From: an uncultured delta proteobacterium
Lineage (GTDB): Bacteria > Myxococcota_A > Polyangia > Palsa-1104
Assembly (NCBI GenBank): GCA_963785725.1
Contig: CAWAWS010000005.1
Coordinates: forward strand, 64,001 to 128,000
DNA: 64,000 bases
Direction: 5' to 3'
In this document: piece by piece, positions 1-64,000 of the stretch
Position numbering within the stretch: position 1 is the first letter of the stretch
Layout: every line of letters begins with the position of its first letter
Made by a program: the position numbers and the translations under genes
The notes under the pieces: model-generated
The model's database searches: none
Seen by the model: the letters and a program-made list of their open reading frames with translations, nothing else
What the model was told of the DNA's origin: nothing

Positions 1-4
1 GGCC

Positions 5-823
5 ATGCTACGCGTCTTGACCAGCCTCGTGGGCTACAAGATCGCCGCCACCGACGGCGATATCGGCAAGGTCACCGACTTCTATTTCGACGACGAGCAT
101 TGGACGGTGCGCTATCTCGTCGCCGACACGGGCGGCTTCTGGAGCGGGCCACACTGCGTGCTCATTTCGCCCATCGCCTTTGGCAAGGTCGACTGGGCGA
201 GTCGGAGCTTCTGCGTCAATCTCGACCGCGAGAAGATCAAGAATAGCCCGCCGGTGGACCTCGATCGGCCCGTCGCAATGCAATACGAGGAGGATTACCA
301 CCGCTATTACGGCTTCGCTCCCTATTGGGGATATAGCGCCGCTTGGGGGATGCAGCCCTATCCGGGTATGCTGAGCGGCGTCGATTGGCCGGCGGATCGC
401 GAGCACCCGGCGAAGGTATCCGGCGACCCGCACCTGCGCAGCGCGGGGACGGTCAAGCGCTATCGCGTCGACGGCGACCACGAGCTCCTCGGCCACGTCA
501 CCGACTTCATCGTCGACGACGAGACCTGGGCCATCCGCTATCTGGTGGTCGACACGAGCAAATGGTGGCCGGGCAAGAAGGTCCTGGTCGCGCCTCACTG
601 GGCGCGCGAGATCAGTTGGCTCGACGAGACTGTCCATACCGACATTCCGCGCGGCCTGCTCAAAGACAGCCCCGAGTGGAACGCGAGCGGTCCCGTCAAT
701 CGCGAATATGAATCCCGCTTATATGACTATTATGGCCGCCCGGCTTATTGGACCCAATCGGATACGAAGCAAAGCGAGACCGCCCGCGATCGGAAGCTCG
801 ACGCCGACCACCCGCTACCGTAA
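5..823 (+). CDS. PRC-barrel domain protein (two tandem PRC barrels)
   Basis: Two repeats of G.IG.V.DF..DD..W.VRYLV.DT..W..G..VL..P, each followed by a Y/W-rich segment. Confidence 0.85.
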   Translation: MLRVLTSLVGYKIAATDGDIGKVTDFYFDDEHWTVRYLVADTGGFWSGPHCVLISPIAFGKVDWASRSFCVNLDREKIKNSPPVDLDRPVAMQYEEDYHRYYGFAPYWGYSAAWGMQPYPGMLSGVDWPADREHPAKVSGDPHLRSAGTVKRYRVDGDHELLGHVTDFIVDDETWAIRYLVVDTSKWWPGKKVLVAPHWAREISWLDETVHTDIPRGLLKDSPEWNASGPVNREYESRLYDYYGRPAYWTQSDTKQSETARDRKLDADHPLP

Positions 824-947
824 GCAGAAAACACTCGATTCTGCGTTCGCCAGAACCGCACGTCACCCGCGCGCGAAAGAAATGACTCGAGCTCAACATT
901 CACTATGATTTATCGACGGAATTACGGAATGAGGTGTACCTATAATC

Positions 948-1334
948 ATGGTCAATATCCTGATTGTCGACGATGACTCGGATCTGGCGGATACGCTCGG
1001 CGCTGTGCTGCAGAAGAAGGGCTACGCGGTGAAATGTACGCGCAGCGGCGAGGAAGGGCTGCGATCACTCAAGACGCCGCCGCTGCCCAACGTCGTCATT
1101 CTCGACGTCGAAATGCCCGTTCTCGACGGGCCTGGGGTCGCCCATCGCATGCTCCTGCACGACGCAGGGCAGGAGAAGATCCCTATCGTGCTCGTCTCCG
1201 GCCACGCCGATCTGCCGCAAATCGCGGCACGCATGGGAACGCCCTATTTCCTGCGCAAGCCATGCGGCATCCCGGACATTCTCGACGTCCTGAATCGCGC
1301 GCTCGAAGGACGGTTGGCGCCCGCCTCCGCTTGA
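948..1334 (+). CDS. Single-domain response regulator (REC)
   Basis: ILIVDDD, ILDVEMP (phospho-Asp), VSG, FLRKP; GAGGTG RBS upstream. Confidence 0.9.
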   Translation: MVNILIVDDDSDLADTLGAVLQKKGYAVKCTRSGEEGLRSLKTPPLPNVVILDVEMPVLDGPGVAHRMLLHDAGQEKIPIVLVSGHADLPQIAARMGTPYFLRKPCGIPDILDVLNRALEGRLAPASA

Positions 1335-1631
1335 CCGCTTCGTCATAGCCGCGTCCCGGCTCCGCGCGCGAGCAATCTGCGATGAATGGAGTCAACCAAT
1401 ACGACCTCATCACATACGAGAGTCGCTCGGGGCGACAAAATACGTTTGTTCCGCCGTTCGTCGGCCACCTCGTCGCGATACGGCTCGCTGTTGCAATGCG
1501 GCGCTCGCAACCTACGATACGCAGCGAGAACGGAGCTTCGTAGCTCGGCAGTAGCCGCGTCGCCCACGTCCGTACGACGAGCAGCGGACCATTCGCTATG
1601 TATCGATGTCCATCATCCGGAGGACTGAATC

Positions 1632-2618
1632 ATGCAAGCGATGGTGCTGAAGCAGCTCCGCGCAGCGCTCGAATGGACCGACCTCGCAGATCGTTTGCCG
1701 GGACCGGGTCAGATTCGTGTGAAGGTAACGGCCTGCGGCGTCTGTCGTACCGACCTTCACGTGGTGGACGGTGAGCTGCCCAATCCTTCGCTGCCCATCA
1801 TTCCCGGACACGAAATCGTCGGCCGAATCGACGCCATCGGCGACGGCGTCCAAGGCTTGCGAATGGGTGAGCGCGTCGGTATCCCCTGGCTTGGCCATAC
1901 CTGCGGCGTCTGTCCGTACTGCTTGGCAAACCGCGAGAACCTCTGCGACAGCCCGCTCTTCAACGGCTACACGCGCGACGGCGGCTTCGCCACGTCGGCG
2001 ATCAGCGACGCGCGCTACGCGTTCCCGCTCGGCGAGCTCGGCAGCGATGTGGCGCTTGCTCCGCTGCTCTGCGCTGGGCTCATCGGCTGGCGCTCCTTGG
2101 TCATCGCCGGCCCCGCCCGCCGATTGGGGCTCTACGGCTTCGGCGCCGCCGCTCACATCCTCACGCAAGTGGCCCGATCGCAGGACCGCTCGGTGTTTGC
2201 CTTCACTCGTCCCGGGGACGTTGCCGCGCAGACCTTCGCGCGAAAGCTCGGCGCCGAATGGGCGGGCGGATCCGATGAAATAGCGCCGCTGCCGCTCGAC
2301 GCCGCGATCATCTTCGCCACCGCCGGAGAGCTCGTGCCGATGGCGCTCAAAGCCGTGAAAAAGGGTGGCCGAGTCGTTTGCGCGGGTATCCACATGAGCG
2401 ACATTCCGAGCTTTCCTTACGAGCTGCTTTGGGAGGAGCGCCAACTATTGTCAGTCGCGAATTTGACTCGGCAAGATGGACTCGACTTCCTCGCCATGGC
2501 GCCGCGAATCGGTATCACGACGCAAACGACGCAGTATTCGCTCAAGGATGCCAATCGCGCGCTGGCGGACCTACGCGCCGGCCGCTTCGAGGGAGCCGCC
2601 GTCCTCGTGCCGCCGTAA
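1632..2618 (+). CDS. Zinc-dependent alcohol dehydrogenase family protein (AdhP-like)
   Basis: CGVCRTDLH, GHEIVG, structural Zn site CGVCPYC..ENLC, GLYGFG; GGAGG RBS. Confidence 0.92.
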   Translation: MQAMVLKQLRAALEWTDLADRLPGPGQIRVKVTACGVCRTDLHVVDGELPNPSLPIIPGHEIVGRIDAIGDGVQGLRMGERVGIPWLGHTCGVCPYCLANRENLCDSPLFNGYTRDGGFATSAISDARYAFPLGELGSDVALAPLLCAGLIGWRSLVIAGPARRLGLYGFGAAAHILTQVARSQDRSVFAFTRPGDVAAQTFARKLGAEWAGGSDEIAPLPLDAAIIFATAGELVPMALKAVKKGGRVVCAGIHMSDIPSFPYELLWEERQLLSVANLTRQDGLDFLAMAPRIGITTQTTQYSLKDANRALADLRAGRFEGAAVLVPP

Positions 2619-2752
2619 GCGCTGCCGCCACTCAGGCGCAACGAGCGCTCGAGCCCGACGCGTGCCACCGTCCGATCTACCGGGCCGAAACCTGTGTGCG
2701 GCCTGCCGTCGCAACTGGATTCTTGTTGGCCGACTCCGGCCGCCGCGCTCGG

Positions 2753-3142
2753 TCAACGCGCGGGCGCAGTCGGAGACGCGGGCGCGAAATACTGGCGAAC
2801 GAAGGCCGCCACTTGCCGATTCGTCGGATGATCGACGGTCTCGACGCCGGCGATGCCGAAGCTCAGCGTCGCGGCGTGCGCGGTCACGTAGTCGCGAAAA
2901 TGCAGCTTGGCATCCGCCGGTCCCAAGAGCAGCACGCTCTCCGAGCCGGCCAGCGACTGCGCCACCGCGGCGAAGAAACGCCCTTGATCGTCGGGATGAT
3001 GATGCGGCGACGCCTGCCCTCGCGGATGACGCAAGACATGCGTAGGCGCCCGCAGCGTGGACACCGTGAAGCTCTCGGGGTCAACGTGAAATACGTGGGC
3101 CTCTTGATGGTCGATCCAGAGGGCCGCTTGATGAAGCTGCAT
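2753..3142 (-). CDS. Small eRF1-domain-like 'translational machinery' protein
   Basis: AALWIDHQEAHVF...LLLGPADAK...GVETVDHPT.RQV.A pattern recalled for this family. Confidence 0.6.
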   Translation of the reverse strand: MQLHQAALWIDHQEAHVFHVDPESFTVSTLRAPTHVLRHPRGQASPHHHPDDQGRFFAAVAQSLAGSESVLLLGPADAKLHFRDYVTAHAATLSFGIAGVETVDHPTNRQVAAFVRQYFAPASPTAPAR

Positions 3143-3384
3143 GGGACACGCTCACTCTCTTGACAGGGTCGCCCGGAGTTGGGCGACAGACGCAGACAGC
3201 ACGCGCGAGGACACGGAAGCATGCATTCAGCCTCGAATCGTACAGTCGGCATCTGCCAATGTAGTCATTCCCCCGAAAGTGCAATGACCCAATTCGAATA
3301 ATCGTCTTGCTCGTGTAGACACGTCCTTGAAGGCGGAGACGCAGCGCTGGCCACCGTTCGAGCCGCGCGCTTCGGCTGTTCTAC

Positions 3385-3837
3385 TCATCGCGCGCCGGAA
3401 TGAATCGTGAGGACGGGAATGAGGCTGCGGCGCACGACCTGCTCGGCCACGCTTCCGAGCAGCAGATGCTTGAAGCCGCCGCGCCCGTGCGTGCCCAGAA
3501 TCACGAGGTCATAACGTCCCGAGTTGGCCAGGCCCACTGCCACATCGGCGGCCAAGCCGACGACCACTTCGCCGCTGAGCGCGGCCAAGTCGGCCTGTGC
3601 GAGCGCGACCAGCGCCGCGTCCATTCGCTTGTGTCCCTCCAACACTTCCGCTTCGATCGCGCGATCGACGATGCAAATCGCGTCGGGCGCCACGAAGGTC
3701 GGCGGCTCGGCGACGAAGAGCAAGCTCAAGGTCGCTTTGAAGCGCCGCGCCAAAATCACGGCATAGTCAGTCGCCGGCTGCGAACAGAGGGAGAAGTCGG
3801 TGGCGACGAGGATGCGGCGCGGCTCGGTCGGTTTCAT
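3385..3837 (-). CDS. Universal stress protein (USP)
   Basis: RILVATDFS and DLVILGTHGRGG..HLLLGSVAEQVVR; start taken at ATG 3837. Confidence 0.92.
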   Translation of the reverse strand: MKPTEPRRILVATDFSLCSQPATDYAVILARRFKATLSLLFVAEPPTFVAPDAICIVDRAIEAEVLEGHKRMDAALVALAQADLAALSGEVVVGLAADVAVGLANSGRYDLVILGTHGRGGFKHLLLGSVAEQVVRRSLIPVLTIHSGAR

Positions 3838-3849
3838 GATTGAACGCGA

Positions 3850-3865
3850 CGCAACATCCATTCCG
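3850..3865 (-). promoter_or_regulatory. Possible sigma54 promoter of the USP gene
   Basis: CGGAATG-GATG-TTGCG on the minus strand, correct GG-N10-GC spacing. Confidence 0.4.
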
Positions 3866-4475
3866 TGCCGGCTGGCCGAGCCGCCCGCGATCAACCCGCA
3901 ATCAGTGCGACACTCGATGGCGCCGGCTCGTTTCTTGCTGACTGCTGCATTCATGGAACATCACCGGAATCACGAAGGTCGCGAGCAGCACGTTCATCCC
4001 TCGAGCGGCATCGACACGGTGCGCGACGAGCTGGAGTCGCCGGCGGTCGCCAACGGCAGCGAGCACGCGCCCACTCTCAAGGCGACCGAGCGTGAGGACG
4101 AGCGCCATCGCATCGAGCGCGACCTCGGCCGCATCGCCGCCGGCACCATGGGGATGCAGCGCGCGACGCAGGACGCGTCCATCACGCGCGCGGACCTCCG
4201 AGAGGCCGGGCGAATCGCCGACGTGCTCGTCGGTAAGAGGCCGGCGCGCAAGCGGCCGCGCAAACGGCATATTCGCCATTAAAGACTGCCCGCGTATGGA
4301 TTAGCGTGTCTCGCACGTTTGATACTTCAACAGCCGCGACCGCTGGGACTCGCGTCCGTGGCCTCCGCCGGCCGAGCGCGCGGAATAAGTGACAACGAGC
4401 GCGCGGGCGTGAGCTTATGCCGCTTGATCGGAGAAAGTAGTCGCATACGGCCCGATTCTTGCGGACTCGGCGAGT

Positions 4476-4859
4476 ATGGCCGCGACCACCTCGACTCGAA
4501 TGGCTACGATCGCCAACGTATTCATTGACGCAACCTGCGAGCGCATGTGCTCGCAGACGCAGGAGGCGATGGAATGCCTCACGAGCGCGTCGTGGCTCGG
4601 CGTTCGCCAGAATCTCACATCACTGCGCGACGAAGCCGAGCGGGCCGCGCGAATCGAGCGCCATCTATTGCATCGCGCGTCGAGCGCCCAGCGACTGCAA
4701 GAGCAAGTGGGCGTGGCAGTGGCTGCGCTCGACGGCGAGTCGACGTTGCGCCTCGAAAAAGCGCTCACTCGGATCATGGAGCTAGTCAAAGGCCACCTGG
4801 GCAGAAGGCGGGCTCATCCGACGCGCGCGGGCGGGCGTACGCGTCATTCGCGGTCCTGA
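4476..4859 (+). CDS. Hypothetical helical protein
   Basis: ORF with GC3-rich codons and no recognisable motif. Confidence 0.35.
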   Translation: MAATTSTRMATIANVFIDATCERMCSQTQEAMECLTSASWLGVRQNLTSLRDEAERAARIERHLLHRASSAQRLQEQVGVAVAALDGESTLRLEKALTRIMELVKGHLGRRRAHPTRAGGRTRHSRS

Positions 4860-5007
4860 CCTCGCTCGAAGCGCCATTTACGGGCGGAATTGACGAGACG
4901 AGGCTACGGTACAGATCGAGGAATCGCGCGCTCGTTGGAGGGTAATTGCCCTGTGAAAGTTTTCGCCGCGGCTTACAACCCCGCGTAAGCAGCGGCGGTG
5001 AGGCACA

Positions 5008-5715
5008 GTGAAATCCTTGGACGTTCTGGTTGTCGACGATCACGAAGTATTCCGCGACGGTTTACGGACGGTGATCGAATCGCAGCCGAACGCCCGCATC
5101 GTGGCCGAGGCGTCTTCGGTGCGCGAGGCGACCGCGCTGCTCGACACGCTCGTGTTCGACCTCCTCATCCTCGATCTGACGATGCCGGGCGTCAACGGCA
5201 TCTCGCTCGTGCGCGAGATGCGCCGTCGCGGCTGCCGACAGCGCATCCTCGTCCTGACCATGCATGCCGACGCCGATATCGCCGCCGAGGCGTTCGCTTG
5301 CGGCGCCGCCGGCTTCGCACTGAAGTCCGATAGTCGCGCGACGCTGCTCGGGGCCATCGACCGCGTGATGCGCGGTGAGCGTTTCGTCGCGCCGACGCTG
5401 CCGATCGATCGGATCGATCGCTTCTTGTCGGCGCGGCCGAGCGCGTTCGACGCCTCGGGCGTGCTCGCCGTGCTGTCGGCGCGCGAACGCGAGGTCTACG
5501 ATCTGCTGGTGCGCGGCTACGAAAATGGCGGGATCGCGATCGAGCTGTCGATCTCGCGCCGCACGGTCGATACCCATCGCACGCATGTCTTCAATAAGCT
5601 GGGCGTGCATTCGATTGGCGAGCTGTTGCGCTTCGGCTTTCGCAAGCAGCTCGTGCGCGAGAGCGAAGGCGCCGTGGAGGCTCAGCCGCCACCTCCGCCC
5701 AAGCCGACGCGCTGA
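5008..5715 (+). CDS. NarL/FixJ-family response regulator (REC + LuxR HTH)
   Basis: VLVVDDH, LDLTMPG, and LSAREREV...IAIELSISRRTVDTHRTHVFNKLG. Confidence 0.92.
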   Translation: MKSLDVLVVDDHEVFRDGLRTVIESQPNARIVAEASSVREATALLDTLVFDLLILDLTMPGVNGISLVREMRRRGCRQRILVLTMHADADIAAEAFACGAAGFALKSDSRATLLGAIDRVMRGERFVAPTLPIDRIDRFLSARPSAFDASGVLAVLSAREREVYDLLVRGYENGGIAIELSISRRTVDTHRTHVFNKLGVHSIGELLRFGFRKQLVRESEGAVEAQPPPPPKPTR

Positions 5716-6060
5716 GACTCACGCGCGAATGTCGGCATTGTCAGGCCGCCGCCGCCGAATGAAATCGCAGCTTCATTCGCCGATTCGCTAAACGTCTGAT
5801 CCCGCACCGGCACAATCTTCTCTTGTTTCATGACGTTCTGCCGGGATGCAGGCTTAGCACGTCGCACTCAGCTGTTTAGCTGATGTACGGCCGACGCTTC
5901 TGCGTATGAACCACGGGAACCGTTACGACAGTCTAATCCCTAGATTTCGCCGAGGTGCGCAGATGCCGCAGGAGCGAGTGAACCAGCGGAGCTCCGCCGA
6001 GCGGCGGCGTCCGAGCATGGACAGGACGTCGATTACGGGCTCATCGGAGACTCTCGCGCC

Positions 6061-10367
<4,307 letters not shown>

Positions 10368-10375
<8 letters not shown>

Positions 10376-10706
10376 CGAGCGCCACAAAAGGGACGCCGCC
10401 CCGGCGCCGACCTTCGCCGCCCGGGTCGGCGCGAAAGCGACACGCAAGCTGAGCGCGCGCCGCAATCCCGCGCAAGGCGTGTGGTTTGGCCTCGGCATGA
10501 TGGGGCTCGTCGGCTGGTCGGTGACGATTCCCACGCTGCTCGGCGCGGCGCTGGGGAGCTGGCTCGACCGGCGGCACTCCGGCCCGCATCCGTGGACGCT
10601 GGCGCTGCTGATGGCCGGGCTCGTGATCGGCTGCTTCAACGCGTGGCATTGGGTCGCCAAAGAGGACAAGGCGATGCAAGACGAACGGCAGGAAGACCAT
10701 GAATGA
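10368..10706 (+). CDS. atpQ: N-ATPase AtpQ (AtpZ/AtpI family)
   Basis: Two TM segments, GLVGWSV..PTLLG...G.WLD; canonical N-ATPase position. Confidence 0.85.
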
Positions 10707-11013
10707 GGCAGTAACCATCGGGCTGGCCGGCGTGGCCGGCGGAATGCTGGGCCTCGTCTTCTTCGGCGGTCTGTGGTGGACCATTCGCAAGGGCGTCGCG
10801 GCCAAACAGCCGGCGCTCTGGTTCTTGGGCAGCCTATTCGTCCGAATGAGCGTCACCGTCGCCGGCTTCTATCTCGTCTCGGCGGGCAGCTGGAAGCGGC
10901 TGCTGTCATGCCTGCTCGGATTCGTCTTGGCCTGCGCGGCGGTGACCCGACTGACCCGCCGGTCGAGCGAGCCGGTGGCCGACCGCGCCGCCGCGAGCCA
11001 CCATGCGCCTTAG
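10699..11013 (+). CDS. atpR: N-ATPase AtpR membrane subunit
   Basis: FFGGLWWT...S.FVRM; three TM segments; canonical position. Confidence 0.82.
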   Translation: MNEAVTIGLAGVAGGMLGLVFFGGLWWTIRKGVAAKQPALWFLGSLFVRMSVTVAGFYLVSAGSWKRLLSCLLGFVLACAAVTRLTRRSSEPVADRAAASHHAP

Positions 11014-11728
11014 CTCCGACACGCTGATCTTCTGGCAGCACGGCTTTGTCAAGCTCAACGGCACCATCGTGTTCACGTGGGGACTGATGCTGCTCCTGAC
11101 CGTCGGCTCGTGGCTCACCACCCGCAAGCTCTCGCTCGACCTGAAGCGCGCCCGCTGGCAAAACGTCCTCGAGATCATCGTCACGACGATCGACCAACAG
11201 ATCGCCGAAGTCGGGCTCCGCAATCCCGAGAAGTATCTCGGCTTCTTGGGCACGCTCTTTCTATTCGTCGCCGTGGCCAACCTGTGCACCGTCATTCCCG
11301 GCTATCAGCCGCCGACGGGCTCCCTGTCGACGACGGCGGCGCTGGCGCTGTGCGTCTTGGTCGCCGTCCCCGTCTTCGGAATCGCCGAGCAGGGATTGGG
11401 CGGCTATCTCGAGTCCTATCTCGAGCCGACCTTCATCATGCTGCCCTTCAATATCATCAGCGAGATCTCGCGGACGCTGGCGCTCGCCATTCGCCTCTTC
11501 GGCAACATGATGAGCGGCGCCATGATCGTCGCCATTCTGCTCACGATCACGCCCTTCATCTTTCCCGTCGTCATGACGGCGCTCGGCCTTTTGACCGGCA
11601 TGGTCCAGGCCTACATCTTCAGCATTCTGGCCGCGGTCTATATCGCGGCCGCCACGCGTAAGCACAAGCGGGCGGTCGGCGCAGGCTCGAGCATTCAACG
11701 AACCAACGAGAGGTCGCAGCATGGATAG
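11003..11728 (+). CDS. atpB: ATP synthase Fo subunit a
   Basis: PPTGSLST, SRTLALAIRLFGNM (essential Arg), VQAYIF. Confidence 0.94.
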   Translation: MRLSSDTLIFWQHGFVKLNGTIVFTWGLMLLLTVGSWLTTRKLSLDLKRARWQNVLEIIVTTIDQQIAEVGLRNPEKYLGFLGTLFLFVAVANLCTVIPGYQPPTGSLSTTAALALCVLVAVPVFGIAEQGLGGYLESYLEPTFIMLPFNIISEISRTLALAIRLFGNMMSGAMIVAILLTITPFIFPVVMTALGLLTGMVQAYIFSILAAVYIAAATRKHKRAVGAGSSIQRTNERSQHG

Positions 11729-12002
11729 CTCGACGGTCATTGCGGTGGCGTCCATTGTCGTCGCCGGCATCACCACCGGATTCGGCACGATGGGCCCGGC
11801 GCTGGCGGAAGGCAGAGCGGTCGCGACCGCGGTCAGCTCGCTGGCGCAGCAGCCCGACGCCTCGGCGACCATCACCCGAACCCTGTTCGTCGGCTTGGCG
11901 ATGATCGAATCGACGGCCATCTACTGCTTCGTGGTCTCGATGATCCTCATTTTCGCCAATCCATTCTGGAATCACGCCATCGCCCATGCAGCGACGAAGT
12001 AA
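11721..12002 (+). CDS. atpE: ATP synthase Fo subunit c with Na+-type motif
   Basis: GPALAEG, QQPDA loop, IESTAIY. Confidence 0.95.
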   Translation: MDSSTVIAVASIVVAGITTGFGTMGPALAEGRAVATAVSSLAQQPDASATITRTLFVGLAMIESTAIYCFVVSMILIFANPFWNHAIAHAATK

Positions 12003-12004
12003 CC

Positions 12005-12839
12005 ATGCTCATCGACTGGTTCACCGTCGGAGCGCAGGCGCTCAACTTCGTCATCCTCGTCTGGCTGATGAAGCATTTTCTATATAAGCCCATCCTCCGC
12101 GCCGTCGACGCGCGCGAGCAACGGATCGCCAAGGAGCTCGCCGACGCCGACGCCGCGCAGCGCGAGGCCCATCAGGCGCGTGACGAGCTCCAGCAGAAGA
12201 ACGAGGCCTTCGACCGCCAGCGCGCCGACTTGCTCGGGCGCGCGACCGACGCGGCCCAAGCTGGAGCGCGATCGGCTCTTCGAAGCGGCGCGGCAAGCGG
12301 CCGAGACCGCCGGCGCCAAGCGACGCGAGACGCTGAAGAACGACGCGCACTCGCTGGAACAGCTGATCCGCCTCAAGACCCAGACGGAAGTATTCGCCAT
12401 CGCCCGACGGGCGCTGACGGACCTCGCCGCCGTCAGCCTGGAAGAGCGACTGGTGGCCGTGTTCAATCGCCGGCTCGGGGAGATGGACGACCGGGCAAAG
12501 ACCATCCTCATCGAAGCGCTCACGAAGACCACCGAGCCGGCGCTGGTGCGCTCCGCGTTCGACTTACCGCCCGAGCAGCGCGCCGCCATTCACGAGACCC
12601 TCAAGAGTCGCTTGGCGGTCGAGGTCCAGCTCCGCTTCGAGACTGCGCCCAGCCTGATCGGAGGGATCGAGCTGAGCAAGAATGGCCAGAAGATCGCCTG
12701 GAGCATCCAGGACTATCTGGCGTCGCTGGAGAGCGAGATGGGCGACCTCTTGAACCCACCGGCGCAGCCGGCGCCGAGGCCCGAGAACGCGACAGAGCAG
12801 TCGAGCGCCGCGAGCAGGTCCAATGGACACTTCGTCTAG
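12005..12839 (+). CDS. atpF: N-ATPase extended b subunit, frameshifted near 12262
   Basis: [13 protein letters not shown]...FLYKPIL in one frame continues as [10 protein letters not shown]...LIGGIEL...KIAWSI in another; removing one G joins them. Confidence 0.88.
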
Positions 12840-14466
12840 CGAGCTGCACAGCGTCTTCGACCGCGCGTTCGCCGAGATCGCCGCAGCGCGAGAGGCGTTC
12901 ACGCCGCGACTGGCGCCGCGGGAAGTCGGCACGATCAAGACGGTCTCCACGGGTATCGCGAAGGTCGCCGGTCTGCCCGGCGTGGGCTTCGAAGAGCTGC
13001 TCGAGTTTCCCGGCGACGTGTTCGGCATCGCGTTCAATCTGGACGTGGATGAGGTCGGCGTCATCTTGCTCGGCGAATACTCGCAGCTGCACGCCGGCGA
13101 CGAGGTCAAACGCACCGGCCGGGTCATGGACGTGGCCGTGGGCGAGCAACTGCTCGGGCGGGTCATCGACCCGCTCGGCCGGCCGCTCGACGGCAAGCCG
13201 CCGATCGTCGCCGCCGCGCGCTTGCCCATCGAGCGCCCGGCCGCGCCCATCATGGATCGCGCGCCCGTCAATATTCCGCTGCAAACCGGCCTCAAGGTCG
13301 TCGACGCGCTCGTCCCCATCGGCCGCGGCCAGCGTGAATTGATCCTCGGAGATCGCCAGACCGGCAAGACGGCGATCGCCATCGACACGATCGTGAACCA
13401 ACGCGGCAAGGATGTCCTGTGCGTCTATTGTGCGATCGGTCAGCGCGCCTCCGCCGTCGCCAAGGTGATCGCGAATCTGCGGGACGCGGGAGCGATGGAT
13501 TACACCGTCGTCGTCGTGGCCGAGGGCAATGAAGCGCCCGGCCTCGCCTACATCACGCCCTACGCCGCGACCAGCATCGCCGAGCACTTCATGGAGATGG
13601 GCCGCGACGTCCTCATCGTCTACGACGATCTCACGCAGCACGCCCGCGCCTATCGGGAGCTGTCGCTGCTGCTGCGCCGCCCGCCCGGTCGCGAGGCCTT
13701 TCCCGGCGACATCTTCTACATTCACTCGCGCCTGCTCGAGCGATCGACCCATCTGCGGTCGGAGCGCGGCGGCGGCTCGCTCACCGCCCTGCCCATCATC
13801 GAGACCGAAGCGCAGGATATCTCCGCCTATATCCCGACCAACCTGATCTCGATTACGGACGGGCAGATCTATCTGTCGCCGTCGCTGTTCGAGCTGGGCG
13901 TGCTGCCGGCAGTCGATGTCGGCAAATCGGTCTCGCGCGTCGGCGGCAAGGCGCAGCGCGCCGCCTACCGCGCGGTCACCGGCGACCTCAAGCTCGCCTA
14001 CGCGCAGTTCGAAGAGCTGGAGGCCTTCGCGCGGTTCGGTGCCCGCCTCGACGAGAACACGCGCAAGATCATCGAGCACGGACGGCGCATCCGCGCCTGC
14101 CTCAAGCAGGCCGAGCTCGTCTCGATCTCGATGCCGGTCCAGATTGCGATCCTGTTGGCGTTGACGGAGAAGCTCTTCGACGCAGTGCCGCTCGATCGGA
14201 TGGTCGACGCCGAGGAGGCCGTGCGGGCGGCAGCGTTGACCACTTCCGCGGCCATCTGCGGGCGATTCGAGAGCGCCGCCCAATTGAATGACGCTGATCG
14301 TCAGGCGATCGTGGAGCTCGCGCGCCTGGCGCTCGTGCCCTTTCATACCCGTGCGGAAGGTCAGTCTGAAAAGGAGGCAGCGTCCACGCGCGCAGCGGTC
14401 TCCACCGCCACCGCGCAAGCCGACGTCGCGCCGAAGCCCGCGTCTCCGTCGACTGGAAAGTCATGA
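12823..14466 (+). CDS. atpA: ATP synthase alpha subunit
   Basis: [35 protein letters not shown]. Confidence 0.96.
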
Positions 14467-15359
14467 GTGACACGACGGCGAGCCTGCGTCGGAAGATCAA
14501 CAGCGCCGGCGAGCTCCAGTCGGTCGTCAGGACGATGAAGGCGCTGGCCGCTTCCAGCATCGGACAATATGAACAGTCGGTGCGCGCCGTGGCCGACTAC
14601 CATCGAGCCGTGGAGCTGGGCTTGGGCGCCTGCTTCCGCGCCACGGCGCCGGCGCGCTCGACAGCCGAGCCGCGGCCGCGAGCCGAGGCAGGCCCGATCG
14701 GCGCCGTCGTCTTCGGCTCCGATCAGGGCCTGGTCGGGCAGTTCAATGAGGTCGTGACAGATTATGCCGTCGGAAAGCTCGCGGAGCTGCCTGGCGGCCC
14801 GCTGGTCTGGGCCGTCGGCGAACGGGTCCACGCGCGCCTGACCGATGCGGGCATCCCAGTGATGGCGCTCTTTAGCCTGCCCAGCTCAGCCGAAGCGATC
14901 ACGCCACTCGTGGGACGAATTCAAGTCGAGACCGAATCGCGTCTCGCCGAAGGGAAGCAAACCTGTCTCTATGTCTTTCATAATCGGCCGCAGTCCGGCG
15001 CGCTGTACGAGCCGGTCAGTCAGCGTCTGCTGCCGATCGACGCCCAATGGCAGCGCGACGCAGCGCGAGCGCCTTGGCCGACCGGCAACTTGCCCGAGGT
15101 CGTCGGCGGCGGCGCGACTACGCTGCAAATGCTCATCCGTGAATACTTGTTCATCTCGCTCTTTCGGGCCTGCGCGGAGTCTCTGGCGAGCGAGAACGCC
15201 AGCCGCCTGGCGGCGATGCAGCGCGCCGACAAAAACATAGACGAGCTGATCGAGAGCCTCAGCGGCGCATTTCATGGCCTGCGGCAGAGCAGCATCGACG
15301 AAGAGCTGTTCGATGTCATCTCGGGTTTCGAAGCGCTGGGCAAGAACGAGCTCGCCTGA
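14463..15359 (+). CDS. atpG: ATP synthase gamma subunit
   Basis: [41 protein letters not shown]. Confidence 0.94.
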
Positions 15360-16069
15360 TCGCTGACGGTCATGCGGCAGGCGGCGCGATGAGGCGCGCC
15401 ACCAACTGCAGCGCGCTTGCGCTTTCGCAAACGTGATCATCGTCGATGCTGCGGAGGTCGGGCGCTCGGGAACGACCCACGCTTCGCGCGGCTCTCGATG
15501 TTGCGACGCCGGCCGGTGGCGCGGTCTCTCATGCAGGTAACGGCATACTGTCGCCGCCCGAACCCGGCCAGTCGGGAAACGGCGCCATGGACGACTTCGG
15601 CAGCCAGCACTTCACGTGGCACGCCGTCCTCGCGGATGGCGCCAGCTCCAATCCGACCCCGACTCCCACGCCCACCGGCGGCTACGGCTACTACGCTTCG
15701 CAGGCGCAGCCGCAGCCTCGTAGCCGGCCTGCGCGCACCTCGACGACGTGAACCGCTTGGGCACGCGCTGGGCGCGACTCGTGCCCAAGCTGCGGCGGCT
15801 GTGCGGCTCGCTGAGCCTGTCGCCGTTCGGTTCGATGCTAGGCGGGCCTGAGCAACCTCTTGGAGCGAAAGTCGTCTCCCGATCGTCATCGTCGCTGCCA
15901 GCGTCAATGGGATCTACCGCCGCACCGACGCGGTAAAGCGCACTCTGCCGGGATGCGCGGTCGCGGAGTCAGCCACAAGTGTCACGGCTGCGGTCCGATC
16001 ACATTGGCGCCAGATGTCCGACGGCTTTTTGCTCTGGCGGACCTACCTTACGGTTCAGGTGGTGAGGCG

Positions 16070-16522
16070 ATGATACCAGACCAAATCAGGAACTATCTCG
16101 AGGACAGCGGCGTGCCCTTTCGTGAGGCGACACATCCGTGCCGCATGACCGCGCAGCGTACCGCCGAGGCCGCGCGCATCTCGGGCAAGCGGTTCGGCAA
16201 GACAGTCGTGCTGCGCCAGGGCGATCGATACGTCATGGCGGTCGTGCCCGCCAACGAGCGGGTCGACCTTGCCGCCATGCGCGACCTGTTCGGCGCCGGT
16301 CTCAACCTCGTGGGCGAGCAGGAGCTGGCGCAACTGTTCCCCGACTGCGAGGTGGGAGCGATGCCGCCCTTCGGTGGGCTCTATGGGTTGCCGGTGATCG
16401 CGGACGCGTGCTTGGCGCGACAAGATACCGTTGCCATCAACGGCGGCACGCATACCGACATGATCGAGCTGCGCTGGGACGACTTCGTGCAAGCCGAACA
16501 TCCGCGCATCGTCGGCCATTGA
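16070..16522 (+). CDS. YbaK/EbsC-family aminoacyl-tRNA deacylase domain protein
   Basis: KTVVL, FPDCEVGAMPPFG, NGGTH. Confidence 0.85.
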   Translation: MIPDQIRNYLEDSGVPFREATHPCRMTAQRTAEAARISGKRFGKTVVLRQGDRYVMAVVPANERVDLAAMRDLFGAGLNLVGEQELAQLFPDCEVGAMPPFGGLYGLPVIADACLARQDTVAINGGTHTDMIELRWDDFVQAEHPRIVGH

Positions 16523-16819
16523 TCGCGCCGCCCGGTCGGCGCTGAGGACGCGGCCCGGCCATTCCGATCGGACCCGATCGACGGCGGCTGGCAGCCAATG
16601 AAGAGATGGACCCATCATCTCGTCGGCGTCTTTATCGCCGAATTGCGTCTGCCGCGGCTGTCACTGCGGGGAACGCGTGGCGCGAGGATGCGCGGCTCGC
16701 GCCTCACGCGCCGGTGGTCCCGCGAGCGAGCTCTTCGTCGGGCACGATGTTGCGCGTCGCGCCGCACGTGCGTCCGCGCCGCGCGGAGCTACCTTGCAGC
16801 TTAGAAACGGAGGTTGGCG

Positions 16820-17170
16820 ATGGTTCGTGGGCTCTCTCTGCTGCTGGCCGCTGGCCTCGTGATCTTGTGGGCCGCCGGCCTCGACAATCATGCGACCGTC
16901 TGGTTGACGTGGCTCGCCGGCTTCGGCGCGCTCGCCGGCTTCATGATCGCCGCCGGTCCGGGTGTCGGGCCCGGCCACGCGGTCAAGCCGGGCGCCTTGG
17001 TCGCGCTGGCGCTGGGTCTGACCGCGCTCGCGACCATCGGCTTCGCGCGCCACGCCGAGCTGTGGCTCAACGCGTGCGTTCTGTTCGTCGGCTGCGGATT
17101 CCTCTTCGTCGGCGCCGCCGGCAGCCTCTCGGGCAAGGCGATCACGCGCACGCGGATGCGCCCGGCGTGA
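16820..17170 (+). CDS. Small 4-TM membrane protein
   Basis: Hydrophobic ORF preceded by GGAGG. Confidence 0.6.
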   Translation: MVRGLSLLLAAGLVILWAAGLDNHATVWLTWLAGFGALAGFMIAAGPGVGPGHAVKPGALVALALGLTALATIGFARHAELWLNACVLFVGCGFLFVGAAGSLSGKAITRTRMRPA

Positions 17171-17172
17171 GG

Positions 17173-17463
17173 TTACTTGCGGGCGGCTCGTTTCAGAGTG
17201 GAGACGATCAACCCTAGATACCGGCGCACCTGCTCACGATCACTCTCCTTCTCGGCCTCGCTCAGGTCGTCATATGCCGTCGAGATCTGCGTCTCCCACC
17301 GCTCGACCAGCTTTGCGGGCAAAATGAGTGAGCCATCGGGCTGACGACTGCCTTTTTCATGCACGTGACGCTGCCAGTGCGACCAGCGAACATGTTCGAT
17401 GGCTGCCAGCTCTTCAAGCAAGCCGCTCAGCACACGGTCCACATCATCCGGCTCCATCGTCAT
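17173..17463 (-). CDS. Small stand-alone RyR-domain-like protein
   Basis: EELAAIEHVRW...YDDLSEAEKESDR; strong AGGAGG RBS. Confidence 0.6.
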   Translation of the reverse strand: MTMEPDDVDRVLSGLLEELAAIEHVRWSHWQRHVHEKGSRQPDGSLILPAKLVERWETQISTAYDDLSEAEKESDREQVRRYLGLIVSTLKRAARK

Positions 17464-17846
17464 CCCCTCCTTTATCATCGCGAAGCTCGGAGCCGCCCCC
17501 GAATCGTTTGCCGCACTCTCGCAGTTGCGGGCCAAGTAGCCAGCCGCCACTTCCAATGGTGCAGTCGCTCCGACTGGTAAGTCGCGTGCATTCGCCCAGA
17601 CGCGTCTCGTCGAACCTGGTAAGCAGTCGAGAATGCCCAATTGGCGGCAGAATAGCCGCGATATAGATCGTGATCATATTGGCGAAAAGTCGCGCAGTGT
17701 CCTAAATGCAAGGCGTTAGGTCAGTCGCTGCTTCAGTCACACCCGCGCGGCGTGCTCAAAAGACCGGATAGCCTTACGGGGTCGAGAAAGGCTCAGATTT
17801 CCTTTTCCATTGCCCGAATAGGGGCGAGCTCACGCGGAGTACGACG

Positions 17847-19400
17847 CTACGTGATCGGCGGGTTGCCCGGCGGAATCGTGTCGGGCACCACGCACGACGA
17901 GAGATCGAAGAGCATGAACTCGAGCGCCTTCTCCTGCGCCGACAGATCGCCCGAGGCGCAGCCATCGGGCGGCGGCGGCGAGTCGAGCGTCGCCGGATCG
18001 CCCGACACGTGCAGGTCGCTGAACACCGCCCGACCGCAGTAGTTGGGCGTGCCGGCGTCGGTGACCTGCGCGTTGACGGGCGTGTCGAACGACAGATACA
18101 TCGTCGCGCCCGACTGGCCCGTCGAGTCCGACGTAATCCACGGCTGCGACGCCTTGTTCGACGCCGAGACGATCGCGTTGTAGCGCGGCGAGTAGATCGA
18201 GACTTCGCCCGCTTTCACGCCGTTCTGCCCGAGCGCGCCCACATTCGTCATCCACTTCTGCAGCGAGACGCCTTTCGGGAACGACTGCGTCGAGCCGTTG
18301 AGCGTCGTGTCGATGATGCCACCGATGGGCCCGTCGTCTTCGCTGCTGTCGTCCGACCACGTGGCCAGGTTGCTGCCCCAATCTGCCGGCGCCGTGTAGC
18401 TCTGCCCGGACGATATGGCGCCGGAGAACCACGCGTAGTGGTAGTGCGAGCCGAACGCTCGCCCACCCGCGTTCAAGTACGCCTCGAGCGCTTGCGGGTT
18501 GGCGTTGAAGGTCTCGCCGCCCTCGCACGAGAGCAGCACGATGTCGTACGGCATCAACTGAGCTTGCGTCGACCACAGGTTCGTATCGCTCTCCGGCGCG
18601 CCGGTCATCGACGGGAACTCGGGCGCCCCGCCGGCGCTGAGGCCGGTCGGGTCGCCGCCCGAGAAGACGTGCACGTGACCGCCGCTGGCGTTGCCGGCGA
18701 CGTACTCGGTCGTCGGCAGGCCGATGCGCCGCATCAGGCACTCGAGCGTGTCGGCCGAGCCGGTCGAGACGGCGATGTGCGGCATGCTGCTGGTGATGTC
18801 CCCGGGGGCGATGCTGCTGGGGAAGGCGAGTGACTTATCGGGCTGCGGGTTGTCCTGGCACGACGTGACGTTGATGGTGTACTGGCGGCGCCACTTGCCG
18901 ATCTGGATGACGAGCGGGACCGCCGAGCCGGCGGGCGCGTTCGTGAGCGTGAAGGTGCCGTCCTCGGCCGTCGACGTGACGACCACGGCGCCACTCTGGA
19001 AGAGCGCCGCGCACGAGCAAGCGTCGGCGCCGGTGGGCACGCCCTCCGGCAGCGCCACCAGCGGGCTCGCGGGAACATAGACCGAGACGTTGTAGAGCGG
19101 ATTCTTGGCGGCCGGATCGTAGACCTTGCCGGAGATCGTCGTCGTGCCGTTGTTGCTGCACGACACGTTGCACGTCAACCCGGTCGGGCACGCGATCCCG
19201 CCGCCGCCGCCGGCGGAACCGCCGCCGCCGCCGCCGGCGCTGCCGCCACCACCGCTGCTGCTACCGCCACCGCCGCTGCTACCGTTGCCACCGACGCCGG
19301 CGCCGGCGTCCATGCCGCTACTGGTTTGGCCGTGGCGGATTCCCGTACTGCTACAGCCGACAACGAGTGCGAGAGAAAGAAATCGGGCGCGCATCAGCAT
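17847..19400 (-). CDS. Myxobacterial Cys-rich lipoprotein with carboxypeptidase-regulatory-like domain
   Basis: Lipobox LVVGC, Gly linker, ISGKVYDP, LVIQIGKWRR, EKALEFMLFDLSSC. Confidence 0.75.
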   Translation of the reverse strand: MLMRARFLSLALVVGCSSTGIRHGQTSSGMDAGAGVGGNGSSGGGGSSSGGGGSAGGGGGGSAGGGGGIACPTGLTCNVSCSNNGTTTISGKVYDPAAKNPLYNVSVYVPASPLVALPEGVPTGADACSCAALFQSGAVVVTSTAEDGTFTLTNAPAGSAVPLVIQIGKWRRQYTINVTSCQDNPQPDKSLAFPSSIAPGDITSSMPHIAVSTGSADTLECLMRRIGLPTTEYVAGNASGGHVHVFSGGDPTGLSAGGAPEFPSMTGAPESDTNLWSTQAQLMPYDIVLLSCEGGETFNANPQALEAYLNAGGRAFGSHYHYAWFSGAISSGQSYTAPADWGSNLATWSDDSSEDDGPIGGIIDTTLNGSTQSFPKGVSLQKWMTNVGALGQNGVKAGEVSIYSPRYNAIVSASNKASQPWITSDSTGQSGATMYLSFDTPVNAQVTDAGTPNYCGRAVFSDLHVSGDPATLDSPPPPDGCASGDLSAQEKALEFMLFDLSSCVVPDTIPPGNPPIT

Positions 19401-19431
19401 GGCTAGTCTCCGCTATTGGCGGCGCCGAGCC

Positions 19432-19447
19432 AGCAAGCCGCGATCCA
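19432..19447 (-). promoter_or_regulatory. Putative sigma54 promoter
   Basis: TGGATCG-CGGC-TTGCT, about 30 bp upstream of the lipoprotein start. Confidence 0.6.
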
Positions 19448-19565
19448 TTACCTATGAAAATCCGCGCAACGCTCATCTCCTTGGACTGCAAGACAGACTT
19501 TCGTGTGCAACTTCAAAGCGACTGCGCCGAAGCTCGAGTCGCCGTCGCGTTACACCCCAAACGCG

Positions 19566-19603
19566 GGGGTCGAGTGACCCCAAAGGCAGGGTCGAGTGAC
19601 CCC
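19566..19603. repeat. Tandem palindromic direct repeat (candidate enhancer)
   Basis: GGGTCGAGTGACCCC at 19567 and 19589 (22-bp period); each copy is GGGTC-N4-GACCC. Confidence 0.65.
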
Positions 19604-19840
19604 GCCTCGGCTGCAAACGCGGACGCAAATGGCTGCTAGAGGCGTTCATGGGTACATTGAAAAGAGACCTCGCCAGCGACAAGTTGTCGCACGTCGATGA
19701 GCTAGCTGATCAACCCGACTAGGCGACCAGAAACAAACAGCTCGGTGCCTCCCGAGCGAGAATGATGATCGGGTTTGGGCGAGTGATACGGAGAACGCGA
19801 CGGCTCGCTGAAGTCGCGAGGATTCGACGTCGGTGACTGC

Positions 19841-20452
19841 TCAGGCAGCCTGACGCTGCCAGTGGCCCAACGTGTCGACATGATCGATCTCCAAGAGATC
19901 GGACGCATCGAGCTCGATCTCGGCGTCGGCCGGCGGCGCCGCGCATGGGCGCGGATCAACCATCATGACCGCCAGGGGCAGCACCGACTCGGTCTCGATG
20001 GACACGATCCCCGAGTCATCGAGGTCCAGCTCCAACTCCTCGACGCCCACGACGAGCTCTTCGTCGCCCGACAGCGCCGCGGCAGGCGGCCGCGTGGCCG
20101 CCGCGATCGGCGTGGCGATCGTCTCGGCGGCGACCGCCACCAGCTCGGGCGACGCGTGCTCGACCTCGTCGAAGTGATCGTTGGCGGCTGGCTTCCGGAG
20201 GTCGACGGTGATGGCCCGCGACCGAACCGTCCGTTCGTTGACCGGCGTGCCGGCCTGCCGGCGCGCAACATCCATGACGAGCGCGGCGAGCGGATCGCCG
20301 TTGGGCTCGACCAAAGACGCCTTGTCGCGCACTCGCGAGATGATGATCTGGATCGTCGTTTCTTCTTCGTAGCGGTCGTTCGCTGACACTGCCATGCGCA
20401 AGGTGTCCGAGATTGCCGCATCCAACTGCGCTAACTTGAGTCCGCCGTTCAT
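19841..20452 (-). CDS. Hypothetical acidic protein
   Basis: ORF with GGGAGG RBS and GC3 bias. Confidence 0.5.
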   Translation of the reverse strand: MNGGLKLAQLDAAISDTLRMAVSANDRYEEETTIQIIISRVRDKASLVEPNGDPLAALVMDVARRQAGTPVNERTVRSRAITVDLRKPAANDHFDEVEHASPELVAVAAETIATPIAAATRPPAAALSGDEELVVGVEELELDLDDSGIVSIETESVLPLAVMMVDPRPCAAPPADAEIELDASDLLEIDHVDTLGHWQRQAA

Positions 20453-20995
20453 TTCATGTCGCCTCCCACCTGTACCTTCGCTTACTAGCAAGACCTTGGC
20501 CAATCGTTATTGACCAATGATTCTCGGGCAGTTTGAAGCGCTAAGTCGCTCGCTGTCGCCAGTCTTGGCGCGTCAGCGACTTGACGCCGGAGACGCCGAC
20601 GCCCGCTATCTTCCCCCGACGATTCCGACCTGCGCGGCAGCGAACGGACCCGTTGCGGATGCGGCTGGTCCGGACAAGCGATCCCGTCAGACTCTTGACG
20701 CTGCCCTTCCGACGGCGAGCACGGCTATCACGGCGATGACGAACCGAAAAGCGCGCTCGTCACCGAGCTCCGGCGCTCGTCGAGCGATCGCAACGCGGGA
20801 TGGCGCAGGTCCCGAGATTGGCGCTCGCCGCGATCGAGGCCGGACTGGCTCGCAGCTCCGCGAATCAGGCCGAGCTTGATGGAGCCGCCGCCCGCCCTGC
20901 GGAAATGCCGTGACCTCACTCCGCAACTCTTGTAAGCGGTTTGTTGGTAAGCGTCGGCCAACCGCGGATGAGCCTCGGGCAAGGAGTCTCGCTTC

Positions 20996-21982
20996 ATGAT
21001 CAGGATGACGGCCCTCATCGGGCTCGTATTGAGCGCATGCACAGTTGGCTGCGCCACGACGGCCACCCCGTCGCGCGCCGCGACGACGACTCCACCGACG
21101 ACGACGACGCCGCCGCCGGCGGCCACGACGTCACCACCGGCCGCGCCCGCGCCGGCGGCTACGACACCGGGAGATGCCAAGGCGCTCCTGCACGCCGCTT
21201 TTACCGAGGTCGGCAAAGGCAATCTCGCGCAAGCGCGCGCGCTGCTCGATCAGGCGCGCCCGCTCGTCGGCGCGGATCGCGATCTCGAGCTCCGCTCGGT
21301 CAGCGTGGCGATCGCGGTCTTCAGCAATTTGGGCGACTACGAAGCGGCCGCCCGCTTCATCCTCGACGTCATCCGTCACCGCAACGGCGATCCGACCGAC
21401 GGGCAGCTGTTCACGCTGCACAACTGGATGGCCATCCTGCGTGAGGCGCAAGGCGATCTGCCGAGTGCCATTATCGAGTCTTCTGAACGCACGGCGATCG
21501 GCTACGAAGGAACGTGGGAGCCGGCTGCCGAGCGATTGCAGCAGGCGCGCTTCAAAGACGATTGGCACCGCGCTTATCTGTTTCGCATGTACGCCGAGCA
21601 GTTGAGCGGCACGGCGCGCGAGGCCGCGCTCTACGCCGCCGAGAATGCCCGCAGAGCTTACGTCGCGGCCGGCGGCTATCCCGATTCCGTCGCCGTGCTC
21701 GATGCGCTGTTCGCCATGTATGACCGGCGCTGGGACGACGTTCGCGTCGCGGTCAAGCGCGTCGACATCGCCAAAGACGACGACGAAGAGGACTTGTACC
21801 TGCTATTTAGCGCGCTCGATTCGACCGGCGATCACGCAGCGGCCGCCGCCATTCGCAAACATATCGAACAGAGTCCGCCGACGTGGGGAATGTGGCGCGG
21901 CTGGCTCAAGCATGACACGGACGGCACGCCGCCCGCGCAAAAGCGCTTCTCGCCGCGCTTTCCGCTCGGCAAGCGGCCTTAG
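20996..21982 (+). CDS. Lipoprotein with TPR-like helical domain
   Basis: Lipobox (LSAC/TVGC), Thr/Pro linker, helical repeats; AAGGAG RBS. Confidence 0.7.
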   Translation: MIRMTALIGLVLSACTVGCATTATPSRAATTTPPTTTTPPPAATTSPPAAPAPAATTPGDAKALLHAAFTEVGKGNLAQARALLDQARPLVGADRDLELRSVSVAIAVFSNLGDYEAAARFILDVIRHRNGDPTDGQLFTLHNWMAILREAQGDLPSAIIESSERTAIGYEGTWEPAAERLQQARFKDDWHRAYLFRMYAEQLSGTAREAALYAAENARRAYVAAGGYPDSVAVLDALFAMYDRRWDDVRVAVKRVDIAKDDDEEDLYLLFSALDSTGDHAAAAAIRKHIEQSPPTWGMWRGWLKHDTDGTPPAQKRFSPRFPLGKRP

Positions 21983-22045
21983 AACAAACCCGCAGTCGGC
22001 TGCGCGTGGCGGTCATGCCCCGCCATCAACGGCTCCGTTGGCGCT

Positions 22046-22612
22046 TTACCACTCGACGCGGATGGTGCCGGCCTTCCCATCATCGGTGATCTTGGTCGGG
22101 CTGACACTGCCGTTGACGCGACAGAGCCGGAGCATGTACTCGCACGACGTCTCGAATCCGATGAAGGCGGCGCGCTGGTTGCCTCCATGCGGGAACGTCG
22201 CCAGCAAGCTGCCTTTGCGTGGATCTTCCAACGTCCAGCGCAAGGCAATGCCGCGCAGCTGCGTGCGCGTCATGTCGCTGAAGCGCGACAGCAGCGTGTT
22301 GGGCGTCGCGCCGAACACGCGCAGCAGACCGCTGACGATCGGCATGAGCAGCGGGCCGATGGACGTCTCCTGCGCGCCCAGGCTCACCTGGCGGGCCGCC
22401 TCGATCCCGCACACCGCGTCGACAGCCACCAGCAGATCCTGAAGCACCATGCCGTCCATCCACGCCGCCGCAAGCGGGAGGGTTTCGAGCGCCTGGCGCG
22501 TCTGTGCGGGCAGCTTCGCTAGCACCTCGGGAAACGCGCTCAGCTTCTCCGCCTGCGACAGATGGGCACGCACGGTCCAGCATTTGAGCTCGTAGCTACC
22601 CCGACTCGCCAT
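22046..22612 (-). CDS. Hypothetical myxobacterial protein (possible V4R/HNOB-like fold)
   Basis: GC3-biased ORF; fold guess only. Confidence 0.5.
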   Translation of the reverse strand: MASRGSYELKCWTVRAHLSQAEKLSAFPEVLAKLPAQTRQALETLPLAAAWMDGMVLQDLLVAVDAVCGIEAARQVSLGAQETSIGPLLMPIVSGLLRVFGATPNTLLSRFSDMTRTQLRGIALRWTLEDPRKGSLLATFPHGGNQRAAFIGFETSCEYMLRLCRVNGSVSPTKITDDGKAGTIRVEW

Positions 22613-22854
22613 ATCGCCCGACTCACCCCTGATGGTCTTCGACTATATGGTATTCGACCGCGCCACCGAAACTCAAGGCAATGCTGCGCGCGCACCGCCT
22701 CGCGGTCGTCGCATCGGGGTGTCGAGCTGTTTTATGGAGAGGCGCAGCTCGCCATTGGGAAGAGCGAGCGAATCGCACGCGGGCGCTGGCTCGATGCGCT
22801 CGGGTGAGGCTCAGCCGCTTCGCTTGGCCGGGCGGAGACGCGCGCAGACCGACC

Positions 22855-24450
22855 TCAGTACGCGCTTTCGAAGACGCGATAGCGCCGCTCGAGCTCCCAT
22901 TGCGCCTGCGCGCGCGCGCTCGCGGACAAGTAAGCCGCGCAGGCCGCGGTCGGCGTCGTCGTGCTCGATTTGTCGGTCGCGTCCGCGCAAGCGGGCACGA
23001 CAGAGAGCGACGCGAAGTCGGCAAACAAGCTCGGGCCGGGCAGGAAGCTGTACTCGAGGCTGTTGCGCGACAGCTCCTTCAGGTCGAGGTAGCCGAGCTT
23101 CTGGTCGGTCACCGCGCGGACGTACTCGCCCGCCATGCTCGAGCGCGAGACCCCTTGATCGTCGGTCGCGAGCGCGACGGGCACGCCCGCCGCCCGGTAC
23201 TGCGCGAGCGGGTGCGCCGTCCCCGAGACGAGGAGAATCTGCGCGTTGCTCGACAAGCATATTTCGACGAGGATCTTTTTGTCGGCCAGCTCGGTCAACA
23301 CCGTCGCGCCGGCCGACTCTTGCGCGATGTCGACGCCGTGCCCGATGCGTTCGGCGCCGGCGATCTCCACCGCCTTCTGCACGTGATCGACGACCGGGAT
23401 CGTGTAGCCCGAAGGCAGGTACTGAGCGGCGAGCTCGCCGGCGTGCAAGGCCAGACGAAGTGGGCTCTGCCCCGCGTACACGCTCGTCAGGTACTGCAGC
23501 ATCGACATCTGCAGGTCGTAATTCTGGAGCGCGGCGGTGCCGTCCTCCGGTCCCACGAGGTTCAGCGCGACGAGGCGCGGCTCGACCTTCGCCGCCTCGT
23601 ACGCGGCCACCATCTGGGCGAAGACCGCCGGCGCCGCACCGCTGCGCGAGATGTAGACCTGGTAGCGCGTGGCGATGCCGCAGGCGGGCGGCGGGCTCGC
23701 GCCGCTGCAGCCGAGCATGGACTTGGCCCCGCTCTCGGTCGTGGCGATGTCGGTCGTGATGGCGCTGACCGCGGACGCCCAGCTGGACGATGCCAGCAGC
23801 GTCGAGCGGAAGGCGTCGAAGTCGGACGCGGTCATGGTGGCGGTGCCGTTTGCCGTCGACCAGGCGCTGGTGCCGAGGTCCGACGCGGTGGAGTCCGAGG
23901 TGAGCATCGCCTCGATGTAGACCTCGTTCTCGTTCGCGCCGCGCGTGAGCACGTCGGCCAGACCCGCGGCATGATGCGCGGTCCCCGACATCGCACCATA
24001 CAAGCCGAAGGTGGAGAAGAAGTGATCGTGACCGCTCTCCGTCGGTGTCGCGACGAAGTTCAGCATCGACATCGCCTCGACGATCTGCGTGTACAGCGGA
24101 TCGGTCGTGGCCGGGATGGGGACGTCGTCGGCGTAAGCGCACGAGCTGTCGATGGCGAGGTAATAACTGCCGGCGGTGGTCTCGATACAGTCGTTCACGG
24201 CGGCGGCCCAGTCGAGGTAGGTCTCGGCGTAGACGGCGCCCGAAAGGTGGTGATGCAGGTCGCCGCCCTTCGGCATCGACGTGAGGAAGGCGCCGAGCTG
24301 CGTCGGATCGCCTTCGATCGAGGTCAGGTGCGCGGCGGTGGCCTGCTCGTGCGTGGGGCCGCCGGTGTTGCCGCTGCCGCCGCACGCGATAAAGAGGGAC
24401 GCAGCGATCGGGCAGAGACGAATCAGCTTCGGAAGCGAACGAACGCGCAT
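22855..24450 (-). CDS. Adenosine deaminase family lipoprotein
   Basis: MPKGGDLHHHLSG, ALHAGE, ERIGHG, EICLSSN, ATDDQG; lipobox FIAC. Confidence 0.88.
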   Translation of the reverse strand: MRVRSLPKLIRLCPIAASLFIACGGSGNTGGPTHEQATAAHLTSIEGDPTQLGAFLTSMPKGGDLHHHLSGAVYAETYLDWAAAVNDCIETTAGSYYLAIDSSCAYADDVPIPATTDPLYTQIVEAMSMLNFVATPTESGHDHFFSTFGLYGAMSGTAHHAAGLADVLTRGANENEVYIEAMLTSDSTASDLGTSAWSTANGTATMTASDFDAFRSTLLASSSWASAVSAITTDIATTESGAKSMLGCSGASPPPACGIATRYQVYISRSGAAPAVFAQMVAAYEAAKVEPRLVALNLVGPEDGTAALQNYDLQMSMLQYLTSVYAGQSPLRLALHAGELAAQYLPSGYTIPVVDHVQKAVEIAGAERIGHGVDIAQESAGATVLTELADKKILVEICLSSNAQILLVSGTAHPLAQYRAAGVPVALATDDQGVSRSSMAGEYVRAVTDQKLGYLDLKELSRNSLEYSFLPGPSLFADFASLSVVPACADATDKSSTTTPTAACAAYLSASARAQAQWELERRYRVFESAY

Positions 24451-24678
24451 GGTGCCTCGGGGACGAATGCCCGCGTTGCCGCAGGCACTGACCAGGTCAA
24501 CGTGGAGAAAGCCCTGCGCGACGATCGCTTCGTCGCGCGTGAATGTTCAGCAACACGCTCGTGGATGCCGCAACGGGCAAGCGGCCTTCACGGATTCTGC
24601 GGTCGCGCGCCTCGAGGACCGCGGCCGCAGCCACGCCACGCGATTGACCGCGGTGCGGCGGCCGTGGTTTGGTGCACC

Positions 24679-26390
<1,712 letters not shown>

Positions 26391-26512
26391 ACGAGACACA
26401 CTGCGCCCTCCCGAGCCGGCGGCCGCTCGCCTCGTCGCGTAAAGTCGCTGGGGCAGCCGCCGGTTCGTGGATGGCGCGGCTACACACCGCTCACGAGACA
26501 CGGGGATCCGCG

Positions 26513-26528
26513 TGGCGCCGCGTTTGCA
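26513..26528 (+). promoter_or_regulatory. sigma54 promoter
   Basis: TGGCGCC-GCGT-TTGCA. Confidence 0.7.
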
Positions 26529-26541
26529 TTTGGCCGCGGAC

Positions 26542-27864
26542 ATGAAACGGCTCATCCCTCTGGCGCTCGTGATCCTCTCCGGCTGCGGCGGCGACCACGT
26601 GCCGACCCCGGCCTCGTTGACGACGCCCGATCCGACCTACCTCTTCGACACCGACAACGGCCCCTCGTCGCAGCACGTGTTCGCGATCACCAATCAGGGC
26701 GAGCAGGCCACCGAGCCGCTGACGACGCTGCTCAGCGGCGACACCATGCAGTTCCAAATCGTCGACGATCAATGCAAAGACACGAGCTTGGCCGGCGGCA
26801 GGAGCTGCATGATCACGGTGCAGCTGTCGTCCGCGGTCGCCGCCAACTACGCGGCGCAGCTGCACATGACGGCGGCGGGCGTCGCGCTCGACATCGACAT
26901 GTCGGGCCGGGTCTCGCCGGCCACGCTGACGGTGAAGGCGCCAAGCCAGCCCGCGCTCGTCGAGGCCGGCGGCACGACGACGGCGACGGTCACCGTCACC
27001 AACGGCGGCGGCGCGACGCTGCCGAGCGCGATCGTGCTCGCCGACGGCGCCATCAGCTTCGGCACGAGCACGATCGTCAACGACCACTGCAGCGGCGTGA
27101 CGTTGGCCGGAGGCGCCAGCTGCACGTTCGACCTCAGCCTCACGGCCGCCTTCGACGCGGGCGGCGTCGGCACGAATCCGGTCACGGTCAGCGACGGTCA
27201 AGGCGACGCGACGACGGCGCTCGTGGCCTTCACCATCGCCCCCCTGCCGCCGATCGTCGTCACCGACGGTGACTTCGGCGTCGAAGATCCGACAGCCCCC
27301 AACATCAAGACGATCACGGTCGGCAACACCACCAAGACGACGAGCGGCGTCCTCAGCATCGGATTGGGCGGCCCCGATCCCAGCAACCCATTGTTTCCCT
27401 TCGTCTTCGTGCCCGGCATGGACGGCTGCAACGGCGTGGCGCTCGCGCCGCTGGCGAGCTGCACCATCGCGCTCTCGGTCGATCCCACGGCGTCCGCGCC
27501 CAAGCTGTGGACGGGCTCGGTGCTCGCGGTCGTTCCCGCCGGCGGCACCGCCGTCAGCGTGCCGCTCCAGCTGCAAACGACCGTGGGCCACGTGGTCGTG
27601 ACCATGAACGCGGTCGGAACCGCCGGCCACGTCCAGACGCCCTGGGGAAACCTGTGCAACGGCACCGATCCCGCTTGCGGCACCGTGAACGTCGGGCTCG
27701 GCTTCACGACCACCTTCACCGCCGTCCCCGACGGCGCCAACTCCGTCTTCGATTTCTGGAACGACGGCCCTTGCGTCGGCAGCAGCAACCCGGTCTGCGC
27801 CTGGCTGCCACCGGCCGGGGTCGTCTCGCCGTTCAACTGGAGCGCCGAGTTCAAGCCGAAGTAA
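26542..27864 (+). CDS. Lipoprotein with tandem Ig-like (ASH/choice-of-anchor D-like) domains
   Basis: LSGC lipobox; repeated TN.G...D.C.G..LA.G.SC units. Confidence 0.75.
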   Translation: MKRLIPLALVILSGCGGDHVPTPASLTTPDPTYLFDTDNGPSSQHVFAITNQGEQATEPLTTLLSGDTMQFQIVDDQCKDTSLAGGRSCMITVQLSSAVAANYAAQLHMTAAGVALDIDMSGRVSPATLTVKAPSQPALVEAGGTTTATVTVTNGGGATLPSAIVLADGAISFGTSTIVNDHCSGVTLAGGASCTFDLSLTAAFDAGGVGTNPVTVSDGQGDATTALVAFTIAPLPPIVVTDGDFGVEDPTAPNIKTITVGNTTKTTSGVLSIGLGGPDPSNPLFPFVFVPGMDGCNGVALAPLASCTIALSVDPTASAPKLWTGSVLAVVPAGGTAVSVPLQLQTTVGHVVVTMNAVGTAGHVQTPWGNLCNGTDPACGTVNVGLGFTTTFTAVPDGANSVFDFWNDGPCVGSSNPVCAWLPPAGVVSPFNWSAEFKPK

Positions 27865-27963
27865 ACAGCCGTTTACTAAGCTCCCGAGCTCGACCGGAAG
27901 CGAAAGACGGCTTCAGTGCCAGGCAGAATATCGCTCATTCGCCTCGTTCGTCACGACCGCGCG

Positions 27964-29337
27964 TCACGAGGATGCAGCCGATCGCGCGCTCCAATGCCGG
28001 TTTTCGACCACCCGCAAATGGATCGGAGCGCGCGGCGCCATGGTGATGTTCTTGAGCGCGCGCGCGGGCGTCCCTGCCGGCCGCGTCGCCAACTGCAGAG
28101 ACGTCACAATCGTTCCGACGACGATTCGCATTTGATACGCGCCGAACGCCGCGCCGATGCAGCGGCGAACGCCACCGCCGAATGGCGCATATTCGAACGG
28201 CCCGTATTGCCGCGCCAGGAACCGCGCGGGGTCGAAGCGCGCCGGGTCCGGCCATACGTCCCGGTCGGTGTGCAAGAGCGTCGTGGCCACGGCGACGTTC
28301 TGTCCGGGCGCGACCTTGACGCCGCGCAAGGAGAACGGCTGCAAGCAACGCCGCGGAATGACCGGCACGATCGGGTGTAATCGCAGCGCCTCGTTGCAGA
28401 CGGCACCGAGATACGGCTGCTGCGCGAGCTGCTCGGGTGCGGGGCTGGGACCGAGCGCGCCGAGCTCCGCCTTGAGCGTCGCGAGCACGGCTGGCGAACG
28501 ATGCAGATGGAACAGCGTCCACGCCAGCGCAGTCGTCGTCGTATCGTGCCCACCCACGATGAGCGTGCGCAATTCGTCGATGAGCTCGTCCTCGCTGAGC
28601 GCCGAGCCGTCTTCATAACGAGCGTCCATGAGCAGGCTGAGGATGTCCTCACGTCCCGCCGTGCCGGTGCGGCGGCGCGCGGCGATCTCCTGCCGGAACA
28701 GCGCGCACACGGCGTCGCGCGCGGCGACGAGACGGTCCCACGGGCCGAGACCGCAGAGACCGCGGCGTAAGAAAGGCAGGATCAACAGCGCCGGCGTATA
28801 GGCGGACAGCATCGTCGAGATCGCCGTCGTGAACCGCGCGCTCTTGTCCTGGCCTTCGACGCCGAGCACGGCCCGCATGATGACGTGCAGCGTAATCCGC
28901 CGCATGGCGTCCTGGAGGCTGACGCGGTCGGACGGACGCCACGTGGCCAGCTCCGCCAGCGCCGTGTCGCGAATGATCGTGCCGTAGGCGCGCATTCTCT
29001 CGCCGTGAAACGACGGCGTCATCAAGCGGCGCTCGCGACGGTGCTTCTCGCCCGCGAGGAGCAACAGCGAATGTTGCCCCAAGAGCGGCTCCACGGGATT
29101 GGGCGAGACCGGCTCGAAGACGTCCATCGGCGCCGAGAAGATGGCGCGCGCGCCCTCCGGATGGCCGGTCACCAAAATCGCGCCCAGCGACGGCAGCTCG
29201 ACGACGAAGGGATTGCCGCGGCGCGTCCGACACCCTTCGAGATAACGCTCGAGATCGACGGCCATCGCCAGCGCGGCGACGAACCGCGGGCTGCGCTGGC
29301 GCGGAAGGCCCCACTCGCCGCGACGCGCGACGTTCAC
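27964..29337 (-). CDS. Cytochrome P450
   Basis: GGHDTT, EALR, FDPARF, FGGGVRRCIG heme motif; GTG start overlaps the upstream stop. Confidence 0.95.
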   Translation of the reverse strand: MNVARRGEWGLPRQRSPRFVAALAMAVDLERYLEGCRTRRGNPFVVELPSLGAILVTGHPEGARAIFSAPMDVFEPVSPNPVEPLLGQHSLLLLAGEKHRRERRLMTPSFHGERMRAYGTIIRDTALAELATWRPSDRVSLQDAMRRITLHVIMRAVLGVEGQDKSARFTTAISTMLSAYTPALLILPFLRRGLCGLGPWDRLVAARDAVCALFRQEIAARRRTGTAGREDILSLLMDARYEDGSALSEDELIDELRTLIVGGHDTTTTALAWTLFHLHRSPAVLATLKAELGALGPSPAPEQLAQQPYLGAVCNEALRLHPIVPVIPRRCLQPFSLRGVKVAPGQNVAVATTLLHTDRDVWPDPARFDPARFLARQYGPFEYAPFGGGVRRCIGAAFGAYQMRIVVGTIVTSLQLATRPAGTPARALKNITMAPRAPIHLRVVENRHWSARSAASS

Positions 29338-30251
29338 GCGCGCTCGCCGTCGAAGCCCACGGTGAGCGTCGTCAGCAGCGGCCAAATGCGGCCGATGCGA
29401 ACGGCCGCGCCCGGCGCCGCCATCGCGGCGATCGCCTGCAGCTCGGCTTCGGGATAGAACTTGCGCGCGCTGATCACCGCGTCGTGCACCATCGCCGGCC
29501 AGATCGTCAAGAGCGCCGTCCCCGATACGAAGGCGGTGGTCGCCAAGCTCCGGTAGCCGTCGACGGAGACGAAGGCCGTGGTGGCGACCCGGCGCGACTC
29601 GGCGATCATCCGCGCCAGCTGTCCCGGCGAAAAGTGGTGAACGCTCTGCGCCACGAAGATGATGTCGTAGGCGCCGTCGGCGATGTCGCTCATGTCGAAC
29701 GCGTTCAAGTGGCGAAAGGTGACCGGCAGCGCTTGCGCGGCCGCCTTCGCCCGACTGCGCTCGACGTACAGCGGGACGATGTCGGAGCCGGTGACCTCGA
29801 CCGCCAGGCGCTTGGACTTCGCCAGTGAAGCCAGCGCGAACGCGAACCCGCCCGCGCCGCTCGCCAGCTCGAGCACGCGCGCCGGCCGCCCGTGACGTGC
29901 GGCGATCGCGCGCAGCTGCGGCTCCAACAGGGCGAAGAAGCGCCGATAGAACGTGCTCACCGTATTCAACAGGTGCAGACCGAGCGCGATGGCGAGCTTG
30001 CCCCGCTCCGAGTAGCCCGGCTCGTCCAGATGCTCGACCGCGTTGGTGCGCAGCGCCTCGTCGAGCGCGCAGTCGATGCGCGCGAGCGGCCCGGCGGTGA
30101 CGGCGCGCCGCGCCCGCTCCGTTCGCATGCGCGCGATGACGCCGTCGACGTGGCGCTCGAGCGACTCGCCTTGCGGCGCGGGCGGCGCCATCGTGGCGCG
30201 AAACGCGGGGTCATTCAGAACGGAGCGATTGAGCGTTCGCAGCTGCAGCAT
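29334..30251 (-). CDS. Class I SAM-dependent methyltransferase
   Basis: VLELASGAG, GSD, YDIIF...VHHF. Confidence 0.85.
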   Translation of the reverse strand: MLQLRTLNRSVLNDPAFRATMAPPAPQGESLERHVDGVIARMRTERARRAVTAGPLARIDCALDEALRTNAVEHLDEPGYSERGKLAIALGLHLLNTVSTFYRRFFALLEPQLRAIAARHGRPARVLELASGAGGFAFALASLAKSKRLAVEVTGSDIVPLYVERSRAKAAAQALPVTFRHLNAFDMSDIADGAYDIIFVAQSVHHFSPGQLARMIAESRRVATTAFVSVDGYRSLATTAFVSGTALLTIWPAMVHDAVISARKFYPEAELQAIAAMAAPGAAVRIGRIWPLLTTLTVGFDGERA

Positions 30252-30273
30252 CGGTCATCTCCTCGGCTAAGGG

Positions 30274-30798
30274 TCATTCCAGTAGTGCGTCCGGCGCTCG
30301 CTTGCGGCGTCCGGCGCCCGATCGCGGCGGCGGCGGCGGCGTCGCCGGCACCAGCTGATGCGCGATCAGCTTCTCCAACACCGGCGTGAGCGCCCGCTTG
30401 AGCCGCCCCACTTCTGCGAGCTCGACGCTGGTGCTACACAACAGCTGCGTCGGGATGCCGACGGCGCGCCGCTTGAGCGCGCGCCCACGGCGGGTGAGCC
30501 AGTTCTCGACCACCCGATCGTCGGCATCGTTGCGGATCCGATCGATCAGCCCGTCGCTGGCCAGCCGCTTGAGCACCGGCGTGAGCGTGCCGGAATCGAG
30601 CACCAGTCGCTCGCCAATCTGGCTCACGGTCGAGCCGTCCTTTTCCCACAGCACCATCAGCGTCAAATATTGCGAATAGGTGATGCCGAGCCGGTCCAGG
30701 TGCGGCCGATACGCTTGGACGATCAACCGCGACGCGGCGTACAGCGGAAAACAGATCTGATTGTCGAGCTTGAGCACGTCGAATTCGTCTGCGGGCAT
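30274..30798 (-). CDS. ohrR: OhrR-like MarR-family regulator
   Basis: LKLDNQICFPLYAASR...YRP.LD.LGITY.QYL..MVLWE.DG...LDSGTLTP.LKRL, with the redox Cys in QICF; start could also be 30819. Confidence 0.88.
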   Translation of the reverse strand: MPADEFDVLKLDNQICFPLYAASRLIVQAYRPHLDRLGITYSQYLTLMVLWEKDGSTVSQIGERLVLDSGTLTPVLKRLASDGLIDRIRNDADDRVVENWLTRRGRALKRRAVGIPTQLLCSTSVELAEVGRLKRALTPVLEKLIAHQLVPATPPPPPRSGAGRRKRAPDALLE

Positions 30799-30818
30799 TG
30801 CCAATCTCACCAGCCGCA

Positions 30819-32585
30819 TCAGGCGGCGGACGAGACTGTAACCGCATTCCACGCGGCCACGCAGGTCTCGGCGTCCTCGGGCAAGAACGGCGCGAACGGC
30901 GGCATCTCCTCGCGCTGCAAGCGCACCTCGAGCACGCCCGGGCGCGCGCCGCCGTCGGCGTGATAGGCGGCGAGCTGGGCCAACAGCTGCGCCGGCGACG
31001 ACGCGCTGCCGACCCAGAGACGGCCGGGCCCGAGGCCACGCGCCATGCCGGCGATGTCGACCGTGGCGTAGCGCGAGCACTCGAGGCGCGCATCGAAGTA
31101 GAGCCGCTGTCGGGTCGCGCACATGCCGTGTTGATTGTCGTTGAACACCACGAACAGGACGCGCAGCCCGAGGTCGACGGCGGTGTGCACCTCGGTCCCG
31201 AGCATCAGAAAGGCGCCGTCGCCGCACACGACGAGCGTGCGTGCGTCGCGCTCGCTGCCGAGCTGGGCGCCGGTCGCGGCGGCGATGGCGTAACCCATGC
31301 CGCCCTGGCCGAGCGCGATGGTGGTGCTGGTGCCGGCGCGGATCGAGAGCAGATGGAGCGCGGTGGCGGCGCAATTACCGGCGTCGAAGAGGACGTGGCC
31401 GCGCTCGGGCAGATAGCGCTGCAGGATCTCGATGGCGACGCTGGAGCGCAGCGCGTCGCCGCGCGCGGCTTCCGGGCGCAAAGGAGCCGCGATCGGCTGG
31501 ATGCGATAGCGGCGCAGCTCGTAGCCCGCGACGGGCGCGTGGCGGAACGGCTGCTCGGCCAGCCGGTCGTTCAGCCGTTCGAACACGAGGCCGGCGTCGG
31601 CTTCGACCACTAGCGCCGGCTCGCACGCACGTCGCGCTTGGGGCGGCATCGATGTTGACCAGGGCCACCCGGGCGCGCGCGAGGCCGCGGGCGATCGGGC
31701 CGCGCGTCATGACGTCGAGCCCGCTGCCGACGGCGATGATGAGATCGGCCTCGTGGTTCAGATAGTCGTGCGCCGACGGGTGGCCGGCCGCGCCCACGAC
31801 GCCGAGGAAGAGCGGATGATCGTGCGGGAACGCGCCGACGTTGCCCATCGTCGTGACGACCGGGAGCTGCGCGGCGACGGCGAAGCGGCGCACTTCGTCC
31901 GGCGCCGACGAACGCTCGACGCCGGTCCCGAGGATCAGCACGGGACGGCGCGCGTCACGCACCGCCGCAAACAGCCGATCGAGCCCGGCTGCGTCGTCGA
32001 GCGCCGCTGGCACCCGCACTGAATCGAGGAGCGCCGAGACGCTCGACGGACAGGGGCCGACCGGTTGTGCCCACACATCGCGCGGGACCAGGAGCACGAC
32101 GGGACCAGGCCGGCCACTCAGCGCCGCCGTCACCGCCTGCTCGAGGCACGGCCAAAACTGCTCGGGCCGATCGATGCGCGCCACGTGTTTGGTCAACGCG
32201 CGAAACAGGCCCACGGCGTCGACGGTGCGGCCGATGCCGGAGCCGTCTTGGAAGCCGCCCCGCCCTTCCAGGGTCGTCGGCATCTGCCCGACGATGGCCA
32301 GTACGGGGACGCGCTCGGCGTGTGATTCGGCCAGCCCCACGGCGAGGTTCATCATCCCTCCCCCCGAAGTGGCGCAGCAGATCCCCAGAGTACGATTCGT
32401 TCGTGCGCGCGCGTCGGCCATGAACGCCGCTCCCACTTCGGAGCGGGCGAGGACCGAGTGCACCCGCCCCTCCGACCGGACGATGGCGTCGTGGAGATGC
32501 TCGATGTTGGCGCCGCTGACACCAAAGACGTAGCGAGTGTCCCAAACGCCGAGGGTCGCCACACGAGCGCATCGACCAGCTTCAT
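30819..32585 (-). CDS. Thiamine diphosphate-dependent enzyme (acyloin synthase/ALS-like, NzsH-like), frameshifted near 32562 and 31640
   Basis: YVFGVSGANIEH, ARSEVGAAFMAD, TSGGGMMN, GGMGY, GDGAF...FNDN ThDP motif, spread over three frames. Confidence 0.85.
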
Positions 32586-33610
32586 GCGCGCCCGCCGTGG
32601 CTCCGAATCGCCGCGGCCGGCATAGTCGCCGGCGTGCGAAAAGCCGCCGAGCGCCACGCGCGACGCCGCTGCACGATGCGCCCCGCTTTCCACGGCGCGT
32701 TCGATGGCAGACGGGAATGGCCGCGCCGAAGAGGTTCCCGTACTCCTCGAACGTCTCGATCGTGCTTCTCTTCCGGGAGCTCCAACGCTTCACGCCAATT
32801 TCGCAGGAAGAACGGCGTTCGGCTGGTTGGTGATGAGCGCGTCGATCTGCTCGGGTCGAGATCTCCGCCGCCGTGCACGCCTCCCGAATCGATCCTCGGG
32901 GACGAGCGCGTTGCCGCGCATCGATCACGCTGCGCCATGCTGCGATCTCGGTGAAGTCGATGTAGCAGCGGCGTCTGCCGCGGCTCCCAGCACGCTCGCT
33001 CGTCGTCGCAGGTCTACGCGCATGTCGTCGGCGAACTCGGCGTAAGAGCGCTGTCACGACGCTGACAAGATGGGCGACGAGTCGTTGGCCACGAGTAGCC
33101 CCACGCCGCAGCCGTCTCCCGGAACGGAGGACTGCGGGCGAACACGATTCTCGGCGTGCCGGAACACTCGCCCGGCCGCGTTCTGCACGTAGCACGATGA
33201 GCGCCGATCTGCGCGCCCGTGCTCTGCATGAGCGCCGCGCCACCGACATCATGAACACGAAAGACACGCAGCCGCTATTGTGCAAGTCGAAGATCTGACG
33301 TCGGCTGGCAGCCGAGAATCTTGCGTCAGCGACGCCCCGCGCCGGTAAACGGGGAGTCGGGGAGGCTCACGTTGGTGAGAATGAGGTCGACGTCTTTGCG
33401 CGGATCGAGGTTGAGCCGATCGAACAGCTTGCGCGTCGCCCGCTCGATCATGTCGACCGCGGTCTCGCCGTCGGCCACGTGATGACGCAGCCGCGCGCCC
33501 TTGAACATCGCCGGGCGCGGCGCGTCGGGATCGCCGAAGAAGTCGTTGTCGACGACCTTCTCCGGCAGGTAGCTGGCGACGCCGGCGAGGCTGACCGTCG
33601 TGGTCGCCAT
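32582..33610 (-). pseudogene. 3-oxoacyl-ACP synthase III (FabH-like, NzsJ-like) with multiple frameshifts (possibly sequencing errors)
   Basis: ASYLPE, DLHNSGCVSF (active Cys), HQP, YGNLFGA and GGFSHAGDY lie in different frames. Confidence 0.75.
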
Positions 33611-34251
33611 CAGCCGGCCACGCGGCGCGGGTTGAGCGGGAGCCCGTTCTTGTAGCGGTGCTCGAGGATGTGCTTCAGGTTCTGCATCTCGACCCAGTGG
33701 CCGGCGTAGAAGAAGGGCCACAGATCGCCGACCCAGATCTTGCGATCGGCCGGCGCCTTTTCGGGGAACGGATTGCCGTCGTAGAAGGGATGGCGGCAGT
33801 TGGTCCACAGCACGACGGAGCCCGGCTTGTTCAGCACGAGCGGCGCCGGAATCACGCGCATGAGGTAGATCATCCAGAGCTTCTCCGGCTGATCCCACGC
33901 GCAGTGGAAATCGACGGTGAGCGCGTCGGCGTTGGCGACGCACTTCGTGTAGATGTGCGTGGCCCCGCCGATCTTGTCGGTCGAGCGGACGCGGCCTTCG
34001 GCGTCCATGTCCTCGAAGTCGCGCATGCTGAAGGTCCACTCGGCGAGCGTGTAGACGTCGGCGAGGTAGGCGAAGACCTCCTCGGGCGGGCATTCGATGT
34101 GCTCCTCGAGCGTGCAGTAGCGACCGTAGACCTCCTCGTGCGGGTAGACCGCGTGCGTGAGCTCCATGGCAAAGCTGGTCATCTCGTCTTTGCTGAAGTT
34201 CTCGATGCGGCGGACGTTCGCGAGCCCGTTCAGTGTCTCGTCCATTTTCAT
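33610..34251 (-). CDS. SRPBCC/aromatase-cyclase family protein (NzsI/CqsB2 carbazole synthase-like)
   Basis: IECPPEEVFAYL...EWT, TVDFHCAWDQ..LWMIYLMRV, GSVVLWTNC.HPFY, GHWVEMQNLK; first gene of the KAS III/ThDP operon. Confidence 0.7.
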   Translation of the reverse strand: MKMDETLNGLANVRRIENFSKDEMTSFAMELTHAVYPHEEVYGRYCTLEEHIECPPEEVFAYLADVYTLAEWTFSMRDFEDMDAEGRVRSTDKIGGATHIYTKCVANADALTVDFHCAWDQPEKLWMIYLMRVIPAPLVLNKPGSVVLWTNCRHPFYDGNPFPEKAPADRKIWVGDLWPFFYAGHWVEMQNLKHILEHRYKNGLPLNPRRVAG

Positions 34252-34299
34252 CTCACTCCCACTTTGGCGCAGCGCGGCAATGCCATAGCAAGAGCGCTC

Positions 34300-34328
34300 G
34301 ATTGAATGCAATTAAATTGTTCTCAATC
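34300..34328. promoter_or_regulatory. OhrR-type operator
   Basis: GATTGA-ATG-CAATTAAATTG-TTC-TCAATC palindrome; its core matches the B. subtilis OhrR box TACAATTAAATTGTA. Confidence 0.75.
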
Positions 34329-34551
34329 TATTGGCGAATCACGAAATCTTCACAAAGCAGACCCGAGAGAAAATGATTTCACGGGTGCACATTCCAGTGA
34401 GCAGTGGCGACGCCGGCGCGCGCTCGTGCAACGCGAAGGCCAAGCAGATTGCAGCAAGAAACGCGCGGGAATGTCCGCGCTTGGCGTCGAGCCGCGGCTC
34501 ATCGTCACGGCTCTGCCGACGATTCACTGCGTGACACAGGCTGCGATGAGC

Positions 34552-34587
34552 TGCGCACGCTTTGAACAGTGCGCAACGATTGCGCCA
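34552..34587 (+). promoter_or_regulatory. Tandem copy of the recurrent TGCGCA-N3-WTCGNACAG motif (degenerate)
   Basis: TGCGCACGCTTTGAACAG TGCGCAACGATTGCGCCA. Confidence 0.45.
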
Positions 34588-34821
34588 CGCGCGATCGCGG
34601 CGGCGCAAGACGACCTGGCTTCAAGTGGCGCTCGCGAGCATGCAGCGCGCGCCAACGGGTGCGCCGCTGTCGCCGGCGTGATTCTCGACGGCGCCGCCGA
34701 CGGACCTACTGCGGCAGCGACGGGCCGCAGCTTGGGCGGAAAGCCCCGCGGCAGCTCACCGCGCTCGTCGAGCCAGCCGAAGCGTCGCGCTCAGCGCCAC
34801 TGGGACGCCGAGCGCGGCTCG

Positions 34822-35319
34822 TCAATTCCCCGCGCCCGCGTCGCCGGCGGCCGACGGACAGAGCTGCGTGTATTTCGGGCTGCACGACGGCAACGCGAAG
34901 GACGCCGGCCCGCCGACGCAGGAGAACGAGCGCTGAAAGCTCAGCTCGTAGACGGCGACGAGCTGCCCCGTAGCCGAGTCGTAGATGTAGTTGGTGCTGA
35001 CGTCGGCGTTGGTCTGTACGACGTTGACGTAGCTGCCGCAGGTCTGTTCCGACAACCCCGCTGCGCCGGCACACCAGCCCGGCCAGCTCGACGGCTGCTC
35101 GGCCTGCTTCAGCGTCGCGACACACTGCCCCCAAGACGCTTCGGGATGGGCACACCAGCTCGCCAACGACTGAGGGCAGCCGGCGAGATCGGCCGAGACG
35201 GCGAGATCGGCGACGCCGGAGAGGTCGGTCTTCGTCCCGACGTCGCTCAGATCGGGTGTCGTCGAGGTCGCACCGCACGCGCCAATCAGAAAGAGCATCG
35301 GGACCAACATGCTGCGCAT
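34822..35319 (-). CDS. Small Cys-rich lipoprotein
   Basis: LIGAC lipobox; several paired Cys. Confidence 0.6.
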   Translation of the reverse strand: MRSMLVPMLFLIGACGATSTTPDLSDVGTKTDLSGVADLAVSADLAGCPQSLASWCAHPEASWGQCVATLKQAEQPSSWPGWCAGAAGLSEQTCGSYVNVVQTNADVSTNYIYDSATGQLVAVYELSFQRSFSCVGGPASFALPSCSPKYTQLCPSAAGDAGAGN

Positions 35320-35395
35320 TTGACGAACTGTGCCGGCTTTTCGGCGTCGTCGCAATGACGCGGCTCACCGCGATCTCGGGGGCGAGCGACGAATG

Positions 35396-36721
35396 TCAGG
35401 GGTCCCAGGAAAGACCGAGCTCGACAAAGCCGCTCGAGCGCGACTTGAGCAACACGAAGTCGGGATAGGCGTAATAGAGATAATTGACTGCGATATCGAG
35501 GAGGATGCGCGTATCGCCGGGATAACGTGCCTGCCGGAGCACACGCGCCGCGCCGAAGTTGACGATATGTCCGAGCTCGCGACTCAGCTCTTTGTCGGAC
35601 GTGTAGTACGTATATCGATCGGGCGATAATAGATATTTCGAATGATAAAAGTCGGCGCCCGACTGTGCATAAAAACGATAGCCCAGTCGCACGCGCCATC
35701 CCGACGTGACCGCGCGCATCTCGGCGGCGGCCGCCAGGCTTTCGACACCCCAGTTGTCGATGCCGAGCCGGGCTTCGCCATGCAACGCCAATCCCTGCGT
35801 CAGCGAATGCACCCACTCGGCCACGGCCGCGTGGCGCACGCGCAGATTGGGCACCGTCTCGGGCAGCCCGTCCGCCGAGCCGATCGTGTTGGCGAACACG
35901 ATGCGCTGGTTCTCGCCGGTGCTCGTCGTCCAGTCGCCGAAGCGAACGTTGCGATAAGGCGAGCCTTGATAGCCGATCGCTGCCGCACCGTCGTAGCGCA
36001 GGCGCAGCGCGTCGTTGGGCGTGAGCACTTGGGCCAGTCCGGCGGTCCATCCGACTTCGCTCATCCGGCGCGCGAAGGTGCTGTCGAGGACGCTGCTAAT
36101 CCAATTGGCGGTGAACGTGAATCCGGCGAGCAACGTCATCGAGCGCTCCACTGCGTCGATCGATCCGTTGAGACCGCCGCTGACGCTGTTGTAGTCGCGC
36201 TCGTTGGCATACGCGGCCGACAGGTTGAAGGTGTGACCGCGACTGTCGTTCCAGCCCGAGCCCAGCGTTGCCGACAATCGGCGATCGGACATCTTGCCGC
36301 CCGACGTCGAGGTCGTCCCCGACGCGCTCGTCACCACGTCGACCTGGCTCAGCCCGGGCGAAGAGCGCACGTCGACCGAGGCGCTCGATACGACATCGAC
36401 GTCGGCGCTGCCGCTGATGGTCCAGCGTCCCACGCCGCCCGTCATCGCGGCCAGCGCGCGGAAGACGATGGTCTCGTCGCTGTCCGCGTAGAGCCCGAGC
36501 CGGCCGGCACCCGTCACCGGCGTCTTGGCCGGCGCCTCGCGACTGACCGCAGTGTCATCGACCTTGGCCGGCACGGGGCTCGACGGCGACGCCGGCTCGC
36601 GCGCGTCAGCGGCCGTCGCCGCCGCCGGGGCGCTCGGCGGACCGGCGGGCACACCTGATTCCTGCGCGCTCACCGAGGACGCCGCGACACACAAGGCGGC
36701 CACGAAGAGAGCGCGGGTCAA
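35396..36721 (-). CDS. DUF3570-family putative outer-membrane beta-barrel (copy 1)
   Basis: DVVSSAS/DVVTSAS, ERDY.S, GYQGSPYR, YRFYAQ..ADFY, TSDKELS; TTG start overlaps the DUF4266 stop. Confidence 0.8.
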   Translation of the reverse strand: MTRALFVAALCVAASSVSAQESGVPAGPPSAPAAATAADAREPASPSSPVPAKVDDTAVSREAPAKTPVTGAGRLGLYADSDETIVFRALAAMTGGVGRWTISGSADVDVVSSASVDVRSSPGLSQVDVVTSASGTTSTSGGKMSDRRLSATLGSGWNDSRGHTFNLSAAYANERDYNSVSGGLNGSIDAVERSMTLLAGFTFTANWISSVLDSTFARRMSEVGWTAGLAQVLTPNDALRLRYDGAAAIGYQGSPYRNVRFGDWTTSTGENQRIVFANTIGSADGLPETVPNLRVRHAAVAEWVHSLTQGLALHGEARLGIDNWGVESLAAAAEMRAVTSGWRVRLGYRFYAQSGADFYHSKYLLSPDRYTYYTSDKELSRELGHIVNFGAARVLRQARYPGDTRILLDIAVNYLYYAYPDFVLLKSRSSGFVELGLSWDP

Positions 36722-37128
36722 TGACAACCACAGCCGGCACCGGCGCTGCCCGGACCGGCGCTGGAGAAGGTCCCTCCCTCCGTGATGTCGAGGACGGAGT
36801 CGCGCTGGGCTTCGGAAAGCGGCGCCATTTGGAACTGCATCGCCGGGCTGGCCAGTCGTTCGCGTTGCCAGGGATGGACCCGCGCGCAGCCGGAGAGCGA
36901 AAGCCAACAGACGGCTGCCAATCCCCACACACGGCGCTGATGACGAGTCAGTGGGTTCCGCGTACGCCAAGGAAACGAGCTATTCAATCGAGGACCTCGA
37001 TCGTTAGTGCCGCGAAGCTTGCCTTTGAGACAAACGACGTTGCTTTTTGCAGCTAGAGACAAAGATGAGTGCCCAGGCGCACATTCAGCGACCGATGCCG
37101 ACGACCGCTTTGACGATTCCGGGATCAC
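36718..37128 (-). CDS. DUF4266-family small lipoprotein (copy 1); start uncertain
   Basis: LSGC-ARVHPWQRERLA..AM...GAGCGCH; the conserved part begins near 36935. Confidence 0.75.
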   Translation of the reverse strand: MIPESSKRSSASVAECAPGHSSLSLAAKSNVVCLKGKLRGTNDRGPRLNSSFPWRTRNPLTRHQRRVWGLAAVCWLSLSGCARVHPWQRERLASPAMQFQMAPLSEAQRDSVLDITEGGTFSSAGPGSAGAGCGCH

Positions 37129-37197
37129 CGTTGCTCTCCTCCTAACGGAGTTGCGTGAGGGTCACGCCGCAGGCTGGGCGACTGGCCGGTTCCACCA

Positions 37198-37213
37198 AGC
37201 AAGCTCGGAGCCA
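37198..37213 (-). promoter_or_regulatory. sigma54 promoter
   Basis: TGGCTCC-GAGC-TTGCT upstream of DUF4266/DUF3570 copy 1. Confidence 0.65.
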
Positions 37214-37303
37214 AAACGCGCGGCGGCTTGGTGGTCAATCGCGGCCCACATCGCGGCACGCCTGCCGGCGAGCGTCGAGCGTGACTGGCCGCACGCGCCG
37301 AGG

Positions 37304-37321
37304 TGCGCACGAATCGGACAG
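37304..37321 (+). promoter_or_regulatory. Recurrent enhancer-like motif
   Basis: TGCGCACGAATCGGACAG followed by a partial second copy TGCGCG. Confidence 0.6.
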
Positions 37322-37410
37322 TGCGCGGACGGCGGTCGCGACCGTTCGCAAAACACGCGGCTGCCGCTTGAATCCGCGGCCGAACCTGCGCATCGTGGAG
37401 GCTATCAAAA

Positions 37411-38031
37411 ATGCTTAAGCCTATCGTTGCCACGCTCGTCCTCCTCATCGCGACGTCGCCGCTCTTCGCCGAAGGCCCGCAAGACGCCAAGGCGCATTAC
37501 GAGCACGGCGTTTCGCTGTATGCGCTCGGCGACTACGCGGGCGCCGCCGATGAATACGAGAAGGCCTTCGCGCTCAAGTCCGATCCGGCGCTGCTCTACG
37601 ACGCCGCTCAGGCCCACCGACGCGCCGGCCACAACGCGCGTGCGCTCGCCCTTTACGAGAACTATCTCGCGCTCTTCGGCGATCAGGTGCCCAACCGCAA
37701 AGAGGTGCAGCGCAAGATCGAGGAGCTGCACGTCGCCGTCGAGGCCGAGCGCAAGGTGCAGACCTCGCCGCCGATGGAGCCGGTGCCGATGCAAGAGCAT
37801 GCGCCGGTGGAGACGGCGCCGCCGGCGGTCGTCGCCGTGCCGCAGGATTCGCTCACGACGACGCCACCCGCACCGCCGCCACCGCGGAGCCGCCGGCTGA
37901 CTTGGCTGCTCGTCGGCGCCGGCGCGGTCGTCGTCGTCGGTGTGGGGCTGGGTGTCGGGCTCGGCATCGGCCTCTCGAAGACCGTCGCGCCTTCGCCGTC
38001 TTTCGGCGCCGTCCCGGTGACCGCGAAATGA
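37411..38031 (+). CDS. TPR protein with signal peptide and C-terminal TM helix
   Basis: AKAHYEHG..LY.LGDY..A..EY..A...LLYDAAQA; Pro-rich linker; hydrophobic tail. Confidence 0.8.
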   Translation: MLKPIVATLVLLIATSPLFAEGPQDAKAHYEHGVSLYALGDYAGAADEYEKAFALKSDPALLYDAAQAHRRAGHNARALALYENYLALFGDQVPNRKEVQRKIEELHVAVEAERKVQTSPPMEPVPMQEHAPVETAPPAVVAVPQDSLTTTPPAPPPPRSRRLTWLLVGAGAVVVVGVGLGVGLGIGLSKTVAPSPSFGAVPVTAK

Positions 38032-40574
38032 CGCGCGCGATCGCATGGCCCCTCGTGTGCGCGGTCCTGACGCTGGCGGCCGGCTGCACCAAGACCGCCG
38101 CCTGCAAAGCGGGCACGCTGCTCGTCACGGTCGATCTCGACGCGACCGCGAGCGCGGCCGATAGCCTGCACGTCACCGTCGCCGTGACCGGCGGCCAGAC
38201 GTTCACGGGTGTGGCCGCGCACGCCTCGTCGGCAGCAGCGGGAACACTGGAGGTCGACTTCCCCACGGGCGCCTACAGCGCCGGCAAACCGGCGACGGTC
38301 ACCATCGCTGCGTTTCGCGCCGGCGCGATGCTGGGCAGCGGCGCCGCGTCGCTGTCGCAGCTGGCGGCGTCCTGCAGCACCGTCGCGGTCACGGTGCGCT
38401 CGATGCTCGGCGATATGGGCGCCGGCGACCTGGCCGGGAGCGACATGACGCCGCCGGCCAAGGTCTTCTCGCTGCGAGCAGCGGTCGACTATGCCGACGG
38501 CCCGTCGACCGGTGTGCCCTACTCCGCGGCGATCGGCGATCTGAATGGCGACGGCAAGAACGACATCGCGGTCACCAACGACGCCGCCGGCGTGGCTATT
38601 TTGCTCAACAACGGCGACGGAACCTTCGGCGCGCCGGTGCTCTATCAAGCCAACCAGCATCCGCAGTCCGTCGCGCTCGGCGACGTCAACGGCGACGGCA
38701 CGATCGATGTCGTGGTCGCCGACTCGCAGTCCAACGACGTCACGGTCTTCTTCAACAACGGCAGCGGCGTCATCACCCAAGCCGGCCTGTATCAGGTGGG
38801 CACCGATCCGGGTGGCAGCGGCGCCAACGCGATCGCCCTCGCCGACTTCAACGGCGACAGCAAGCTCGACCTCGCCGTCGCCGCGGCCAACGGCGCCAAC
38901 GTCTTCCTGAACCAGGGCAACGGCACCTTCCCGACGACCGCCACGGTCTATGCCGCCGGCATGCGCCCGGCCGGCATCGGCAGCGCCGATCTCAACGGCG
39001 ACGGCAAACACGATCTCGTCGTCGCCAACAGCGGCAGCGCCAACGTCAGCGTGCTCCTCAACAACGGCAGCGGCGTCTTTGCTGCTGCCGTCAATTACAC
39101 CGTCGGAAGCTACCCCGTGAACGTGGACCTCGGCGACGTGACCGGCGACGGCAAGCCCGACATCGCCGTCGCCTGCACCGAAGGCATGGGCGGCGTCACG
39201 GTGCTGGTGAACAAGGGAGATGCCAGCGGCACGTTCCCGACCTCGTTTGCGGTCGACGCCAACGAGCCGGGGCCGACCGGCGTGGCCATCGGCGACATCG
39301 ACGGCGACCAGAAGAACGACATCGTGCTGGCGAACAACAATGACGGCCTCATCTACGTCCTGCACAACATGGGCGGTAACGCGTTCGCTGCACCGCAGCG
39401 GTGGGCCGCCGGTGCCTTCGCCTATGACGTGCACCTCGGCGATCTCGGCAACGGTCACCTCGACATCGTCGCCACGAACGGCGGCAGCGGCGATACGACG
39501 GTCATCCTCAACGACGGCGCGGGCAACTTGGTCGCCGGCGCCAACTACGTCTCGGGCATCGGCTCGATCGCCGTCGTCGTCGCCGACGTCAACACCGACG
39601 GCAAGGACGACCTCTTGCTCGCCAACAACGGCAGCGGCGCCGGCGTCATGCTCGGCAAAGGCGACGGCACGTTCCAGCCGTTCGTGTCTTACACCGCCGG
39701 CACCAGCCCCGTCGGCATCGTCAGCGGCGACTTCGACGGAGACGGCTGGATCGACCTGGCGCTGGCCAACGCCGGCACGACCACGGTCGCGGGCAGTCTC
39801 ACGGTCCTTACGAACAAGAAGGACGGCACGTTCAATGCGGCGGTGCCTTACACGGCGGGCACGACGCCGTCGGGCCTGGCGGTCGGCGACCTCTCCGGCG
39901 ACGGCAAGCTCGACCTCGTCGTGGCCAACGGCGGGAGCAACAACATCAGCGTTTTCGTGAACACCGGCACGGGCGCATTCGCGGCGCCGGCGACCTACGC
40001 CGCGGGAGCCAAGCCCTCGGCCGTCGCGGTTGGCGACGTGAACGGCGACCACGCCAAGGACGTCGTCATCGCCAACAGCGGCAGCGGCAACGTCACGGTC
40101 TACCTCAACGACGGCACGGGTAAGCTCACGACGCCGACGACGTTCATGGCCGGCATGGCGCCGGCGTCGGTGCTGCTCGTCGACCTGGACGGCGACGGCG
40201 CGCTCGACATCGTCGTGCGCGACGGCGGGCTCGCCAACGTCGACGTGCTCAAGGGCAATGGCAACGGCACGTTCGCGGCGCCCGTTCCTTATCCCGTCGA
40301 TTCCGGGTTTGCGACGGCGATGGTGGCCGCGGCCGACCTCGACGGCGATGGCCAGCTCGATCTCGTCGCCACGGACGCGAGCGAACAGGTCAGCGTGCTG
40401 CTCGGCAAAGGCGGCGCCACGTTTGCGCCGCGCATCGTCTACGCCGGCGGTGAAGACCCGACCGGCATCGCCATCGCCGACTTCGACAAAGACGGTCGCC
40501 CGGACGTGGTCGTGACCGACACCGCGGCCAATCTCAACGGCGGCGTCACGGTTCTATTGAACACCACGCACTGA
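38028..40574 (+). CDS. FG-GAP/VCBS repeat lipoprotein (beta-propeller, adhesin-like)
   Basis: LAAGC lipobox; about 14 repeats of GD.NGDG..DL.VAN...V.VLLN.G.G.F. Confidence 0.88.
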   Translation: MTRAIAWPLVCAVLTLAAGCTKTAACKAGTLLVTVDLDATASAADSLHVTVAVTGGQTFTGVAAHASSAAAGTLEVDFPTGAYSAGKPATVTIAAFRAGAMLGSGAASLSQLAASCSTVAVTVRSMLGDMGAGDLAGSDMTPPAKVFSLRAAVDYADGPSTGVPYSAAIGDLNGDGKNDIAVTNDAAGVAILLNNGDGTFGAPVLYQANQHPQSVALGDVNGDGTIDVVVADSQSNDVTVFFNNGSGVITQAGLYQVGTDPGGSGANAIALADFNGDSKLDLAVAAANGANVFLNQGNGTFPTTATVYAAGMRPAGIGSADLNGDGKHDLVVANSGSANVSVLLNNGSGVFAAAVNYTVGSYPVNVDLGDVTGDGKPDIAVACTEGMGGVTVLVNKGDASGTFPTSFAVDANEPGPTGVAIGDIDGDQKNDIVLANNNDGLIYVLHNMGGNAFAAPQRWAAGAFAYDVHLGDLGNGHLDIVATNGGSGDTTVILNDGAGNLVAGANYVSGIGSIAVVVADVNTDGKDDLLLANNGSGAGVMLGKGDGTFQPFVSYTAGTSPVGIVSGDFDGDGWIDLALANAGTTTVAGSLTVLTNKKDGTFNAAVPYTAGTTPSGLAVGDLSGDGKLDLVVANGGSNNISVFVNTGTGAFAAPATYAAGAKPSAVAVGDVNGDHAKDVVIANSGSGNVTVYLNDGTGKLTTPTTFMAGMAPASVLLVDLDGDGALDIVVRDGGLANVDVLKGNGNGTFAAPVPYPVDSGFATAMVAAADLDGDGQLDLVATDASEQVSVLLGKGGATFAPRIVYAGGEDPTGIAIADFDKDGRPDVVVTDTAANLNGGVTVLLNTTH

Positions 40575-40687
40575 CAGAGGCACGCGGTCTCGGCGCGGAC
40601 GCGGGAATGAGGGCATGAGCGCGACGAACAGCGTCGTGACGGCGGTGGAGCGGCCGCGCCCAGCCCTCGCCCGCAGCGCATCGAGCT

Positions 40688-41899
40688 CTATTTACGCAGT
40701 GACCTGAAGCCCACGCGAACTTCTTCCGAGAGGAGCCGCGGCTGCTCCCATGCGGCAAAATGTCCACCTCGCGGGAGCTTATTGTAGTGGATGAGCTTCG
40801 GAAACGCCGCTTGCGCCCAACTCAGCGGCGCCTCGTAGAGCTCATTCGGAAAGACGCTCACGGCAACCGGAATGGGGACGTTCTTGACGTTGAAGAAGGC
40901 GAGCTTGTTCTCCCAATAGAGACGCCCGGCGGAGATTCCAGTGTTGGTCAACCAAAAGAGCGTGATGTTGTCGAGGATGTCGTCGCGCGTGAGATCGCCG
41001 AAGGGCTCTCCGTTCACAAAGAGGCTCGAGATCTGCCGATAGCTGACCGGATCGTGGTCAATCAGCAATGCGGCCAGAGCGACCGGCGAATCCGACAGTC
41101 CGACCATCGTCTGCGGATGCCAGCCCATGTACAAGGCGTAGCCGACTTGCTTGTAGAACGCGGCCACCTGCTCGGCCGTGCGCCGCTCCTCGTCGGAGAG
41201 ATTGGCGGGCGGCTTGCCACCGGCCCACAGCGCCGCGTCGAGCGCGGGCGGAATCACGCCCGGCATATTGCAGTGAATGCCGAGCAACTCCGGATGCCCC
41301 TGCGTCGCCATCACCTCCGTAATCACCGCGCCCCAATCGCCGCCTTGCGCCACGAAGCGCCTGTAACCGAGGCGCTGCATCAGCGCGACCCAAGCGCGCG
41401 CGATGCGTTCGGGACCCCAGCCGGTGCCGGTCGGCTTGCCGGAGAACCCATAGCCCGGCAGCGAAGGAATCACCAAATGGAACGCGTCCGCCGCGCTGCC
41501 GCCATGGGCGGTGGGATTGGTCAGCGGCTCGATGATCTTCAGCTGCTCGATGATCGAGCCGGGCCATCCGTGCGTGACGATGAGCGGCAGCGCGTTTTCA
41601 TGCTTCGAACGAACGTGAATGAAATGAATATCGAGCCCATCGATCTCGGTCATGAGCTGCGGCAATGCATTCAGCCTCGCCTCGACCTTGCGCCAGTCGT
41701 AAGCGGTCGACCAGTAGGACGCGAGCTTCTGAATCGTCGCGAGTTGCACGCCTTGTGATTGATCGGCGACCGTCTCCGCTTCGGGCCAGCGCGTGGCCTC
41801 AATGCGCGTATGCAGCTCCGCGAGCTCCGCGTCTCGGATCGCGATCGTGAACGGGCGGATCGCCGTGGTGCCAGTCAACTTCTCGGTTTTGATGGTCAT
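40688..41899 (-). CDS. Epoxide hydrolase (EHN + alpha/beta hydrolase)
   Basis: IRPF.I, YDWR, HGWPGS, PSLPGYGFS, QGGDWG, GGHFAAWE. Confidence 0.93.
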   Translation of the reverse strand: MTIKTEKLTGTTAIRPFTIAIRDAELAELHTRIEATRWPEAETVADQSQGVQLATIQKLASYWSTAYDWRKVEARLNALPQLMTEIDGLDIHFIHVRSKHENALPLIVTHGWPGSIIEQLKIIEPLTNPTAHGGSAADAFHLVIPSLPGYGFSGKPTGTGWGPERIARAWVALMQRLGYRRFVAQGGDWGAVITEVMATQGHPELLGIHCNMPGVIPPALDAALWAGGKPPANLSDEERRTAEQVAAFYKQVGYALYMGWHPQTMVGLSDSPVALAALLIDHDPVSYRQISSLFVNGEPFGDLTRDDILDNITLFWLTNTGISAGRLYWENKLAFFNVKNVPIPVAVSVFPNELYEAPLSWAQAAFPKLIHYNKLPRGGHFAAWEQPRLLSEEVRVGFRSLRK

Positions 41900-42047
41900 G
41901 GTCTCCTCTGTCTCTACTTGCATTGATCGTTCGCGGCGCATCCACGTCGGATTCGCGCGCTCGCTCGATATGCAGCGACTGCATAGCCGCTGCCAGTTAA
42001 CCGTTGCTAAGGATTGCTAAGCTGTTCCGCGGTGGCGTTGTCGGTGC

Positions 42048-42584
42048 TTACGCCTCGTCGCGACCTGGCGACGGCGCCGCCTCGACCCGATCGTCTGCGC
42101 TCACGCTCGAGCGCGACGTGGCCTCTATTCGCGTGGCGGTCTGAACGCCGCGCGAGCGGCCCGCGCGTCGACGAGCGGCCGGGGCTGAAGTCGCCGTGAA
42201 GCCCGCTGCCGGCGCGTGGCGTCGGCGCGCGCTGCGGCGCGCGTCCAGTGTGCCGTGGACCGCCGGCGCGACTAAGCAGTAGCCGCGACCGGCGACATTG
42301 GAAATATAACGCGCACCATTCTCACCATCGCCGAGCGCTTTGCGCAGATGGGTGATGTGAACGCGAAGCGCGCTCTCCACGACTTGTGTATCCGGCCAGA
42401 TGGCGGAGCTGAGCGTGTCCTTACTGACGACGTTCCCCGGCTGCGCGAGCAGTGTCATCAAGAGGTCGAAAGCTCGGTCGCCGACCTTGACCGGCACGTC
42501 GTCGCGCTCCAGCAGTCTCGCGGCCGGGAACAGGCGAAAAGGGCCGAACGCTATGAACGCGGCCATAGGGTGCGGCGTCTTCAT
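42048..42584 (-). pseudogene. Truncated winged-helix (OmpR/PhoB-type) regulator
   Basis: FGPFRL...RAFDLL..L...G.VVSK...WP...V.E..LRVHI..LRKALG...GRGY, then the sequence degenerates; the usual C-terminal ATPase/TPR part is absent. Confidence 0.65.
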
Positions 42585-42879
42585 CTTTGTCTCCGCGGTT
42601 TGATGGTCAATGGCGTCGCGTGAGCTCGAGACGCTCTATCGTTGTCGGGATCTCTATTCACGCGAGAAGTAGGCGGCTCTACGACGCAGCGCCTGCTTTG
42701 CTCTCGAGCCGCGCCGCGCAGAACGGCGTTTCGGTGGTAACCGGCTCTCTCGCATTCGCCCGAACGTTGCTAGCCCGCACGCATGAACATCGGTTTAGCC
42801 GAGAGGCCGGCGTGACGCATTGGCGGGAGATGACAAAAGTATCGGCCTTTCTCGGCGGGGCCGACCTAGCTTCATCGGC

Positions 42880-43926
42880 ATGATGGTCGGTCGAACCGTG
42901 TCGGTCTTGTGCGCGAGGCCGGCGCTCGCCGCGTTGGATGAACGGGGCATCGACGCCGAATCGGTATTGCGTACTGCCGGCCTCTCGCGGGCGGCGCTCG
43001 CCGACATCGAGACCCGACCTCCGTGGGATCATGTTCGGCGCTTTTGGGACGCGGCGGCGGCGGCGACGCAGGATCGATATTTCGGCCTCCACGTCGGCGA
43101 GGCGGTGCCCGTGGGCGCGCTCGAGCTCGTCGATTATTTGATGGCCACGTCAGCGAACGTCGGCGAAAGCATCCGGCGCCTCTCGCGCTACATGCGGCTG
43201 CTCTATGACGAGCTGCCGATCGATCTCCATTGCGATGACCGCTACGCGCGGATCGTGGCCCGCACCGCGACGTCGGCGCCGCAGTATGCCGAATTCGCGG
43301 TGGCGTTCCGAATGGTGCGCAGCCGACAAGCCACTGCAGTCGACTGGTCGCCGGAACGCATCACCTTTCAGCACGCGGGTCGTGACGACGGCGGCGAGCT
43401 GGCGCGCGTATTTCGCTGTCCGGTGCGCTTCGCGCACCAAGAGATCGAGCTGCGCTTCGCGCCCGAGATCCTCGCGCTCCCGCACGTGCGCGGCGACTCT
43501 CGCTTGCTCGACGTACTGACACGATATGCGGATTCGTTATTGACCGCGATGCCCGAGCAATCCGACCTCGTCGGACGAGTCAATTCGGCGATTGCGCGAC
43601 AAATGGCCAAGGCGCTTCCGACGCTCGAGTCCACCGCGGCCGACGTGCGAATCCCGGAGCGGACGCTGCAGCGGCGGCTGACCGAAGCCGGCGTGACCCA
43701 TTTTTCGCTGCAGGACCAGGTCCGTCGCGACCTCGCGCTGCGCTACATCGTCGACGCACGCCTGGGCATCGCGGAGATCGCTTACTTGTTGCACTTCAAG
43801 GACGTGACTGGCTTCTACCGCGCCTTCAAACGTTGGACCGACAGGACGCCGCTCGATTATCGCAAACAGCTCATTGACGTCGGTAGACCGATGCTGGAAG
43901 CAGAGCGGCCGTCCCCGCATCGTTAA
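42880..43926 (+). CDS. AraC-family transcriptional regulator (OruR-like)
   Basis: ERTLQRRL and IAEIAYLLHF.D...FYRAFKRWT..TP..YR. Confidence 0.9.
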   Translation: MMVGRTVSVLCARPALAALDERGIDAESVLRTAGLSRAALADIETRPPWDHVRRFWDAAAAATQDRYFGLHVGEAVPVGALELVDYLMATSANVGESIRRLSRYMRLLYDELPIDLHCDDRYARIVARTATSAPQYAEFAVAFRMVRSRQATAVDWSPERITFQHAGRDDGGELARVFRCPVRFAHQEIELRFAPEILALPHVRGDSRLLDVLTRYADSLLTAMPEQSDLVGRVNSAIARQMAKALPTLESTAADVRIPERTLQRRLTEAGVTHFSLQDQVRRDLALRYIVDARLGIAEIAYLLHFKDVTGFYRAFKRWTDRTPLDYRKQLIDVGRPMLEAERPSPHR

Positions 43927-44080
43927 TCGAGCGAGGCGTTACGTCCCCGGAAGCGGCTCTGATCGCGAGCGGACGGCGCAGGCGAGATCGTCAGAAGCGA
44001 TCGCTCAGAAGGTGCCTTTGGCGCAACAAGACGCCACGCGAACTCCGATTGGCCGCCAGTCGGTGTCGCCGCGGCCCGGC

Positions 44081-46399
44081 TCAGTACCAGTGATAGACGG
44101 CCATGCCGGTGGCGTCGGCGCCGACGACGTAGATGTCGTTGGGTCCGCTGCCGTGGATGCCGGCGGGGACGAAGCTGTTGGCGAACGTCGTCGGCGCGCC
44201 CCAGCTCGAGCCGTTACCGACGGAGACGCCGAAGCTGCCGACGAAGTAGACGTTCGTCGCGCTCGAGCCCCAGATGCCGGTGACGCCCATGGGCGCGCTG
44301 GGATCGACCGCGGCCCAGCCGTTGCTGCTGCCGCTGTAGTGCTGCACGTGATCGGCGGAGACGCCGACGTAGACATCGGTGGCGCTGGTTCCCCAAACGG
44401 GACCGGTCGAGCCGGAGGCGGTGGTGCGGCTGCCGACCTGAACCGTCGTCCAGTTGTTGCCGGTCGCGTCTTCGACGGCCATACCCCAGCTGTAGCTGCA
44501 GTCGGTGGTGCAGTGGCGCGAGTTGTAGGCGCAGAAGAGCGCGGCGTCGCTGGCGCCCCACAACATGTCGCAGCCCGACGCGGCCGTCAGCGGCGTGCCC
44601 ATGCCGGACTGCGTGTACTGCAGCGCTTGCGTCGACAGGCCGCTGTTGCCGAGGCCGCCGGTGGAGGTCGTCTGCGTGACCCACACGTCGTTGGCGCCGA
44701 AGGCGAAGATGCCGCCGTACGTCGACGTCGTCTCGCTCGACTCCCCGTGCCAGACGTTGTCGCCGCTCGAACGATACAGGGTCGAGCCGGCGATGGCCCA
44801 TTGATCGGTCGGTCCGGTGCCGGTAATCCAAGTGAGCATGTCGCCGCTGGCGGTGCCGGTGCTGGCGGTCCAGGCGCCGGTCGCCGCGCGATGGAACGTG
44901 GCCCCGTTGTCGCCGACCGTCCAGACGTGCGCGCCGGTGGCGTCCGCGGTCCAGACCGAGCGCAGCGAGCCGGCCGGCGGGCTCGCCGGCCGTTCCAGCG
45001 TCCACACCGGCGTGCCGGCGCCGCTCAGCGCGAGCGTGGCCAGTGGCGAGGTCGCGCCGTTGACGTCGAGCGTCGTCGTGCGCGTGCCGGTGGCGCCGGG
45101 CGTGAACGCGACCGCCACCGTGCAGCCGGGCGGACCGACGGCGAGCGCGGCGCCGCCGCAGTGATCGGTGACGATGAAGTCGCCGCTGTTGCCGCCGCTG
45201 ACGACGGTGGCGGCGAGCGTCGCCGTGGGCACGTCGCCGCTGTTGGTGACGGTGAACGTCTGCGTGCCCGCCTGCGTGCCGTGCGGACCGCTGGCGAAGC
45301 TGTAGCCGCCCGACGTCGACGGCGAGATGCTGACGATGGGCGGCGACTGGGCGACGCCGGTGATCGTCGCCGTCGCCGGATTGGTGTCGCTGGCGCCGTT
45401 GCCGACCGTGAGCGACTCCGAGAACGTGCCGCGCTGGCTGCCGGCGGTGAAGGTGACGGTGACCGTGCACATGCCGTTGGGCGCCAACGTCTGATTGCAG
45501 CCGCTGGCGACGAACTGCTTGTCGTTGGTGCCGACCACGAGCGTGCTGGTCGTCGTTTGACCGGTGTTGGTGGCGACGAAGCTGGCCGTCTTGGTGCTGG
45601 CGTGGCCGAGCAGCGCCGCGCCGCAGTCGCCGCTGTCGGGCGTGAGCGAGATTTGGCCCGGCGTCAACGCCTGGCCTTTGACCTCGCCCATGACCGAGTC
45701 GCTGCCGGCGCTGATGGTGAACGTCTCGTCCTCGTCGCCGGCGGCGCTCGGCGTGAGCGTCGCCGAGACCGAGCACGAATCGAGCGCTTGGATGGCAGCG
45801 TTGCACGTCGTCGTGATGGCGAAGTCGCCCGCCTGTCCGGCCACGGTATTCATCGCCAGCGTCGGCATGGACGTGGCGACGCTGCCGTTGTTGGTGATCT
45901 TGAACGTCGTCGTGGCGCTGTGCCCGACGGTGATTTGGCCGAAGTCGTTGAGCGCGCGATCGATGGTCAGCGTCGCCGGAATCACCATGTCGGGCGACGA
46001 CGGCGGCGCCGGCGTCATATCGAGGCCCATGTCGCCCGTCGGGGCCACCATCGTCGCCATGAGCGGCAGATCGACGTGCGTCACCTGCCCGAGCACGATC
46101 GGCGTCGTGAGCTGCCCCGTGCCGAGCAAGTTGGTGCCGCCGTAAACGCTGACGGCGATCACCAAATTTCCAGTGATGCTGCGCGGGAAGCCGATGCCGA
46201 GGTCGAGCGGCGTCGACGCGGCCGCCGCCGGGCTGCGATCGAACGCGTGCATCACGCCGCCCGCGCTCGCTTCGACATGCACGCGCGTGATGCCGCTCAG
46301 CGCCGGCGTCGCGGTCAAGTTGACGTCCACCAGGCTGTCCTTGCCCGCGCAGCCGGCGGCCAAGAGCGACAGCGCCATCAGGAACTGGAGAGTACGCAT
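44081..46399 (-). CDS. Large lipoprotein with Ig-like (ASH) domains and a C-terminal beta-propeller
   Basis: LAAGC lipobox; TF.ITN.G repeats; WG.S..DV(Y/W) repeats. Confidence 0.78.
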   Translation of the reverse strand: MRTLQFLMALSLLAAGCAGKDSLVDVNLTATPALSGITRVHVEASAGGVMHAFDRSPAAAASTPLDLGIGFPRSITGNLVIAVSVYGGTNLLGTGQLTTPIVLGQVTHVDLPLMATMVAPTGDMGLDMTPAPPSSPDMVIPATLTIDRALNDFGQITVGHSATTTFKITNNGSVATSMPTLAMNTVAGQAGDFAITTTCNAAIQALDSCSVSATLTPSAAGDEDETFTISAGSDSVMGEVKGQALTPGQISLTPDSGDCGAALLGHASTKTASFVATNTGQTTTSTLVVGTNDKQFVASGCNQTLAPNGMCTVTVTFTAGSQRGTFSESLTVGNGASDTNPATATITGVAQSPPIVSISPSTSGGYSFASGPHGTQAGTQTFTVTNSGDVPTATLAATVVSGGNSGDFIVTDHCGGAALAVGPPGCTVAVAFTPGATGTRTTTLDVNGATSPLATLALSGAGTPVWTLERPASPPAGSLRSVWTADATGAHVWTVGDNGATFHRAATGAWTASTGTASGDMLTWITGTGPTDQWAIAGSTLYRSSGDNVWHGESSETTSTYGGIFAFGANDVWVTQTTSTGGLGNSGLSTQALQYTQSGMGTPLTAASGCDMLWGASDAALFCAYNSRHCTTDCSYSWGMAVEDATGNNWTTVQVGSRTTASGSTGPVWGTSATDVYVGVSADHVQHYSGSSNGWAAVDPSAPMGVTGIWGSSATNVYFVGSFGVSVGNGSSWGAPTTFANSFVPAGIHGSGPNDIYVVGADATGMAVYHWY

Positions 46400-47010
46400 T
46401 AGAATTGGAAGGTCCCGAGCGCCGTGCTCACGTGTTGTTTGGGATCTTGCGTCAGCGCCACGGCCACGCCCGCCGCGACACCGCCGGCGACCGCGACGCC
46501 GACGATCGTCCACACCCACCACTTCTTGTACGTGGGCTTATCGGCGCGCGGCGCGACCGGCGGGGCCGTCAGCTCGGTCACGGCCGGTGGCGGCGCCTGC
46601 TGCGGCGGCAAGACGCTGACGGGAGGCGTCGCTTTCTCGGCCGCGAGCGCGCGGTCGCGGGCGCGCTGCTCCTCGATCTCGTGCTCCAAGCGCGCGACGA
46701 CCGCTTTGACCTCGTCGCGATTGGCGGCATCGGGCGCCTCGGCCAGATACATCTTGTATTGGCGGACGGCCTCTTCGCGCTGGTCGAGCTGGCGCTCACA
46801 CTGCGCAATGTTGAAGAGGAACGTCGGATCCTCGTAGGCGCGGAAGGCGGCTTTGAAGTCCTGCAGCGCCTCCTTGAACTCGCCCAGCTTGTAGTGCTGG
46901 CTGCCGCGACGAAAGGCATCGCGCGCCACGTTGCGGTCGTCGGCGAACGCGGGGCCTGCCGACAACGCGAGGAAGATAAACAATAGGACGAGAGGCGATC
47001 GGCCGATCAT
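46399..47010 (-). CDS. TPR protein with C-terminal TM helix
   Basis: ARDAFRRG..HY.LGEF..AL..F..A...FLFNIAQC; PTYKKWWVW followed by a TM segment. Confidence 0.8.
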   Translation of the reverse strand: MIGRSPLVLLFIFLALSAGPAFADDRNVARDAFRRGSQHYKLGEFKEALQDFKAAFRAYEDPTFLFNIAQCERQLDQREEAVRQYKMYLAEAPDAANRDEVKAVVARLEHEIEEQRARDRALAAEKATPPVSVLPPQQAPPPAVTELTAPPVAPRADKPTYKKWWVWTIVGVAVAGGVAAGVAVALTQDPKQHVSTALGTFQF

Positions 47011-47044
47011 CGCCGCAGTTATCGCCGTTCAGCCCGAAAAAGTC

Positions 47045-47062
47045 TCGTGATTTGAGTCACGA
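47045..47062. promoter_or_regulatory. CRP/FNR-like palindrome
   Basis: TCGTGA-TTTGAG-TCACGA, 35 bp upstream of the TPR gene. Confidence 0.45.
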
Positions 47063-47132
47063 AAATTCAACTCGTCGCAGGATCATTCCGGGGCGCCCGA
47101 TCGCGGCTTCATCGGGCTTTAGCCACGCTCGA

Positions 47133-47999
47133 CTACGGCGTCGTGTAGTCGCTGTCTTGGACCGGCTCGAGCACCTGCACCGAGCCGTAGATATCGTAGT
47201 CGAGGATGCCGGTGATCGCGCTGAACGTCGTCGCGACGTGCACGGGAACGGCGCTCGGCTGCGTGAGGCACTCCGGCGAGCTCGCCAGATGCTCCGACGA
47301 ATAGAATGCGTTCTCGACCAGCGCCTTGTTGCCGCTGCCGTCGACGACCTCGAAGCCACTGTACGTGGGTGGCGCGCAGCCCGAGCAGCTGCCGTTGACG
47401 CCGGCGTCGCCCGCGCAGCTCGAGTCATAAAGCGCCGTCGGCGTGACGTCATCGACCGTGACTTTGGTGGCCAGCTTGACCAACGTGCCGACGTACTTGC
47501 TCATGCCCGACGGGCTCAGATCGGTCGTCGCGACCGTTGGAATCGGCGGCGCCGTGCCGGTCATCGAGGTCATGGTCACGGCCGTCGGATCGAGCTCGTT
47601 CTTGCCCTTGTAAGCCGAGATCGTGCCCGTGACCGTCGCCAGCGAATGCAGCGCCGGCGCCATGATGCTCGCGGCGCACGGCTTCTTCGCCCCGTGATCG
47701 CAGAACACGTCGATCCCCGCGTAGGCCCCGCCCGCCGGATCCTCGATGTAGAACTCCGCTTTGTCGGTCGTGTTCGAGCGCACGGCGGTGACATAGGCCG
47801 TGACGGTAATCGGCGTCGTGACCTTGTTCATGATCGCGTCGGCGATCGTCATCGTCGTCGTCGTCACGGTCATCGCCAGGTCCGGCTCGCTCTGCGCGCC
47901 CAAGTCGGGCTTGTCGACATTGCCACTGCCACTGCCGTTACCACCACACCCGACGGTTGCCGCAAGCGCAGCAGCCAGGAACGTACGACTGAGCATCAT
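47133..47999 (-). CDS. Lipoprotein with probable OB-fold repeats
   Basis: TVGC lipobox; TIADA..., VTAV, FYIED...GI.V, VTGTI..Y.G..EL; AGGAGG RBS. Confidence 0.65.
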   Translation of the reverse strand: MMLSRTFLAAALAATVGCGGNGSGSGNVDKPDLGAQSEPDLAMTVTTTTMTIADAIMNKVTTPITVTAYVTAVRSNTTDKAEFYIEDPAGGAYAGIDVFCDHGAKKPCAASIMAPALHSLATVTGTISAYKGKNELDPTAVTMTSMTGTAPPIPTVATTDLSPSGMSKYVGTLVKLATKVTVDDVTPTALYDSSCAGDAGVNGSCSGCAPPTYSGFEVVDGSGNKALVENAFYSSEHLASSPECLTQPSAVPVHVATTFSAITGILDYDIYGSVQVLEPVQDSDYTTP

Positions 48000-48169
48000 T
48001 TCCTCCTGTGCGCATGAATGTCCCGCTCGGATGACTAGCTTCAACGTCATCGACGTTTCTTCGCCGGCGCTTTTCAGGAACAATGGCGGATTAGACTCGT
48101 CTCAGTAATCACTCGCACTGTCATCGTCTTTGACATCGTCGCGTTCTCCGTAGCCGGGCAAAGATTCCA

Positions 48170-48967
48170 TTGATCGTCGTGCTCTTATTGGTTCCGCTCG
48201 TGCTCGACGAGTCAGCCGCCACTCAGCGGGTCTCCGAGATTCGCGCCCACTTCAGCCAGCAGCCAAAGCAACAATCGATGCAGGCGCTCGAGCAGCTGGT
48301 CGCCGACGCGCCGGACACGACCGCCGCCGCGCGCGCGGCCGAGTGGCTCGGCGACCTCTGGCGTACCGAGCACGATGATGGCCAGGCGGAGATGAGCTAT
48401 CGGCGCGCCTATCGGGCGGTCGACCGACGCGCGCACGGGCTCGCCGCGCGCGGGCTCGGCGACATCGCGATCGACCACGGCCACTTCGCGACCGCGCTGG
48501 CGTTCTATTCCGAAGCGCGCGCCGCCTCCGAGTCACACCTGCTCGACGCGGAGCTCGATCTCAAGATCGCCCTCGCGCGCAAGCTGCGCAGGCGCAGGCT
48601 CGCGGAATGGGCCTCATGGAGCTTCGTCGCCGCGACCATCGCCGGACTGCTCGCCGGCAGTCGCTTTTGGCGCCGGCCGCGTCTCTCCGTTCCGGCCGAT
48701 CTGCTTTACGTCGTCCCCGTCTACGCGCTCTTGACCGTCGCGTGCATCGGCCGCGATCCGAAGGTCTTGCACGCGCTGTGGCTGATCGCGGGCGCATCCG
48801 CGGCGCTCATCGGCAGTGCCGGCGCCGCCGCCGAGCGCAGCCCGCCGCGCGGCCGTCGTCGTCTGTTGCGCGCGGGCCTGCTGGCTGCAGCGACGGTCGC
48901 CATCCTCTATGCGTCCGCCAACCGCGCCGGGCTCATCGACTCCATGTTGCTCACGGCCGCCACCTGA
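48170..48967 (+). CDS. TPR-like membrane protein
   Basis: Helical repeats followed by four TM segments. Confidence 0.6.
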   Translation: MIVVLLLVPLVLDESAATQRVSEIRAHFSQQPKQQSMQALEQLVADAPDTTAAARAAEWLGDLWRTEHDDGQAEMSYRRAYRAVDRRAHGLAARGLGDIAIDHGHFATALAFYSEARAASESHLLDAELDLKIALARKLRRRRLAEWASWSFVAATIAGLLAGSRFWRRPRLSVPADLLYVVPVYALLTVACIGRDPKVLHALWLIAGASAALIGSAGAAAERSPPRGRRRLLRAGLLAAATVAILYASANRAGLIDSMLLTAAT

Positions 48968-48970
48968 CAA

Positions 48971-49945
48971 TCACATTTTCTGACCGGTCGGGCTGACAGT
49001 CCACGTATCGGTCATCATGCCGGTCGCTTCGTCCAATTCGCTGACGGTGATGTTGCCATTGGCCTGTTGCTCGACCAGCAGCAGGCCATATTCGGTGCCA
49101 CTATCGAGCGGCGCGCCCGCATTGCCCGAGATGACGTGCTGCGTATCGACGTGCCGGTATTCGTGGGTGTGCCCGAGCAGCTCGATCGTATACGGATGGG
49201 CCGCCACGATGGCTTCGGACGTGGCGACGCAGGCCGGAACCCCCGCCGAAGTAGTCGATTCATGCCGAACGACGAACGTATAGGTCGTCGCGTCGCTCAG
49301 CTGCGTTTCGAGCCAACTCTGCTGCGTGTTGCTCGCGTCCCAGGAATTCGCCGCGATGAATACAAACTTCGCTTTGCCGAGCGGCGTATTGACATCGATT
49401 CGATAGTAAGGAGTCGTGACGCCCGCCGGAACCATTTGCATGAACGCTTTGATATTGGCGGTCTCGTTCAGATTCGGACAGTTCGAGAGGTCGGCGCCGG
49501 TGCATTCATGGTTGCCCATCGCCAGATAGACAGGACCGGCGCTATACGAGGCCATCGCCTTCTTGAAGAGCGCGACTTGAGCAGGCACGACGCTGGCGTC
49601 GGTGGCGAACATGTAGTCGCCAGTGCCGACGACGAATTGCGCGCCGTTCGACTGAGCGAGCGCGAAAATGCCGGTGATGATCGACGATGGATAGCCCGCC
49701 GTATCGTTGTCGTTCGGCGGCCGACTGTCGCCAAAGACGGCGAACTTCATCAGGCCGCCACCCATCGCCAGATCGGTCGACGCGCTGCCCGTTCCACCAC
49801 CACCGCCAGCCTGCCCTCCACCGCTTCCGCCATTCGCGACTGCCATGTCGCTGCGAGCCGCGCCTCCGCCGCCAGCGTGACTGCCCGCGCCCGTTTGCCC
49901 GCAACCGACGATGAGGAGGACCGGCAGGATGCGATGGATGCGCAT
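48971..49945 (-). CDS. Metallophosphoesterase lipoprotein
   Basis: FGDSR, GDY, MGNHE, RH, GHTH; IVGC lipobox. Confidence 0.88.
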   Translation of the reverse strand: MRIHRILPVLLIVGCGQTGAGSHAGGGGAARSDMAVANGGSGGGQAGGGGGTGSASTDLAMGGGLMKFAVFGDSRPPNDNDTAGYPSSIITGIFALAQSNGAQFVVGTGDYMFATDASVVPAQVALFKKAMASYSAGPVYLAMGNHECTGADLSNCPNLNETANIKAFMQMVPAGVTTPYYRIDVNTPLGKAKFVFIAANSWDASNTQQSWLETQLSDATTYTFVVRHESTTSAGVPACVATSEAIVAAHPYTIELLGHTHEYRHVDTQHVISGNAGAPLDSGTEYGLLLVEQQANGNITVSELDEATGMMTDTWTVSPTGQKM

Positions 49946-50061
49946 GCCTGTAGATGTCGTCCGACAAGACAAGCCTTCACCCGAACGTCGGCCTCTTGAT
50001 TCCCGGCGTTTGCACGGCCCAAATCAACTAGCGCAAGGGCAAGCGCCGTCTGCATTCGAGC

Positions 50062-50097
50062 TGGGCAACTTTCGAACAGTGCGCAGCAAACGGACAG
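50062..50097 (+). promoter_or_regulatory. Tandem recurrent enhancer-like motif
   Basis: TGGGCAACTTTCGAACAG TGCGCAGCAAACGGACAG. Confidence 0.6.
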
Positions 50098-50138
50098 CTC
50101 GTAGCCCGCCGTTTGCCGCCAAAGCCGCTGGGCGCGAC

Positions 50139-50154
50139 TGGCATCGAGCTTGCT
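50139..50154 (+). promoter_or_regulatory. sigma54 promoter
   Basis: TGGCATC-GAGC-TTGCT. Confidence 0.75.
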
Positions 50155-50219
50155 GACCCACTGCAGTCTCCGCGGTCATCGTTGTCCGACTGGCACAACC
50201 GCCGTTCGAGAGGTCCAGA

Positions 50220-51008
50220 CTGATTCCCTGGCTCAACTTGGACGTGCCTGTGCTCGCGGGATCGGCGGCGCCGTTCTGGATCCTCGTCGCGGTTGGCATC
50301 GCGTTGGGCACGAGGGCCAGCCTGCAGCGCGGCGACCAGCTCGGCCTGACCCACCCGCTCCGCTCGTTGCTGACCGCCGTCCTCGTCGGAGGATTCGTCT
50401 CGGCCCGGCTGCTCTATCTCGTCGCCGAACGACCGAGCGCGCAGCCCATGCGCTGGCTCGACCTCGTCGCGCCCGCGGGCCGACTGTCGTCATTCGGCGG
50501 ATTCGCAGGCGCCGTCGTGATGCTGCGTCGGTGGACACATCGGCGCCATCTGCCCGTCGCACCTTACGCCGACGCGCTCGCCGCGGGCTTCCCGCTCGGC
50601 TGGCTCTTCGGCCGCCTCGGCTGCTTCATCGCGCACGATCATCCCGGTCGACTGACCCACTTCTTCTTGGGCGTGCGCTATCCCGACGGCGTCCGTCATG
50701 ACCTCGGCCTCGACGAAGCGCTCTATGCCGCGACTATTGCCGTCATCTTTCGGCTACTCCAGCGTCGCGCCCGTCCGGTCGGCACCTATACGACCATTCT
50801 CATCGTCACTTATGCGCCCGTGCGGTTCGCGCTCGATTTCCTGCGCACGAGCGACGAGCGCTATCTCGGGCTGACGGTCGCGCAAGCCGGCTGCTTCCTG
50901 CTCTGGGCGGCGGCGATGTACCTGGTGACCGCGACGCTGTTGGCGATGACCGAAACCACAGCGCGGTCGCGATTGCAACCTGAAGATCGGAGTCGTGAAC
51001 AGTCTTGA
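50220..51008 (+). CDS. lgt: Prolipoprotein diacylglyceryl transferase (Lgt) paralog
   Basis: ARLLY, LSSFGG, GRLGCF..HDHPG, RH...E, RF..DFLR; start uncertain (CTG 50220 or TTG 50238). Confidence 0.8.
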   Translation: MIPWLNLDVPVLAGSAAPFWILVAVGIALGTRASLQRGDQLGLTHPLRSLLTAVLVGGFVSARLLYLVAERPSAQPMRWLDLVAPAGRLSSFGGFAGAVVMLRRWTHRRHLPVAPYADALAAGFPLGWLFGRLGCFIAHDHPGRLTHFFLGVRYPDGVRHDLGLDEALYAATIAVIFRLLQRRARPVGTYTTILIVTYAPVRFALDFLRTSDERYLGLTVAQAGCFLLWAAAMYLVTATLLAMTETTARSRLQPEDRSREQS

Positions 51009-51341
51009 GTGCTGTCTTTTTACTCGCCGATTCGCGCTATTTCGAGAACCCTCGATCGCCGCGCTACGTCTCACTCGCATGACGCCCAAACCGAGCCGCA
51101 CGCAGCTCATTCAATGGTCGCACTGGCTCTCTGAGCGTTCGGGCTGCTTGATCCACGGTCGGGACGCCAGTCACGCCTTCGTCGGCTGCGCGCCTACCGA
51201 CTCGGAAGAGCCGCGCATCGAATGCGGCCAATGCCAACACAATGGCAGACATACGCTGCTCTCTTTCTGGAACCGCGATCGCGATCAAGTGTTGGCCGAC
51301 TCGCGAACGGTCGATCGAAGTCAATGAACCGAGGAGGGCTC

Positions 51342-51611
51342 ATGTCGCACCCACGAGACCGCCCCGCGCCGAGCGCGTCCCGACGGCACTTCTGTCGCTG
51401 AGCGGCGCTGGCGTTCGAGGCCGGCGGTCTGTACGCCATCTCCGCCATCTGCACACATCAAGGCTGCACCGTAGACTTCGCGAGCGCGGCCAGCGGATTC
51501 CATCGTCCGTGCCACGGCTCCGTGTTCTCGTTCGATGGCCTCGTCGAAGGCGGACCGGCAACGGCCTCGCTGGTGCACTACGGCGTATCGCCCGACGATC
51601 GCCTCGCGTGA
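51342..51611 (+). pseudogene. Rieske [2Fe-2S] protein remnant
   Basis: GAGGAGG RBS, Tat-like SRRHF, in-frame TGA at 51399, then CTHQGC and RPCHGS (first Cys ligand changed to Arg). Confidence 0.7.
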
Positions 51612-52471
51612 CGGCGACGACGCGCGGCGAGCACGAGGAGCGGCAGCAGCAGCAGTATCGTCAGTGACCCGCGCGCCGGCGCGCCGCCCAACGCGCACGC
51701 CGCGCTGGCACCGGTCGGCACGCTCGCTCCCGCCTCTTGCAAGAAGAAGCTCGCCTGCGCGGTGTCGTCGCCGTACGGATTCTGATCATTCGCCGCGGTC
51801 CCAGCGCCGCCGTTGCCGTCGACGGCAGCGACGTAGACCGTGACCGGCCCGGTGCCGGCGGGCGGCGCCGTCCACCACAGGTGCCACGTGGTCGGCCCGT
51901 TGCGCACCACGAGCCGCGCGGTGTTGGCATCGAGCTGGCGATTGCCGAAGATGGCGTCGCCGTCCGGCGCGACCAAGGCCTCGTCGTTCGTCTGATCGGG
52001 CGCGGGGCAGACACCGGCGACCGGCGCCGCGGCGCAGAAGCCCTTCGTCAGCGGCGCGCCCGCGGCGTCCACCTCCAAGCCGAAGTTGTTGTTGTTGCAC
52101 TGCACGTAGCCGCTCGACGTGCCGGGCGGATCGGTGCAGGTGGGGCTGTTGTATTGCGTGCCCTTGGTCTCGTTCTTCAGCTGCACCTCGAGCTCGTACG
52201 TCTGCCCCGGCACGTAACCGCTCTGAAAGAGCGCCGGCTGATCGGCGGCCAGCTCGAGCCCGAGCGCGCGCGGCCCGTCGGTGTGGCAGCTGTTGCACGT
52301 CAGCGACGCGAAGCGCGGCGCGCCGGTGAAGTAGATGCCCTCGCCGCTCGCGCCGTAAGTCGCGCCGTGCGGCACCATCGGGTTGGCGAAGAACTGCGTG
52401 GCATCGTCGAAGGCGTGTGCTGCCGTCGGTAAGCCGAGGACGAAGAAGATCGCGATCCACTTAGAGCGCAA
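51578..52471 (-). CDS. Secreted CXXCH protein with Reeler-like domain and MYXO-CTERM-like tail
   Basis: Signal peptide, TCNSCH, YVPGQTY.L.V, WTAP..GTGPV..Y...V.GNG; C-terminal AC...LLLLPLLVLAARRRR. Confidence 0.7.
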   Translation of the reverse strand: MRSKWIAIFFVLGLPTAAHAFDDATQFFANPMVPHGATYGASGEGIYFTGAPRFASLTCNSCHTDGPRALGLELAADQPALFQSGYVPGQTYELEVQLKNETKGTQYNSPTCTDPPGTSSGYVQCNNNNFGLEVDAAGAPLTKGFCAAAPVAGVCPAPDQTNDEALVAPDGDAIFGNRQLDANTARLVVRNGPTTWHLWWTAPPAGTGPVTVYVAAVDGNGGAGTAANDQNPYGDDTAQASFFLQEAGASVPTGASAACALGGAPARGSLTILLLLPLLVLAARRRRHARRSSGDTP

Positions 52472-53782
52472 AGCCCACCTCCAGCGCGCCACCGAGCCAG
52501 TCATCGCCGGCCGAATGCGCAAAGCGCGTGCCGGCGCCGGCGAACGAGAGGCCGACGTGATCGTAGCCGCCGCTCAGCCGCAGCCACAGCCACGAGGTCA
52601 GCCACGACGTCGCCGACGCCGACGCCGACACGCCCCACGCCGACGCGGCGCCATATTGTGTCGTCGACGCGATGGCGCCGTCGTAAAGCACGCCGAGATA
52701 GCCGCCTCGCAGCGCCAGCACGGCATAGCGGCCGACGAGCGCGCGCTCCATCCGAGGCCGGCGGCGATGGCGTCGTAGCGGACATCGGGGACGCCGACGT
52801 CGACGGGCGCGGCGTGGCTCCAGCTCATGCGCTGCCAGCCGGTGTCGACGGTCAGCGTGCCGCCGGCGGATTCGTGACCGAGCGGGATGCGGCCGACGAG
52901 CAGCACGTTCCAGCGCGAGGCGCTGCCGGTCGACTTGCCAACCGCCGACGTCGACGTGAAGCCGAAGATGGACTCGTACAATCCCGAGAGGCCGAACGAC
53001 GCCAACACCGGATGGTCCTCGGCGAGCTCCGACGACAGCGCCAGCGGGAATACGGCGCCTTCGACGCGGATGCCGGCCACCGTGCCGCCGGCGTAGCGCG
53101 GCGCCGAGGCGACGTCGAAGCCGAGCCGGCGCGTCAAGAGCGACGGGCCGACGCCGCCGAACACGCCGGCCACCGCGCGCTTGGCCGCCGCCTGCTTGGC
53201 GATGCTGGTGTCACCGGCGACCGCGGGCGACACGTCTTCGACCGACGATGGCGCCGGCGACGACGACGCGCTCACGTCGGGCGGCGACTCGGCCGCGACC
53301 TCCGCCGGCGGCCGCGCGCGACCCATCGGCACGACGCGCTCGAGCGCGCGCACGAGGTCGGCCGCCACGCGCTCGCGAATGAGCGGCAGCGTGCGCCCGC
53401 CGAGCTCGTAACGTCCGCGCGCGATGACGCGGCCGCTCGAGCCTTCGCGCACGGCGACCAAGAGCAGCCGCTGGCGCCCCTGACCGACGACGGTGCCGCC
53501 GATGATGGCGTCGATGTGCAGCCTGAGCGCGACGGCGCGCACGTCTTCCGGCGAGGCGCCGCGCCGGCCCAACTGCTCGGCGACGCGGCGATAGTCGGCG
53601 CCCGGCACCAGCTCATACAGCTCGGTCAGCTCGGCTTCGAGCGCGCTCGAGAAGCGGCCGCCGTCGGGACCGCTGACGCCGAGCAGCGTCACCGTCTTGG
53701 CGGCGGCATCGACGCGCGCGCTCGCGGCCAGCGTCGCCGCCACGGCCAGCGCCGGCAGTAGTCGGCGGCTAATAAATGACAT
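52461..53782 (-). CDS. Putative outer-membrane protein (N-terminal alpha/beta domain + barrel), frameshifted near 52750
   Basis: Signal peptide; amphipathic strands; C-terminal GGALEVGFAL lies in the adjacent frame and one missing G joins them. Confidence 0.6.
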
Positions 53783-54854
53783 TGATGCCCGCTTCGATGT
53801 TGGCGCCGTCACGCGACGTCAAGAGCGCGAAGTCGAGGTACTTGAAATGGAAGTAGTCGACCTTGGCCTCGAGCTCGAGCGCGCGATGCACCCACGGCAG
53901 CCGCCACGACACCTTGGCGCCGACCAAGTTGGACCAAAAGGTCGACAGCTCGCGATCGGCGGTGACGAAGTTGCCGAAGCTCTCGGTCGTGTAGTGCGTC
54001 TGAAAGAAGCTGGCGCCCTTTTGAAAATAGAAGCGCTCGCGCAGCCGCAGGGTCACGTCGCCGAACGTGACGAAGTAGCGCAGCTGCATCGTCTGCGCCT
54101 GCACGCCCCAGTTGTCGGAGTAGAAGCGATAGTCCGCCTGCAACGCGGTATCGGTGAACAGGTGGCGATTGAGCGCGAGCACGACGGCGTGGCGATAGCG
54201 ATCGTTGGGATCGCTCTCCGGCACCTTGAACGCGATGCTGCTCGCGCCATTCGCCTCCGGATCTTCGATGCGCACGAAGCGATACGGGCTCGCTTGATAG
54301 CCGTCGTTGTACGCGAACGAATAGGACAGCTGCGCGATGGTGCGCCGGTCGATCACTTGGCTCCACGACGCCGAGACGCCGTTGACGAGGAGCGAGCGGT
54401 GAAAGAGCTGATCGCCGGTGCGTCCGACGCTGTTGGCGGACACCGAGTAGCCGACCGACAGCGTCGAGTTGCGCTCGAACAGGTCCTGCGCCAGCCCGAA
54501 GTCGACGTTGTGCGAGCGATAGTCGTTCTCGACCGAGTAGACGTAGCTCCCGGTGAGCGTCGTCGCGTGGAACTTCTGCGTCAGGCCGGCGGAGATCTCG
54601 CTGCGAAAGTCGGTCATGCGCTTGGTGGCGTTGCTGATGACGTCGACCGACGCCGAGCTGACGATGTCGGCGACGTAGCTGGCGGAGACGGTGCCGCCTT
54701 GCCAGGCGTCGCGCGAGATGGCCGTCAGCGGCGACACGACCGTCGTGCGATCGCTGTCGGTGTACACCTGCGTCTTGACCGTGAAGCTATCGTCGGCGTG
54801 AGCGGCGGCCGGCAGCGCCAGCGCCAAGGCGAGGACGGCGAATCTCAATTGCAT
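53769..54854 (-). CDS. DUF3570-family putative outer-membrane beta-barrel (copy 2)
   Basis: ADIVSSAS, ENDYRS, GYQASPYR, DYRFYSDNWGV, TADRELS. Confidence 0.85.
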   Translation of the reverse strand: MQLRFAVLALALALPAAAHADDSFTVKTQVYTDSDRTTVVSPLTAISRDAWQGGTVSASYVADIVSSASVDVISNATKRMTDFRSEISAGLTQKFHATTLTGSYVYSVENDYRSHNVDFGLAQDLFERNSTLSVGYSVSANSVGRTGDQLFHRSLLVNGVSASWSQVIDRRTIAQLSYSFAYNDGYQASPYRFVRIEDPEANGASSIAFKVPESDPNDRYRHAVVLALNRHLFTDTALQADYRFYSDNWGVQAQTMQLRYFVTFGDVTLRLRERFYFQKGASFFQTHYTTESFGNFVTADRELSTFWSNLVGAKVSWRLPWVHRALELEAKVDYFHFKYLDFALLTSRDGANIEAGINVIY

Positions 54855-55057
54855 CCGCAGCCGCCTCCAGCCGAGCCATAGCCGCCGACGGCACCTTCGC
54901 GCGCCTCGAGCATGTGCAGATCGAGGACGTCTTCGTGCGGGTCGGGCTGGAACGTCATCGTCGGCTTGGCCAAGAGCTCGCGCTCGTAAGGCTTGACGCG
55001 AACACAACCGGCGGCGCCCGAGAGCGCCAGAGCGAGAATTACGAAGCGCATCGTCAT
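54845..55057 (-). CDS. DUF4266-family small lipoprotein (copy 2)
   Basis: AAGC-VRVKPYERELLAKP.M...H...AREGA.GG.G.AGGGCGCN. Confidence 0.9.
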   Translation of the reverse strand: MTMRFVILALALSGAAGCVRVKPYERELLAKPTMTFQPDPHEDVLDLHMLEAREGAVGGYGSAGGGCGCN

Positions 55058-55620
55058 CGCGGCGTCAGCCCCATCATCGTGAAGACCGTCTGGCAGCTCG
55101 CGTCGACGGGGCTCGACTGCTTGGCGCCGCCGATCCACGCCACGAGCGCTTGCCAATCGGCGTCGTCGGTCAGCGTCGTCGCCGGATAGACCGGGAAGAT
55201 GCCGACGCCGTGATGCTCGGCGCCGCCGAAGCTGGCCTTGAGCGGCTTACCGAGCAGCGGAATGTGCTGCAGGTCGGGCTGCATGCGCTCGGCGGCGGTC
55301 GCGGCATAAAGCAGCCCGGAGACCGACTCGAAGTTGAGCTCGACCTCGGAGTCGGTCAGGCGCGCGTCGCGTCCATCGCGCGTGCCGTCGTCGGTCTGGC
55401 GCAGCTTGCCGGGCGAGTACAGCCGCAGCGCGTGGTCGGCGTTGCCGTGGCACGCGAGGTACGAGCAGCGCCGAATCAGCACCGGCTCGACCGTGCAGAC
55501 GAACTGGTTGTAGTCGAGGAAGGCGTCGGGCGAGCCGGTGGTCTGCAATCCTTGCGTGTGGTCGAGGCCGGGGCAGCCGGCGACCGTAGCCACGACGATG
55601 ACGGCGAACAGGCGATTCAC
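55054..55620 (-). CDS. Lipoprotein with CX4CH putative heme-binding motif
   Basis: VAGC lipobox; F...VEPVL.RRCSYLACHG; LL.KPL...H. Confidence 0.7.
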   Translation of the reverse strand: MNRLFAVIVVATVAGCPGLDHTQGLQTTGSPDAFLDYNQFVCTVEPVLIRRCSYLACHGNADHALRLYSPGKLRQTDDGTRDGRDARLTDSEVELNFESVSGLLYAATAAERMQPDLQHIPLLGKPLKASFGGAEHHGVGIFPVYPATTLTDDADWQALVAWIGGAKQSSPVDASCQTVFTMMGLTPR

Positions 55621-55673
55621 GCGGAGTGACGCGCAGCGCGGTAAATGGCGGCGGAAAGCACGGCGCGCCTGTC

Positions 55674-55689
55674 AGCAAACGGAGTGCCA
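55674..55689 (-). promoter_or_regulatory. sigma54 promoter
   Basis: TGGCACT-CCGT-TTGCT. Confidence 0.8.
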
Positions 55690-55719
55690 GCGACTGAGGC
55701 GCGCGACAGCAGTTTGCAG

Positions 55720-55737
55720 TGCGCAACGATCGTACAG
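55720..55737 (+). promoter_or_regulatory. Recurrent enhancer-like motif
   Basis: TGCGCAACGATCGTACAG between two divergent sigma54 promoters. Confidence 0.7.
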
Positions 55738-55910
55738 CGCGCCGCCGTCGCGGGACCTATCAGTCTGATCCGGCTCGGTCGCGGTCGTACGCGACCCTCC
55801 CTCTTGGCTCGCTTGCGAGTGGGACTGCAAACCGGTTCGCACGCAGGCGGGAGCGCAGTCGCCGGGTCATTTCGCGTCGCCGCGGCTCGCGTCCGGCGCC
55901 GAGTTGCGCG

Positions 55911-55926
55911 TGGCACCGCGCTTGCT
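55911..55926 (+). promoter_or_regulatory. sigma54 promoter
   Basis: TGGCACC-GCGC-TTGCT. Confidence 0.8.
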
Positions 55927-55939
55927 CGGTCGGCGAACC

Positions 55940-56698
55940 ATGCGCGATGACTCGAAATGCGCCACTTGCCTCGATCGGCGCGCCTTTGTCGCGGCCGCCG
56001 GCGTCGGGGCGCTGGCGCTGGCGCTTCCCGGCTGCGAAGCGCCGACGACCGCGGGACGCATTTCCGAAGGCCCCATCGATCCGACCACGGGCGGAACCGG
56101 CGGCAACGGCAACGGCGGCGGAGACACCGCCGGTGGCGGCGGCAGCGCCGGCGGTGAAGCGGGCGGCGGCGGCAGCGCCGGTGGCGGCGGAACCGCGGGC
56201 GGTGGCGGCGAAGCGGGCGGCGGCGGAACTGCGGGCGGCGGCGGAACTGCCGGTGGCGGTGGAACCGCCGGCGGCGGCGGAAGCGCGGGCGGCGGCGGAG
56301 CCGCGGGCGGCGGCGGAACTGCCGGTGGCGGCGGCAGCGCGCCCACTTGCACGCCGGGCACGCTCGCCGCGGGCGCCGCGTCGAGCTACACCGTGGGCAC
56401 GGCCAAGAGCTTCAGCAACGCCATCAGCTCCGGCGGCCAAAAGTACACGATCTTCGTCGCCAAGGACGCCAACGGCTTTTACGCGATGGACTCGGACTGC
56501 ACGCACGCCGGCTGCCCGGTCGCGTCGCAAGGCACCACGTACTACTGCAACTGCCACGGCGCCACCTTCGACGCCAACGGCAAGCACACCGGCGGCCCGG
56601 GCAGCGGTTATTTGCAGCATTACACCGTCTGCGTCGACGCCAGCGGCAACGTCACCGTCGACATCGACAGTCAGGCGACGCCGACGCAGCGCTTCTGA
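55940..56698 (+). CDS. Tat-exported Rieske [2Fe-2S] lipoprotein with long Gly-rich linker
   Basis: DRRAFV Tat motif, LPGC lipobox, CTHAGC and CNCHGA boxes. Confidence 0.88.
   Translation: MRDDSKCATCLDRRAFVAAAGVGALALALPGCEAPTTAGRISEGPIDPTTGGTGGNGNGGGDTAGGGGSAGGEAGGGGSAGGGGTAGGGGEAGGGGTAGGGGTAGGGGTAGGGGSAGGGGAAGGGGTAGGGGSAPTCTPGTLAAGAASSYTVGTAKSFSNAISSGGQKYTIFVAKDANGFYAMDSDCTHAGCPVASQGTTYYCNCHGATFDANGKHTGGPGSGYLQHYTVCVDASGNVTVDIDSQATPTQRF
56130..56340 (+). repeat. Coding 18-bp tandem repeat (GGGG(S/T/E/A)A)n
   Basis: Repeated GGCGGCGGCGGAACCGCG-like units inside the Rieske gene. Confidence 0.8.
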
Positions 56699-56707
56699 CC
56701 GGGCGCC

Positions 56708-56953
56708 CTATTCGACCCGCGTGTGCGTGGCGTCCCAGACGATCTGCAGGCCGGCGAACTTGCGCAGCCGATCGCGCACGCTCACTTTGCCTTCGATGAT
56801 CTCGTCGGCGAGATCGGGCGCGAGGAACGACGGCGGATCCTGCCGCAGCGCCAGCTCGTCGGCGCGCGTGAGATAGAGCGCGATCGGCGCTTGGCGGTGG
56901 GTTCCGATATACGCGTCCTTGAGCGCCCGCACGCGCCTCTCGAATTCCGTCAT
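56708..56953 (-). CDS. Small hypothetical protein
   Basis: MTEFERRVRALK...; sigma54-like GGGAATG-GCGC-TTGCT at 56984-56999 upstream. Confidence 0.55.
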   Translation of the reverse strand: MTEFERRVRALKDAYIGTHRQAPIALYLTRADELALRQDPPSFLAPDLADEIIEGKVSVRDRLRKFAGLQIVWDATHTRVE

Positions 56954-57040
56954 CTCGCGTCCGCGTCCAAGCGCCAAGAGCGGAGCAAGCGCCATTCCCA
57001 GCCCGAGAGCGCGGCAGACCGGGCAGCCGCAGCGGCCAGC

Positions 57041-57078
57041 TGCGCAACGTTCGAACAGAGCGCGCAACGATCGTACAA
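57041..57078 (+). promoter_or_regulatory. Tandem recurrent enhancer-like motif
   Basis: TGCGCAACGTTCGAACAG-AG-CGCGCAACGATCGTACAA. Confidence 0.7.
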
Positions 57079-57355
57079 TTCGACGACGACCCGCATGTCT
57101 GACCCGCGGCGGCTTTGGCGACGGTCCGCGCAACTCCAGTAGCGTCTCTTTCGGCGGCCTCGCGAGCGTCTGCACGCGGCACGAAGCGGGAGGCCGCTTG
57201 GACGAGGCAACGTTGGAGTGCGCCGGTCAACAGCCCGCCGACGAGATCGAGCGCTCGCCGGCGACAGTTGACGCGAATCGACGACCGCGCGACCGATCAA
57301 ATAGCGACGATTAACGGTGCCGCGTTCACCACTGCCAATCACACTGTCAGAGCCC

Positions 57356-57562
57356 ATGATGAAGCTCGCACTCCTTGTCACTTTCGTCTCCACCACCGTC
57401 GGTTGCGCCACCGTCAAACCTTGGCAGCGCGAGAGCCTGGCGCAGCCGGGCATGAGCCTCGACGCCACGCCCAGCGCCGCCGCCGAGCAGCACATGCTCG
57501 AGTCGCGCGAGGCGTCCGTCGGCGGCTTCGGCGGCGCCGGCGGCGGTTGCGGCTGTAACTGA
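57356..57562 (+). CDS. DUF4266-family small lipoprotein (copy 3)
   Basis: TVGC-ATVKPWQRESLA.P.M...H...SREAS.GG.GGAGGGCGCN. Confidence 0.9.
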   Translation: MMKLALLVTFVSTTVGCATVKPWQRESLAQPGMSLDATPSAAAEQHMLESREASVGGFGGAGGGCGCN

Positions 57563-57563
57563 G

Positions 57564-57745
57564 AACCCCAGGCTTCGCCTCGATTGAGCAGGCGAGGGCG
57601 AGGCGTGTGAGTCGGATCGTGGATGCGACCACAGCGACCGACCGAGGAATACTGTCCGTATTTCGACCGAGGGAGCGCGGACGTAGTCCGCGAGGCGGCC
57701 GCACGCATCGTCCGTAGCGGATCGATCGAGGCGAACCCTGGGGTT
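57564..57745. mobile_element. MITE-like/structured intergenic element with 24-bp terminal inverted repeats
   Basis: Left end AACCCCAGGCTTCGCCTCGATTGA vs reverse complement of right end AACCCCAGGGTTCGCCTCGATCGA (22/24); internal hairpins; flanked by AG on both sides. Confidence 0.65.
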
Positions 57746-58976
57746 AGAAGCGCCCGGTGGCCGACAGCGCCAGCACGAGCGCGCTGGCGAAGCCGCGGGT
57801 GCGCGCGGCGTTGGGCGGCTCGGGCGAGAGCGCGAAGATCTTGACGTAGTCGGCGCCGAGGCTCCATTCGACCTCGGTGAACATGCGCCAACGCCGCTTG
57901 TCCGGCGAAAAGCGGCTGTCGTGGACGAAGCGCGCGCCGAGGAGCAGGTCGGCGATCGGCGCCAGCTCCTGGTCGGCCGTGAAATAGCGGCCCACCGGCC
58001 CGGCGCGCTCGTAGGAGTCGGCCCAGCCGACGTCGCGGTAGAAGCTGGCGCTCGACTGCACGTAGCCGCGAGCGCGCGCCACGTAGCGCCACGCGGGCGC
58101 GCTCAGCTTGAGCGGCTGCTCCCAGCTGACCTCGCCGGTGATCGCTTGGACGCCCCAGGTGTCGCGATAGAGCCGCAGGTTGCCGCCGAGCGTCGCCCGG
58201 AGCGACGGCAAGGCGTAGCGGACGCGGGCGGTGACGGCGCCGCGGTCGCGCAGCCGCGGATGCGACTCTTGCGCCTGCATGAAGCCGTCGTCGAGACGCA
58301 CGCGGCGGTAAGGGCTCGACTGAAAGCCGTCCGCGTGCTGCCACGTGCCGCTGAGGCCGCCGAGCAGATGCGCCGTCAGCGACTGCACCACCCCGACTTC
58401 GAGGTCGTCGAGGTCGAGCCGCTCCTCGGTCAGCGCGGCCACGCCGGCGAAGCAGCCACGCGAGCTGTCGAGCGGCTGCCGCAGCGTCAGCGCCACGCCG
58501 GGCTGATTGAGGTCGCAGATGCTGTCGAAGCTGTGGCTGTAATCGACGGTGAGGATGGTGTTGTGCTGCGCGAGGTCGAGCGTGAGCCCGCCGCGGATGA
58601 GGTGCGAGCGATAGTCGCTCTCGGTGCCGTAGCCGTAGCCGGCGCGAAACGTCGCCGGCCCGGCGGTGGCCGCGGCGCCGCCGCCGATGACGTTGCGCAC
58701 CTCCGAGAAGCGGGTCGCGGCGCTGACGACGTCGGGCGAGCCGTACGTGCGCGGCGTGGCGCCGGTGACGATGTCGGCGCTCCAGTTGACGTCGAACAGG
58801 AGCCAAGGCTTCGCGTGGACCTTGCCGGACACGGACGGCGTGATGACCACCAGCGCATCCGACGACGCCGGCTGGACGAAGACGCGCAGATCGGCGTTGG
58901 CCTCGCCCCGCTCTTGCGCGGCCGCGGTCGCGACGACGAGCGTGACGAGCGCAGCGACGACGGCAGCGCGGATCAC
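57744..58976 (-). CDS. DUF3570-family putative outer-membrane beta-barrel (copy 3)
   Basis: ADIVTGAT/DVVSAAT, ESDYRS, GFQSSPYR, RLYRDTWGV, TADQELA. Confidence 0.8.
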   Translation of the reverse strand: MIRAAVVAALVTLVVATAAAQERGEANADLRVFVQPASSDALVVITPSVSGKVHAKPWLLFDVNWSADIVTGATPRTYGSPDVVSAATRFSEVRNVIGGGAAATAGPATFRAGYGYGTESDYRSHLIRGGLTLDLAQHNTILTVDYSHSFDSICDLNQPGVALTLRQPLDSSRGCFAGVAALTEERLDLDDLEVGVVQSLTAHLLGGLSGTWQHADGFQSSPYRRVRLDDGFMQAQESHPRLRDRGAVTARVRYALPSLRATLGGNLRLYRDTWGVQAITGEVSWEQPLKLSAPAWRYVARARGYVQSSASFYRDVGWADSYERAGPVGRYFTADQELAPIADLLLGARFVHDSRFSPDKRRWRMFTEVEWSLGADYVKIFALSPEPPNAARTRGFASALVLALSATGRF

Positions 58977-59398
58977 GGCGTCACCCAATCCTCGATGACG
59001 CTCGCCGCCGTCGCGCGATCGAGGACGACCGGCCCGGGCGGATGCAGGTTCGACTGACCTTCGGGCACCGTCAAGAGGCGACTCGCGAGCGGCTCATCGC
59101 AGCGCACGAGCTGCAGCGCGGACAGATAGTTCTCGCGCCAGCCGAGCGGCCAGGCGGCGAGCGGCGTGCCTGCCGCCGGCGCGGCCTCGGGTGGACGCAG
59201 CCGCAGGTAGCCGTGCCCGTCGTCGAAGGCGTGGCAGCCGCGCGTGCTGCAGCGGTTGGCCTCCAGATAACGCGGCCAGACTTCGCTGACGAAGATATCA
59301 GGGCTGGCCGCGCAGGCGCCCGCGTCCGGCACGGTCCCGGCATCGACCGTGCAGGCTGCGCCAGTCATGAGCGCCAACATCGCCAGACGTCGCCACAT
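58973..59398 (-). CDS. Lipoprotein with CX4CH putative heme-binding motif
   Basis: GAAC lipobox; F...VWP.YL..NRCSTRGCH; SRLL..P...H. Confidence 0.7.
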   Translation of the reverse strand: MWRRLAMLALMTGAACTVDAGTVPDAGACAASPDIFVSEVWPRYLEANRCSTRGCHAFDDGHGYLRLRPPEAAPAAGTPLAAWPLGWRENYLSALQLVRCDEPLASRLLTVPEGQSNLHPPGPVVLDRATAASVIEDWVTP

Positions 59399-59446
59399 CG
59401 TCGCAGCCGATCTATGCAGCCGCGCCGGCGTGTCTACAAAGCAGTC

Positions 59447-59950
59447 ATGAGCGAGCGGCGAGCCAGCGTGAGCGTCCGGCCTATTGAGCCGGCGGATCGA
59501 GCCTTTCGCGTGTCGACCAGCGGACGTGGTCACCCGAGCGATTGCACGCGGCGCCTCTTCAACCTGGCCGTGTGCGGCCTCGGCGCCGAGCTCTTGGCCT
59601 GTGGCAGCGCGACGACCGTGCTGACGCCCACCGCCGACCGGGTGACGCTGACCTACGCGCAGTTCCCGGCGCTCGCCCAGGCCGGCGGCAGCGCCGTCGT
59701 CGACGTCGCCGGCGGTTTCCCGCTGGTCGTCGTGCGCACCGGCGACGCCACCGCGGTGGCGCTGAGCGCCACCTGCACGCACGCCGGCTGCATCCTGCGC
59801 TACGAGCCGAGCGCGTCCGACCTTCACTGCGACTGCCACGGCGCCAACTTCAGCCTGGGCGGCGCCGTCTTGCACGGACCGGCGACCATCCCGCTGCCGC
59901 TGTATGCCGCCACGACCGGCGCCGACGCCATCACCGTCGACCTCGCCTGA
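59447..59950 (+). CDS. Tat-exported Rieske [2Fe-2S] lipoprotein
   Basis: TRRLF Tat motif, LLAC lipobox, CTHAGC and CDCHGA; start uncertain. Confidence 0.85.
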   Translation: MSERRASVSVRPIEPADRAFRVSTSGRGHPSDCTRRLFNLAVCGLGAELLACGSATTVLTPTADRVTLTYAQFPALAQAGGSAVVDVAGGFPLVVVRTGDATAVALSATCTHAGCILRYEPSASDLHCDCHGANFSLGGAVLHGPATIPLPLYAATTGADAITVDLA

Positions 59951-59966
59951 GCCGGCATCGACGCCG

Positions 59967-61199
59967 CTAGGACGCGTCTTGCAGCAGCTTGAGCAGCTCT
60001 TCGGGACTGACGAAGCGGTCGATCTTGTGCACCTGCTTGCCGTCGGCGCTGACCAGCACCAGCGTCGGTAGCGTCTCCGCGTTCCAGTGCGCTTTGGCCG
60101 CCGCCACCGCCGGATCGTCGTCGTTCGTGCAGTTGACCTTCACCAGCGTGAAGTGACCGAGCGCGCGCGCCACTTCGGTGCGGCTGAACGTCTTGAGCTC
60201 CAGCTCTTTGCACGGCAGACACCAGTCGGCATAGAAGTCGAGCAGCACCGGCTTGTGCAGCGCGCGCGCCAGCTTGAGCCCTTCGTCCTCGCCGTGCACC
60301 CAGGTCAGCACCGGCGCGCCCGCTTCCAGCTTGGGCGCCAAGATGCCGCCGATGACGCCGAACAGGCCGACCACCACGACGCCGACCGAGAGCGCCTTGC
60401 GCAGCTTGACCACCGTCGTGTCGTGAAACGACAGATGCACCGCGCCGAGCGCCAGGCCGGCCGCCGCCACCGCGCCGCAGCCGACGAGCCACAGCGTCGA
60501 CGGGCGGCCGATGGCGCGCAAGGGCGCGATCACGTTGCGCAGGAAGTACAGCGCGCCCACGAGCATGACGATGCCGAAGACGCTCTTGACCGCCTCCATC
60601 CACGCGCCCGACTTGGGCAGCGCGACGGCGAAAGCGGCGATGGCGAAGAAGAGCACGCCCATGCCGAGCGCGTAGGTGACGAGCAGCGAGCCGCCGAGCA
60701 GCACCGACTTCGTCGTCGCCACGAACGCCAAGATCGAGGCCAACACCGGGCCGGTGCAAGGCGCGGCGATGATGCCGCCGACGAGGCCCATCGCGAAGGC
60801 GCCGAAGAAGCCCTTGCCGCCGACCGAGGTCAGCTTCTGCTGCAGCTCCGACGGCAGGCTGAGCTCGAAGGCGCCGAACATCGACACCGCCATGATGACG
60901 AAGAGGGTCGCGATCGGCACCATGACCCACGGGTTGGCCATGAACGTGCCGAACGCCTTGCCGGCCAGCGCCGAGCCGACGCCGAGCGCCGCGTACATGA
61001 CGCCGATGCCGCCCACGTACAGCGACGCCAGCGCCATGGCGCGGCGGCGCGGCACGTCGTCGCCGCGCGCGCCGAAGAGCGACACCGTGATCGGGATGAG
61101 CGGATACACGCACGGCGTCAGCGACGTCAGAAAGCCGCCGACGAAGACGCTCGCGTAGGCCCACAGCCAGCCGTGCGCGAACAGCGCGCCGCCGTTCAC
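59967..61199 (-). CDS. DsbD/CcdA-family disulfide reductase with C-terminal thioredoxin domain
   Basis: SLTPCVYPLIP and AAPCTGP TM cysteines; DFYADWCLPCK; no N-terminal alpha domain. Confidence 0.9.
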   Translation of the reverse strand: MNGGALFAHGWLWAYASVFVGGFLTSLTPCVYPLIPITVSLFGARGDDVPRRRAMALASLYVGGIGVMYAALGVGSALAGKAFGTFMANPWVMVPIATLFVIMAVSMFGAFELSLPSELQQKLTSVGGKGFFGAFAMGLVGGIIAAPCTGPVLASILAFVATTKSVLLGGSLLVTYALGMGVLFFAIAAFAVALPKSGAWMEAVKSVFGIVMLVGALYFLRNVIAPLRAIGRPSTLWLVGCGAVAAAGLALGAVHLSFHDTTVVKLRKALSVGVVVVGLFGVIGGILAPKLEAGAPVLTWVHGEDEGLKLARALHKPVLLDFYADWCLPCKELELKTFSRTEVARALGHFTLVKVNCTNDDDPAVAAAKAHWNAETLPTLVLVSADGKQVHKIDRFVSPEELLKLLQDAS

Positions 61200-61690
61200 T
61201 GGTTCACCAGCGCCAACAGCTGCGCCTCGAGCTTGGACTCGTCGCCGGGCTCGAAGCCGCCGTTGATGGCGCGCACGACGCCGCGCTTGTCGATGACATA
61301 GGACGACGGCATCTTCGGCGGCTCCCAGCGACCGACGATCTTCTTGCCGCCGTCGTTGATGACGGTCAGGCGGATGCCCTTGGCGCGCAGGAAATCCTCG
61401 GCGTTCTTGCGATCGTCGTCGATGTTGACGGCGACGATCTCGACGCCCTTTTGCTTCAGGCGCGGCGCCAGCTGCGACAACAGCGGCAGCTCCTTCTTGC
61501 ACGGCTCGCACCACGAGGCCCAGAAGTCGAGCAGCACCACCTTGCCGCGCAGCGACGACAGCTTGAGCGGCTGCTGGGTCAGCGTCGCCGACTCGAAGTC
61601 GGGCGCGGCCTGGCCCGGCTTGACCTCCGCGAACGCCGACAGTGGGCCAAAGAGCGCGACTACGAGGGCGAGCCTGGAAACGAGCTGCAT
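61196..61690 (-). CDS. TlpA/ResA-family thioredoxin
   Basis: Signal peptide, APDF, GKVVLLDFWASWCEPC, MPSSYVID. Confidence 0.92.
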   Translation of the reverse strand: MQLVSRLALVVALFGPLSAFAEVKPGQAAPDFESATLTQQPLKLSSLRGKVVLLDFWASWCEPCKKELPLLSQLAPRLKQKGVEIVAVNIDDDRKNAEDFLRAKGIRLTVINDGGKKIVGRWEPPKMPSSYVIDKRGVVRAINGGFEPGDESKLEAQLLALVNQ

Positions 61691-61713
61691 GAATCCTCCT
61701 GCGCTGCGGCATT

Positions 61714-61729
61714 AGCAAGCCGGGCGCCA
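61714..61729 (-). promoter_or_regulatory. sigma54 promoter of the TlpA-DsbD genes
   Basis: TGGCGCC-CGGC-TTGCT. Confidence 0.75.
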
Positions 61730-61902
61730 CGTGAGCTGGGCGTCGTCGCCGCCGTTTTACGACCGCGCGCGACCGCCGATCTCGCTGGCAACGCTGCCGA
61801 TCGCGCGGCTTGCAAACTCGGACGCGCAGCGCTGGGTGCGCAGTCACCGGGGCGCCCTGCCGCGCTCGCGCGACGACGAGGCGGGCGGCAGCCGTCGCCA
61901 CG

Positions 61903-61939
61903 CTGTTCGCGCGCTGCGCAACTGTTCGAATCCTGCGCA
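61903..61939 (-). promoter_or_regulatory. Tandem recurrent enhancer-like motif (reverse orientation)
   Basis: Minus strand TGCGCAGGATTCGAACAG-T-TGCGCAGCGCGCGAACAG. Confidence 0.7.
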
Positions 61940-61949
61940 GCGACGAGAG

Positions 61950-62558
61950 CTACGGCGTGAGCGTCGTCAGCTGAAACGAGGTCGGCAGAGCAGCCAGCAC
62001 CGCGGGAACGAGCGCGCTGTTGTAGCCGTTGCCGAGGCGGATGCAGTCGTCGTCGCCGTCGACGACCGCCTGATCGAAGTCGACGCCGGCGAACCAAGCA
62101 GCGACGTCGATGGTGACGGCGAAATGGATGGTCTGACCGGCGGTGAGCTCGCGGCCGGACGACGCGCGCAGATCGGCCACCACGTCGTCGTCGTCGTCGC
62201 GATCGACGAGGTCGACGACCAGCGAACGGCCGCGCCACTCGCCGCTGACCTGGAGCGACTGGACGGAGAAGCGCAAGCGGCTGTAGACGCCTTGCGGCAG
62301 GCCATCCATCGTCAGCGGCGTCGCCGGCGTGAGCGCGTTCACGGCGACATCGGGCAGCATGTAGCCGGGCGCCGCCTGCACGTCGCCGAAGAGCGACAGA
62401 TCCTCGAGCACGAGCGCGGCGCTGTCGACGGTGAGCGGCCCCGACGGCAGCGGCTGCGTGGCGAACGCGACCGCGACCGACCCCGTGGACTGAGCCGGCG
62501 CCGACGCGCCACCGCCGCAGCCGGCGACCAGCAGCAGCAAAGTCCAGCACGACTTCAT
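61950..62558 (-). CDS. Lipoprotein (beta-sandwich-like)
   Basis: MKSCWTLLLLVAGC lipobox. Confidence 0.65.
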   Translation of the reverse strand: MKSCWTLLLLVAGCGGGASAPAQSTGSVAVAFATQPLPSGPLTVDSAALVLEDLSLFGDVQAAPGYMLPDVAVNALTPATPLTMDGLPQGVYSRLRFSVQSLQVSGEWRGRSLVVDLVDRDDDDDVVADLRASSGRELTAGQTIHFAVTIDVAAWFAGVDFDQAVVDGDDDCIRLGNGYNSALVPAVLAALPTSFQLTTLTP

Positions 62559-62571
62559 GGGGCACCCATGC

Positions 62572-62587
62572 AGCAACGGCAATGCCA
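62572..62587 (-). promoter_or_regulatory. sigma54 promoter
   Basis: TGGCATT-GCCG-TTGCT. Confidence 0.75.
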
Positions 62588-62626
62588 AACGGAAGACGGC
62601 GCCGCGCGCGCTAAGTTCTGGCCAAC

Positions 62627-62672
62627 TGCGCACGGATCGTACAGTTGTACAGCCGCTCGCCGATCGTAGAAT
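62627..62672 (+). promoter_or_regulatory. Recurrent motif abutting a sigma70-like promoter of the bEBP gene
   Basis: TGCGCACGGATCGTACAG (62627-62644), then TTGTAC-16bp-TAGAAT (62645-62672). Confidence 0.6.
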
Positions 62673-62680
62673 GCGGCGGA

Positions 62681-64000
<1,320 letters not shown>

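What the first reader, a model, noticed from the sequence alone, without database searches (positions are those of the whole stretch)
27964..34251. Candidate carbazole-type biosynthetic cluster with an embedded peroxide sensor
Seen: one operon of overlapping or closely spaced genes, SRPBCC cyclase - KAS III - ThDP enzyme - OhrR - methyltransferase - P450. Known: the ThDP/KAS III/aromatase-cyclase trio builds the carbazole core of neocarazostatin (NzsH/J/I) and carquinostatin (CqsB3/B1/B2), both radical scavengers; Sorangium makes sorazolon carbazoles. Inference: an antioxidant carbazole or indole-acyloin, tailored by the methyltransferase and P450 and produced under lipid-peroxide stress. No ACP or aminotransferase is visible in the window.
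Basis: partly seen in the sequence, partly recalled or inferred. Interest (0 to 1): 0.8.

Follow-up and report, generated by a model that had tools for sequence, protein, structure and literature searches.

The report
Peroxide-wired carbazole-type gene cluster
Six adjoining genes encode an untested sister version of the enzymes that bacteria use to build carbazole alkaloids, and they start with a near-copy of the DNA stretch in front of the same genome's organic-peroxide defence genes, so they likely make a fat-soluble carbazole antioxidant when membrane lipids oxidise.

Summary
Confirmed: six co-oriented minus-strand genes, cyclase - KAS III - ThDP enzyme - OhrR - methyltransferase - P450. 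The cyclase is a CqsB2 homologue (E 2.6e-49; fold Z 21.3) keeping four of five catalytic residues. The cluster is not a cqs/nzs orthologue. Cyclase and KAS (23-29% to cqs/nzs/cbz-like proxies; His replaced by Asn) belong to a widespread untested sister clade, while the ThDP enzyme groups with the NzsH type; the trees conflict significantly. The scan noted this sister clade before on other DNA. New here: an OhrR box at 34307-34320 occurs only twice in the 8.9-Mb genome, the other copy preceding ohrR-ohr-bcp. The P450 falls in a cluster-linked clade, and the methyltransferase-P450 pair flanks an intact trio in an independent contig. The KAS gene carries about two dozen extra bases that related soil contigs lack, probably assembly errors. 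Best reading: an OhrR-repressed pathway to a tailored 1-alkyl-2-methylcarbazole antioxidant (about 0.5). Product, induction and function are untested. New variant of a known kind.

The parts
34307..34320 (.). OhrR-box-like inverted repeat (2 mismatches from the Bacillus/Agrobacterium consensus), inside a 59-bp stretch (34272-34330) resembling the ohrR-ohr-bcp upstream region on contig C26
   Evidence: Only match in the window at up to 3 mismatches, 0.11 expected. The 14-mer occurs 2 times in the genome, 0.0009 expected under an order-5 Markov model; best non-self blastn hit of the upstream region is the C26 site, 74% over 66 columns, E 0.002. Downstream genes there are OhrR, Ohr (TIGR03561 above cut-off) and a BCP-like peroxiredoxin.
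33610..34251 (-). CqsB2/NzsI-family SRPBCC cyclase, sister clade B; Tyr127, Tyr155, His183, Glu186 match CqsB2 Tyr144, Tyr172, His206, Glu209; Asp90 replaces Glu105 (numbering from the ATG at 34245)
32582..33610 (-). KAS III-like acyl-transfer/condensing enzyme, frameshifted in this assembly; Cys at 33270-33268, Asn in place of the catalytic His (TNQP 32831-32820), Asn in YGNLFG (32742-32725), GGFSHAGD (32648-32625)
   Evidence: Motif positions; indels; clade
30819..32585 (-). ThDP-dependent carboligase of the NzsH/CqsB3 type; two frameshifts (about 32565 and 31640); catalytic Glu motif 32445-32422, GDG..N motif 31223-31134
30274..30798 (-). OhrR-type regulator with QICF Cys16 and a second conserved Cys121
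   Evidence: Best NCBIfam hit OhrR, 165.5 bits, under the 200 cut-off, as is the genome's ohr-linked OhrR at 173; alignment
29334..30251 (-). SAM-dependent methyltransferase (Methyltransf_25; PRK06202-like), not the dimerisation-domain O-methyltransferase type described for CbzMT
   Evidence: 68% homologue beside an intact trio in L188
27964..29337 (-). Cytochrome P450 with EALR and heme-Cys motif, member of a clade found beside clade-B trios
   Evidence: barely similar to the P450 of an nzs-like cluster

Best explanation
This six-gene operon likely makes a fat-soluble 1-alkyl-2-methylcarbazole and is likely switched on by organic peroxides through OhrR, so that the product would act as a radical-trapping antioxidant. 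Step 1, inferred from clade membership: the ThDP enzyme joins indole-3-pyruvate (from a host aminotransferase) to pyruvate. Step 2, inferred: the KAS takes an acyl group on its cysteine from a host acyl-ACP or acyl-CoA and condenses it with that beta-keto acid, using a Cys-Asn-Asn site. Step 3, inferred from fold and residues: the cyclase closes ring A. Step 4, inferred from co-occurrence only: the P450 and methyltransferase tailor the product; positions unknown. Regulation: the shared box is shown in sequence; binding by reduced OhrR and release on oxidation are inferred from known OhrR proteins. The KAS frameshifts are probably assembly errors. My separate odds: carbazole skeleton 0.6, OhrR control 0.85, frameshifts artefactual 0.85, antioxidant role given the rest 0.7.
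For: Cyclase: top fold match CqsB2, Z 21.3, rmsd 2.5, 168 aligned, next Z 13.3; Tyr144/Tyr172/His206/Glu209 equivalents invariant in 101 of 101 and 240 of 240 homologues. Trio conserved: of 80 loci, KAS in 78, ThDP in 73. ThDP pieces are 51-61% identical to ThDP enzymes of nzs-, cqs- and cbz-like clusters versus 36-42% to the other subfamily; they group together at SH-aLRT 99. Many clade-B loci add a HisC-like aminotransferase (60 of 102 loci clustered, both clades pooled; annotation); some add MMPL-type transporters and one a fatty acyl-AMP ligase plus ACP (L051), which fits a lipophilic product. A Tsukamurella strain has a clade-B cyclase (P0142); another Tsukamurella makes antioxidant lipocarbazoles (title and one sentence in PMC11387468). 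1-alkyl-2-methyl carbazoquinocins inhibit lipid peroxidation (PMC11350554). OhrR box shared with ohrR-ohr-bcp; published consensus in PMC6034001. OhrR-like genes with the QxCF cysteine adjoin the trio in 5 of 80 loci and are not one clade (3 changes; monophyletic in 0% of bootstrap trees). In four relatives the paralogous OhrR sits with an O-methyltransferase plus a type III PKS and AMP-ligase or a UbiA prenyltransferase, with box-like sequences between the genes. P450s beside the trio form one clade of 11 (FastTree 0.952) apart from 24 background P450s.
Against: No product is known for this clade in the papers I could search. The KAS is only 23-29% identical to proxies of CqsB1/NzsJ, whereas CbzF is 56% identical to NzsJ (PMC11610953), and it lacks the His (86 of 86 clade-B have Asn). 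The cyclase differs from clade A at Glu105 (Asp in 240 of 240) and Arg143 (Ile/Val in 240 of 240). 75 of 80 loci lack an OhrR gene. The strict box was not found upstream of the other OhrR-bearing loci (best 5-6 mismatches; L032 is cut off); a relaxed pattern chosen after seeing the data hit 2 of 4 such loci and 2 of 88 others. The third exact core site in the genome precedes a SIR2-like gene, not a peroxide gene. The methyltransferase family was found in only 1 of 80 loci by tblastn. The lipocarbazole producer itself was not examined. The contigs that lack the extra bases come from related strains, not this one.
Confidence: 0.5

Rival explanations
1. The sister-clade KAS and cyclase do different chemistry: they turn the indole acyloin, or an acyloin from another aromatic keto acid, into a non-carbazole scaffold such as an acylated acyloin ester or a differently closed ring.
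For: KAS 23-29% to clade-A proxies with His replaced by Asn; cyclase pocket changes Glu105Asp and Arg143Ile/Val and a shorter loop before the C-terminal helix; clade B also works with a second, distinct ThDP subfamily; the CqsB1 product rearranges to indole esters when uncontrolled (PMC7466098).
Against: Four catalytic residues of the carbazole synthase are invariant in both clades; one clade-A cyclase (L136) also has Asp at 105; the window's ThDP enzyme is of the NzsH type.
Confidence: 0.25
2. The operon is peroxide-inducible, but the product is a signal, antibiotic or other stress metabolite rather than an antioxidant; the trio may simply have landed between an ohrR promoter and its ohrR gene, so that the box mainly serves ohrR autoregulation.
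For: The upstream DNA resembles the other ohrR upstream region for 66 columns; OhrR also controls avermectin production, a non-antioxidant (PMC6034001); most loci have no OhrR and some have AraC regulators.
Against: OhrR joined the trio more than once and in two orientations (after the ThDP gene in L001, divergent in L002); the paralogous OhrR of relatives sits with other candidate aromatic-lipid modules.
Confidence: 0.17
3. The cluster is a real pseudogene in this strain: the KAS gene is destroyed and nothing, or only an indole acyloin, is made.
For: About two dozen frame-breaking indels against L001 between 33320 and 32560; no reads from this strain could be laid.
Against: The indels are nearly all single extra bases packed into 800 bp; contigs from three studies lack them (extra base at 33301 absent in 4 of 4 runs; at 33052 and 33063 absent in 3 of 4 runs); one contig spans 31969-34129 with 2135 bases where the window has 2161; mismatches to run X1 rise from about 3% elsewhere to 12% at 31969-32560; an unrelated M28 peptidase in the window is split too.
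Confidence: 0.08

Closest known systems
Carquinostatin (cqsB1-B3) and neocarazostatin (nzsH/I/J) carbazole core of Streptomyces
   Same: ThDP + KAS III-like + SRPBCC trio; cyclase fold and four catalytic residues; ThDP enzyme of the same subfamily (51-61% to proxies).
   Different: Cyclase only 43-46% identical and KAS 23-29% (to proxies), in a sister clade; KAS His replaced by Asn; no prenyltransferase, FabH, ACP, IPP isomerase or aminotransferase; OhrR, a different P450 and a methyltransferase instead.
Carbazomycin cluster cbz (Streptomyces luteosporeus; CbzD/E/F, CbzMT), PMC11610953
   Same: Trio plus a methyltransferase, and no ACP in the cluster.
   Different: Cbz enzymes are 56-68% identical to Nzs/Cqs (clade A); CbzMT has a dimerisation domain, the window's methyltransferase is another family; cbz has aminotransferase, SDR and FAD enzyme, no OhrR or P450 in the published table.
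Sorangium carbazole (sorazolon) candidates
   Same: Myxococcota-type host range; trio homologues.
   Different: Sorangium KAS proteins found are clade A (64-66% to L112), not the window's clade; the sorazolon paper itself was not read.
ohrR-ohr organic hydroperoxide regulon; OhrR control of avermectin in S. avermitilis (PMC6034001)
   Same: OhrR with N-terminal cysteine and an AT-rich inverted-repeat box.
   Different: Here a second OhrR gene lies inside a biosynthetic operon that carries the box itself; no ohr gene in the cluster.

Membership tests
Carbazole synthase CqsB2/NzsI | Bet v1/SRPBCC fold closest to CqsB2 | tested here: met
   AlphaFold model pLDDT 93.7; 6ipv Z 21.3, rmsd 2.5, 168 aligned; next Z 13.3
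Carbazole synthase CqsB2/NzsI | Catalytic Glu105, Tyr144, Tyr172, His206, Glu209 (PMC7466098) | tested here: inconclusive
   Four identical, Glu105 is Asp
Carbazole synthase CqsB2/NzsI | Orthology with the characterised clade | tested here: not met
   40-44% to clade-A cyclases; clade A is a separate branch, SH-aLRT 99; A+B1 monophyly rejected, p-AU 0.006
Carbazole synthase CqsB2/NzsI | Cofactor-free closure of carbazole ring A | not testable with these tools
   Needs enzyme assay
CqsB1/NzsJ KAS III-like enzyme | Cys-His-Asn triad as in clade-A proxies | tested here: not met
   Window TNQP; Asn in 86 of 86 clade B, His in 9 of 9 clade A and in 117 of 120 clade-A search hits. CqsB1/NzsJ sequences themselves were not available
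CqsB1/NzsJ KAS III-like enzyme | Orthology with the characterised clade | tested here: not met
   Intact homologues L001 and L188 are 23-29% identical to KAS of nzs/cqs/cbz-like loci L220-L222; A+B1 monophyly rejected, p-AU 1e-5
CqsB1/NzsJ KAS III-like enzyme | Decarboxylative condensation of the indole beta-keto acid with an acyl thioester | not testable with these tools
   Needs enzyme assay
NzsH/CqsB3 ThDP carboligase | Membership of the NzsH-type subfamily | tested here: met
   A+B1 clade SH-aLRT 99; B1+B2 monophyly rejected, p-AU 0.011; 51-61% identity to proxies
NzsH/CqsB3 ThDP carboligase | Indole-3-pyruvate as donor, pyruvate as acceptor | not testable with these tools
   Needs enzyme assay; no solved NzsH structure among PDB hits
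Bacterial carbazole gene cluster | ThDP, KAS III-like and cyclase genes clustered | tested here: met
Bacterial carbazole gene cluster | Aminotransferase in the cluster (NzsD/CqsB7/CbzB) | tested here: not met
   None beside the trio; a 47%-identical HisC-like homologue lies on contig C16
OhrR regulator | MarR fold with conserved N-terminal peroxide-sensing cysteine | tested here: met
   QICF Cys16, plus Cys121 shared with three homologues; best NCBIfam hit OhrR though under the cut-off
OhrR regulator | AT-rich inverted-repeat box at the target promoter | tested here: met
   34307-34320, shared with the ohrR-ohr-bcp upstream region
OhrR regulator | DNA release on oxidation by organic peroxide | not testable with these tools
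   Needs EMSA or expression data

The most novel reading that the evidence does not exclude
A second OhrR paralogue in this bacterial family acts as a plug-in socket for on-demand synthesis of lipid-soluble radical-trapping antioxidants: a carbazole cassette in this genome, type III PKS or UbiA/O-methyltransferase cassettes in relatives. The carbazole cassette itself is a mosaic of an NzsH-type ThDP enzyme with a His-less KAS and cyclase of the huge untested sister clade (Mycobacteriales, Planctomycetes, Myxococcota), whose products would be lipocarbazole-like membrane protectants.
Probability: 0.3. Interest if true: 0.8.

Novelty: new variant of a known kind. Interest (0 to 1): 0.58.

Why it matters
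Bacterial carbazoles are known as radical scavengers from test-tube assays, but I found no paper tying their synthesis to a peroxide sensor (searches; subscription journals are mostly not covered). A shared OhrR box gives a direct, testable link between a carbazole-type pathway and organic-peroxide defence. It also offers an inducer for finding the product of a sister clade with over a thousand homologues (1226 hits), common in Mycobacteriales. The mosaic make-up allows swap experiments on what the His-less KAS and the altered cyclase do differently.

Tried and rejected
(1) 'His/Asn swap' in the KAS: in the first sample clade A had His244/Asn315 and clade B Asn/His, but the nzs- and cqs-like loci L221 and L222 have His at both places (6 His, 107 Asn of 120), so only loss of the first His is diagnostic. 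(2) Sorangium-type orthology: rejected. (3) P450 identity alone as a sign of pathway membership: background P450s of relatives without the cyclase reach 48%, so I relied on the tree; three P450s from cluster loci (L076, L136, a distant one in L015) fell outside the clade. (4) The strict OhrR box in other cluster promoters: not found; same-genus ohr/bcp-linked ohrR promoters carry a related but not identical motif. (5) Sigma-70 scan: no minus-strand promoter called; uninformative. (6) No RNA holder listed; no evidence either way on expression. (7) Recalled M. smegmatis locus tags for a homologous operon gave one uninformative paper; not used. (8) MarR gene in L029 has no QxCF motif and is not counted as OhrR. 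(9) The cyclase was not found in 60 of 60 relatives searched, so gene context from close kin could not be used. (10) Foldseek 'pdb' search could not be queued; the VIA re-alignment of its top 1000 chains was used instead. No complex prediction was run.
Full report
Observation. Pfam supports the ThDP enzyme, MarR regulator, methyltransferase and P450. The KAS is recognised from its motifs and from intact homologues. The KAS gene is broken by many frameshifts and the ThDP gene by two. The cyclase was not found in 60 of 60 relatives searched, so the cluster is patchy.

The frameshifts. Against the intact locus L001 there are about two dozen frame-breaking indels between 33320 and 32560, mostly single extra bases, and none between 33620 and 34200. 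Soil contigs of related strains from three studies lack these bases: one spans 31969-34129 in 2135 bases against 2161 in the window; the extra base at 33301 is absent in 4 of 4 runs, those at 33052 and 33063 in 3 of 4. Mismatches to run X1 are about 3% over the P450, methyltransferase and OhrR-ThDP pieces but 12% at 31969-32560. This looks like a poorly polished stretch of the assembly. The contigs are not from the same strain, so a true pseudogene is not excluded.

The cyclase. Its only significant PDB sequence hit is CqsB2 (E 2.6e-49). The predicted fold (pLDDT 93.7) matches CqsB2 at Z 21.3, far above the next hit at 13.3 (a re-alignment of Foldseek's top 1000 chains). Of the residues named as catalytic in PMC7466098 (main text read), Tyr144, Tyr172, His206 and Glu209 are kept and Glu105 is Asp. 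The four are invariant in 101 of 101 locus proteins and 240 of 240 database homologues.

Two clades. Searches in Streptomycetaceae and Polyangiaceae gave two tiers of hits. Clade A is the characterised type: its cyclases hit CqsB2 at E 1e-78 to 1e-123. Locus L222 has the nzs gene set (prenyltransferase, FabH, aminotransferase, NUDIX isomerase, P450) and L220 resembles cbz. Sorangium KAS proteins belong here. The window's cyclase is 40-44% identical to clade A and 50-84% to clade B. Intact KAS homologues of the window type are 23-29% identical to those of L220-L222 and have Asn for the catalytic His in 86 of 86 cases, against His in 117 of 120 clade-A hits. The ThDP enzyme behaves differently: 51-61% to clade A, 36-42% to the mycobacterial/streptomycete B2 type. 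On a 19-locus subset, AU tests rejected A+B1 as one clade for KAS (p 1e-5) and cyclase (p 0.006), and B1+B2 for ThDP (p 0.011). The groups were named after seeing first trees and the model was LG+G4 without mixture, so the p values are somewhat generous. The window-type system is thus a mosaic: NzsH-type ThDP enzyme, sister-clade KAS and cyclase. Earlier notes of this scan had already described the sister clade and the His-less KAS in other genomes; I had reached that reading before opening them.

Tailoring genes. An independent metagenome contig (L188) has an intact cyclase-KAS-ThDP operon with the methyltransferase (68%) and P450 (65%) next to it, divergently; two short contigs have the same pair. 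P450s beside the trio in Myxococcota and Mycobacteriales form a clade of 11 with FastTree support 0.952, excluding 24 of 24 background P450s from relatives; three other P450s from cluster loci fell outside. Mycolicibacterium locus L051 has both gene families plus ACP, acyl-AMP ligase and an MMPL transporter. The methyltransferase family is rare: 1 of 80 loci by tblastn. Absence of an ACP is not disqualifying: the cbz cluster table lists none (PMC11610953, passages), and the genome has an ACP and a HisC-like aminotransferase elsewhere.

Regulation. The regulator has the QICF cysteine and a second conserved cysteine and scores like the genome's ohr-linked OhrR on the NCBIfam OhrR model (165.5 vs 173 bits, both under the cut-off). 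An OhrR-box consensus, recalled and then found in PMC6034001 (passages), matches the window once, 56 bp upstream of the cyclase start (11 of 100 shuffles give a match at that tolerance, so the window scan alone is weak). The genome gives the stronger test. The exact core occurs 3 times in 8.9 Mb (0.54 expected). The 14-mer occurs twice (0.0009 expected), the second copy directly upstream of ohrR-ohr-bcp on C26, and that region is the best non-self match to the cluster's upstream DNA (74% over 66 columns, E 0.002). The third core site precedes a SIR2-like gene. OhrR genes adjoin the trio in 5 of 80 loci, in at least two separate OhrR lineages. Against: 75 of 80 loci have none, and the strict box was not seen upstream of the other OhrR-bearing loci; a post hoc relaxed pattern hit 2 of 4 versus 2 of 88. 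In four of five same-genus or same-family genomes searched, an OhrR of the window's group (support 81/90, not starred) sits with an O-methyltransferase and either a type III PKS plus AMP-ligase or a UbiA prenyltransferase, with box-like sequences between the genes. That those modules make antioxidant lipids is my inference.

Mechanism. Shown: gene anatomy, family assignments, residue states, clade structure, the shared upstream sequence, co-occurrence of tailoring genes. Inferred: ThDP coupling of indole-3-pyruvate and pyruvate (as for NzsH; PMC9822442, passages), acylation by the KAS, ring closure, tailoring, OhrR repression and peroxide release, antioxidant role. 1-Alkyl-2-methylcarbazoles such as carbazoquinocins inhibit lipid peroxidation (PMC11350554, passages). 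A Tsukamurella strain has a clade-B cyclase and another makes antioxidant lipocarbazoles (PMC11387468, passages), a genus-level hint only.

What is known. Searches for CqsB2/NzsI, carbazole synthase, NzsH/J and compound names returned no paper characterising this clade; searches for OhrR with carbazole or with biosynthetic clusters (listings only) returned nothing that looked relevant. PMC10100901 was seen as passages, PMC8931766 as one passage. The primary CqsB2, NzsI, sorazolon and lipocarbazole papers were not read, no supplements were read, and most subscription journals are outside the library, so a published survey of these homologues may exist.

Verdict. A real, probably intact carbazole-type operon of an untested sister clade, with good sequence evidence that it belongs to the OhrR regulon. 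New variant of a known kind; interest 0.58.

Noticed in passing
L235:6334-9011, L236:547-5378, L237:2254-7117, L238:4000-6445 (G004, G003, G010, G002): An OhrR paralogue with an O-methyltransferase and either type III PKS plus AMP-ligase or a UbiA prenyltransferase; OhrR-box-like repeats lie between the genes. Possible peroxide-controlled aromatic-lipid pathways.
   Followed up: partly
L137:8241-10235: Clade-A KAS and cyclase read as one 665-aa fusion in a Polyangiaceae genome (genome search flagged a stop inside the cyclase match, so the boundary needs checking).
   Followed up: no
L220 and L224 (G578, contig C23): One streptomycete genome carries both a clade-A (cbz-like) and a clade-B cluster, 140 kb apart.
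   Followed up: partly
L021-L080: In many Mycobacteriales loci the ThDP-cyclase-KAS-aminotransferase operon follows a putative sigma factor/anti-sigma pair (clusters 3 and 4; labels from sequence inspection, not from a family scan).
   Followed up: no
L051:8346-20055: Mycolicibacterium psychrotolerans cluster with trio, ACP, acyl-AMP ligase, MMPL transporter, two methyltransferases, P450 and aminotransferase: the fullest clade-B cluster seen, in a cultured strain.
   Followed up: partly
window 24679-26390: M28 peptidase split by a frameshift near 25,900; another probable assembly error.
   Followed up: partly
G000:C4:141340: Third exact OhrR-box core in the genome, upstream of an 817-aa protein with a SIR2-like domain.
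   Followed up: partly
window 6061-15356: Phosphoketolase followed by an ATP synthase gene set (alpha subunit confirmed by Pfam).
   Followed up: no
G000:C7 near 931,400: Extremely AT-rich stretch at the end of a contig in a 67% GC genome; possible misassembly or contamination.
   Followed up: no
window 30274-30350: The OhrR reading frame ends in a proline-rich tail about 20 residues longer than in homologues; may be a further frameshift.
   Followed up: no

Follow-up and report, generated by a model that had tools for sequence, protein, structure and literature searches.

An 18-base element as the probable upstream activator site of an FHA-domain sigma54 activator beside envelope redox genes in an uncultured member of the Myxococcota

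In the window, by which we mean the whole 64,000-nucleotide stretch of DNA that was analyzed, copies of an 18-base element, TGCGCA-N3-WTCGWACAS, stand beside eight sigma54 boxes, among them those of genes for envelope redox proteins (Table 1). Judging from sequence comparisons, we consider it probable that this element is the upstream activator site through which the FHA-domain sigma54 activator (bEBP) encoded at 62681, under predicted FHA-mediated control by a neighboring Ser/Thr kinase, turns on an envelope redox module. The comparisons support a family-restricted sigma54 regulon whose putative output is a DsbD/DUF3570 module lacking ApbE.

The original prediction placed ten copies of the element, scored as TGCGCA-N3-WTCGNACAG, in a 28-kb stretch, and all ten positions were verified: five copies match the consensus exactly, three have one mismatch, and two have two mismatches. 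The copies were said to be intergenic, which the gene caller bore out for nine sites (61903 shares its gap with 61922) in a genome that is 19.5% intergenic, and the claimed tandem spacing of 18 to 20 bp agreed with measured periods of 18, 20, and 19 bp. A genome-wide frequency check showed that the motif is not evenly spread. With at most one mismatch, the consensus has eight matches in the 8.9-Mb genome (seven forward and one reverse), which equal the window copies in number and strands and were all assigned to the window, so that matches at this level are confined to one region; the reversed-pattern control gave one match. Matrices trained with one locus left out at a time left 5 of 10 held-out sites without a better nontraining match among 17.8 million positions, and the remaining five had 2, 3, 6, 9, and 17 better matches.

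Gibbs sampling of the DNA preceding the Rieske gene (11 regions from nine relatives) also recovered the motif, and this recovery is not circular, because the runs were unseeded and used the relatives' regions only. The top result was the window motif, with good copies in 9 of the 11 regions, and the resulting matrix, which holds no sequence from the window genome, ranked window sites 1, 2, 3, 5, 20, 28, 33, 42, and 401 among 17.8 million positions. With a relatives-only matrix of 27 sites, initially located using the window pattern, ranks 1 to 7 were all window sites. The copy at 55720 ranked first genome-wide on both relative-derived matrices; that at 61903 is weak (<12 bits on the relatives-only matrix). 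A reading of the motif as a short repeat dispersed through the genome or an RNA hairpin (REP-like element or terminator) that no protein reads is extremely improbable. TGCGCA is palindromic, tandem copies are able to pair, and some copies are located at the 3' ends of genes, yet folding z-scores ranged from -1.5 to +1.4 (seven loci, both strands), the copies occupy one region instead of being dispersed, and it is sequence, not pairing, that is conserved.

Table 1 Motif copies, sigma54 boxes, and genes in the window
Feature	Coordinates	Strand	Details
SRPBCC-like gene	33610..34251	-	Possible target of 34552; label read from sequence; weak ScyC match, below any family cutoff
Sigma54 -24/-12 box	34427..34442	-	Faces SRPBCC-like gene and KASIII/TPP-enzyme operon; 9.7 bits, 110 bp from 34552
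Motif copy	34552..34569	+	One mismatch; rank 18 on relatives-only matrix
Weak tandem partner of 34552 copy	34570-34587		
DUF3570a	35396..36652	-	Pfam PF12094
DUF4266a lipoprotein	36718..37128	-	C-terminal CGC; Pfam PF14086
Sigma54 box, DUF4266a-DUF3570a	37198..37213	-	12.7 bits, 91 bp from site
Motif copy	37304..37321	+	Exact
Tandem motif pair	50062..50097	+	Period 18; 50062 and 50080, one mismatch each
Sigma54 box, lgt paralogue	50139..50154	+	13.3 bits, 42-60 bp from sites
Second lgt (prolipoprotein diacylglyceryl transferase) paralogue	50250..51008	+	Pfam PF01790; an additional lgt copy is on contig C16
Choice-of-anchor V protein	51578..52471	-	CxxCH; C-terminal Cys/hydrophobic/Arg-rich tail; NCBIfam NF041895 above cutoff
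OM404, secreted conserved protein of core operon	52598..53743	-	No assigned family; frameshift close to 3' end in window assembly
DUF3570b	53769..54854	-	Predicted 16-strand outer-membrane barrel
DUF4266 of core operon	54845..55057	-	Pfam PF14086
CX4CH lipoprotein	55054..55620	-	C52, C57, H58 invariant in 14 sequences
Sigma54 box, CX4CH-DUF4266-DUF3570b operon	55674..55689	-	18.7 bits, 31 bp from site
Motif copy, best	55720..55737	+	Exact; flanked by two divergent sigma54 boxes
Sigma54 box, Rieske A	55911..55926	+	17.6 bits, 174 bp from site
Rieske A lipoprotein	55940..56698	+	Gly-rich linker; Pfam PF00355
81-aa ORF	56708..56953	-	No assigned family; apparent target of 57041/57061 pair
Weak sigma54 box	56984..56999	-	9.3 bits; poor -24 element
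Tandem motif pair	57041..57078	+	Period 20; 57041 exact, 57061 two mismatches
DsbD-type membrane domain fused to thioredoxin domain	59967..61199	-	Pfam PF02683, PF13899
TlpA/ResA-like thioredoxin	61196..61690	-	WCEPC
Sigma54 box, TlpA-DsbD	61714..61729	-	15.2 bits, 174-193 bp from sites
Tandem motif pair	61903..61939	-	Period 19; 61922 exact, 61903 weak (two mismatches)
Lipoprotein	61950..62558	-	No assigned family; homologues head-to-head with bEBP in relatives
Sigma54 box, lipoprotein 61950..62558	62572..62587	-	14.1 bits, 40 bp from site
Motif copy	62627..62644	+	Exact; abuts sigma70-like TTGTAC-16-TAGAAT ahead of bEBP gene
FHA-AAA+-Fis-HTH sigma54 activator	62681..64000	+	Stop codon 6 bases beyond window end

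Sigma54 boxes were scored with a matrix trained on 125 boxes from outside the window region. All seven window loci have a box of 9.3 to 18.7 bits at 31 to 193 bp from the site, against a background in which 8.9% of 2,817 random intergenic positions have a box of at least 8 bits. In relatives, 19 of 28 sites have a box of at least 8 bits, and none was found within 260 bp of the lipoprotein 3'-end sites in G003, G013, and G014. The original prediction had described a box near every copy except 34552; the association stood for the others, but 34552 has a box as well. The 57041/57061 pair faces the weak box of the 81-aa ORF and not the DUF4266 gene at 57356. As in the upstream activator sequence of a bEBP, the element is a conserved intergenic dyad, often repeated, that adjoins a -24/-12 promoter.

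For looping, the usual distance between a bEBP site and its promoter is ~80 to 150 bp. Four of the eight window promoters lie at 62 bp or less from a site (31, 40, 42 to 60, and 42 to 62 bp), and gaps of 28 to 66 bp recur at several sites in relatives. These short gaps count against activation from the element and would suit a bEBP that, at the close sites (31 to 62 bp from the -24 element), is chiefly a repressor or roadblock and that activates only from the distant ones (91 to 193 bp). We regard this as very unlikely, since sigma54 promoters require an activator, the Gibbs runs gave no other conserved motif besides coding sequence, and a second promoter of 55720 lies 174 bp away. Activation from the element is still the reading we prefer.

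The protein encoded at 62681 has the domains of a sigma54 bEBP (PF00158 and PF02954, with GAFTGA, Walker A/B, and R-finger intact) and an FHA domain (PF00498) in which the phosphothreonine-binding residues, a set consisting of GR, SxxH, and NG, are intact as GR47, SREH62, and NGT84. Its HTH matches the ZraR and Fis structures, and its recognition helix, SRRMLIYK, shares the pattern SRRxLxYK with its paralogues (SRRALLYK); among the bEBPs compared in the window genome, only 62681 carries it. Kelch, linker, and Ser/Thr kinase genes lie downstream, outside the window. The activator-Kelch-kinase cassette is conserved, with the kinase gene kept within it, and the neighboring membrane Ser/Thr kinase is predicted to control the bEBP through the FHA domain. 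Jelsbak and colleagues reportedly proposed in 2005 that the FHA-bearing activators of Myxococcus xanthus are linked to Ser/Thr kinases. In the mechanism that we envisage, an envelope cue would activate the membrane kinase, and the FHA domain would read phosphothreonine, with an activating or inhibiting effect. Dimers of the activator would then occupy the 17-bp pseudo-palindrome, which often comes in tandem pairs 18 to 20 bp apart, and open sigma54 promoters on both sides, while the copy at 62627, abutting the activator's own sigma70-like promoter, would repress the activator gene.

Of 14 same-family genomes, which are kin and not independent samples, 9 have the site ahead of a conserved Rieske-(TlpA-DsbD)-CX4CH-DUF4266-DUF3570 operon, and all nine carry an FHA-bEBP with SRRxLxYK in a cassette with Kelch and Ser/Thr kinase genes. 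With the C-terminal 100 aa of the bEBP as the query, 12 other genes scored at least 87.7 bits (next, 74.7), 11 of them within 9 of the 14 family genomes; where read, the helix in those activators was SRR[AMT]L[ILVQ]YK. On the window matrix, 8 of 11 activator loci scored at least 17 bits and the other 3 scored 16.4 to 16.8, whereas none of 80 unrelated bEBP loci reached 17 bits (maximum, 16.5). A strong site was not found at operon copies with no such activator in the fetched stretch (G000:C17, G002:C2, G003:C105, and G017). G035 has the helix, and no site was found on its 7.4-kb contig. In these comparisons, site presence tracks the activator subfamily, not the target genes. In metagenomes, 21 of 39 tandem-pattern loci had cassette or operon homologues versus 2 of 80 control loci (15 of 39 versus 2 of 80 after removal of kinase-only and bEBP-only loci); such homologues were not found at the other 18.

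Another protein could read the site, the FHA-bEBP being a mere neighbor: the C14 bEBP (SHRALLYK, a near-identical helix), the C26 bEBP (SRRALYDK), or a non-bEBP factor. This view draws on the few bEBPs with similar helices among the genome's many (84 Sigma54_activat matches, roughly 60 to 65 full genes). It seems quite unlikely, given that no site of at least 13 bits was found in the 14 kb around the C14 or C26 bEBPs, that site presence follows the A/B activator subfamily across genomes and paralogous operon copies, and that the tandem site turned up in just 2 when 400 other genomes from across the phylum were sampled. The true activator could instead be a type B paralogue, with the same helix and a kinase cassette of its own, encoded in the portion missing from a genome assembly that is 88% complete, or types A and B could share the sites as homo- or hetero-oligomers. 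Type B is the activator found in all four same-genus genomes plus G010 and G012, mostly adjoining the core operon, and a quick tree places it in a clade of its own (SH-aLRT, 99), with type A as the sister group. We nevertheless think this unlikely: tblastn did not find type B in the assembly (the bEBP that ranks next shares 51% identity and carries another helix), G006, G013, and G014 show type A only and still have sites, and type A in the window holds the place adjoining TlpA-DsbD that type B holds in G003.

We thus retain the type A bEBP at 62681 as the probable reader, an assignment that agreed with each comparative test applied. The original prediction that the dispersed genes form one system under this bEBP held insofar as the site is conserved before orthologous genes and follows the activator subfamily and the helix is unique among the bEBPs compared in the genome, but the 28-kb span was too wide. 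Eight promoters only are covered, and a site-linked sigma54 box was not found for the genes between 37.4 and 50 kb or for the DUF4266b/DUF3570c/Rieske-B block. Rieske A, TlpA-DsbD, the CX4CH-DUF4266-DUF3570b-OM404-anchor V operon, and the 62558 lipoprotein make up the conserved core. At 14 lgt loci in 12 relatives, no upstream site was found, and the SRPBCC-like target of 34552 was not found in 14 relatives; we propose that lgt, the 81-aa ORF, DUF3570a, and SRPBCC are strain-specific recruits or neighbors of relic sites. Elsewhere in the family, trxB bears a site in two genomes (G002 and G004) and in a third (G013) adjoins the operon (no site was found upstream of the window genome's own trxB orthologue), and diheme lipoproteins lie downstream of sites in G002 and G010.

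A close likeness is to the experimentally verified site of Escherichia coli AtoC upstream of atoDAEB (PMC3118216), which includes TTTGCACAG-TGCGCAATTTTC (letters from NC_000913.3). Like the 62681 bEBP, AtoC is a sigma54 activator with an SRRxLxYK helix (SRRALMYK), and its site has in common with the window site the TGCGCA-N3-WTC half, the ACAG-TGCGCA junction, and a position before a sigma54 box (~80 bp away). In contrast, AtoC has an inverted pair of 40 bp as its site, whereas the window has direct tandem copies in which the outer half lies one base closer; AtoC pairs a receiver domain with a histidine kinase, whereas the 62681 protein pairs FHA with a Ser/Thr kinase; and the targets are unrelated. 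A one-base shift of the outer half holds the score of the AtoC site on the window matrix below 8 bits. In genome searches, window position 34562 was one of the two best matches to the 15-bp AtoC core, and the full 20-bp AtoC half-sites did not single out the window. An AtoC orthologue was rejected as an identity for 62681 (326.9 bits versus a cutoff of 714, a place outside the clade, and FHA in place of the receiver). The NtrC site has a 17-bp TG...CA dyad frame, and sites of the NtrC/ZraR/Fis type share this frame with the window site, which differs in its asymmetric halves (TGCGCA versus TGTWCG) and in other recognition-helix residues. Nla28 of M. xanthus, as far as the cited portion of PMC9765219 describes it, is likewise a myxobacterial sigma54 activator with clustered tandem sites, but it reads an 8-bp repeat, CT(C/G)CG(C/G)AG, mostly at intragenic promoters, whereas the window site is an 18-bp intergenic element whose regulon of envelope redox genes is small and local.

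Hundreds of genomes contain DUF3570/DUF4266/DsbD clusters, whose function is stated as uncertain in the portion of Meheust et al. 2021 (PMC8238504) used here, which describes a flavinylation system with proposed extracytosolic electron transfer. The window resembles that system in grouping DsbD, a thioredoxin-like protein, DUF4266 (CxC), and DUF3570 together, and it adds Rieske, CX4CH, and CxxCH proteins. Unlike that system, the window cluster lacks apbE, which was not found among the scanned window and downstream ORFs and whose single copy in the genome (C25:41793) has no site. The flavinylation DUF3570 proteins have two [S/T]GA[S/T] motifs, whereas those of the window have SSAS/SNAT (DUF3570b), SSAS/TSAS (DUF3570a), or one TGAT plus SAAT (DUF3570c), and that portion of PMC8238504 names no regulator or DNA site. 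From gene families, we propose an electron-transfer role for the module: cytoplasmic thioredoxin would supply electrons, which DsbD and TlpA would pass on to the CxC lipoprotein DUF4266, to Rieske and heme-motif lipoproteins, and to the DUF3570 outer-membrane barrel. More tentatively, and with considerable doubt, a Ser/Thr kinase-FHA-sigma54 relay might govern a porin-based electron conduit that works independently of ApbE in uncultured soil Myxococcota; there, TrxB, DsbD, and TlpA would feed the CxC lipoprotein, Rieske lipoproteins, a noncanonical CX4CH heme lipoprotein, and diheme lipoproteins around the DUF3570 barrel.

As a type of mechanism, a sigma54 enhancer is nothing unusual. With a site, an activator, and a candidate kinase defined, the inducing condition of DUF3570/DUF4266/DsbD clusters becomes testable, and the system offers a compact setting for studying Ser/Thr kinase control of FHA-bearing sigma54 activators, together with a helix-to-site match common to AtoC. 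The regulon members in relatives (trxB and diheme lipoproteins) point to envelope electron supply. If the electron-conduit relay is true, both the regulator and the inducing pathway of DUF3570/DUF4266 systems would be defined, as would the site of an FHA-bEBP, with a recognition code like that of AtoC.

The original prediction placed ten copies of an 18-bp motif, TGCGCA-N3-WTCGNACAG, at seven loci in the window, which spans positions 64001-128000 of contig C5 in the studied genome (G000). All ten were there, five as exact matches, three with one mismatch, and two with two, and all were intergenic, as claimed, in a genome (8.9 Mb, 88% complete) of which 19.5% is intergenic. When at most one mismatch was allowed, the genome-wide search returned 8 matches, the same in number and strand as the window copies, and the reversed control returned 1. 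In leave-one-locus-out scoring, five held-out sites had no better nontraining match among 17.8 M positions, and the other five had 2 to 17. Since frameshifts in OM404 and the KASIII-like gene, together with several activator (bEBP) genes split elsewhere, point to many indels in the assembly, single-base differences are to be read with caution. A reading of the motif as a hairpin was tried and rejected.

Sigma54 boxes were scored with a matrix built from 125 boxes outside the window's motif region; the consensus in use agrees with that in the available text of PMC9765219. Eight boxes, scoring 9.3 to 18.7 bits, lay 31 to 193 bp from the motif and served 7/7 loci, compared with 8.9% of 2,817 random intergenic positions at ≥8 bits. 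The copy at 34552 had been thought to lack a box, and the matrix scan found one there. At four promoters, the site lies no more than 62 bp from the promoter, a gap that is short for looping. If the boxes are correct, targets 55940 and 62558, among others, would be nearly leaderless. The genes linked to the motif in this way are collected in the table with other features of the window and of related loci.

Features of the window and of related loci (window positions unless a contig or locus is named)
Feature	Position	Strand	Observation
SRPBCC-like gene	34251		Linked by sigma54 box and site
DUF4266a-DUF3570a			Linked by sigma54 box and site
lgt paralogue			Linked by sigma54 box and site
CX4CH-DUF4266-DUF3570b-OM404-anchor V operon			Linked by sigma54 box and site
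Rieske A			Divergent from CX4CH operon; linked by sigma54 box and site
81-aa ORF			Linked by sigma54 box and site
TlpA-DsbD			Linked by sigma54 box and site
Lipoprotein	62558		Linked by sigma54 box and site
FHA-bEBP	62681		Apparent CTG start; GTG or ATG in orthologues
Phosphoketolase, then ATP synthase operon	6061-15359	+	Order beta, epsilon, gene 1, a, b, alpha, gamma
SRPBCC-like, KASIII-like, TPP enzyme, MarR/OhrR, methyltransferase, and P450 genes	27964-34251	-	First gene not found in 14 relatives
KASIII-like gene	32600-33610	-	Frameshifted
Third Rieske gene	51339-51620	+	Downstream of lgt; broken, with in-frame stop and Cys ligand lost
OM404	52598-53812	-	Frameshifted
Second Rieske-CX4CH-DUF3570 operon (L141)	G000:C17:109786-114450		63-81% identical; weak sigma54 box; degenerate palindromic site ~80 bp upstream; different bEBP 3 kb off
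DUF3570c-like cluster (L227)	G000:C26:142000-148000		Adjoins two bEBP genes
AtoC half-site match	C26:144778		One half-site, 3 mismatches
Dihaem lipoprotein boxes	L129:9270-9300, L132:9940-9960		-12 element TTGA, not TTGC, in both genomes

The broken third Rieske gene reflects either decay or an assembly error. The row that includes the KASIII-like and P450 genes is possibly a small biosynthetic cluster, and the ATP synthase genes follow the order of N-ATPase-type operons.

The core operon, located through its CX4CH protein, was present in 11/14 genomes of the same family, 1/4 of a second family, and 0/23 of a third. Unseeded Gibbs sampling was performed on 11 usable regions upstream of the Rieske gene from 9 genomes; the studied genome's two own operon copies were kept out, and five further regions (G005:C200, G011:C551, G012:C547, G014:C134, and G017:C282) fell outside the run owing to a contig end or a differing gene order. 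The top result was the motif, with good copies in 9 regions and none in two second-copy operons. On the matrix from the 11 Gibbs picks, window sites ranked 1, 2, 3, 5, 20, 28, 33, 42, and 401 genome-wide, and site 61903 scored <9 bits. A 27-site matrix from the relatives gave seven window sites ranks 1 to 7, a partly circular result, as its sites had been found with the window pattern. Sigma54 boxes of ≥8 bits accompanied 19/28 of the relatives' sites, mostly on the TGCGCA side. The tandem pattern appeared in 2/400 other genomes sampled across the phylum (G448 and G248), in neither case beside a regulon gene, and is therefore close to family restricted. Metagenomes contributed 39 tandem loci in 33 distinct contexts; homologues of the core operon or of the cassette (activator, Kelch, and Ser/Thr kinase genes) were found at 21/39 (15/39 when kinase-only or bEBP-only loci are set aside) and were lacking at 18; 2/80 control loci carried such genes. 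At metagenome loci L159, L173, L175, L179, and L183, the tandem motif lies ~400 to 500 bp upstream of csbD, with a cytochrome c-rhodanese or rhodanese gene further on in three of the five; these are possibly another lineage with a similar site. In another lineage (L160, L163, L171, L172, L177, L181, L182, and L189), the kinase gene and Gly/Thr-linker lipoproteins flank the tandem site, which in the four loci read is followed by a conserved GGCACG-N4-CTGCA box.

The activator encoded at 62681 has an FHA-AAA+-HTH architecture, and its motifs are intact; because the studied genome holds 84 activator-family matches, its adjacency to the sites proves little alone. Its C-terminal 100 residues matched 12 other genes at ≥87.7 bits (the next match scored 74.7), and 11/12 sit in the 9 family genomes with a site-bearing operon. 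Of these 11 loci, eight had a site of ≥17 bits and three had one of 16.4 to 16.8 bits; among 80 unrelated activator loci taken from a whole-bEBP search as negative controls, the count was 0/80, with a maximum of 16.5 bits. For the twelfth match, in G035, the 7.4-kb contig contained no site. Operon copies whose fetched stretch included no activator of this type (G000:C17, G002:C2, G003:C105, and G017) had no strong site, the C17 copy having a degenerate one only. All 62681-type activators that were read carry SRR[AMT]L[ILVQ]YK as their helix, a sequence not shared by any other bEBP compared from the studied genome; the close helices there, SHRALLYK (C14) and SRRALYDK (C26), belong to bEBPs with no site nearby. 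A quick tree divided the 62681-type activators into sister groups A (with 62681) and B. A type B paralogue as the actual activator remains a rival to 62681, although none was found in the studied assembly.

A further comparison favors 62681 as the reader of the site. Escherichia coli AtoC is not its orthologue and has a recognition helix of the same type (SRRALMYK); the verified 40-bp AtoC site, in the available text of PMC3118216, includes TTTGCACAG-TGCGCAATTTTC. In the studied genome, the top two matches to the 15-bp AtoC core include window position 34562. A search of that genome with the full 20-bp half-sites did not single out the window, and the AtoC site scored <8 bits on the window matrix. 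The likeness is partial and lends modest support to the assignment. We consider it quite likely that the motif is an enhancer of the 62681 FHA-bEBP, serving a family-restricted envelope redox module. The comparative evidence supports the original pairing of site and activator, but the regulon is narrower than claimed: neither the genes at 37.4 to 50 kb nor the DUF4266b/DUF3570c/Rieske-B block has a site-linked sigma54 box. Literature on FHA activators and Myxococcota sigma54 regulons, within a search that left most subscription papers outside, yielded nothing on the site.

Downstream of the bEBP gene, just beyond the window, lie a convergent gene for a Kelch lipoprotein, one for a linker protein, and a divergent one for a membrane Ser/Thr kinase. 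In relatives, activators of types A and B also have Kelch and kinase genes as neighbors, and a site often follows closely behind the kinase gene; given the intact FHA residues, kinase control is most likely the input to the FHA-bEBP. Ahead of the bEBP gene, a sigma70-like promoter borders directly on the 62627 copy, and autorepression through this copy is plausible. Such control would not be general, because sites in the equivalent position occur in G002 and G006 and none was seen there in G003, G013, or G014.

The peripheral targets are less well supported than the core. No site was found upstream of lgt at 14 loci in 12 relatives, where the best scores fell inside coding sequence, and none of 14 relatives yielded the SRPBCC gene. 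Among 15 trxB loci, only those of G002 and G004 had an upstream site; at the G013 locus, sites occur at the operon promoter immediately downstream, and the studied genome's orthologue has no upstream site. The 34552 copy sits ~840 bp beyond DUF3570a. At that place, G010 carries a pair of sites for a dihaem gene that the window genome lacks, so the copy may be a relic or co-opted.

The core corresponds to the DsbD/thioredoxin/DUF4266/DUF3570 system in the main text of Meheust et al. (PMC8238504), whose supplements may list such clusters. In contrast to that system, apbE here lies elsewhere in the genome without a site, the core DUF3570b lacks canonical flavinylation motifs, and the set extends to Rieske, CX4CH, and CxxCH proteins. 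Passages on DUF3570/DUF4266 systems in the accessible literature name no regulator. The DUF3570b model is a 16-strand barrel (mean pLDDT, 81) with generic porin matches, and the low-confidence CX4CH model (mean pLDDT, 63) had no VIA-align match at Z ≥2. Atlas neighbors of two window proteins were mostly Myxococcota; the CX4CH protein and the 62558 lipoprotein fell in Myxococcota clusters, which pointed weakly to PSCyt1 (16% of members) for the former and to DUF4382/MbnP for the latter. The presence in relatives of trxB (G002 and G004) and of dihaem lipoproteins (G002 and G010) behind the site fits a role of these genes in envelope electron supply.

Follow-up and report, generated by a model that had tools for sequence, protein, structure and literature searches.

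A DUF3570/DUF4266 outer-membrane locus with probable heme and Rieske partners as a likely extension of the DsbD-type flavinylation system

Introduction

Clusters of genes for DUF3570 and DUF4266 proteins are widespread, and their function is unsolved. One such cluster, in an uncultured soil delta proteobacterium (Myxococcota_A; Polyangia), raises the question of what these proteins do in the company of a periplasmic thiol relay, heme-motif lipoproteins and Rieske lipoproteins. The window analysed here is a stretch of 64,000 nucleotides of contig CAWAWS010000005.1 (assembly GCA_963785725.1), for which a preliminary description had proposed a flavin-independent, trans-envelope redox system. The heme and Fe-S partners of that proposal, and their conservation across genomes, are upheld by the comparisons below; independence from flavin is not. 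The locus likely extends the known, unsolved DsbD-type system (Méheust et al. 2021), and a flavin-free nature is unlikely.

Gene Organization and Conservation

The gene order first described is borne out (Table 1). In each of two units a CX4CH lipoprotein gene comes first, followed in module A by the DUF4266 and DUF3570 genes and in module B by the DUF3570 gene, with a gene for a Rieske protein (twin-arginine motif and lipobox Cys) divergent from each. Two CGCN-tailed DUF4266 peptides, TlpA, DsbD and a CXXCH protein whose tail reads Cys-TM-RRRR are present, and the absence of ApbE, FMN_bind and cytochrome b is confirmed among the 22 ORFs scanned.

Table 1. Genes and sites of the locus (positions within the window)
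Feature	Position	Strand	Basis and remarks
sigma-54 -24/-12 site	50139..50154	+	upstream of lgt
Second Lgt (lipoprotein diacylglyceryl transferase)	50220..51008	+	Pfam LGT 7e-24; start uncertain
G1	51578..52471	-	signal peptide, CXXCH, Reeler-like (choice-of-anchor V) domain, MYXO-CTERM-like tail
OM2	52461..53782	-	unannotated probable outer-membrane protein; two overlapping ORFs
DUF3570a	53769..54854	-	Pfam 1e-39; AlphaFold2 pLDDT 95; predicted 16-strand outer-membrane barrel
DUF4266a	54845..55057	-	lipoprotein, lipobox, Gly-rich CGCN tail; Pfam 1e-20
CX4CH-A lipoprotein	55054..55620	-	CX4CH motif; model pLDDT 93
sigma-54 site	55674..55689	-	for CX4CH-A operon
sigma-54 site	55911..55926	+	for Rieske A
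Rieske A	55940..56698	+	Tat lipoprotein; Pfam Rieske; 104-residue linker, 54% Gly
ORF of 81 aa	56708..56953	-	coding-like GC3
DUF4266b	57356..57562	+	Pfam 2e-18; convergent on DUF3570b
DUF3570b	57744..58976	-	Pfam 2e-26; clade B barrel; canonical motif DIVTGAT plus DVVSAAT
CX4CH-B lipoprotein	58973..59398	-	recurs upstream of clade B barrels
Rieske B	59447..59950	+	Tat lipoprotein, short linker; Pfam Rieske; start possibly further downstream
DsbD transmembrane domain + C-terminal thioredoxin domain	59967..61199	-	Pfam DsbD_TM 4e-54, Thioredoxin_7
TlpA/ResA-type periplasmic thioredoxin (CEPC)	61196..61690	-	in the operon headed by G14
G14	61950..62558	-	unannotated lipoprotein heading TlpA-DsbD operon; lipobox
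sigma-54 site	62572..62587	-	for G14-TlpA-DsbD
FHA-domain sigma-54 activator	62645..64000	+	Pfam FHA + Sigma54_activat + HTH_8; runs a few bases past window end

As the same partners recur across other genomes, their linkage goes beyond chance. Rieske, CX4CH, DUF4266 and DUF3570 genes stay together in 15 of the 15 informative loci of this myxobacterial family, with Rieske and CX4CH-A genes alongside DUF3570a in every one; a lack of such co-occurrence had been named beforehand as one of the findings that would tell against the proposal. TlpA and/or DsbD genes are found in nine of these loci, within the operon in six. The Rieske link is narrow, extending to 12 of 16 loci in clade A1, four loci in subclade B' and none of 31 regular clade B loci. 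CX4CH-A is also found without DUF3570: this holds in all five stretches examined on this point, two of which end at contig edges. The convergent layout of DUF4266b is seen in six other loci and the divergence of Rieske B from CX4CH-B in three.

The "duplicated architecture" first seen in the two modules has a different origin. Sequence identity between the barrels is 28-29%, and they belong to separate supported clades; the CX4CH proteins are alike in little beyond their motif. On sequence comparison the modules are paralogues of ancient origin that came to lie together here, module B having been inserted beside module A, and not a duplication. Seven DUF3570/DUF4266 pairs occur in this one genome. 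In other barrel clades the partners are exported proteins of DUF2271 type or with a diheme motif, and neither a metal transporter nor a terminal enzyme recurred among the 45 commonest neighbour clusters of 146 loci (17 proteins scanned). OM2 is frameshifted by one base near 52747-52750 in this assembly; an intact paralogue lies on contig C17, and related strains in four of four runs have one extra base at that position. For the 81-residue ORF there was no family match, no paralogue and no counterpart in the related loci compared.

Much of the locus may be under common control. Strict sigma-54 matches (GG-N10-GC) number four in the window against 0.10 expected, and 13 genome-wide, and in 11 of the 15 family loci the Rieske gene is preceded by such a site. 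A Ser/Thr kinase gene follows the activator gene, outside the window. Homologues of G14 adjoin the activator in seven loci, one of which also has an Lgt; another Lgt of this genome is encoded on contig C16. From these site patterns, the FHA activator and kinase encoded alongside likely co-induce module A, Rieske A, TlpA-DsbD and the spare Lgt via sigma-54, and the putative regulated unit is wider than the span first noted (51578..62558), taking in lgt and the activator gene.

Probable Flavinylation of the Barrel

The preliminary description took the substrate of ApbE to be a separate FMN-binding protein, yet DUF3570 is itself the flavinylated protein, a demonstrated ApbE substrate (PMC8238504); with acceptor motifs conserved and ApbE available in trans, the flavin-independent reading is not supported. 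The model of DUF3570a, the one barrel to which the structural statements apply, has antiparallel strands in even number, joined by short turns and long loops in alternation, and a C-terminal aromatic residue, the protein carries a signal peptide, and the Foldseek matches are outer-membrane barrels. In the model topology its motifs DIVSSAS and DVISNAT lie where strand 3 ends and in loop 2. DUF3570 is predicted to be a 16-strand outer-membrane barrel with acceptor motifs on an outer loop.

Tandem acceptor motifs of the form D-x-x-[ST]-x-A-[ST] are retained in both window barrels, and one of these motifs is canonical: DUF3570a, with SSAS and SNAT, is without the canonical Gly at both sites, and DUF3570b has TGAT and SAAT. 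The pair of [S/T]GA[S/T] motifs of the DsbD-type system is thus complete in neither, nor in many barrels that adjoin ApbE. Of 105 barrels, 103 contain an acceptor-type motif, where shuffling would give 4.6 and the C-terminal remainder has two. The canonical Gly is present in just 12 of the 105 barrels of the tree set; site 1 is canonical [ST]GA[ST] in all 38 readable clade B barrels, whose fetched stretches contain no ApbE. Where ApbE does adjoin (14 loci), site 1 is xSAS in every case and seven loci are without any [ST]GA[ST] in the available sequence. In a model substrate, a Gly-to-Ala change cuts flavinylation by half, not to zero (PMC12052999).

The only ApbE of the genome is intact and exported, with a signal peptide, and is encoded on another contig (C25); no FMN_bind domain was found in the genome, which is 88% complete. 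ApbE adjoins no clade A1 or B barrel, and two of 105 loci in a first set and none of 46 in a new set contain it. Among relatives it is found in 67 of 68 DUF3570-positive genomes, the remaining one giving no ApbE match, versus 40 of 52 DUF3570-negative genomes, a figure showing that the enzyme is frequent in the class regardless. Sequence evidence of this kind makes covalent FMN on the barrel likely, with the single ApbE encoded elsewhere as the attaching enzyme; the conservation of site 1 could instead have structural reasons. Neither the motif Gly nor a cis-linked apbE appears to be required, which suggests that ApbE substrates are under-counted.

Probable Heme and Rieske Partners

CX4CH has been described as a heme motif (PMC11492766), and in CX4CH-A both it and a distal His are invariant in 90 of 90 members, making this lipoprotein a probable bis-His monoheme cytochrome c; the genome also encodes a Ccm-type heme attachment locus. 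In its model CX4CH-A resembles PccH, FoxE and the Planctomycete cytochrome C domain (PF07635) in a helical fold, in a heme motif ending the N-terminal helix and in the distal His, and PSCyt1 occurs in 16% of the members of the nearest named Atlas cluster. It differs from these in the CX4CH spacing and the lipoprotein anchor. Moreover, the two top matches of the CX4CH-A model among 48,161 chains, PccH (Z 4.2) and FoxE (Z 3.5), are both weak, Foldseek with that model gave no cytochrome match, and there was no sequence match in Pfam, NCBIfam or PDB.

The Rieske proteins share the [2Fe-2S] ligand boxes and Tat signal of the bc1/b6f subunit, the twin-arginine motif being kept in 12 of 12 Rieske A homologues. 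In contrast to that subunit, they have no cytochrome b gene near them among the 22 ORFs scanned, and NCBIfam subunit models all score far below cut-off.

G1 is predicted to be a surface monoheme protein. It resembles Reeler/choice-of-anchor V (MXAN_6652-like) proteins in having a Reeler beta-sandwich after an N-terminal CXXCH, with NF041895 above cut-off and spondin-1 Reeler at E 6.5e-5, and the CXXCH is invariant in 26 of 26 sequences. Its tail shows the Cys motif, TM segment and Arg cluster, yet matches neither the TIGR03901 nor the TIGR03382 HMM; one homologue passes TIGR03382, and the Atlas neighbour is named MXAN_6652-family MYXO-CTERM. In cytochrome f the N-terminal amine is the sixth heme ligand. 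Residue 1 of the predicted mature chain of G1 is likewise aromatic in 26 of 26, with no second His or Met conserved, and by this analogy a cytochrome f-like ligand is possible; there is no sequence match to cytochrome f. The protein is set apart by its MYXO-CTERM-like surface tail and by fusion to DUF4266, in frame in six loci and in a 64-member Atlas cluster.

Comparison with Known Systems

DsbD_TM, a periplasmic thioredoxin, a CXC-tailed DUF4266 and DUF3570 acceptor motifs at the homologous place are all shared with the DsbD-type flavinylation system (PMC8238504). Unlike that system, the locus has no apbE in the cluster, has Gly-less motifs in module A and adds lipoproteins of the CX4CH and Tat Rieske kinds, a surface protein combining Reeler domain and CXXCH, a further outer-membrane protein and control by sigma-54/FHA, in a genome with seven paralogous pairs.

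The MtrAB porin-cytochrome conduits offer a second parallel: here too, on the present proposal, a redox wire would be sheathed by an outer-membrane barrel, with carriers in the periplasm and at the surface. The many generic barrel matches to the DUF3570a model include MtrB (6r2q). The differences are substantial. DUF3570 has 16 strands and 341 residues, versus a 649-residue chain; no multiheme protein is present to fill the lumen, each window partner having one heme motif; and the proposed wire is a dithiol peptide with covalent flavin, its proposed donor the thioredoxin system.

A Proposed Mechanism and Its Alternatives

That a DUF3570 barrel with covalent FMN links the periplasmic thiol relay to heme and Rieske carriers, electrons likely leaving the cell, is given an even chance. 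DsbD passes cytoplasmic reductant on to TlpA-type thioredoxins, and the gene families seen here would provide this first step. TlpA would then, as conserved linkage suggests, reduce the CxC tail of the DUF4266 lipoprotein, whose Gly-rich tail could reach through the modelled 16-strand lumen to FMN on loop 2. There the flavin would split two-electron thiol chemistry into single electrons, taken by the CX4CH bis-His cytochrome, by the Rieske head on its tether and by the Reeler heme protein anchored at the surface. These carriers would in turn reduce an acceptor outside the cell, for which a chelated metal or a surface enzyme is most plausible. A bolder and less probable proposal is that DUF3570-DUF4266 represents a new class of outer-membrane electron conduit without a multiheme wire, in which the dithiol peptide within the barrel reduces the outer-loop FMN and the three carriers are interchangeable surface modules, the Reeler-fold protein having reached its cytochrome f-like N-terminal amine ligand independently.

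It is unlikely that DsbD-TlpA and Lgt are maturation helpers only, keeping heme cysteines reduced and lipoproteins lipidated, while the flavin barrel is fed from the quinone pool by a tethered Rieske shuttle, with flow possibly inward. The Ccm-type heme attachment locus of the genome, on contig C4, has no evident thioredoxin or DsbD gene, the sigma-54 site pattern is common to Lgt, the further conserved cysteines of CX4CH-A suggest a structural disulfide, the linker of Rieske A is flexible, and the closest structural neighbours of CX4CH-A are cytochromes of electron uptake, to which PccH is linked, or of iron oxidation. Yet most barrel clades are without any Rieske, and thioredoxin-DUF4266-DUF3570 clusters without cytochromes are widespread (PMC8238504) and include one locus of the present set.

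Decidedly unlikely is a role of barrel and peptide as an envelope redox sensor, or as a device for assembling or anchoring surface proteins, with cofactors serving signalling or quality control and not bulk electron export. Such a role would suit the seven pairs, each clade having its own surface-sorted partner, the kinase and FHA/sigma-54 activator genes that adjoin nine of the 15 family loci, and the sorted JDVT-CTERM proteins beside DUF4266/DUF3570/TlpA (Haft's preprint), but the typable partners bear redox-cofactor motifs (CXXCH, CX4CH, Rieske, DUF2271) that a secretion device would not need.

The chances are slight that the barrel is instead a metal-handling channel, in which a soft metal, for example Cu(I) or Fe(II), would be reduced at the outer face, bound by the CxC tail inside the lumen and handed inward. 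GCGC is invariant in 35 of 35 DUF4266 peptides and a His near-invariant, the barrel carries conserved charged residues, and Reeler domains are known from eukaryotic ferric-chelate reductases. A VIT1 iron transporter is present in 25 published clusters (PMC8238504); against this, the commonest neighbours of the 146 loci include no recurrent transporter or metal regulator, and control appears to be by sigma-54/FHA. Least probable of all is the flavin-independent variant, in which thiols hand electrons straight to Fe-S and heme carriers: the missing cis-linked ApbE and the Gly-less sites of DUF3570a favor it, but ApbE-adjacent barrels share those sites, clade B barrels keep canonical ones with ApbE in trans, and direct transfer from dithiol to heme needs a two-to-one-electron converter that this variant is without.

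Significance

The variant described here offers partners visible to spectroscopy (heme and Rieske). With a candidate switch (sigma-54/FHA kinase) and, as structural frame, a barrel with predicted flavin sites on an outer loop, these make the whole DUF3570/DUF4266 family testable. If the conduit reading is true, cytoplasmic NADPH/thioredoxin would be tied directly to extracellular chemistry. The outer membrane would then be crossed by an electron route fed by the thioredoxin system and needing no multiheme cytochrome, a route that screens for porin-cytochrome genes would miss.

Gene Content and Origin of the Two Modules

The locus lies in a genome of 8.9 Mb (88% complete) whose closest named relatives are Polyangia/Myxococcales MAGs, with related DNA found in soil metagenomes. 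It carries two modules, A and B, each with a CX4CH lipoprotein, a DUF4266 lipoprotein, a DUF3570 barrel, and a Rieske protein, and the genome as a whole has seven DUF3570/DUF4266 pairs. Every gene named in the preliminary description was confirmed by translation and family scans. Its view of the modules as a duplicated architecture did not survive, as the barrels share 28-29% identity, the CX4CH proteins can be aligned only around their motif and the Rieske proteins only in their cluster boxes, and DUF3570b falls in barrel clade B of a quick tree (support 100). Together, these divergences and the tree rule out a recent duplication of the module.

Regular clade B loci have the order CX4CH-B, SH3-containing protein, DUF4266, DUF3570, with a Rieske gene in 0 of 31. 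The layout of the window, with convergent DUF4266 and divergent Rieske genes, is also present in three genomes of the genus (L155, L158, L159), is missing in L160, and is unreadable in L161-L163; Rieske B as a feature unique to the window locus is thereby ruled out. Elsewhere, modules A and B are separated from each other. The 81-aa open reading frame between them yielded neither a family in the family scan nor a paralogue in the genome. Because the paralogue of OM2 (the second outer-membrane gene) on contig C17 is intact and related strains carry the extra base (4/4 runs), sequence comparison attributes the break in OM2 either to an error of the assembly or to a lesion in the strain itself.

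Features of the window and of related loci (contigs C2 to C47 belong to the source genome, L019 is a related locus; G14 is the lipoprotein heading the TlpA-DsbD operon, G1 a Reeler-like CXXCH protein)
Feature	Location	Strand	Remarks
Gene order, right to left	window		G14, TlpA, DsbD_TM-thioredoxin, Rieske B, CX4CH-B, DUF3570b, DUF4266b, 81-aa ORF, Rieske A, CX4CH-A, DUF4266a, DUF3570a, OM2, G1
81-aa ORF	window 56708-56953	-	between the two modules
OM2 break	window, near 52747-52750		one-base shift
Strict sigma-54 sites	window		precede lgt; CX4CH-A operon; Rieske A; G14-TlpA-DsbD
Sigma-54 sites near ATG	window 55911-55940; window 62558-62587; L019:6970-6999		end 13-14 bases 5' of ATG
Third DUF4266/DUF3570 pair	window ~34822-36900	-	DUF4266 tail CGCH; DUF3570 motifs DVVSSAS, DVVTSAS; then small lipoprotein; barrel in separate clade
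Lower GC	window 1-22000		62-67%; second half 65-72%
Stand-alone Rieske proteins	C2:138389-139258; C47:155177-155656; C2:292595-292957		away from DUF3570; one of the three has two Rieske domains
CX4CH beta-propeller protein	C16:260818-263877		
Locus of the DUF2271-like/fn3/CFI-box-CTERM clade	C7:330638-332239		

Linkage across Genomes

Matches to DUF3570a occur in 69 of 121 genomes of the class. Within 5.5 kb of the 105 barrels with context (labels of the seven loci of the source genome were assigned by hand), DUF4266 is found in 100 cases, CX4CH-A in 38, G1 in 22, a thioredoxin-fold gene in 16, Rieske and DUF2271-like proteins in 14 each, CX4CH-B in 8, and ApbE in 1. In the quick tree, from which barrels below 70% profile coverage and the duplicates L079 and L081 were excluded, DUF3570a is one of 16 rows in a clade with support 99, whose partners are CX4CH-A, G1, and OM2; 12 of the 16 also have Rieske.

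The preliminary description had staked its proposal on co-occurrence of Rieske and CX4CH genes with DUF3570 in other genomes, and this is borne out: both Rieske and CX4CH-A are present in 15/15 informative DUF3570a family loci, a set that includes two loci of the source genome and from which three duplicates, a locus lacking upstream DNA, and a member of a different subfamily were removed, the CX4CH-A profile having been built partly from these same loci. As judged from gene neighborhoods, this linkage is more than chance. TlpA and/or DsbD accompany DUF3570a in 9/15, a count that omits L018, where the match reads as a peroxiredoxin, and a similarly placed match in L172; in six loci they are flanked by Rieske and CX4CH-A within a single operon. 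No part of the CX4CH alignment was conserved well enough to serve for pattern scanning, and a scan with a single protein yielded 5 loci. DUF3570 was not found in the stretches examined of five further CX4CH-A matches (L082-L086).

Other partners vary. An unannotated lipoprotein of ~170-200 aa that has a pair of CXXCH motifs takes the place of G1, or accompanies it, in several clades (L035, L036, L039, L044, L054, L061, L064, L066, L087, L179-L181). A DUF2271 lipoprotein of ~260 aa recurs near CX4CH loci (L026, L038, L044, L045, L064, L084, L087, L099, L155) and carries the canonical motif for flavinylation in two of these, L026 and L044. Another barrel clade, represented on contig C7 and in L046, L053, L055, L065, L068, L069, and L073, pairs with DUF2271-like, fn3, or CFI-box-CTERM proteins, several of them with D-x-x-S-C-A-[ST], which may be the ApbE motif in a Cys form.

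Predicted Barrel and Candidate Flavin Sites

The predicted model of DUF3570a (pLDDT 95) has 16 antiparallel strands, and the Foldseek matches listed for it are outer-membrane barrels, the best being BcsC at TM 0.58. Both of its acceptor-type motifs fall in the part of the model formed by the end of strand 3 and by loop 2, a position that under standard topology, with short turns periplasmic and long loops outward, would be on the outer side. The DUF4266 lipoprotein has a Gly-rich run followed by an invariant C-terminal GCGC, a tail that would be long enough to span the membrane via the barrel lumen.

Méheust et al. (PMC8238504) defined clusters of DsbD, thioredoxin, DUF4266, DUF3570, and ApbE, and showed that ApbE flavinylates DUF3570 itself, at two [S/T]GA[S/T] motifs. 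The consensus for ApbE reads D-x-x-[S/T]-G-A-[S/T], and replacing Gly by Ala cuts modification by about half, according to a review (PMC12052999). DUF3570b has DIVTGAT and DVVSAAT; in DUF3570a, DIVSSAS and DVISNAT stand at the corresponding positions of the alignment. The form D-x-x-[ST]-x-A-[ST] is present in the N-terminal 170 residues of 103/105 barrels, against 4.6 in shuffles and 2 in the C-terminal remainder, with two copies in 63 and the Gly form in 12. Site 1, the first of the tandem motifs, is canonical in 38/38 readable clade B barrels, and no ApbE was found in the stretches examined around them.

A control set of operons with apbE directly upstream of DUF3570, found by a Hymenobacter query, has both genes readable in 14/16 loci (the Hymenobacter apbE itself is split; L133 and L134 are identical). 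Here site 1 reads xSAS in 14/14, and 7/14 are without any [ST]GA[ST] (5 full-length, 2 truncated). Because ApbE-adjacent barrels share it, the Gly-less motif is, at the level of sequence, no sign of flavin loss, and the Gly-less sites are putative acceptors. The preliminary description saw no ApbE or FMN-binding gene: one ApbE, with a signal peptide, is in fact encoded elsewhere, on contig C25, whereas the other half stands, FMN_bind not being found in the genome at 88% completeness. ApbE is present in 67/68 DUF3570-positive versus 40/52 DUF3570-negative genomes, although the Fisher p of 1.7e-4 is overstated since kin genomes are not independent.

Candidate Carriers

In CX4CH-A, C-x4-C-H and a distal His are kept in 90/90 sequences. 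CX4CH is a described heme motif (PMC11492766), and ccm-type genes are present in the genome. The protein is confidently predicted as a small helical domain, for which the best of 48,161 chains were PccH (Z 4.2, rmsd 3.5, 86 aligned) and FoxE (Z 3.5), both cytochromes and both weak matches; in the Atlas, PSCyt1 is the domain indicated (0.93, 16% of members). Neither Foldseek nor a VIA second look matched the model, and a profile search against PDB sequences was likewise negative, which does not demonstrate a new fold. CX4CH domains also occur within ~1000-aa beta-propeller proteins with hydrazine-synthase-alpha-like middle domains (L029, L043, L060, and contig C16), adjoining DUF3570 in three loci.

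G1 combines CXXCH and a Reeler domain with a MYXO-CTERM-like tail, and proteins with tails of this type are surface-exposed, according to bioRxiv 2023.06.07.544157. Its fusion to DUF4266, via the G1 tail and a lipoprotein signal, in six loci (L021, L022, L024, L025, L026, L038) and to CX4CH-A in L037 ties these parts together. Such polyproteins, in which the Reeler-CXXCH domain is followed by the MYXO-CTERM segment, a second hydrophobic segment with lipobox, and then DUF4266 (CX4CH-A in L037), are likely cut by both sortase and signal peptidase II. As 26/26 G1 sequences are predicted to begin, once mature, with an aromatic residue, and no second His or Met is conserved among them, analogy suggests that the heme would be ligated by the N-terminal amine, as in cytochrome f, or would have an open site. 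No sequence support was found for a relationship to cytochrome f.

The Rieske proteins have Tat motifs and a lipobox Cys, with long linkers in type A, and five homologues are without the disulfide cysteines. After the second box of these proteins comes G-A-x-F in place of G-S-x-Y, a replacement that mutagenesis associates with low potential, and this implies that they may be low-potential proteins.

Regulation

Four strict sigma-54 sites fall in the window versus 0.10 expected (13 genome-wide). An FHA/sigma-54 activator gene is divergent from G14, with a Ser/Thr kinase gene next to it outside the window; this cassette adjoins 9/15 family loci, and 11/15 have a relaxed site upstream of the Rieske gene. 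No clear sigma-54 site was seen for module B. The closeness of some sites to the ATG implies putative mRNAs that are nearly leaderless.

Proposed Electron Route and Relation to Known Systems

The gene content, conservation, motifs, promoter-like sites, and ApbE in trans, together with the modeled barrel, loop position, and CX4CH fold, have about an even chance of reflecting an electron route, which we infer, to an outside acceptor. Electrons would pass from DsbD to TlpA, then to the CxC of DUF4266 and to FMN on the DUF3570 barrel, from which heme/Rieske carriers would deliver them to the acceptor. Rival readings are maturation helpers with Rieske input, which is unlikely, and a sensor or assembly device, which is somewhat less likely again. 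A metal channel is improbable, and no recurrent transporter was found among the neighbor genes. Two-electron thiols and one-electron metal centers are usually coupled by a flavin, and heme and Rieske partners therefore make flavin more necessary, not less; with acceptor-type motifs near-universal, ApbE on another contig, and Gly-less sites equally found beside apbE, the flavin-independent system put forward in the preliminary description is the least probable reading.

The route through barrel-bound FMN would work like the DsbD-type flavinylation system of Méheust et al. (PMC8238504), but the window locus is without two features that define that system, apbE in the cluster and two canonical motifs, and is therefore classed as a variant of it. 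It is neither an Mtr-type porin-cytochrome system nor a bc complex. Searches of the literature on DUF3570/DUF4266, flavinylated barrels, CX4CH, Myxococcota electron transfer, and choice-of-anchor V gave no description of the variant, and DUF3570 did not come up in the accessible part of PMC11334425; the Rieske/CX4CH/G1-bearing variant thus appears new against the literature searched, although the supplementary cluster tables of PMC8238504 may include loci of this kind. Other barrel clades use diheme-motif lipoproteins or DUF2271/fn3/CFI-box-CTERM proteins instead, and this replacement of partners is consistent with a fixed core to which exchangeable surface modules may be joined.
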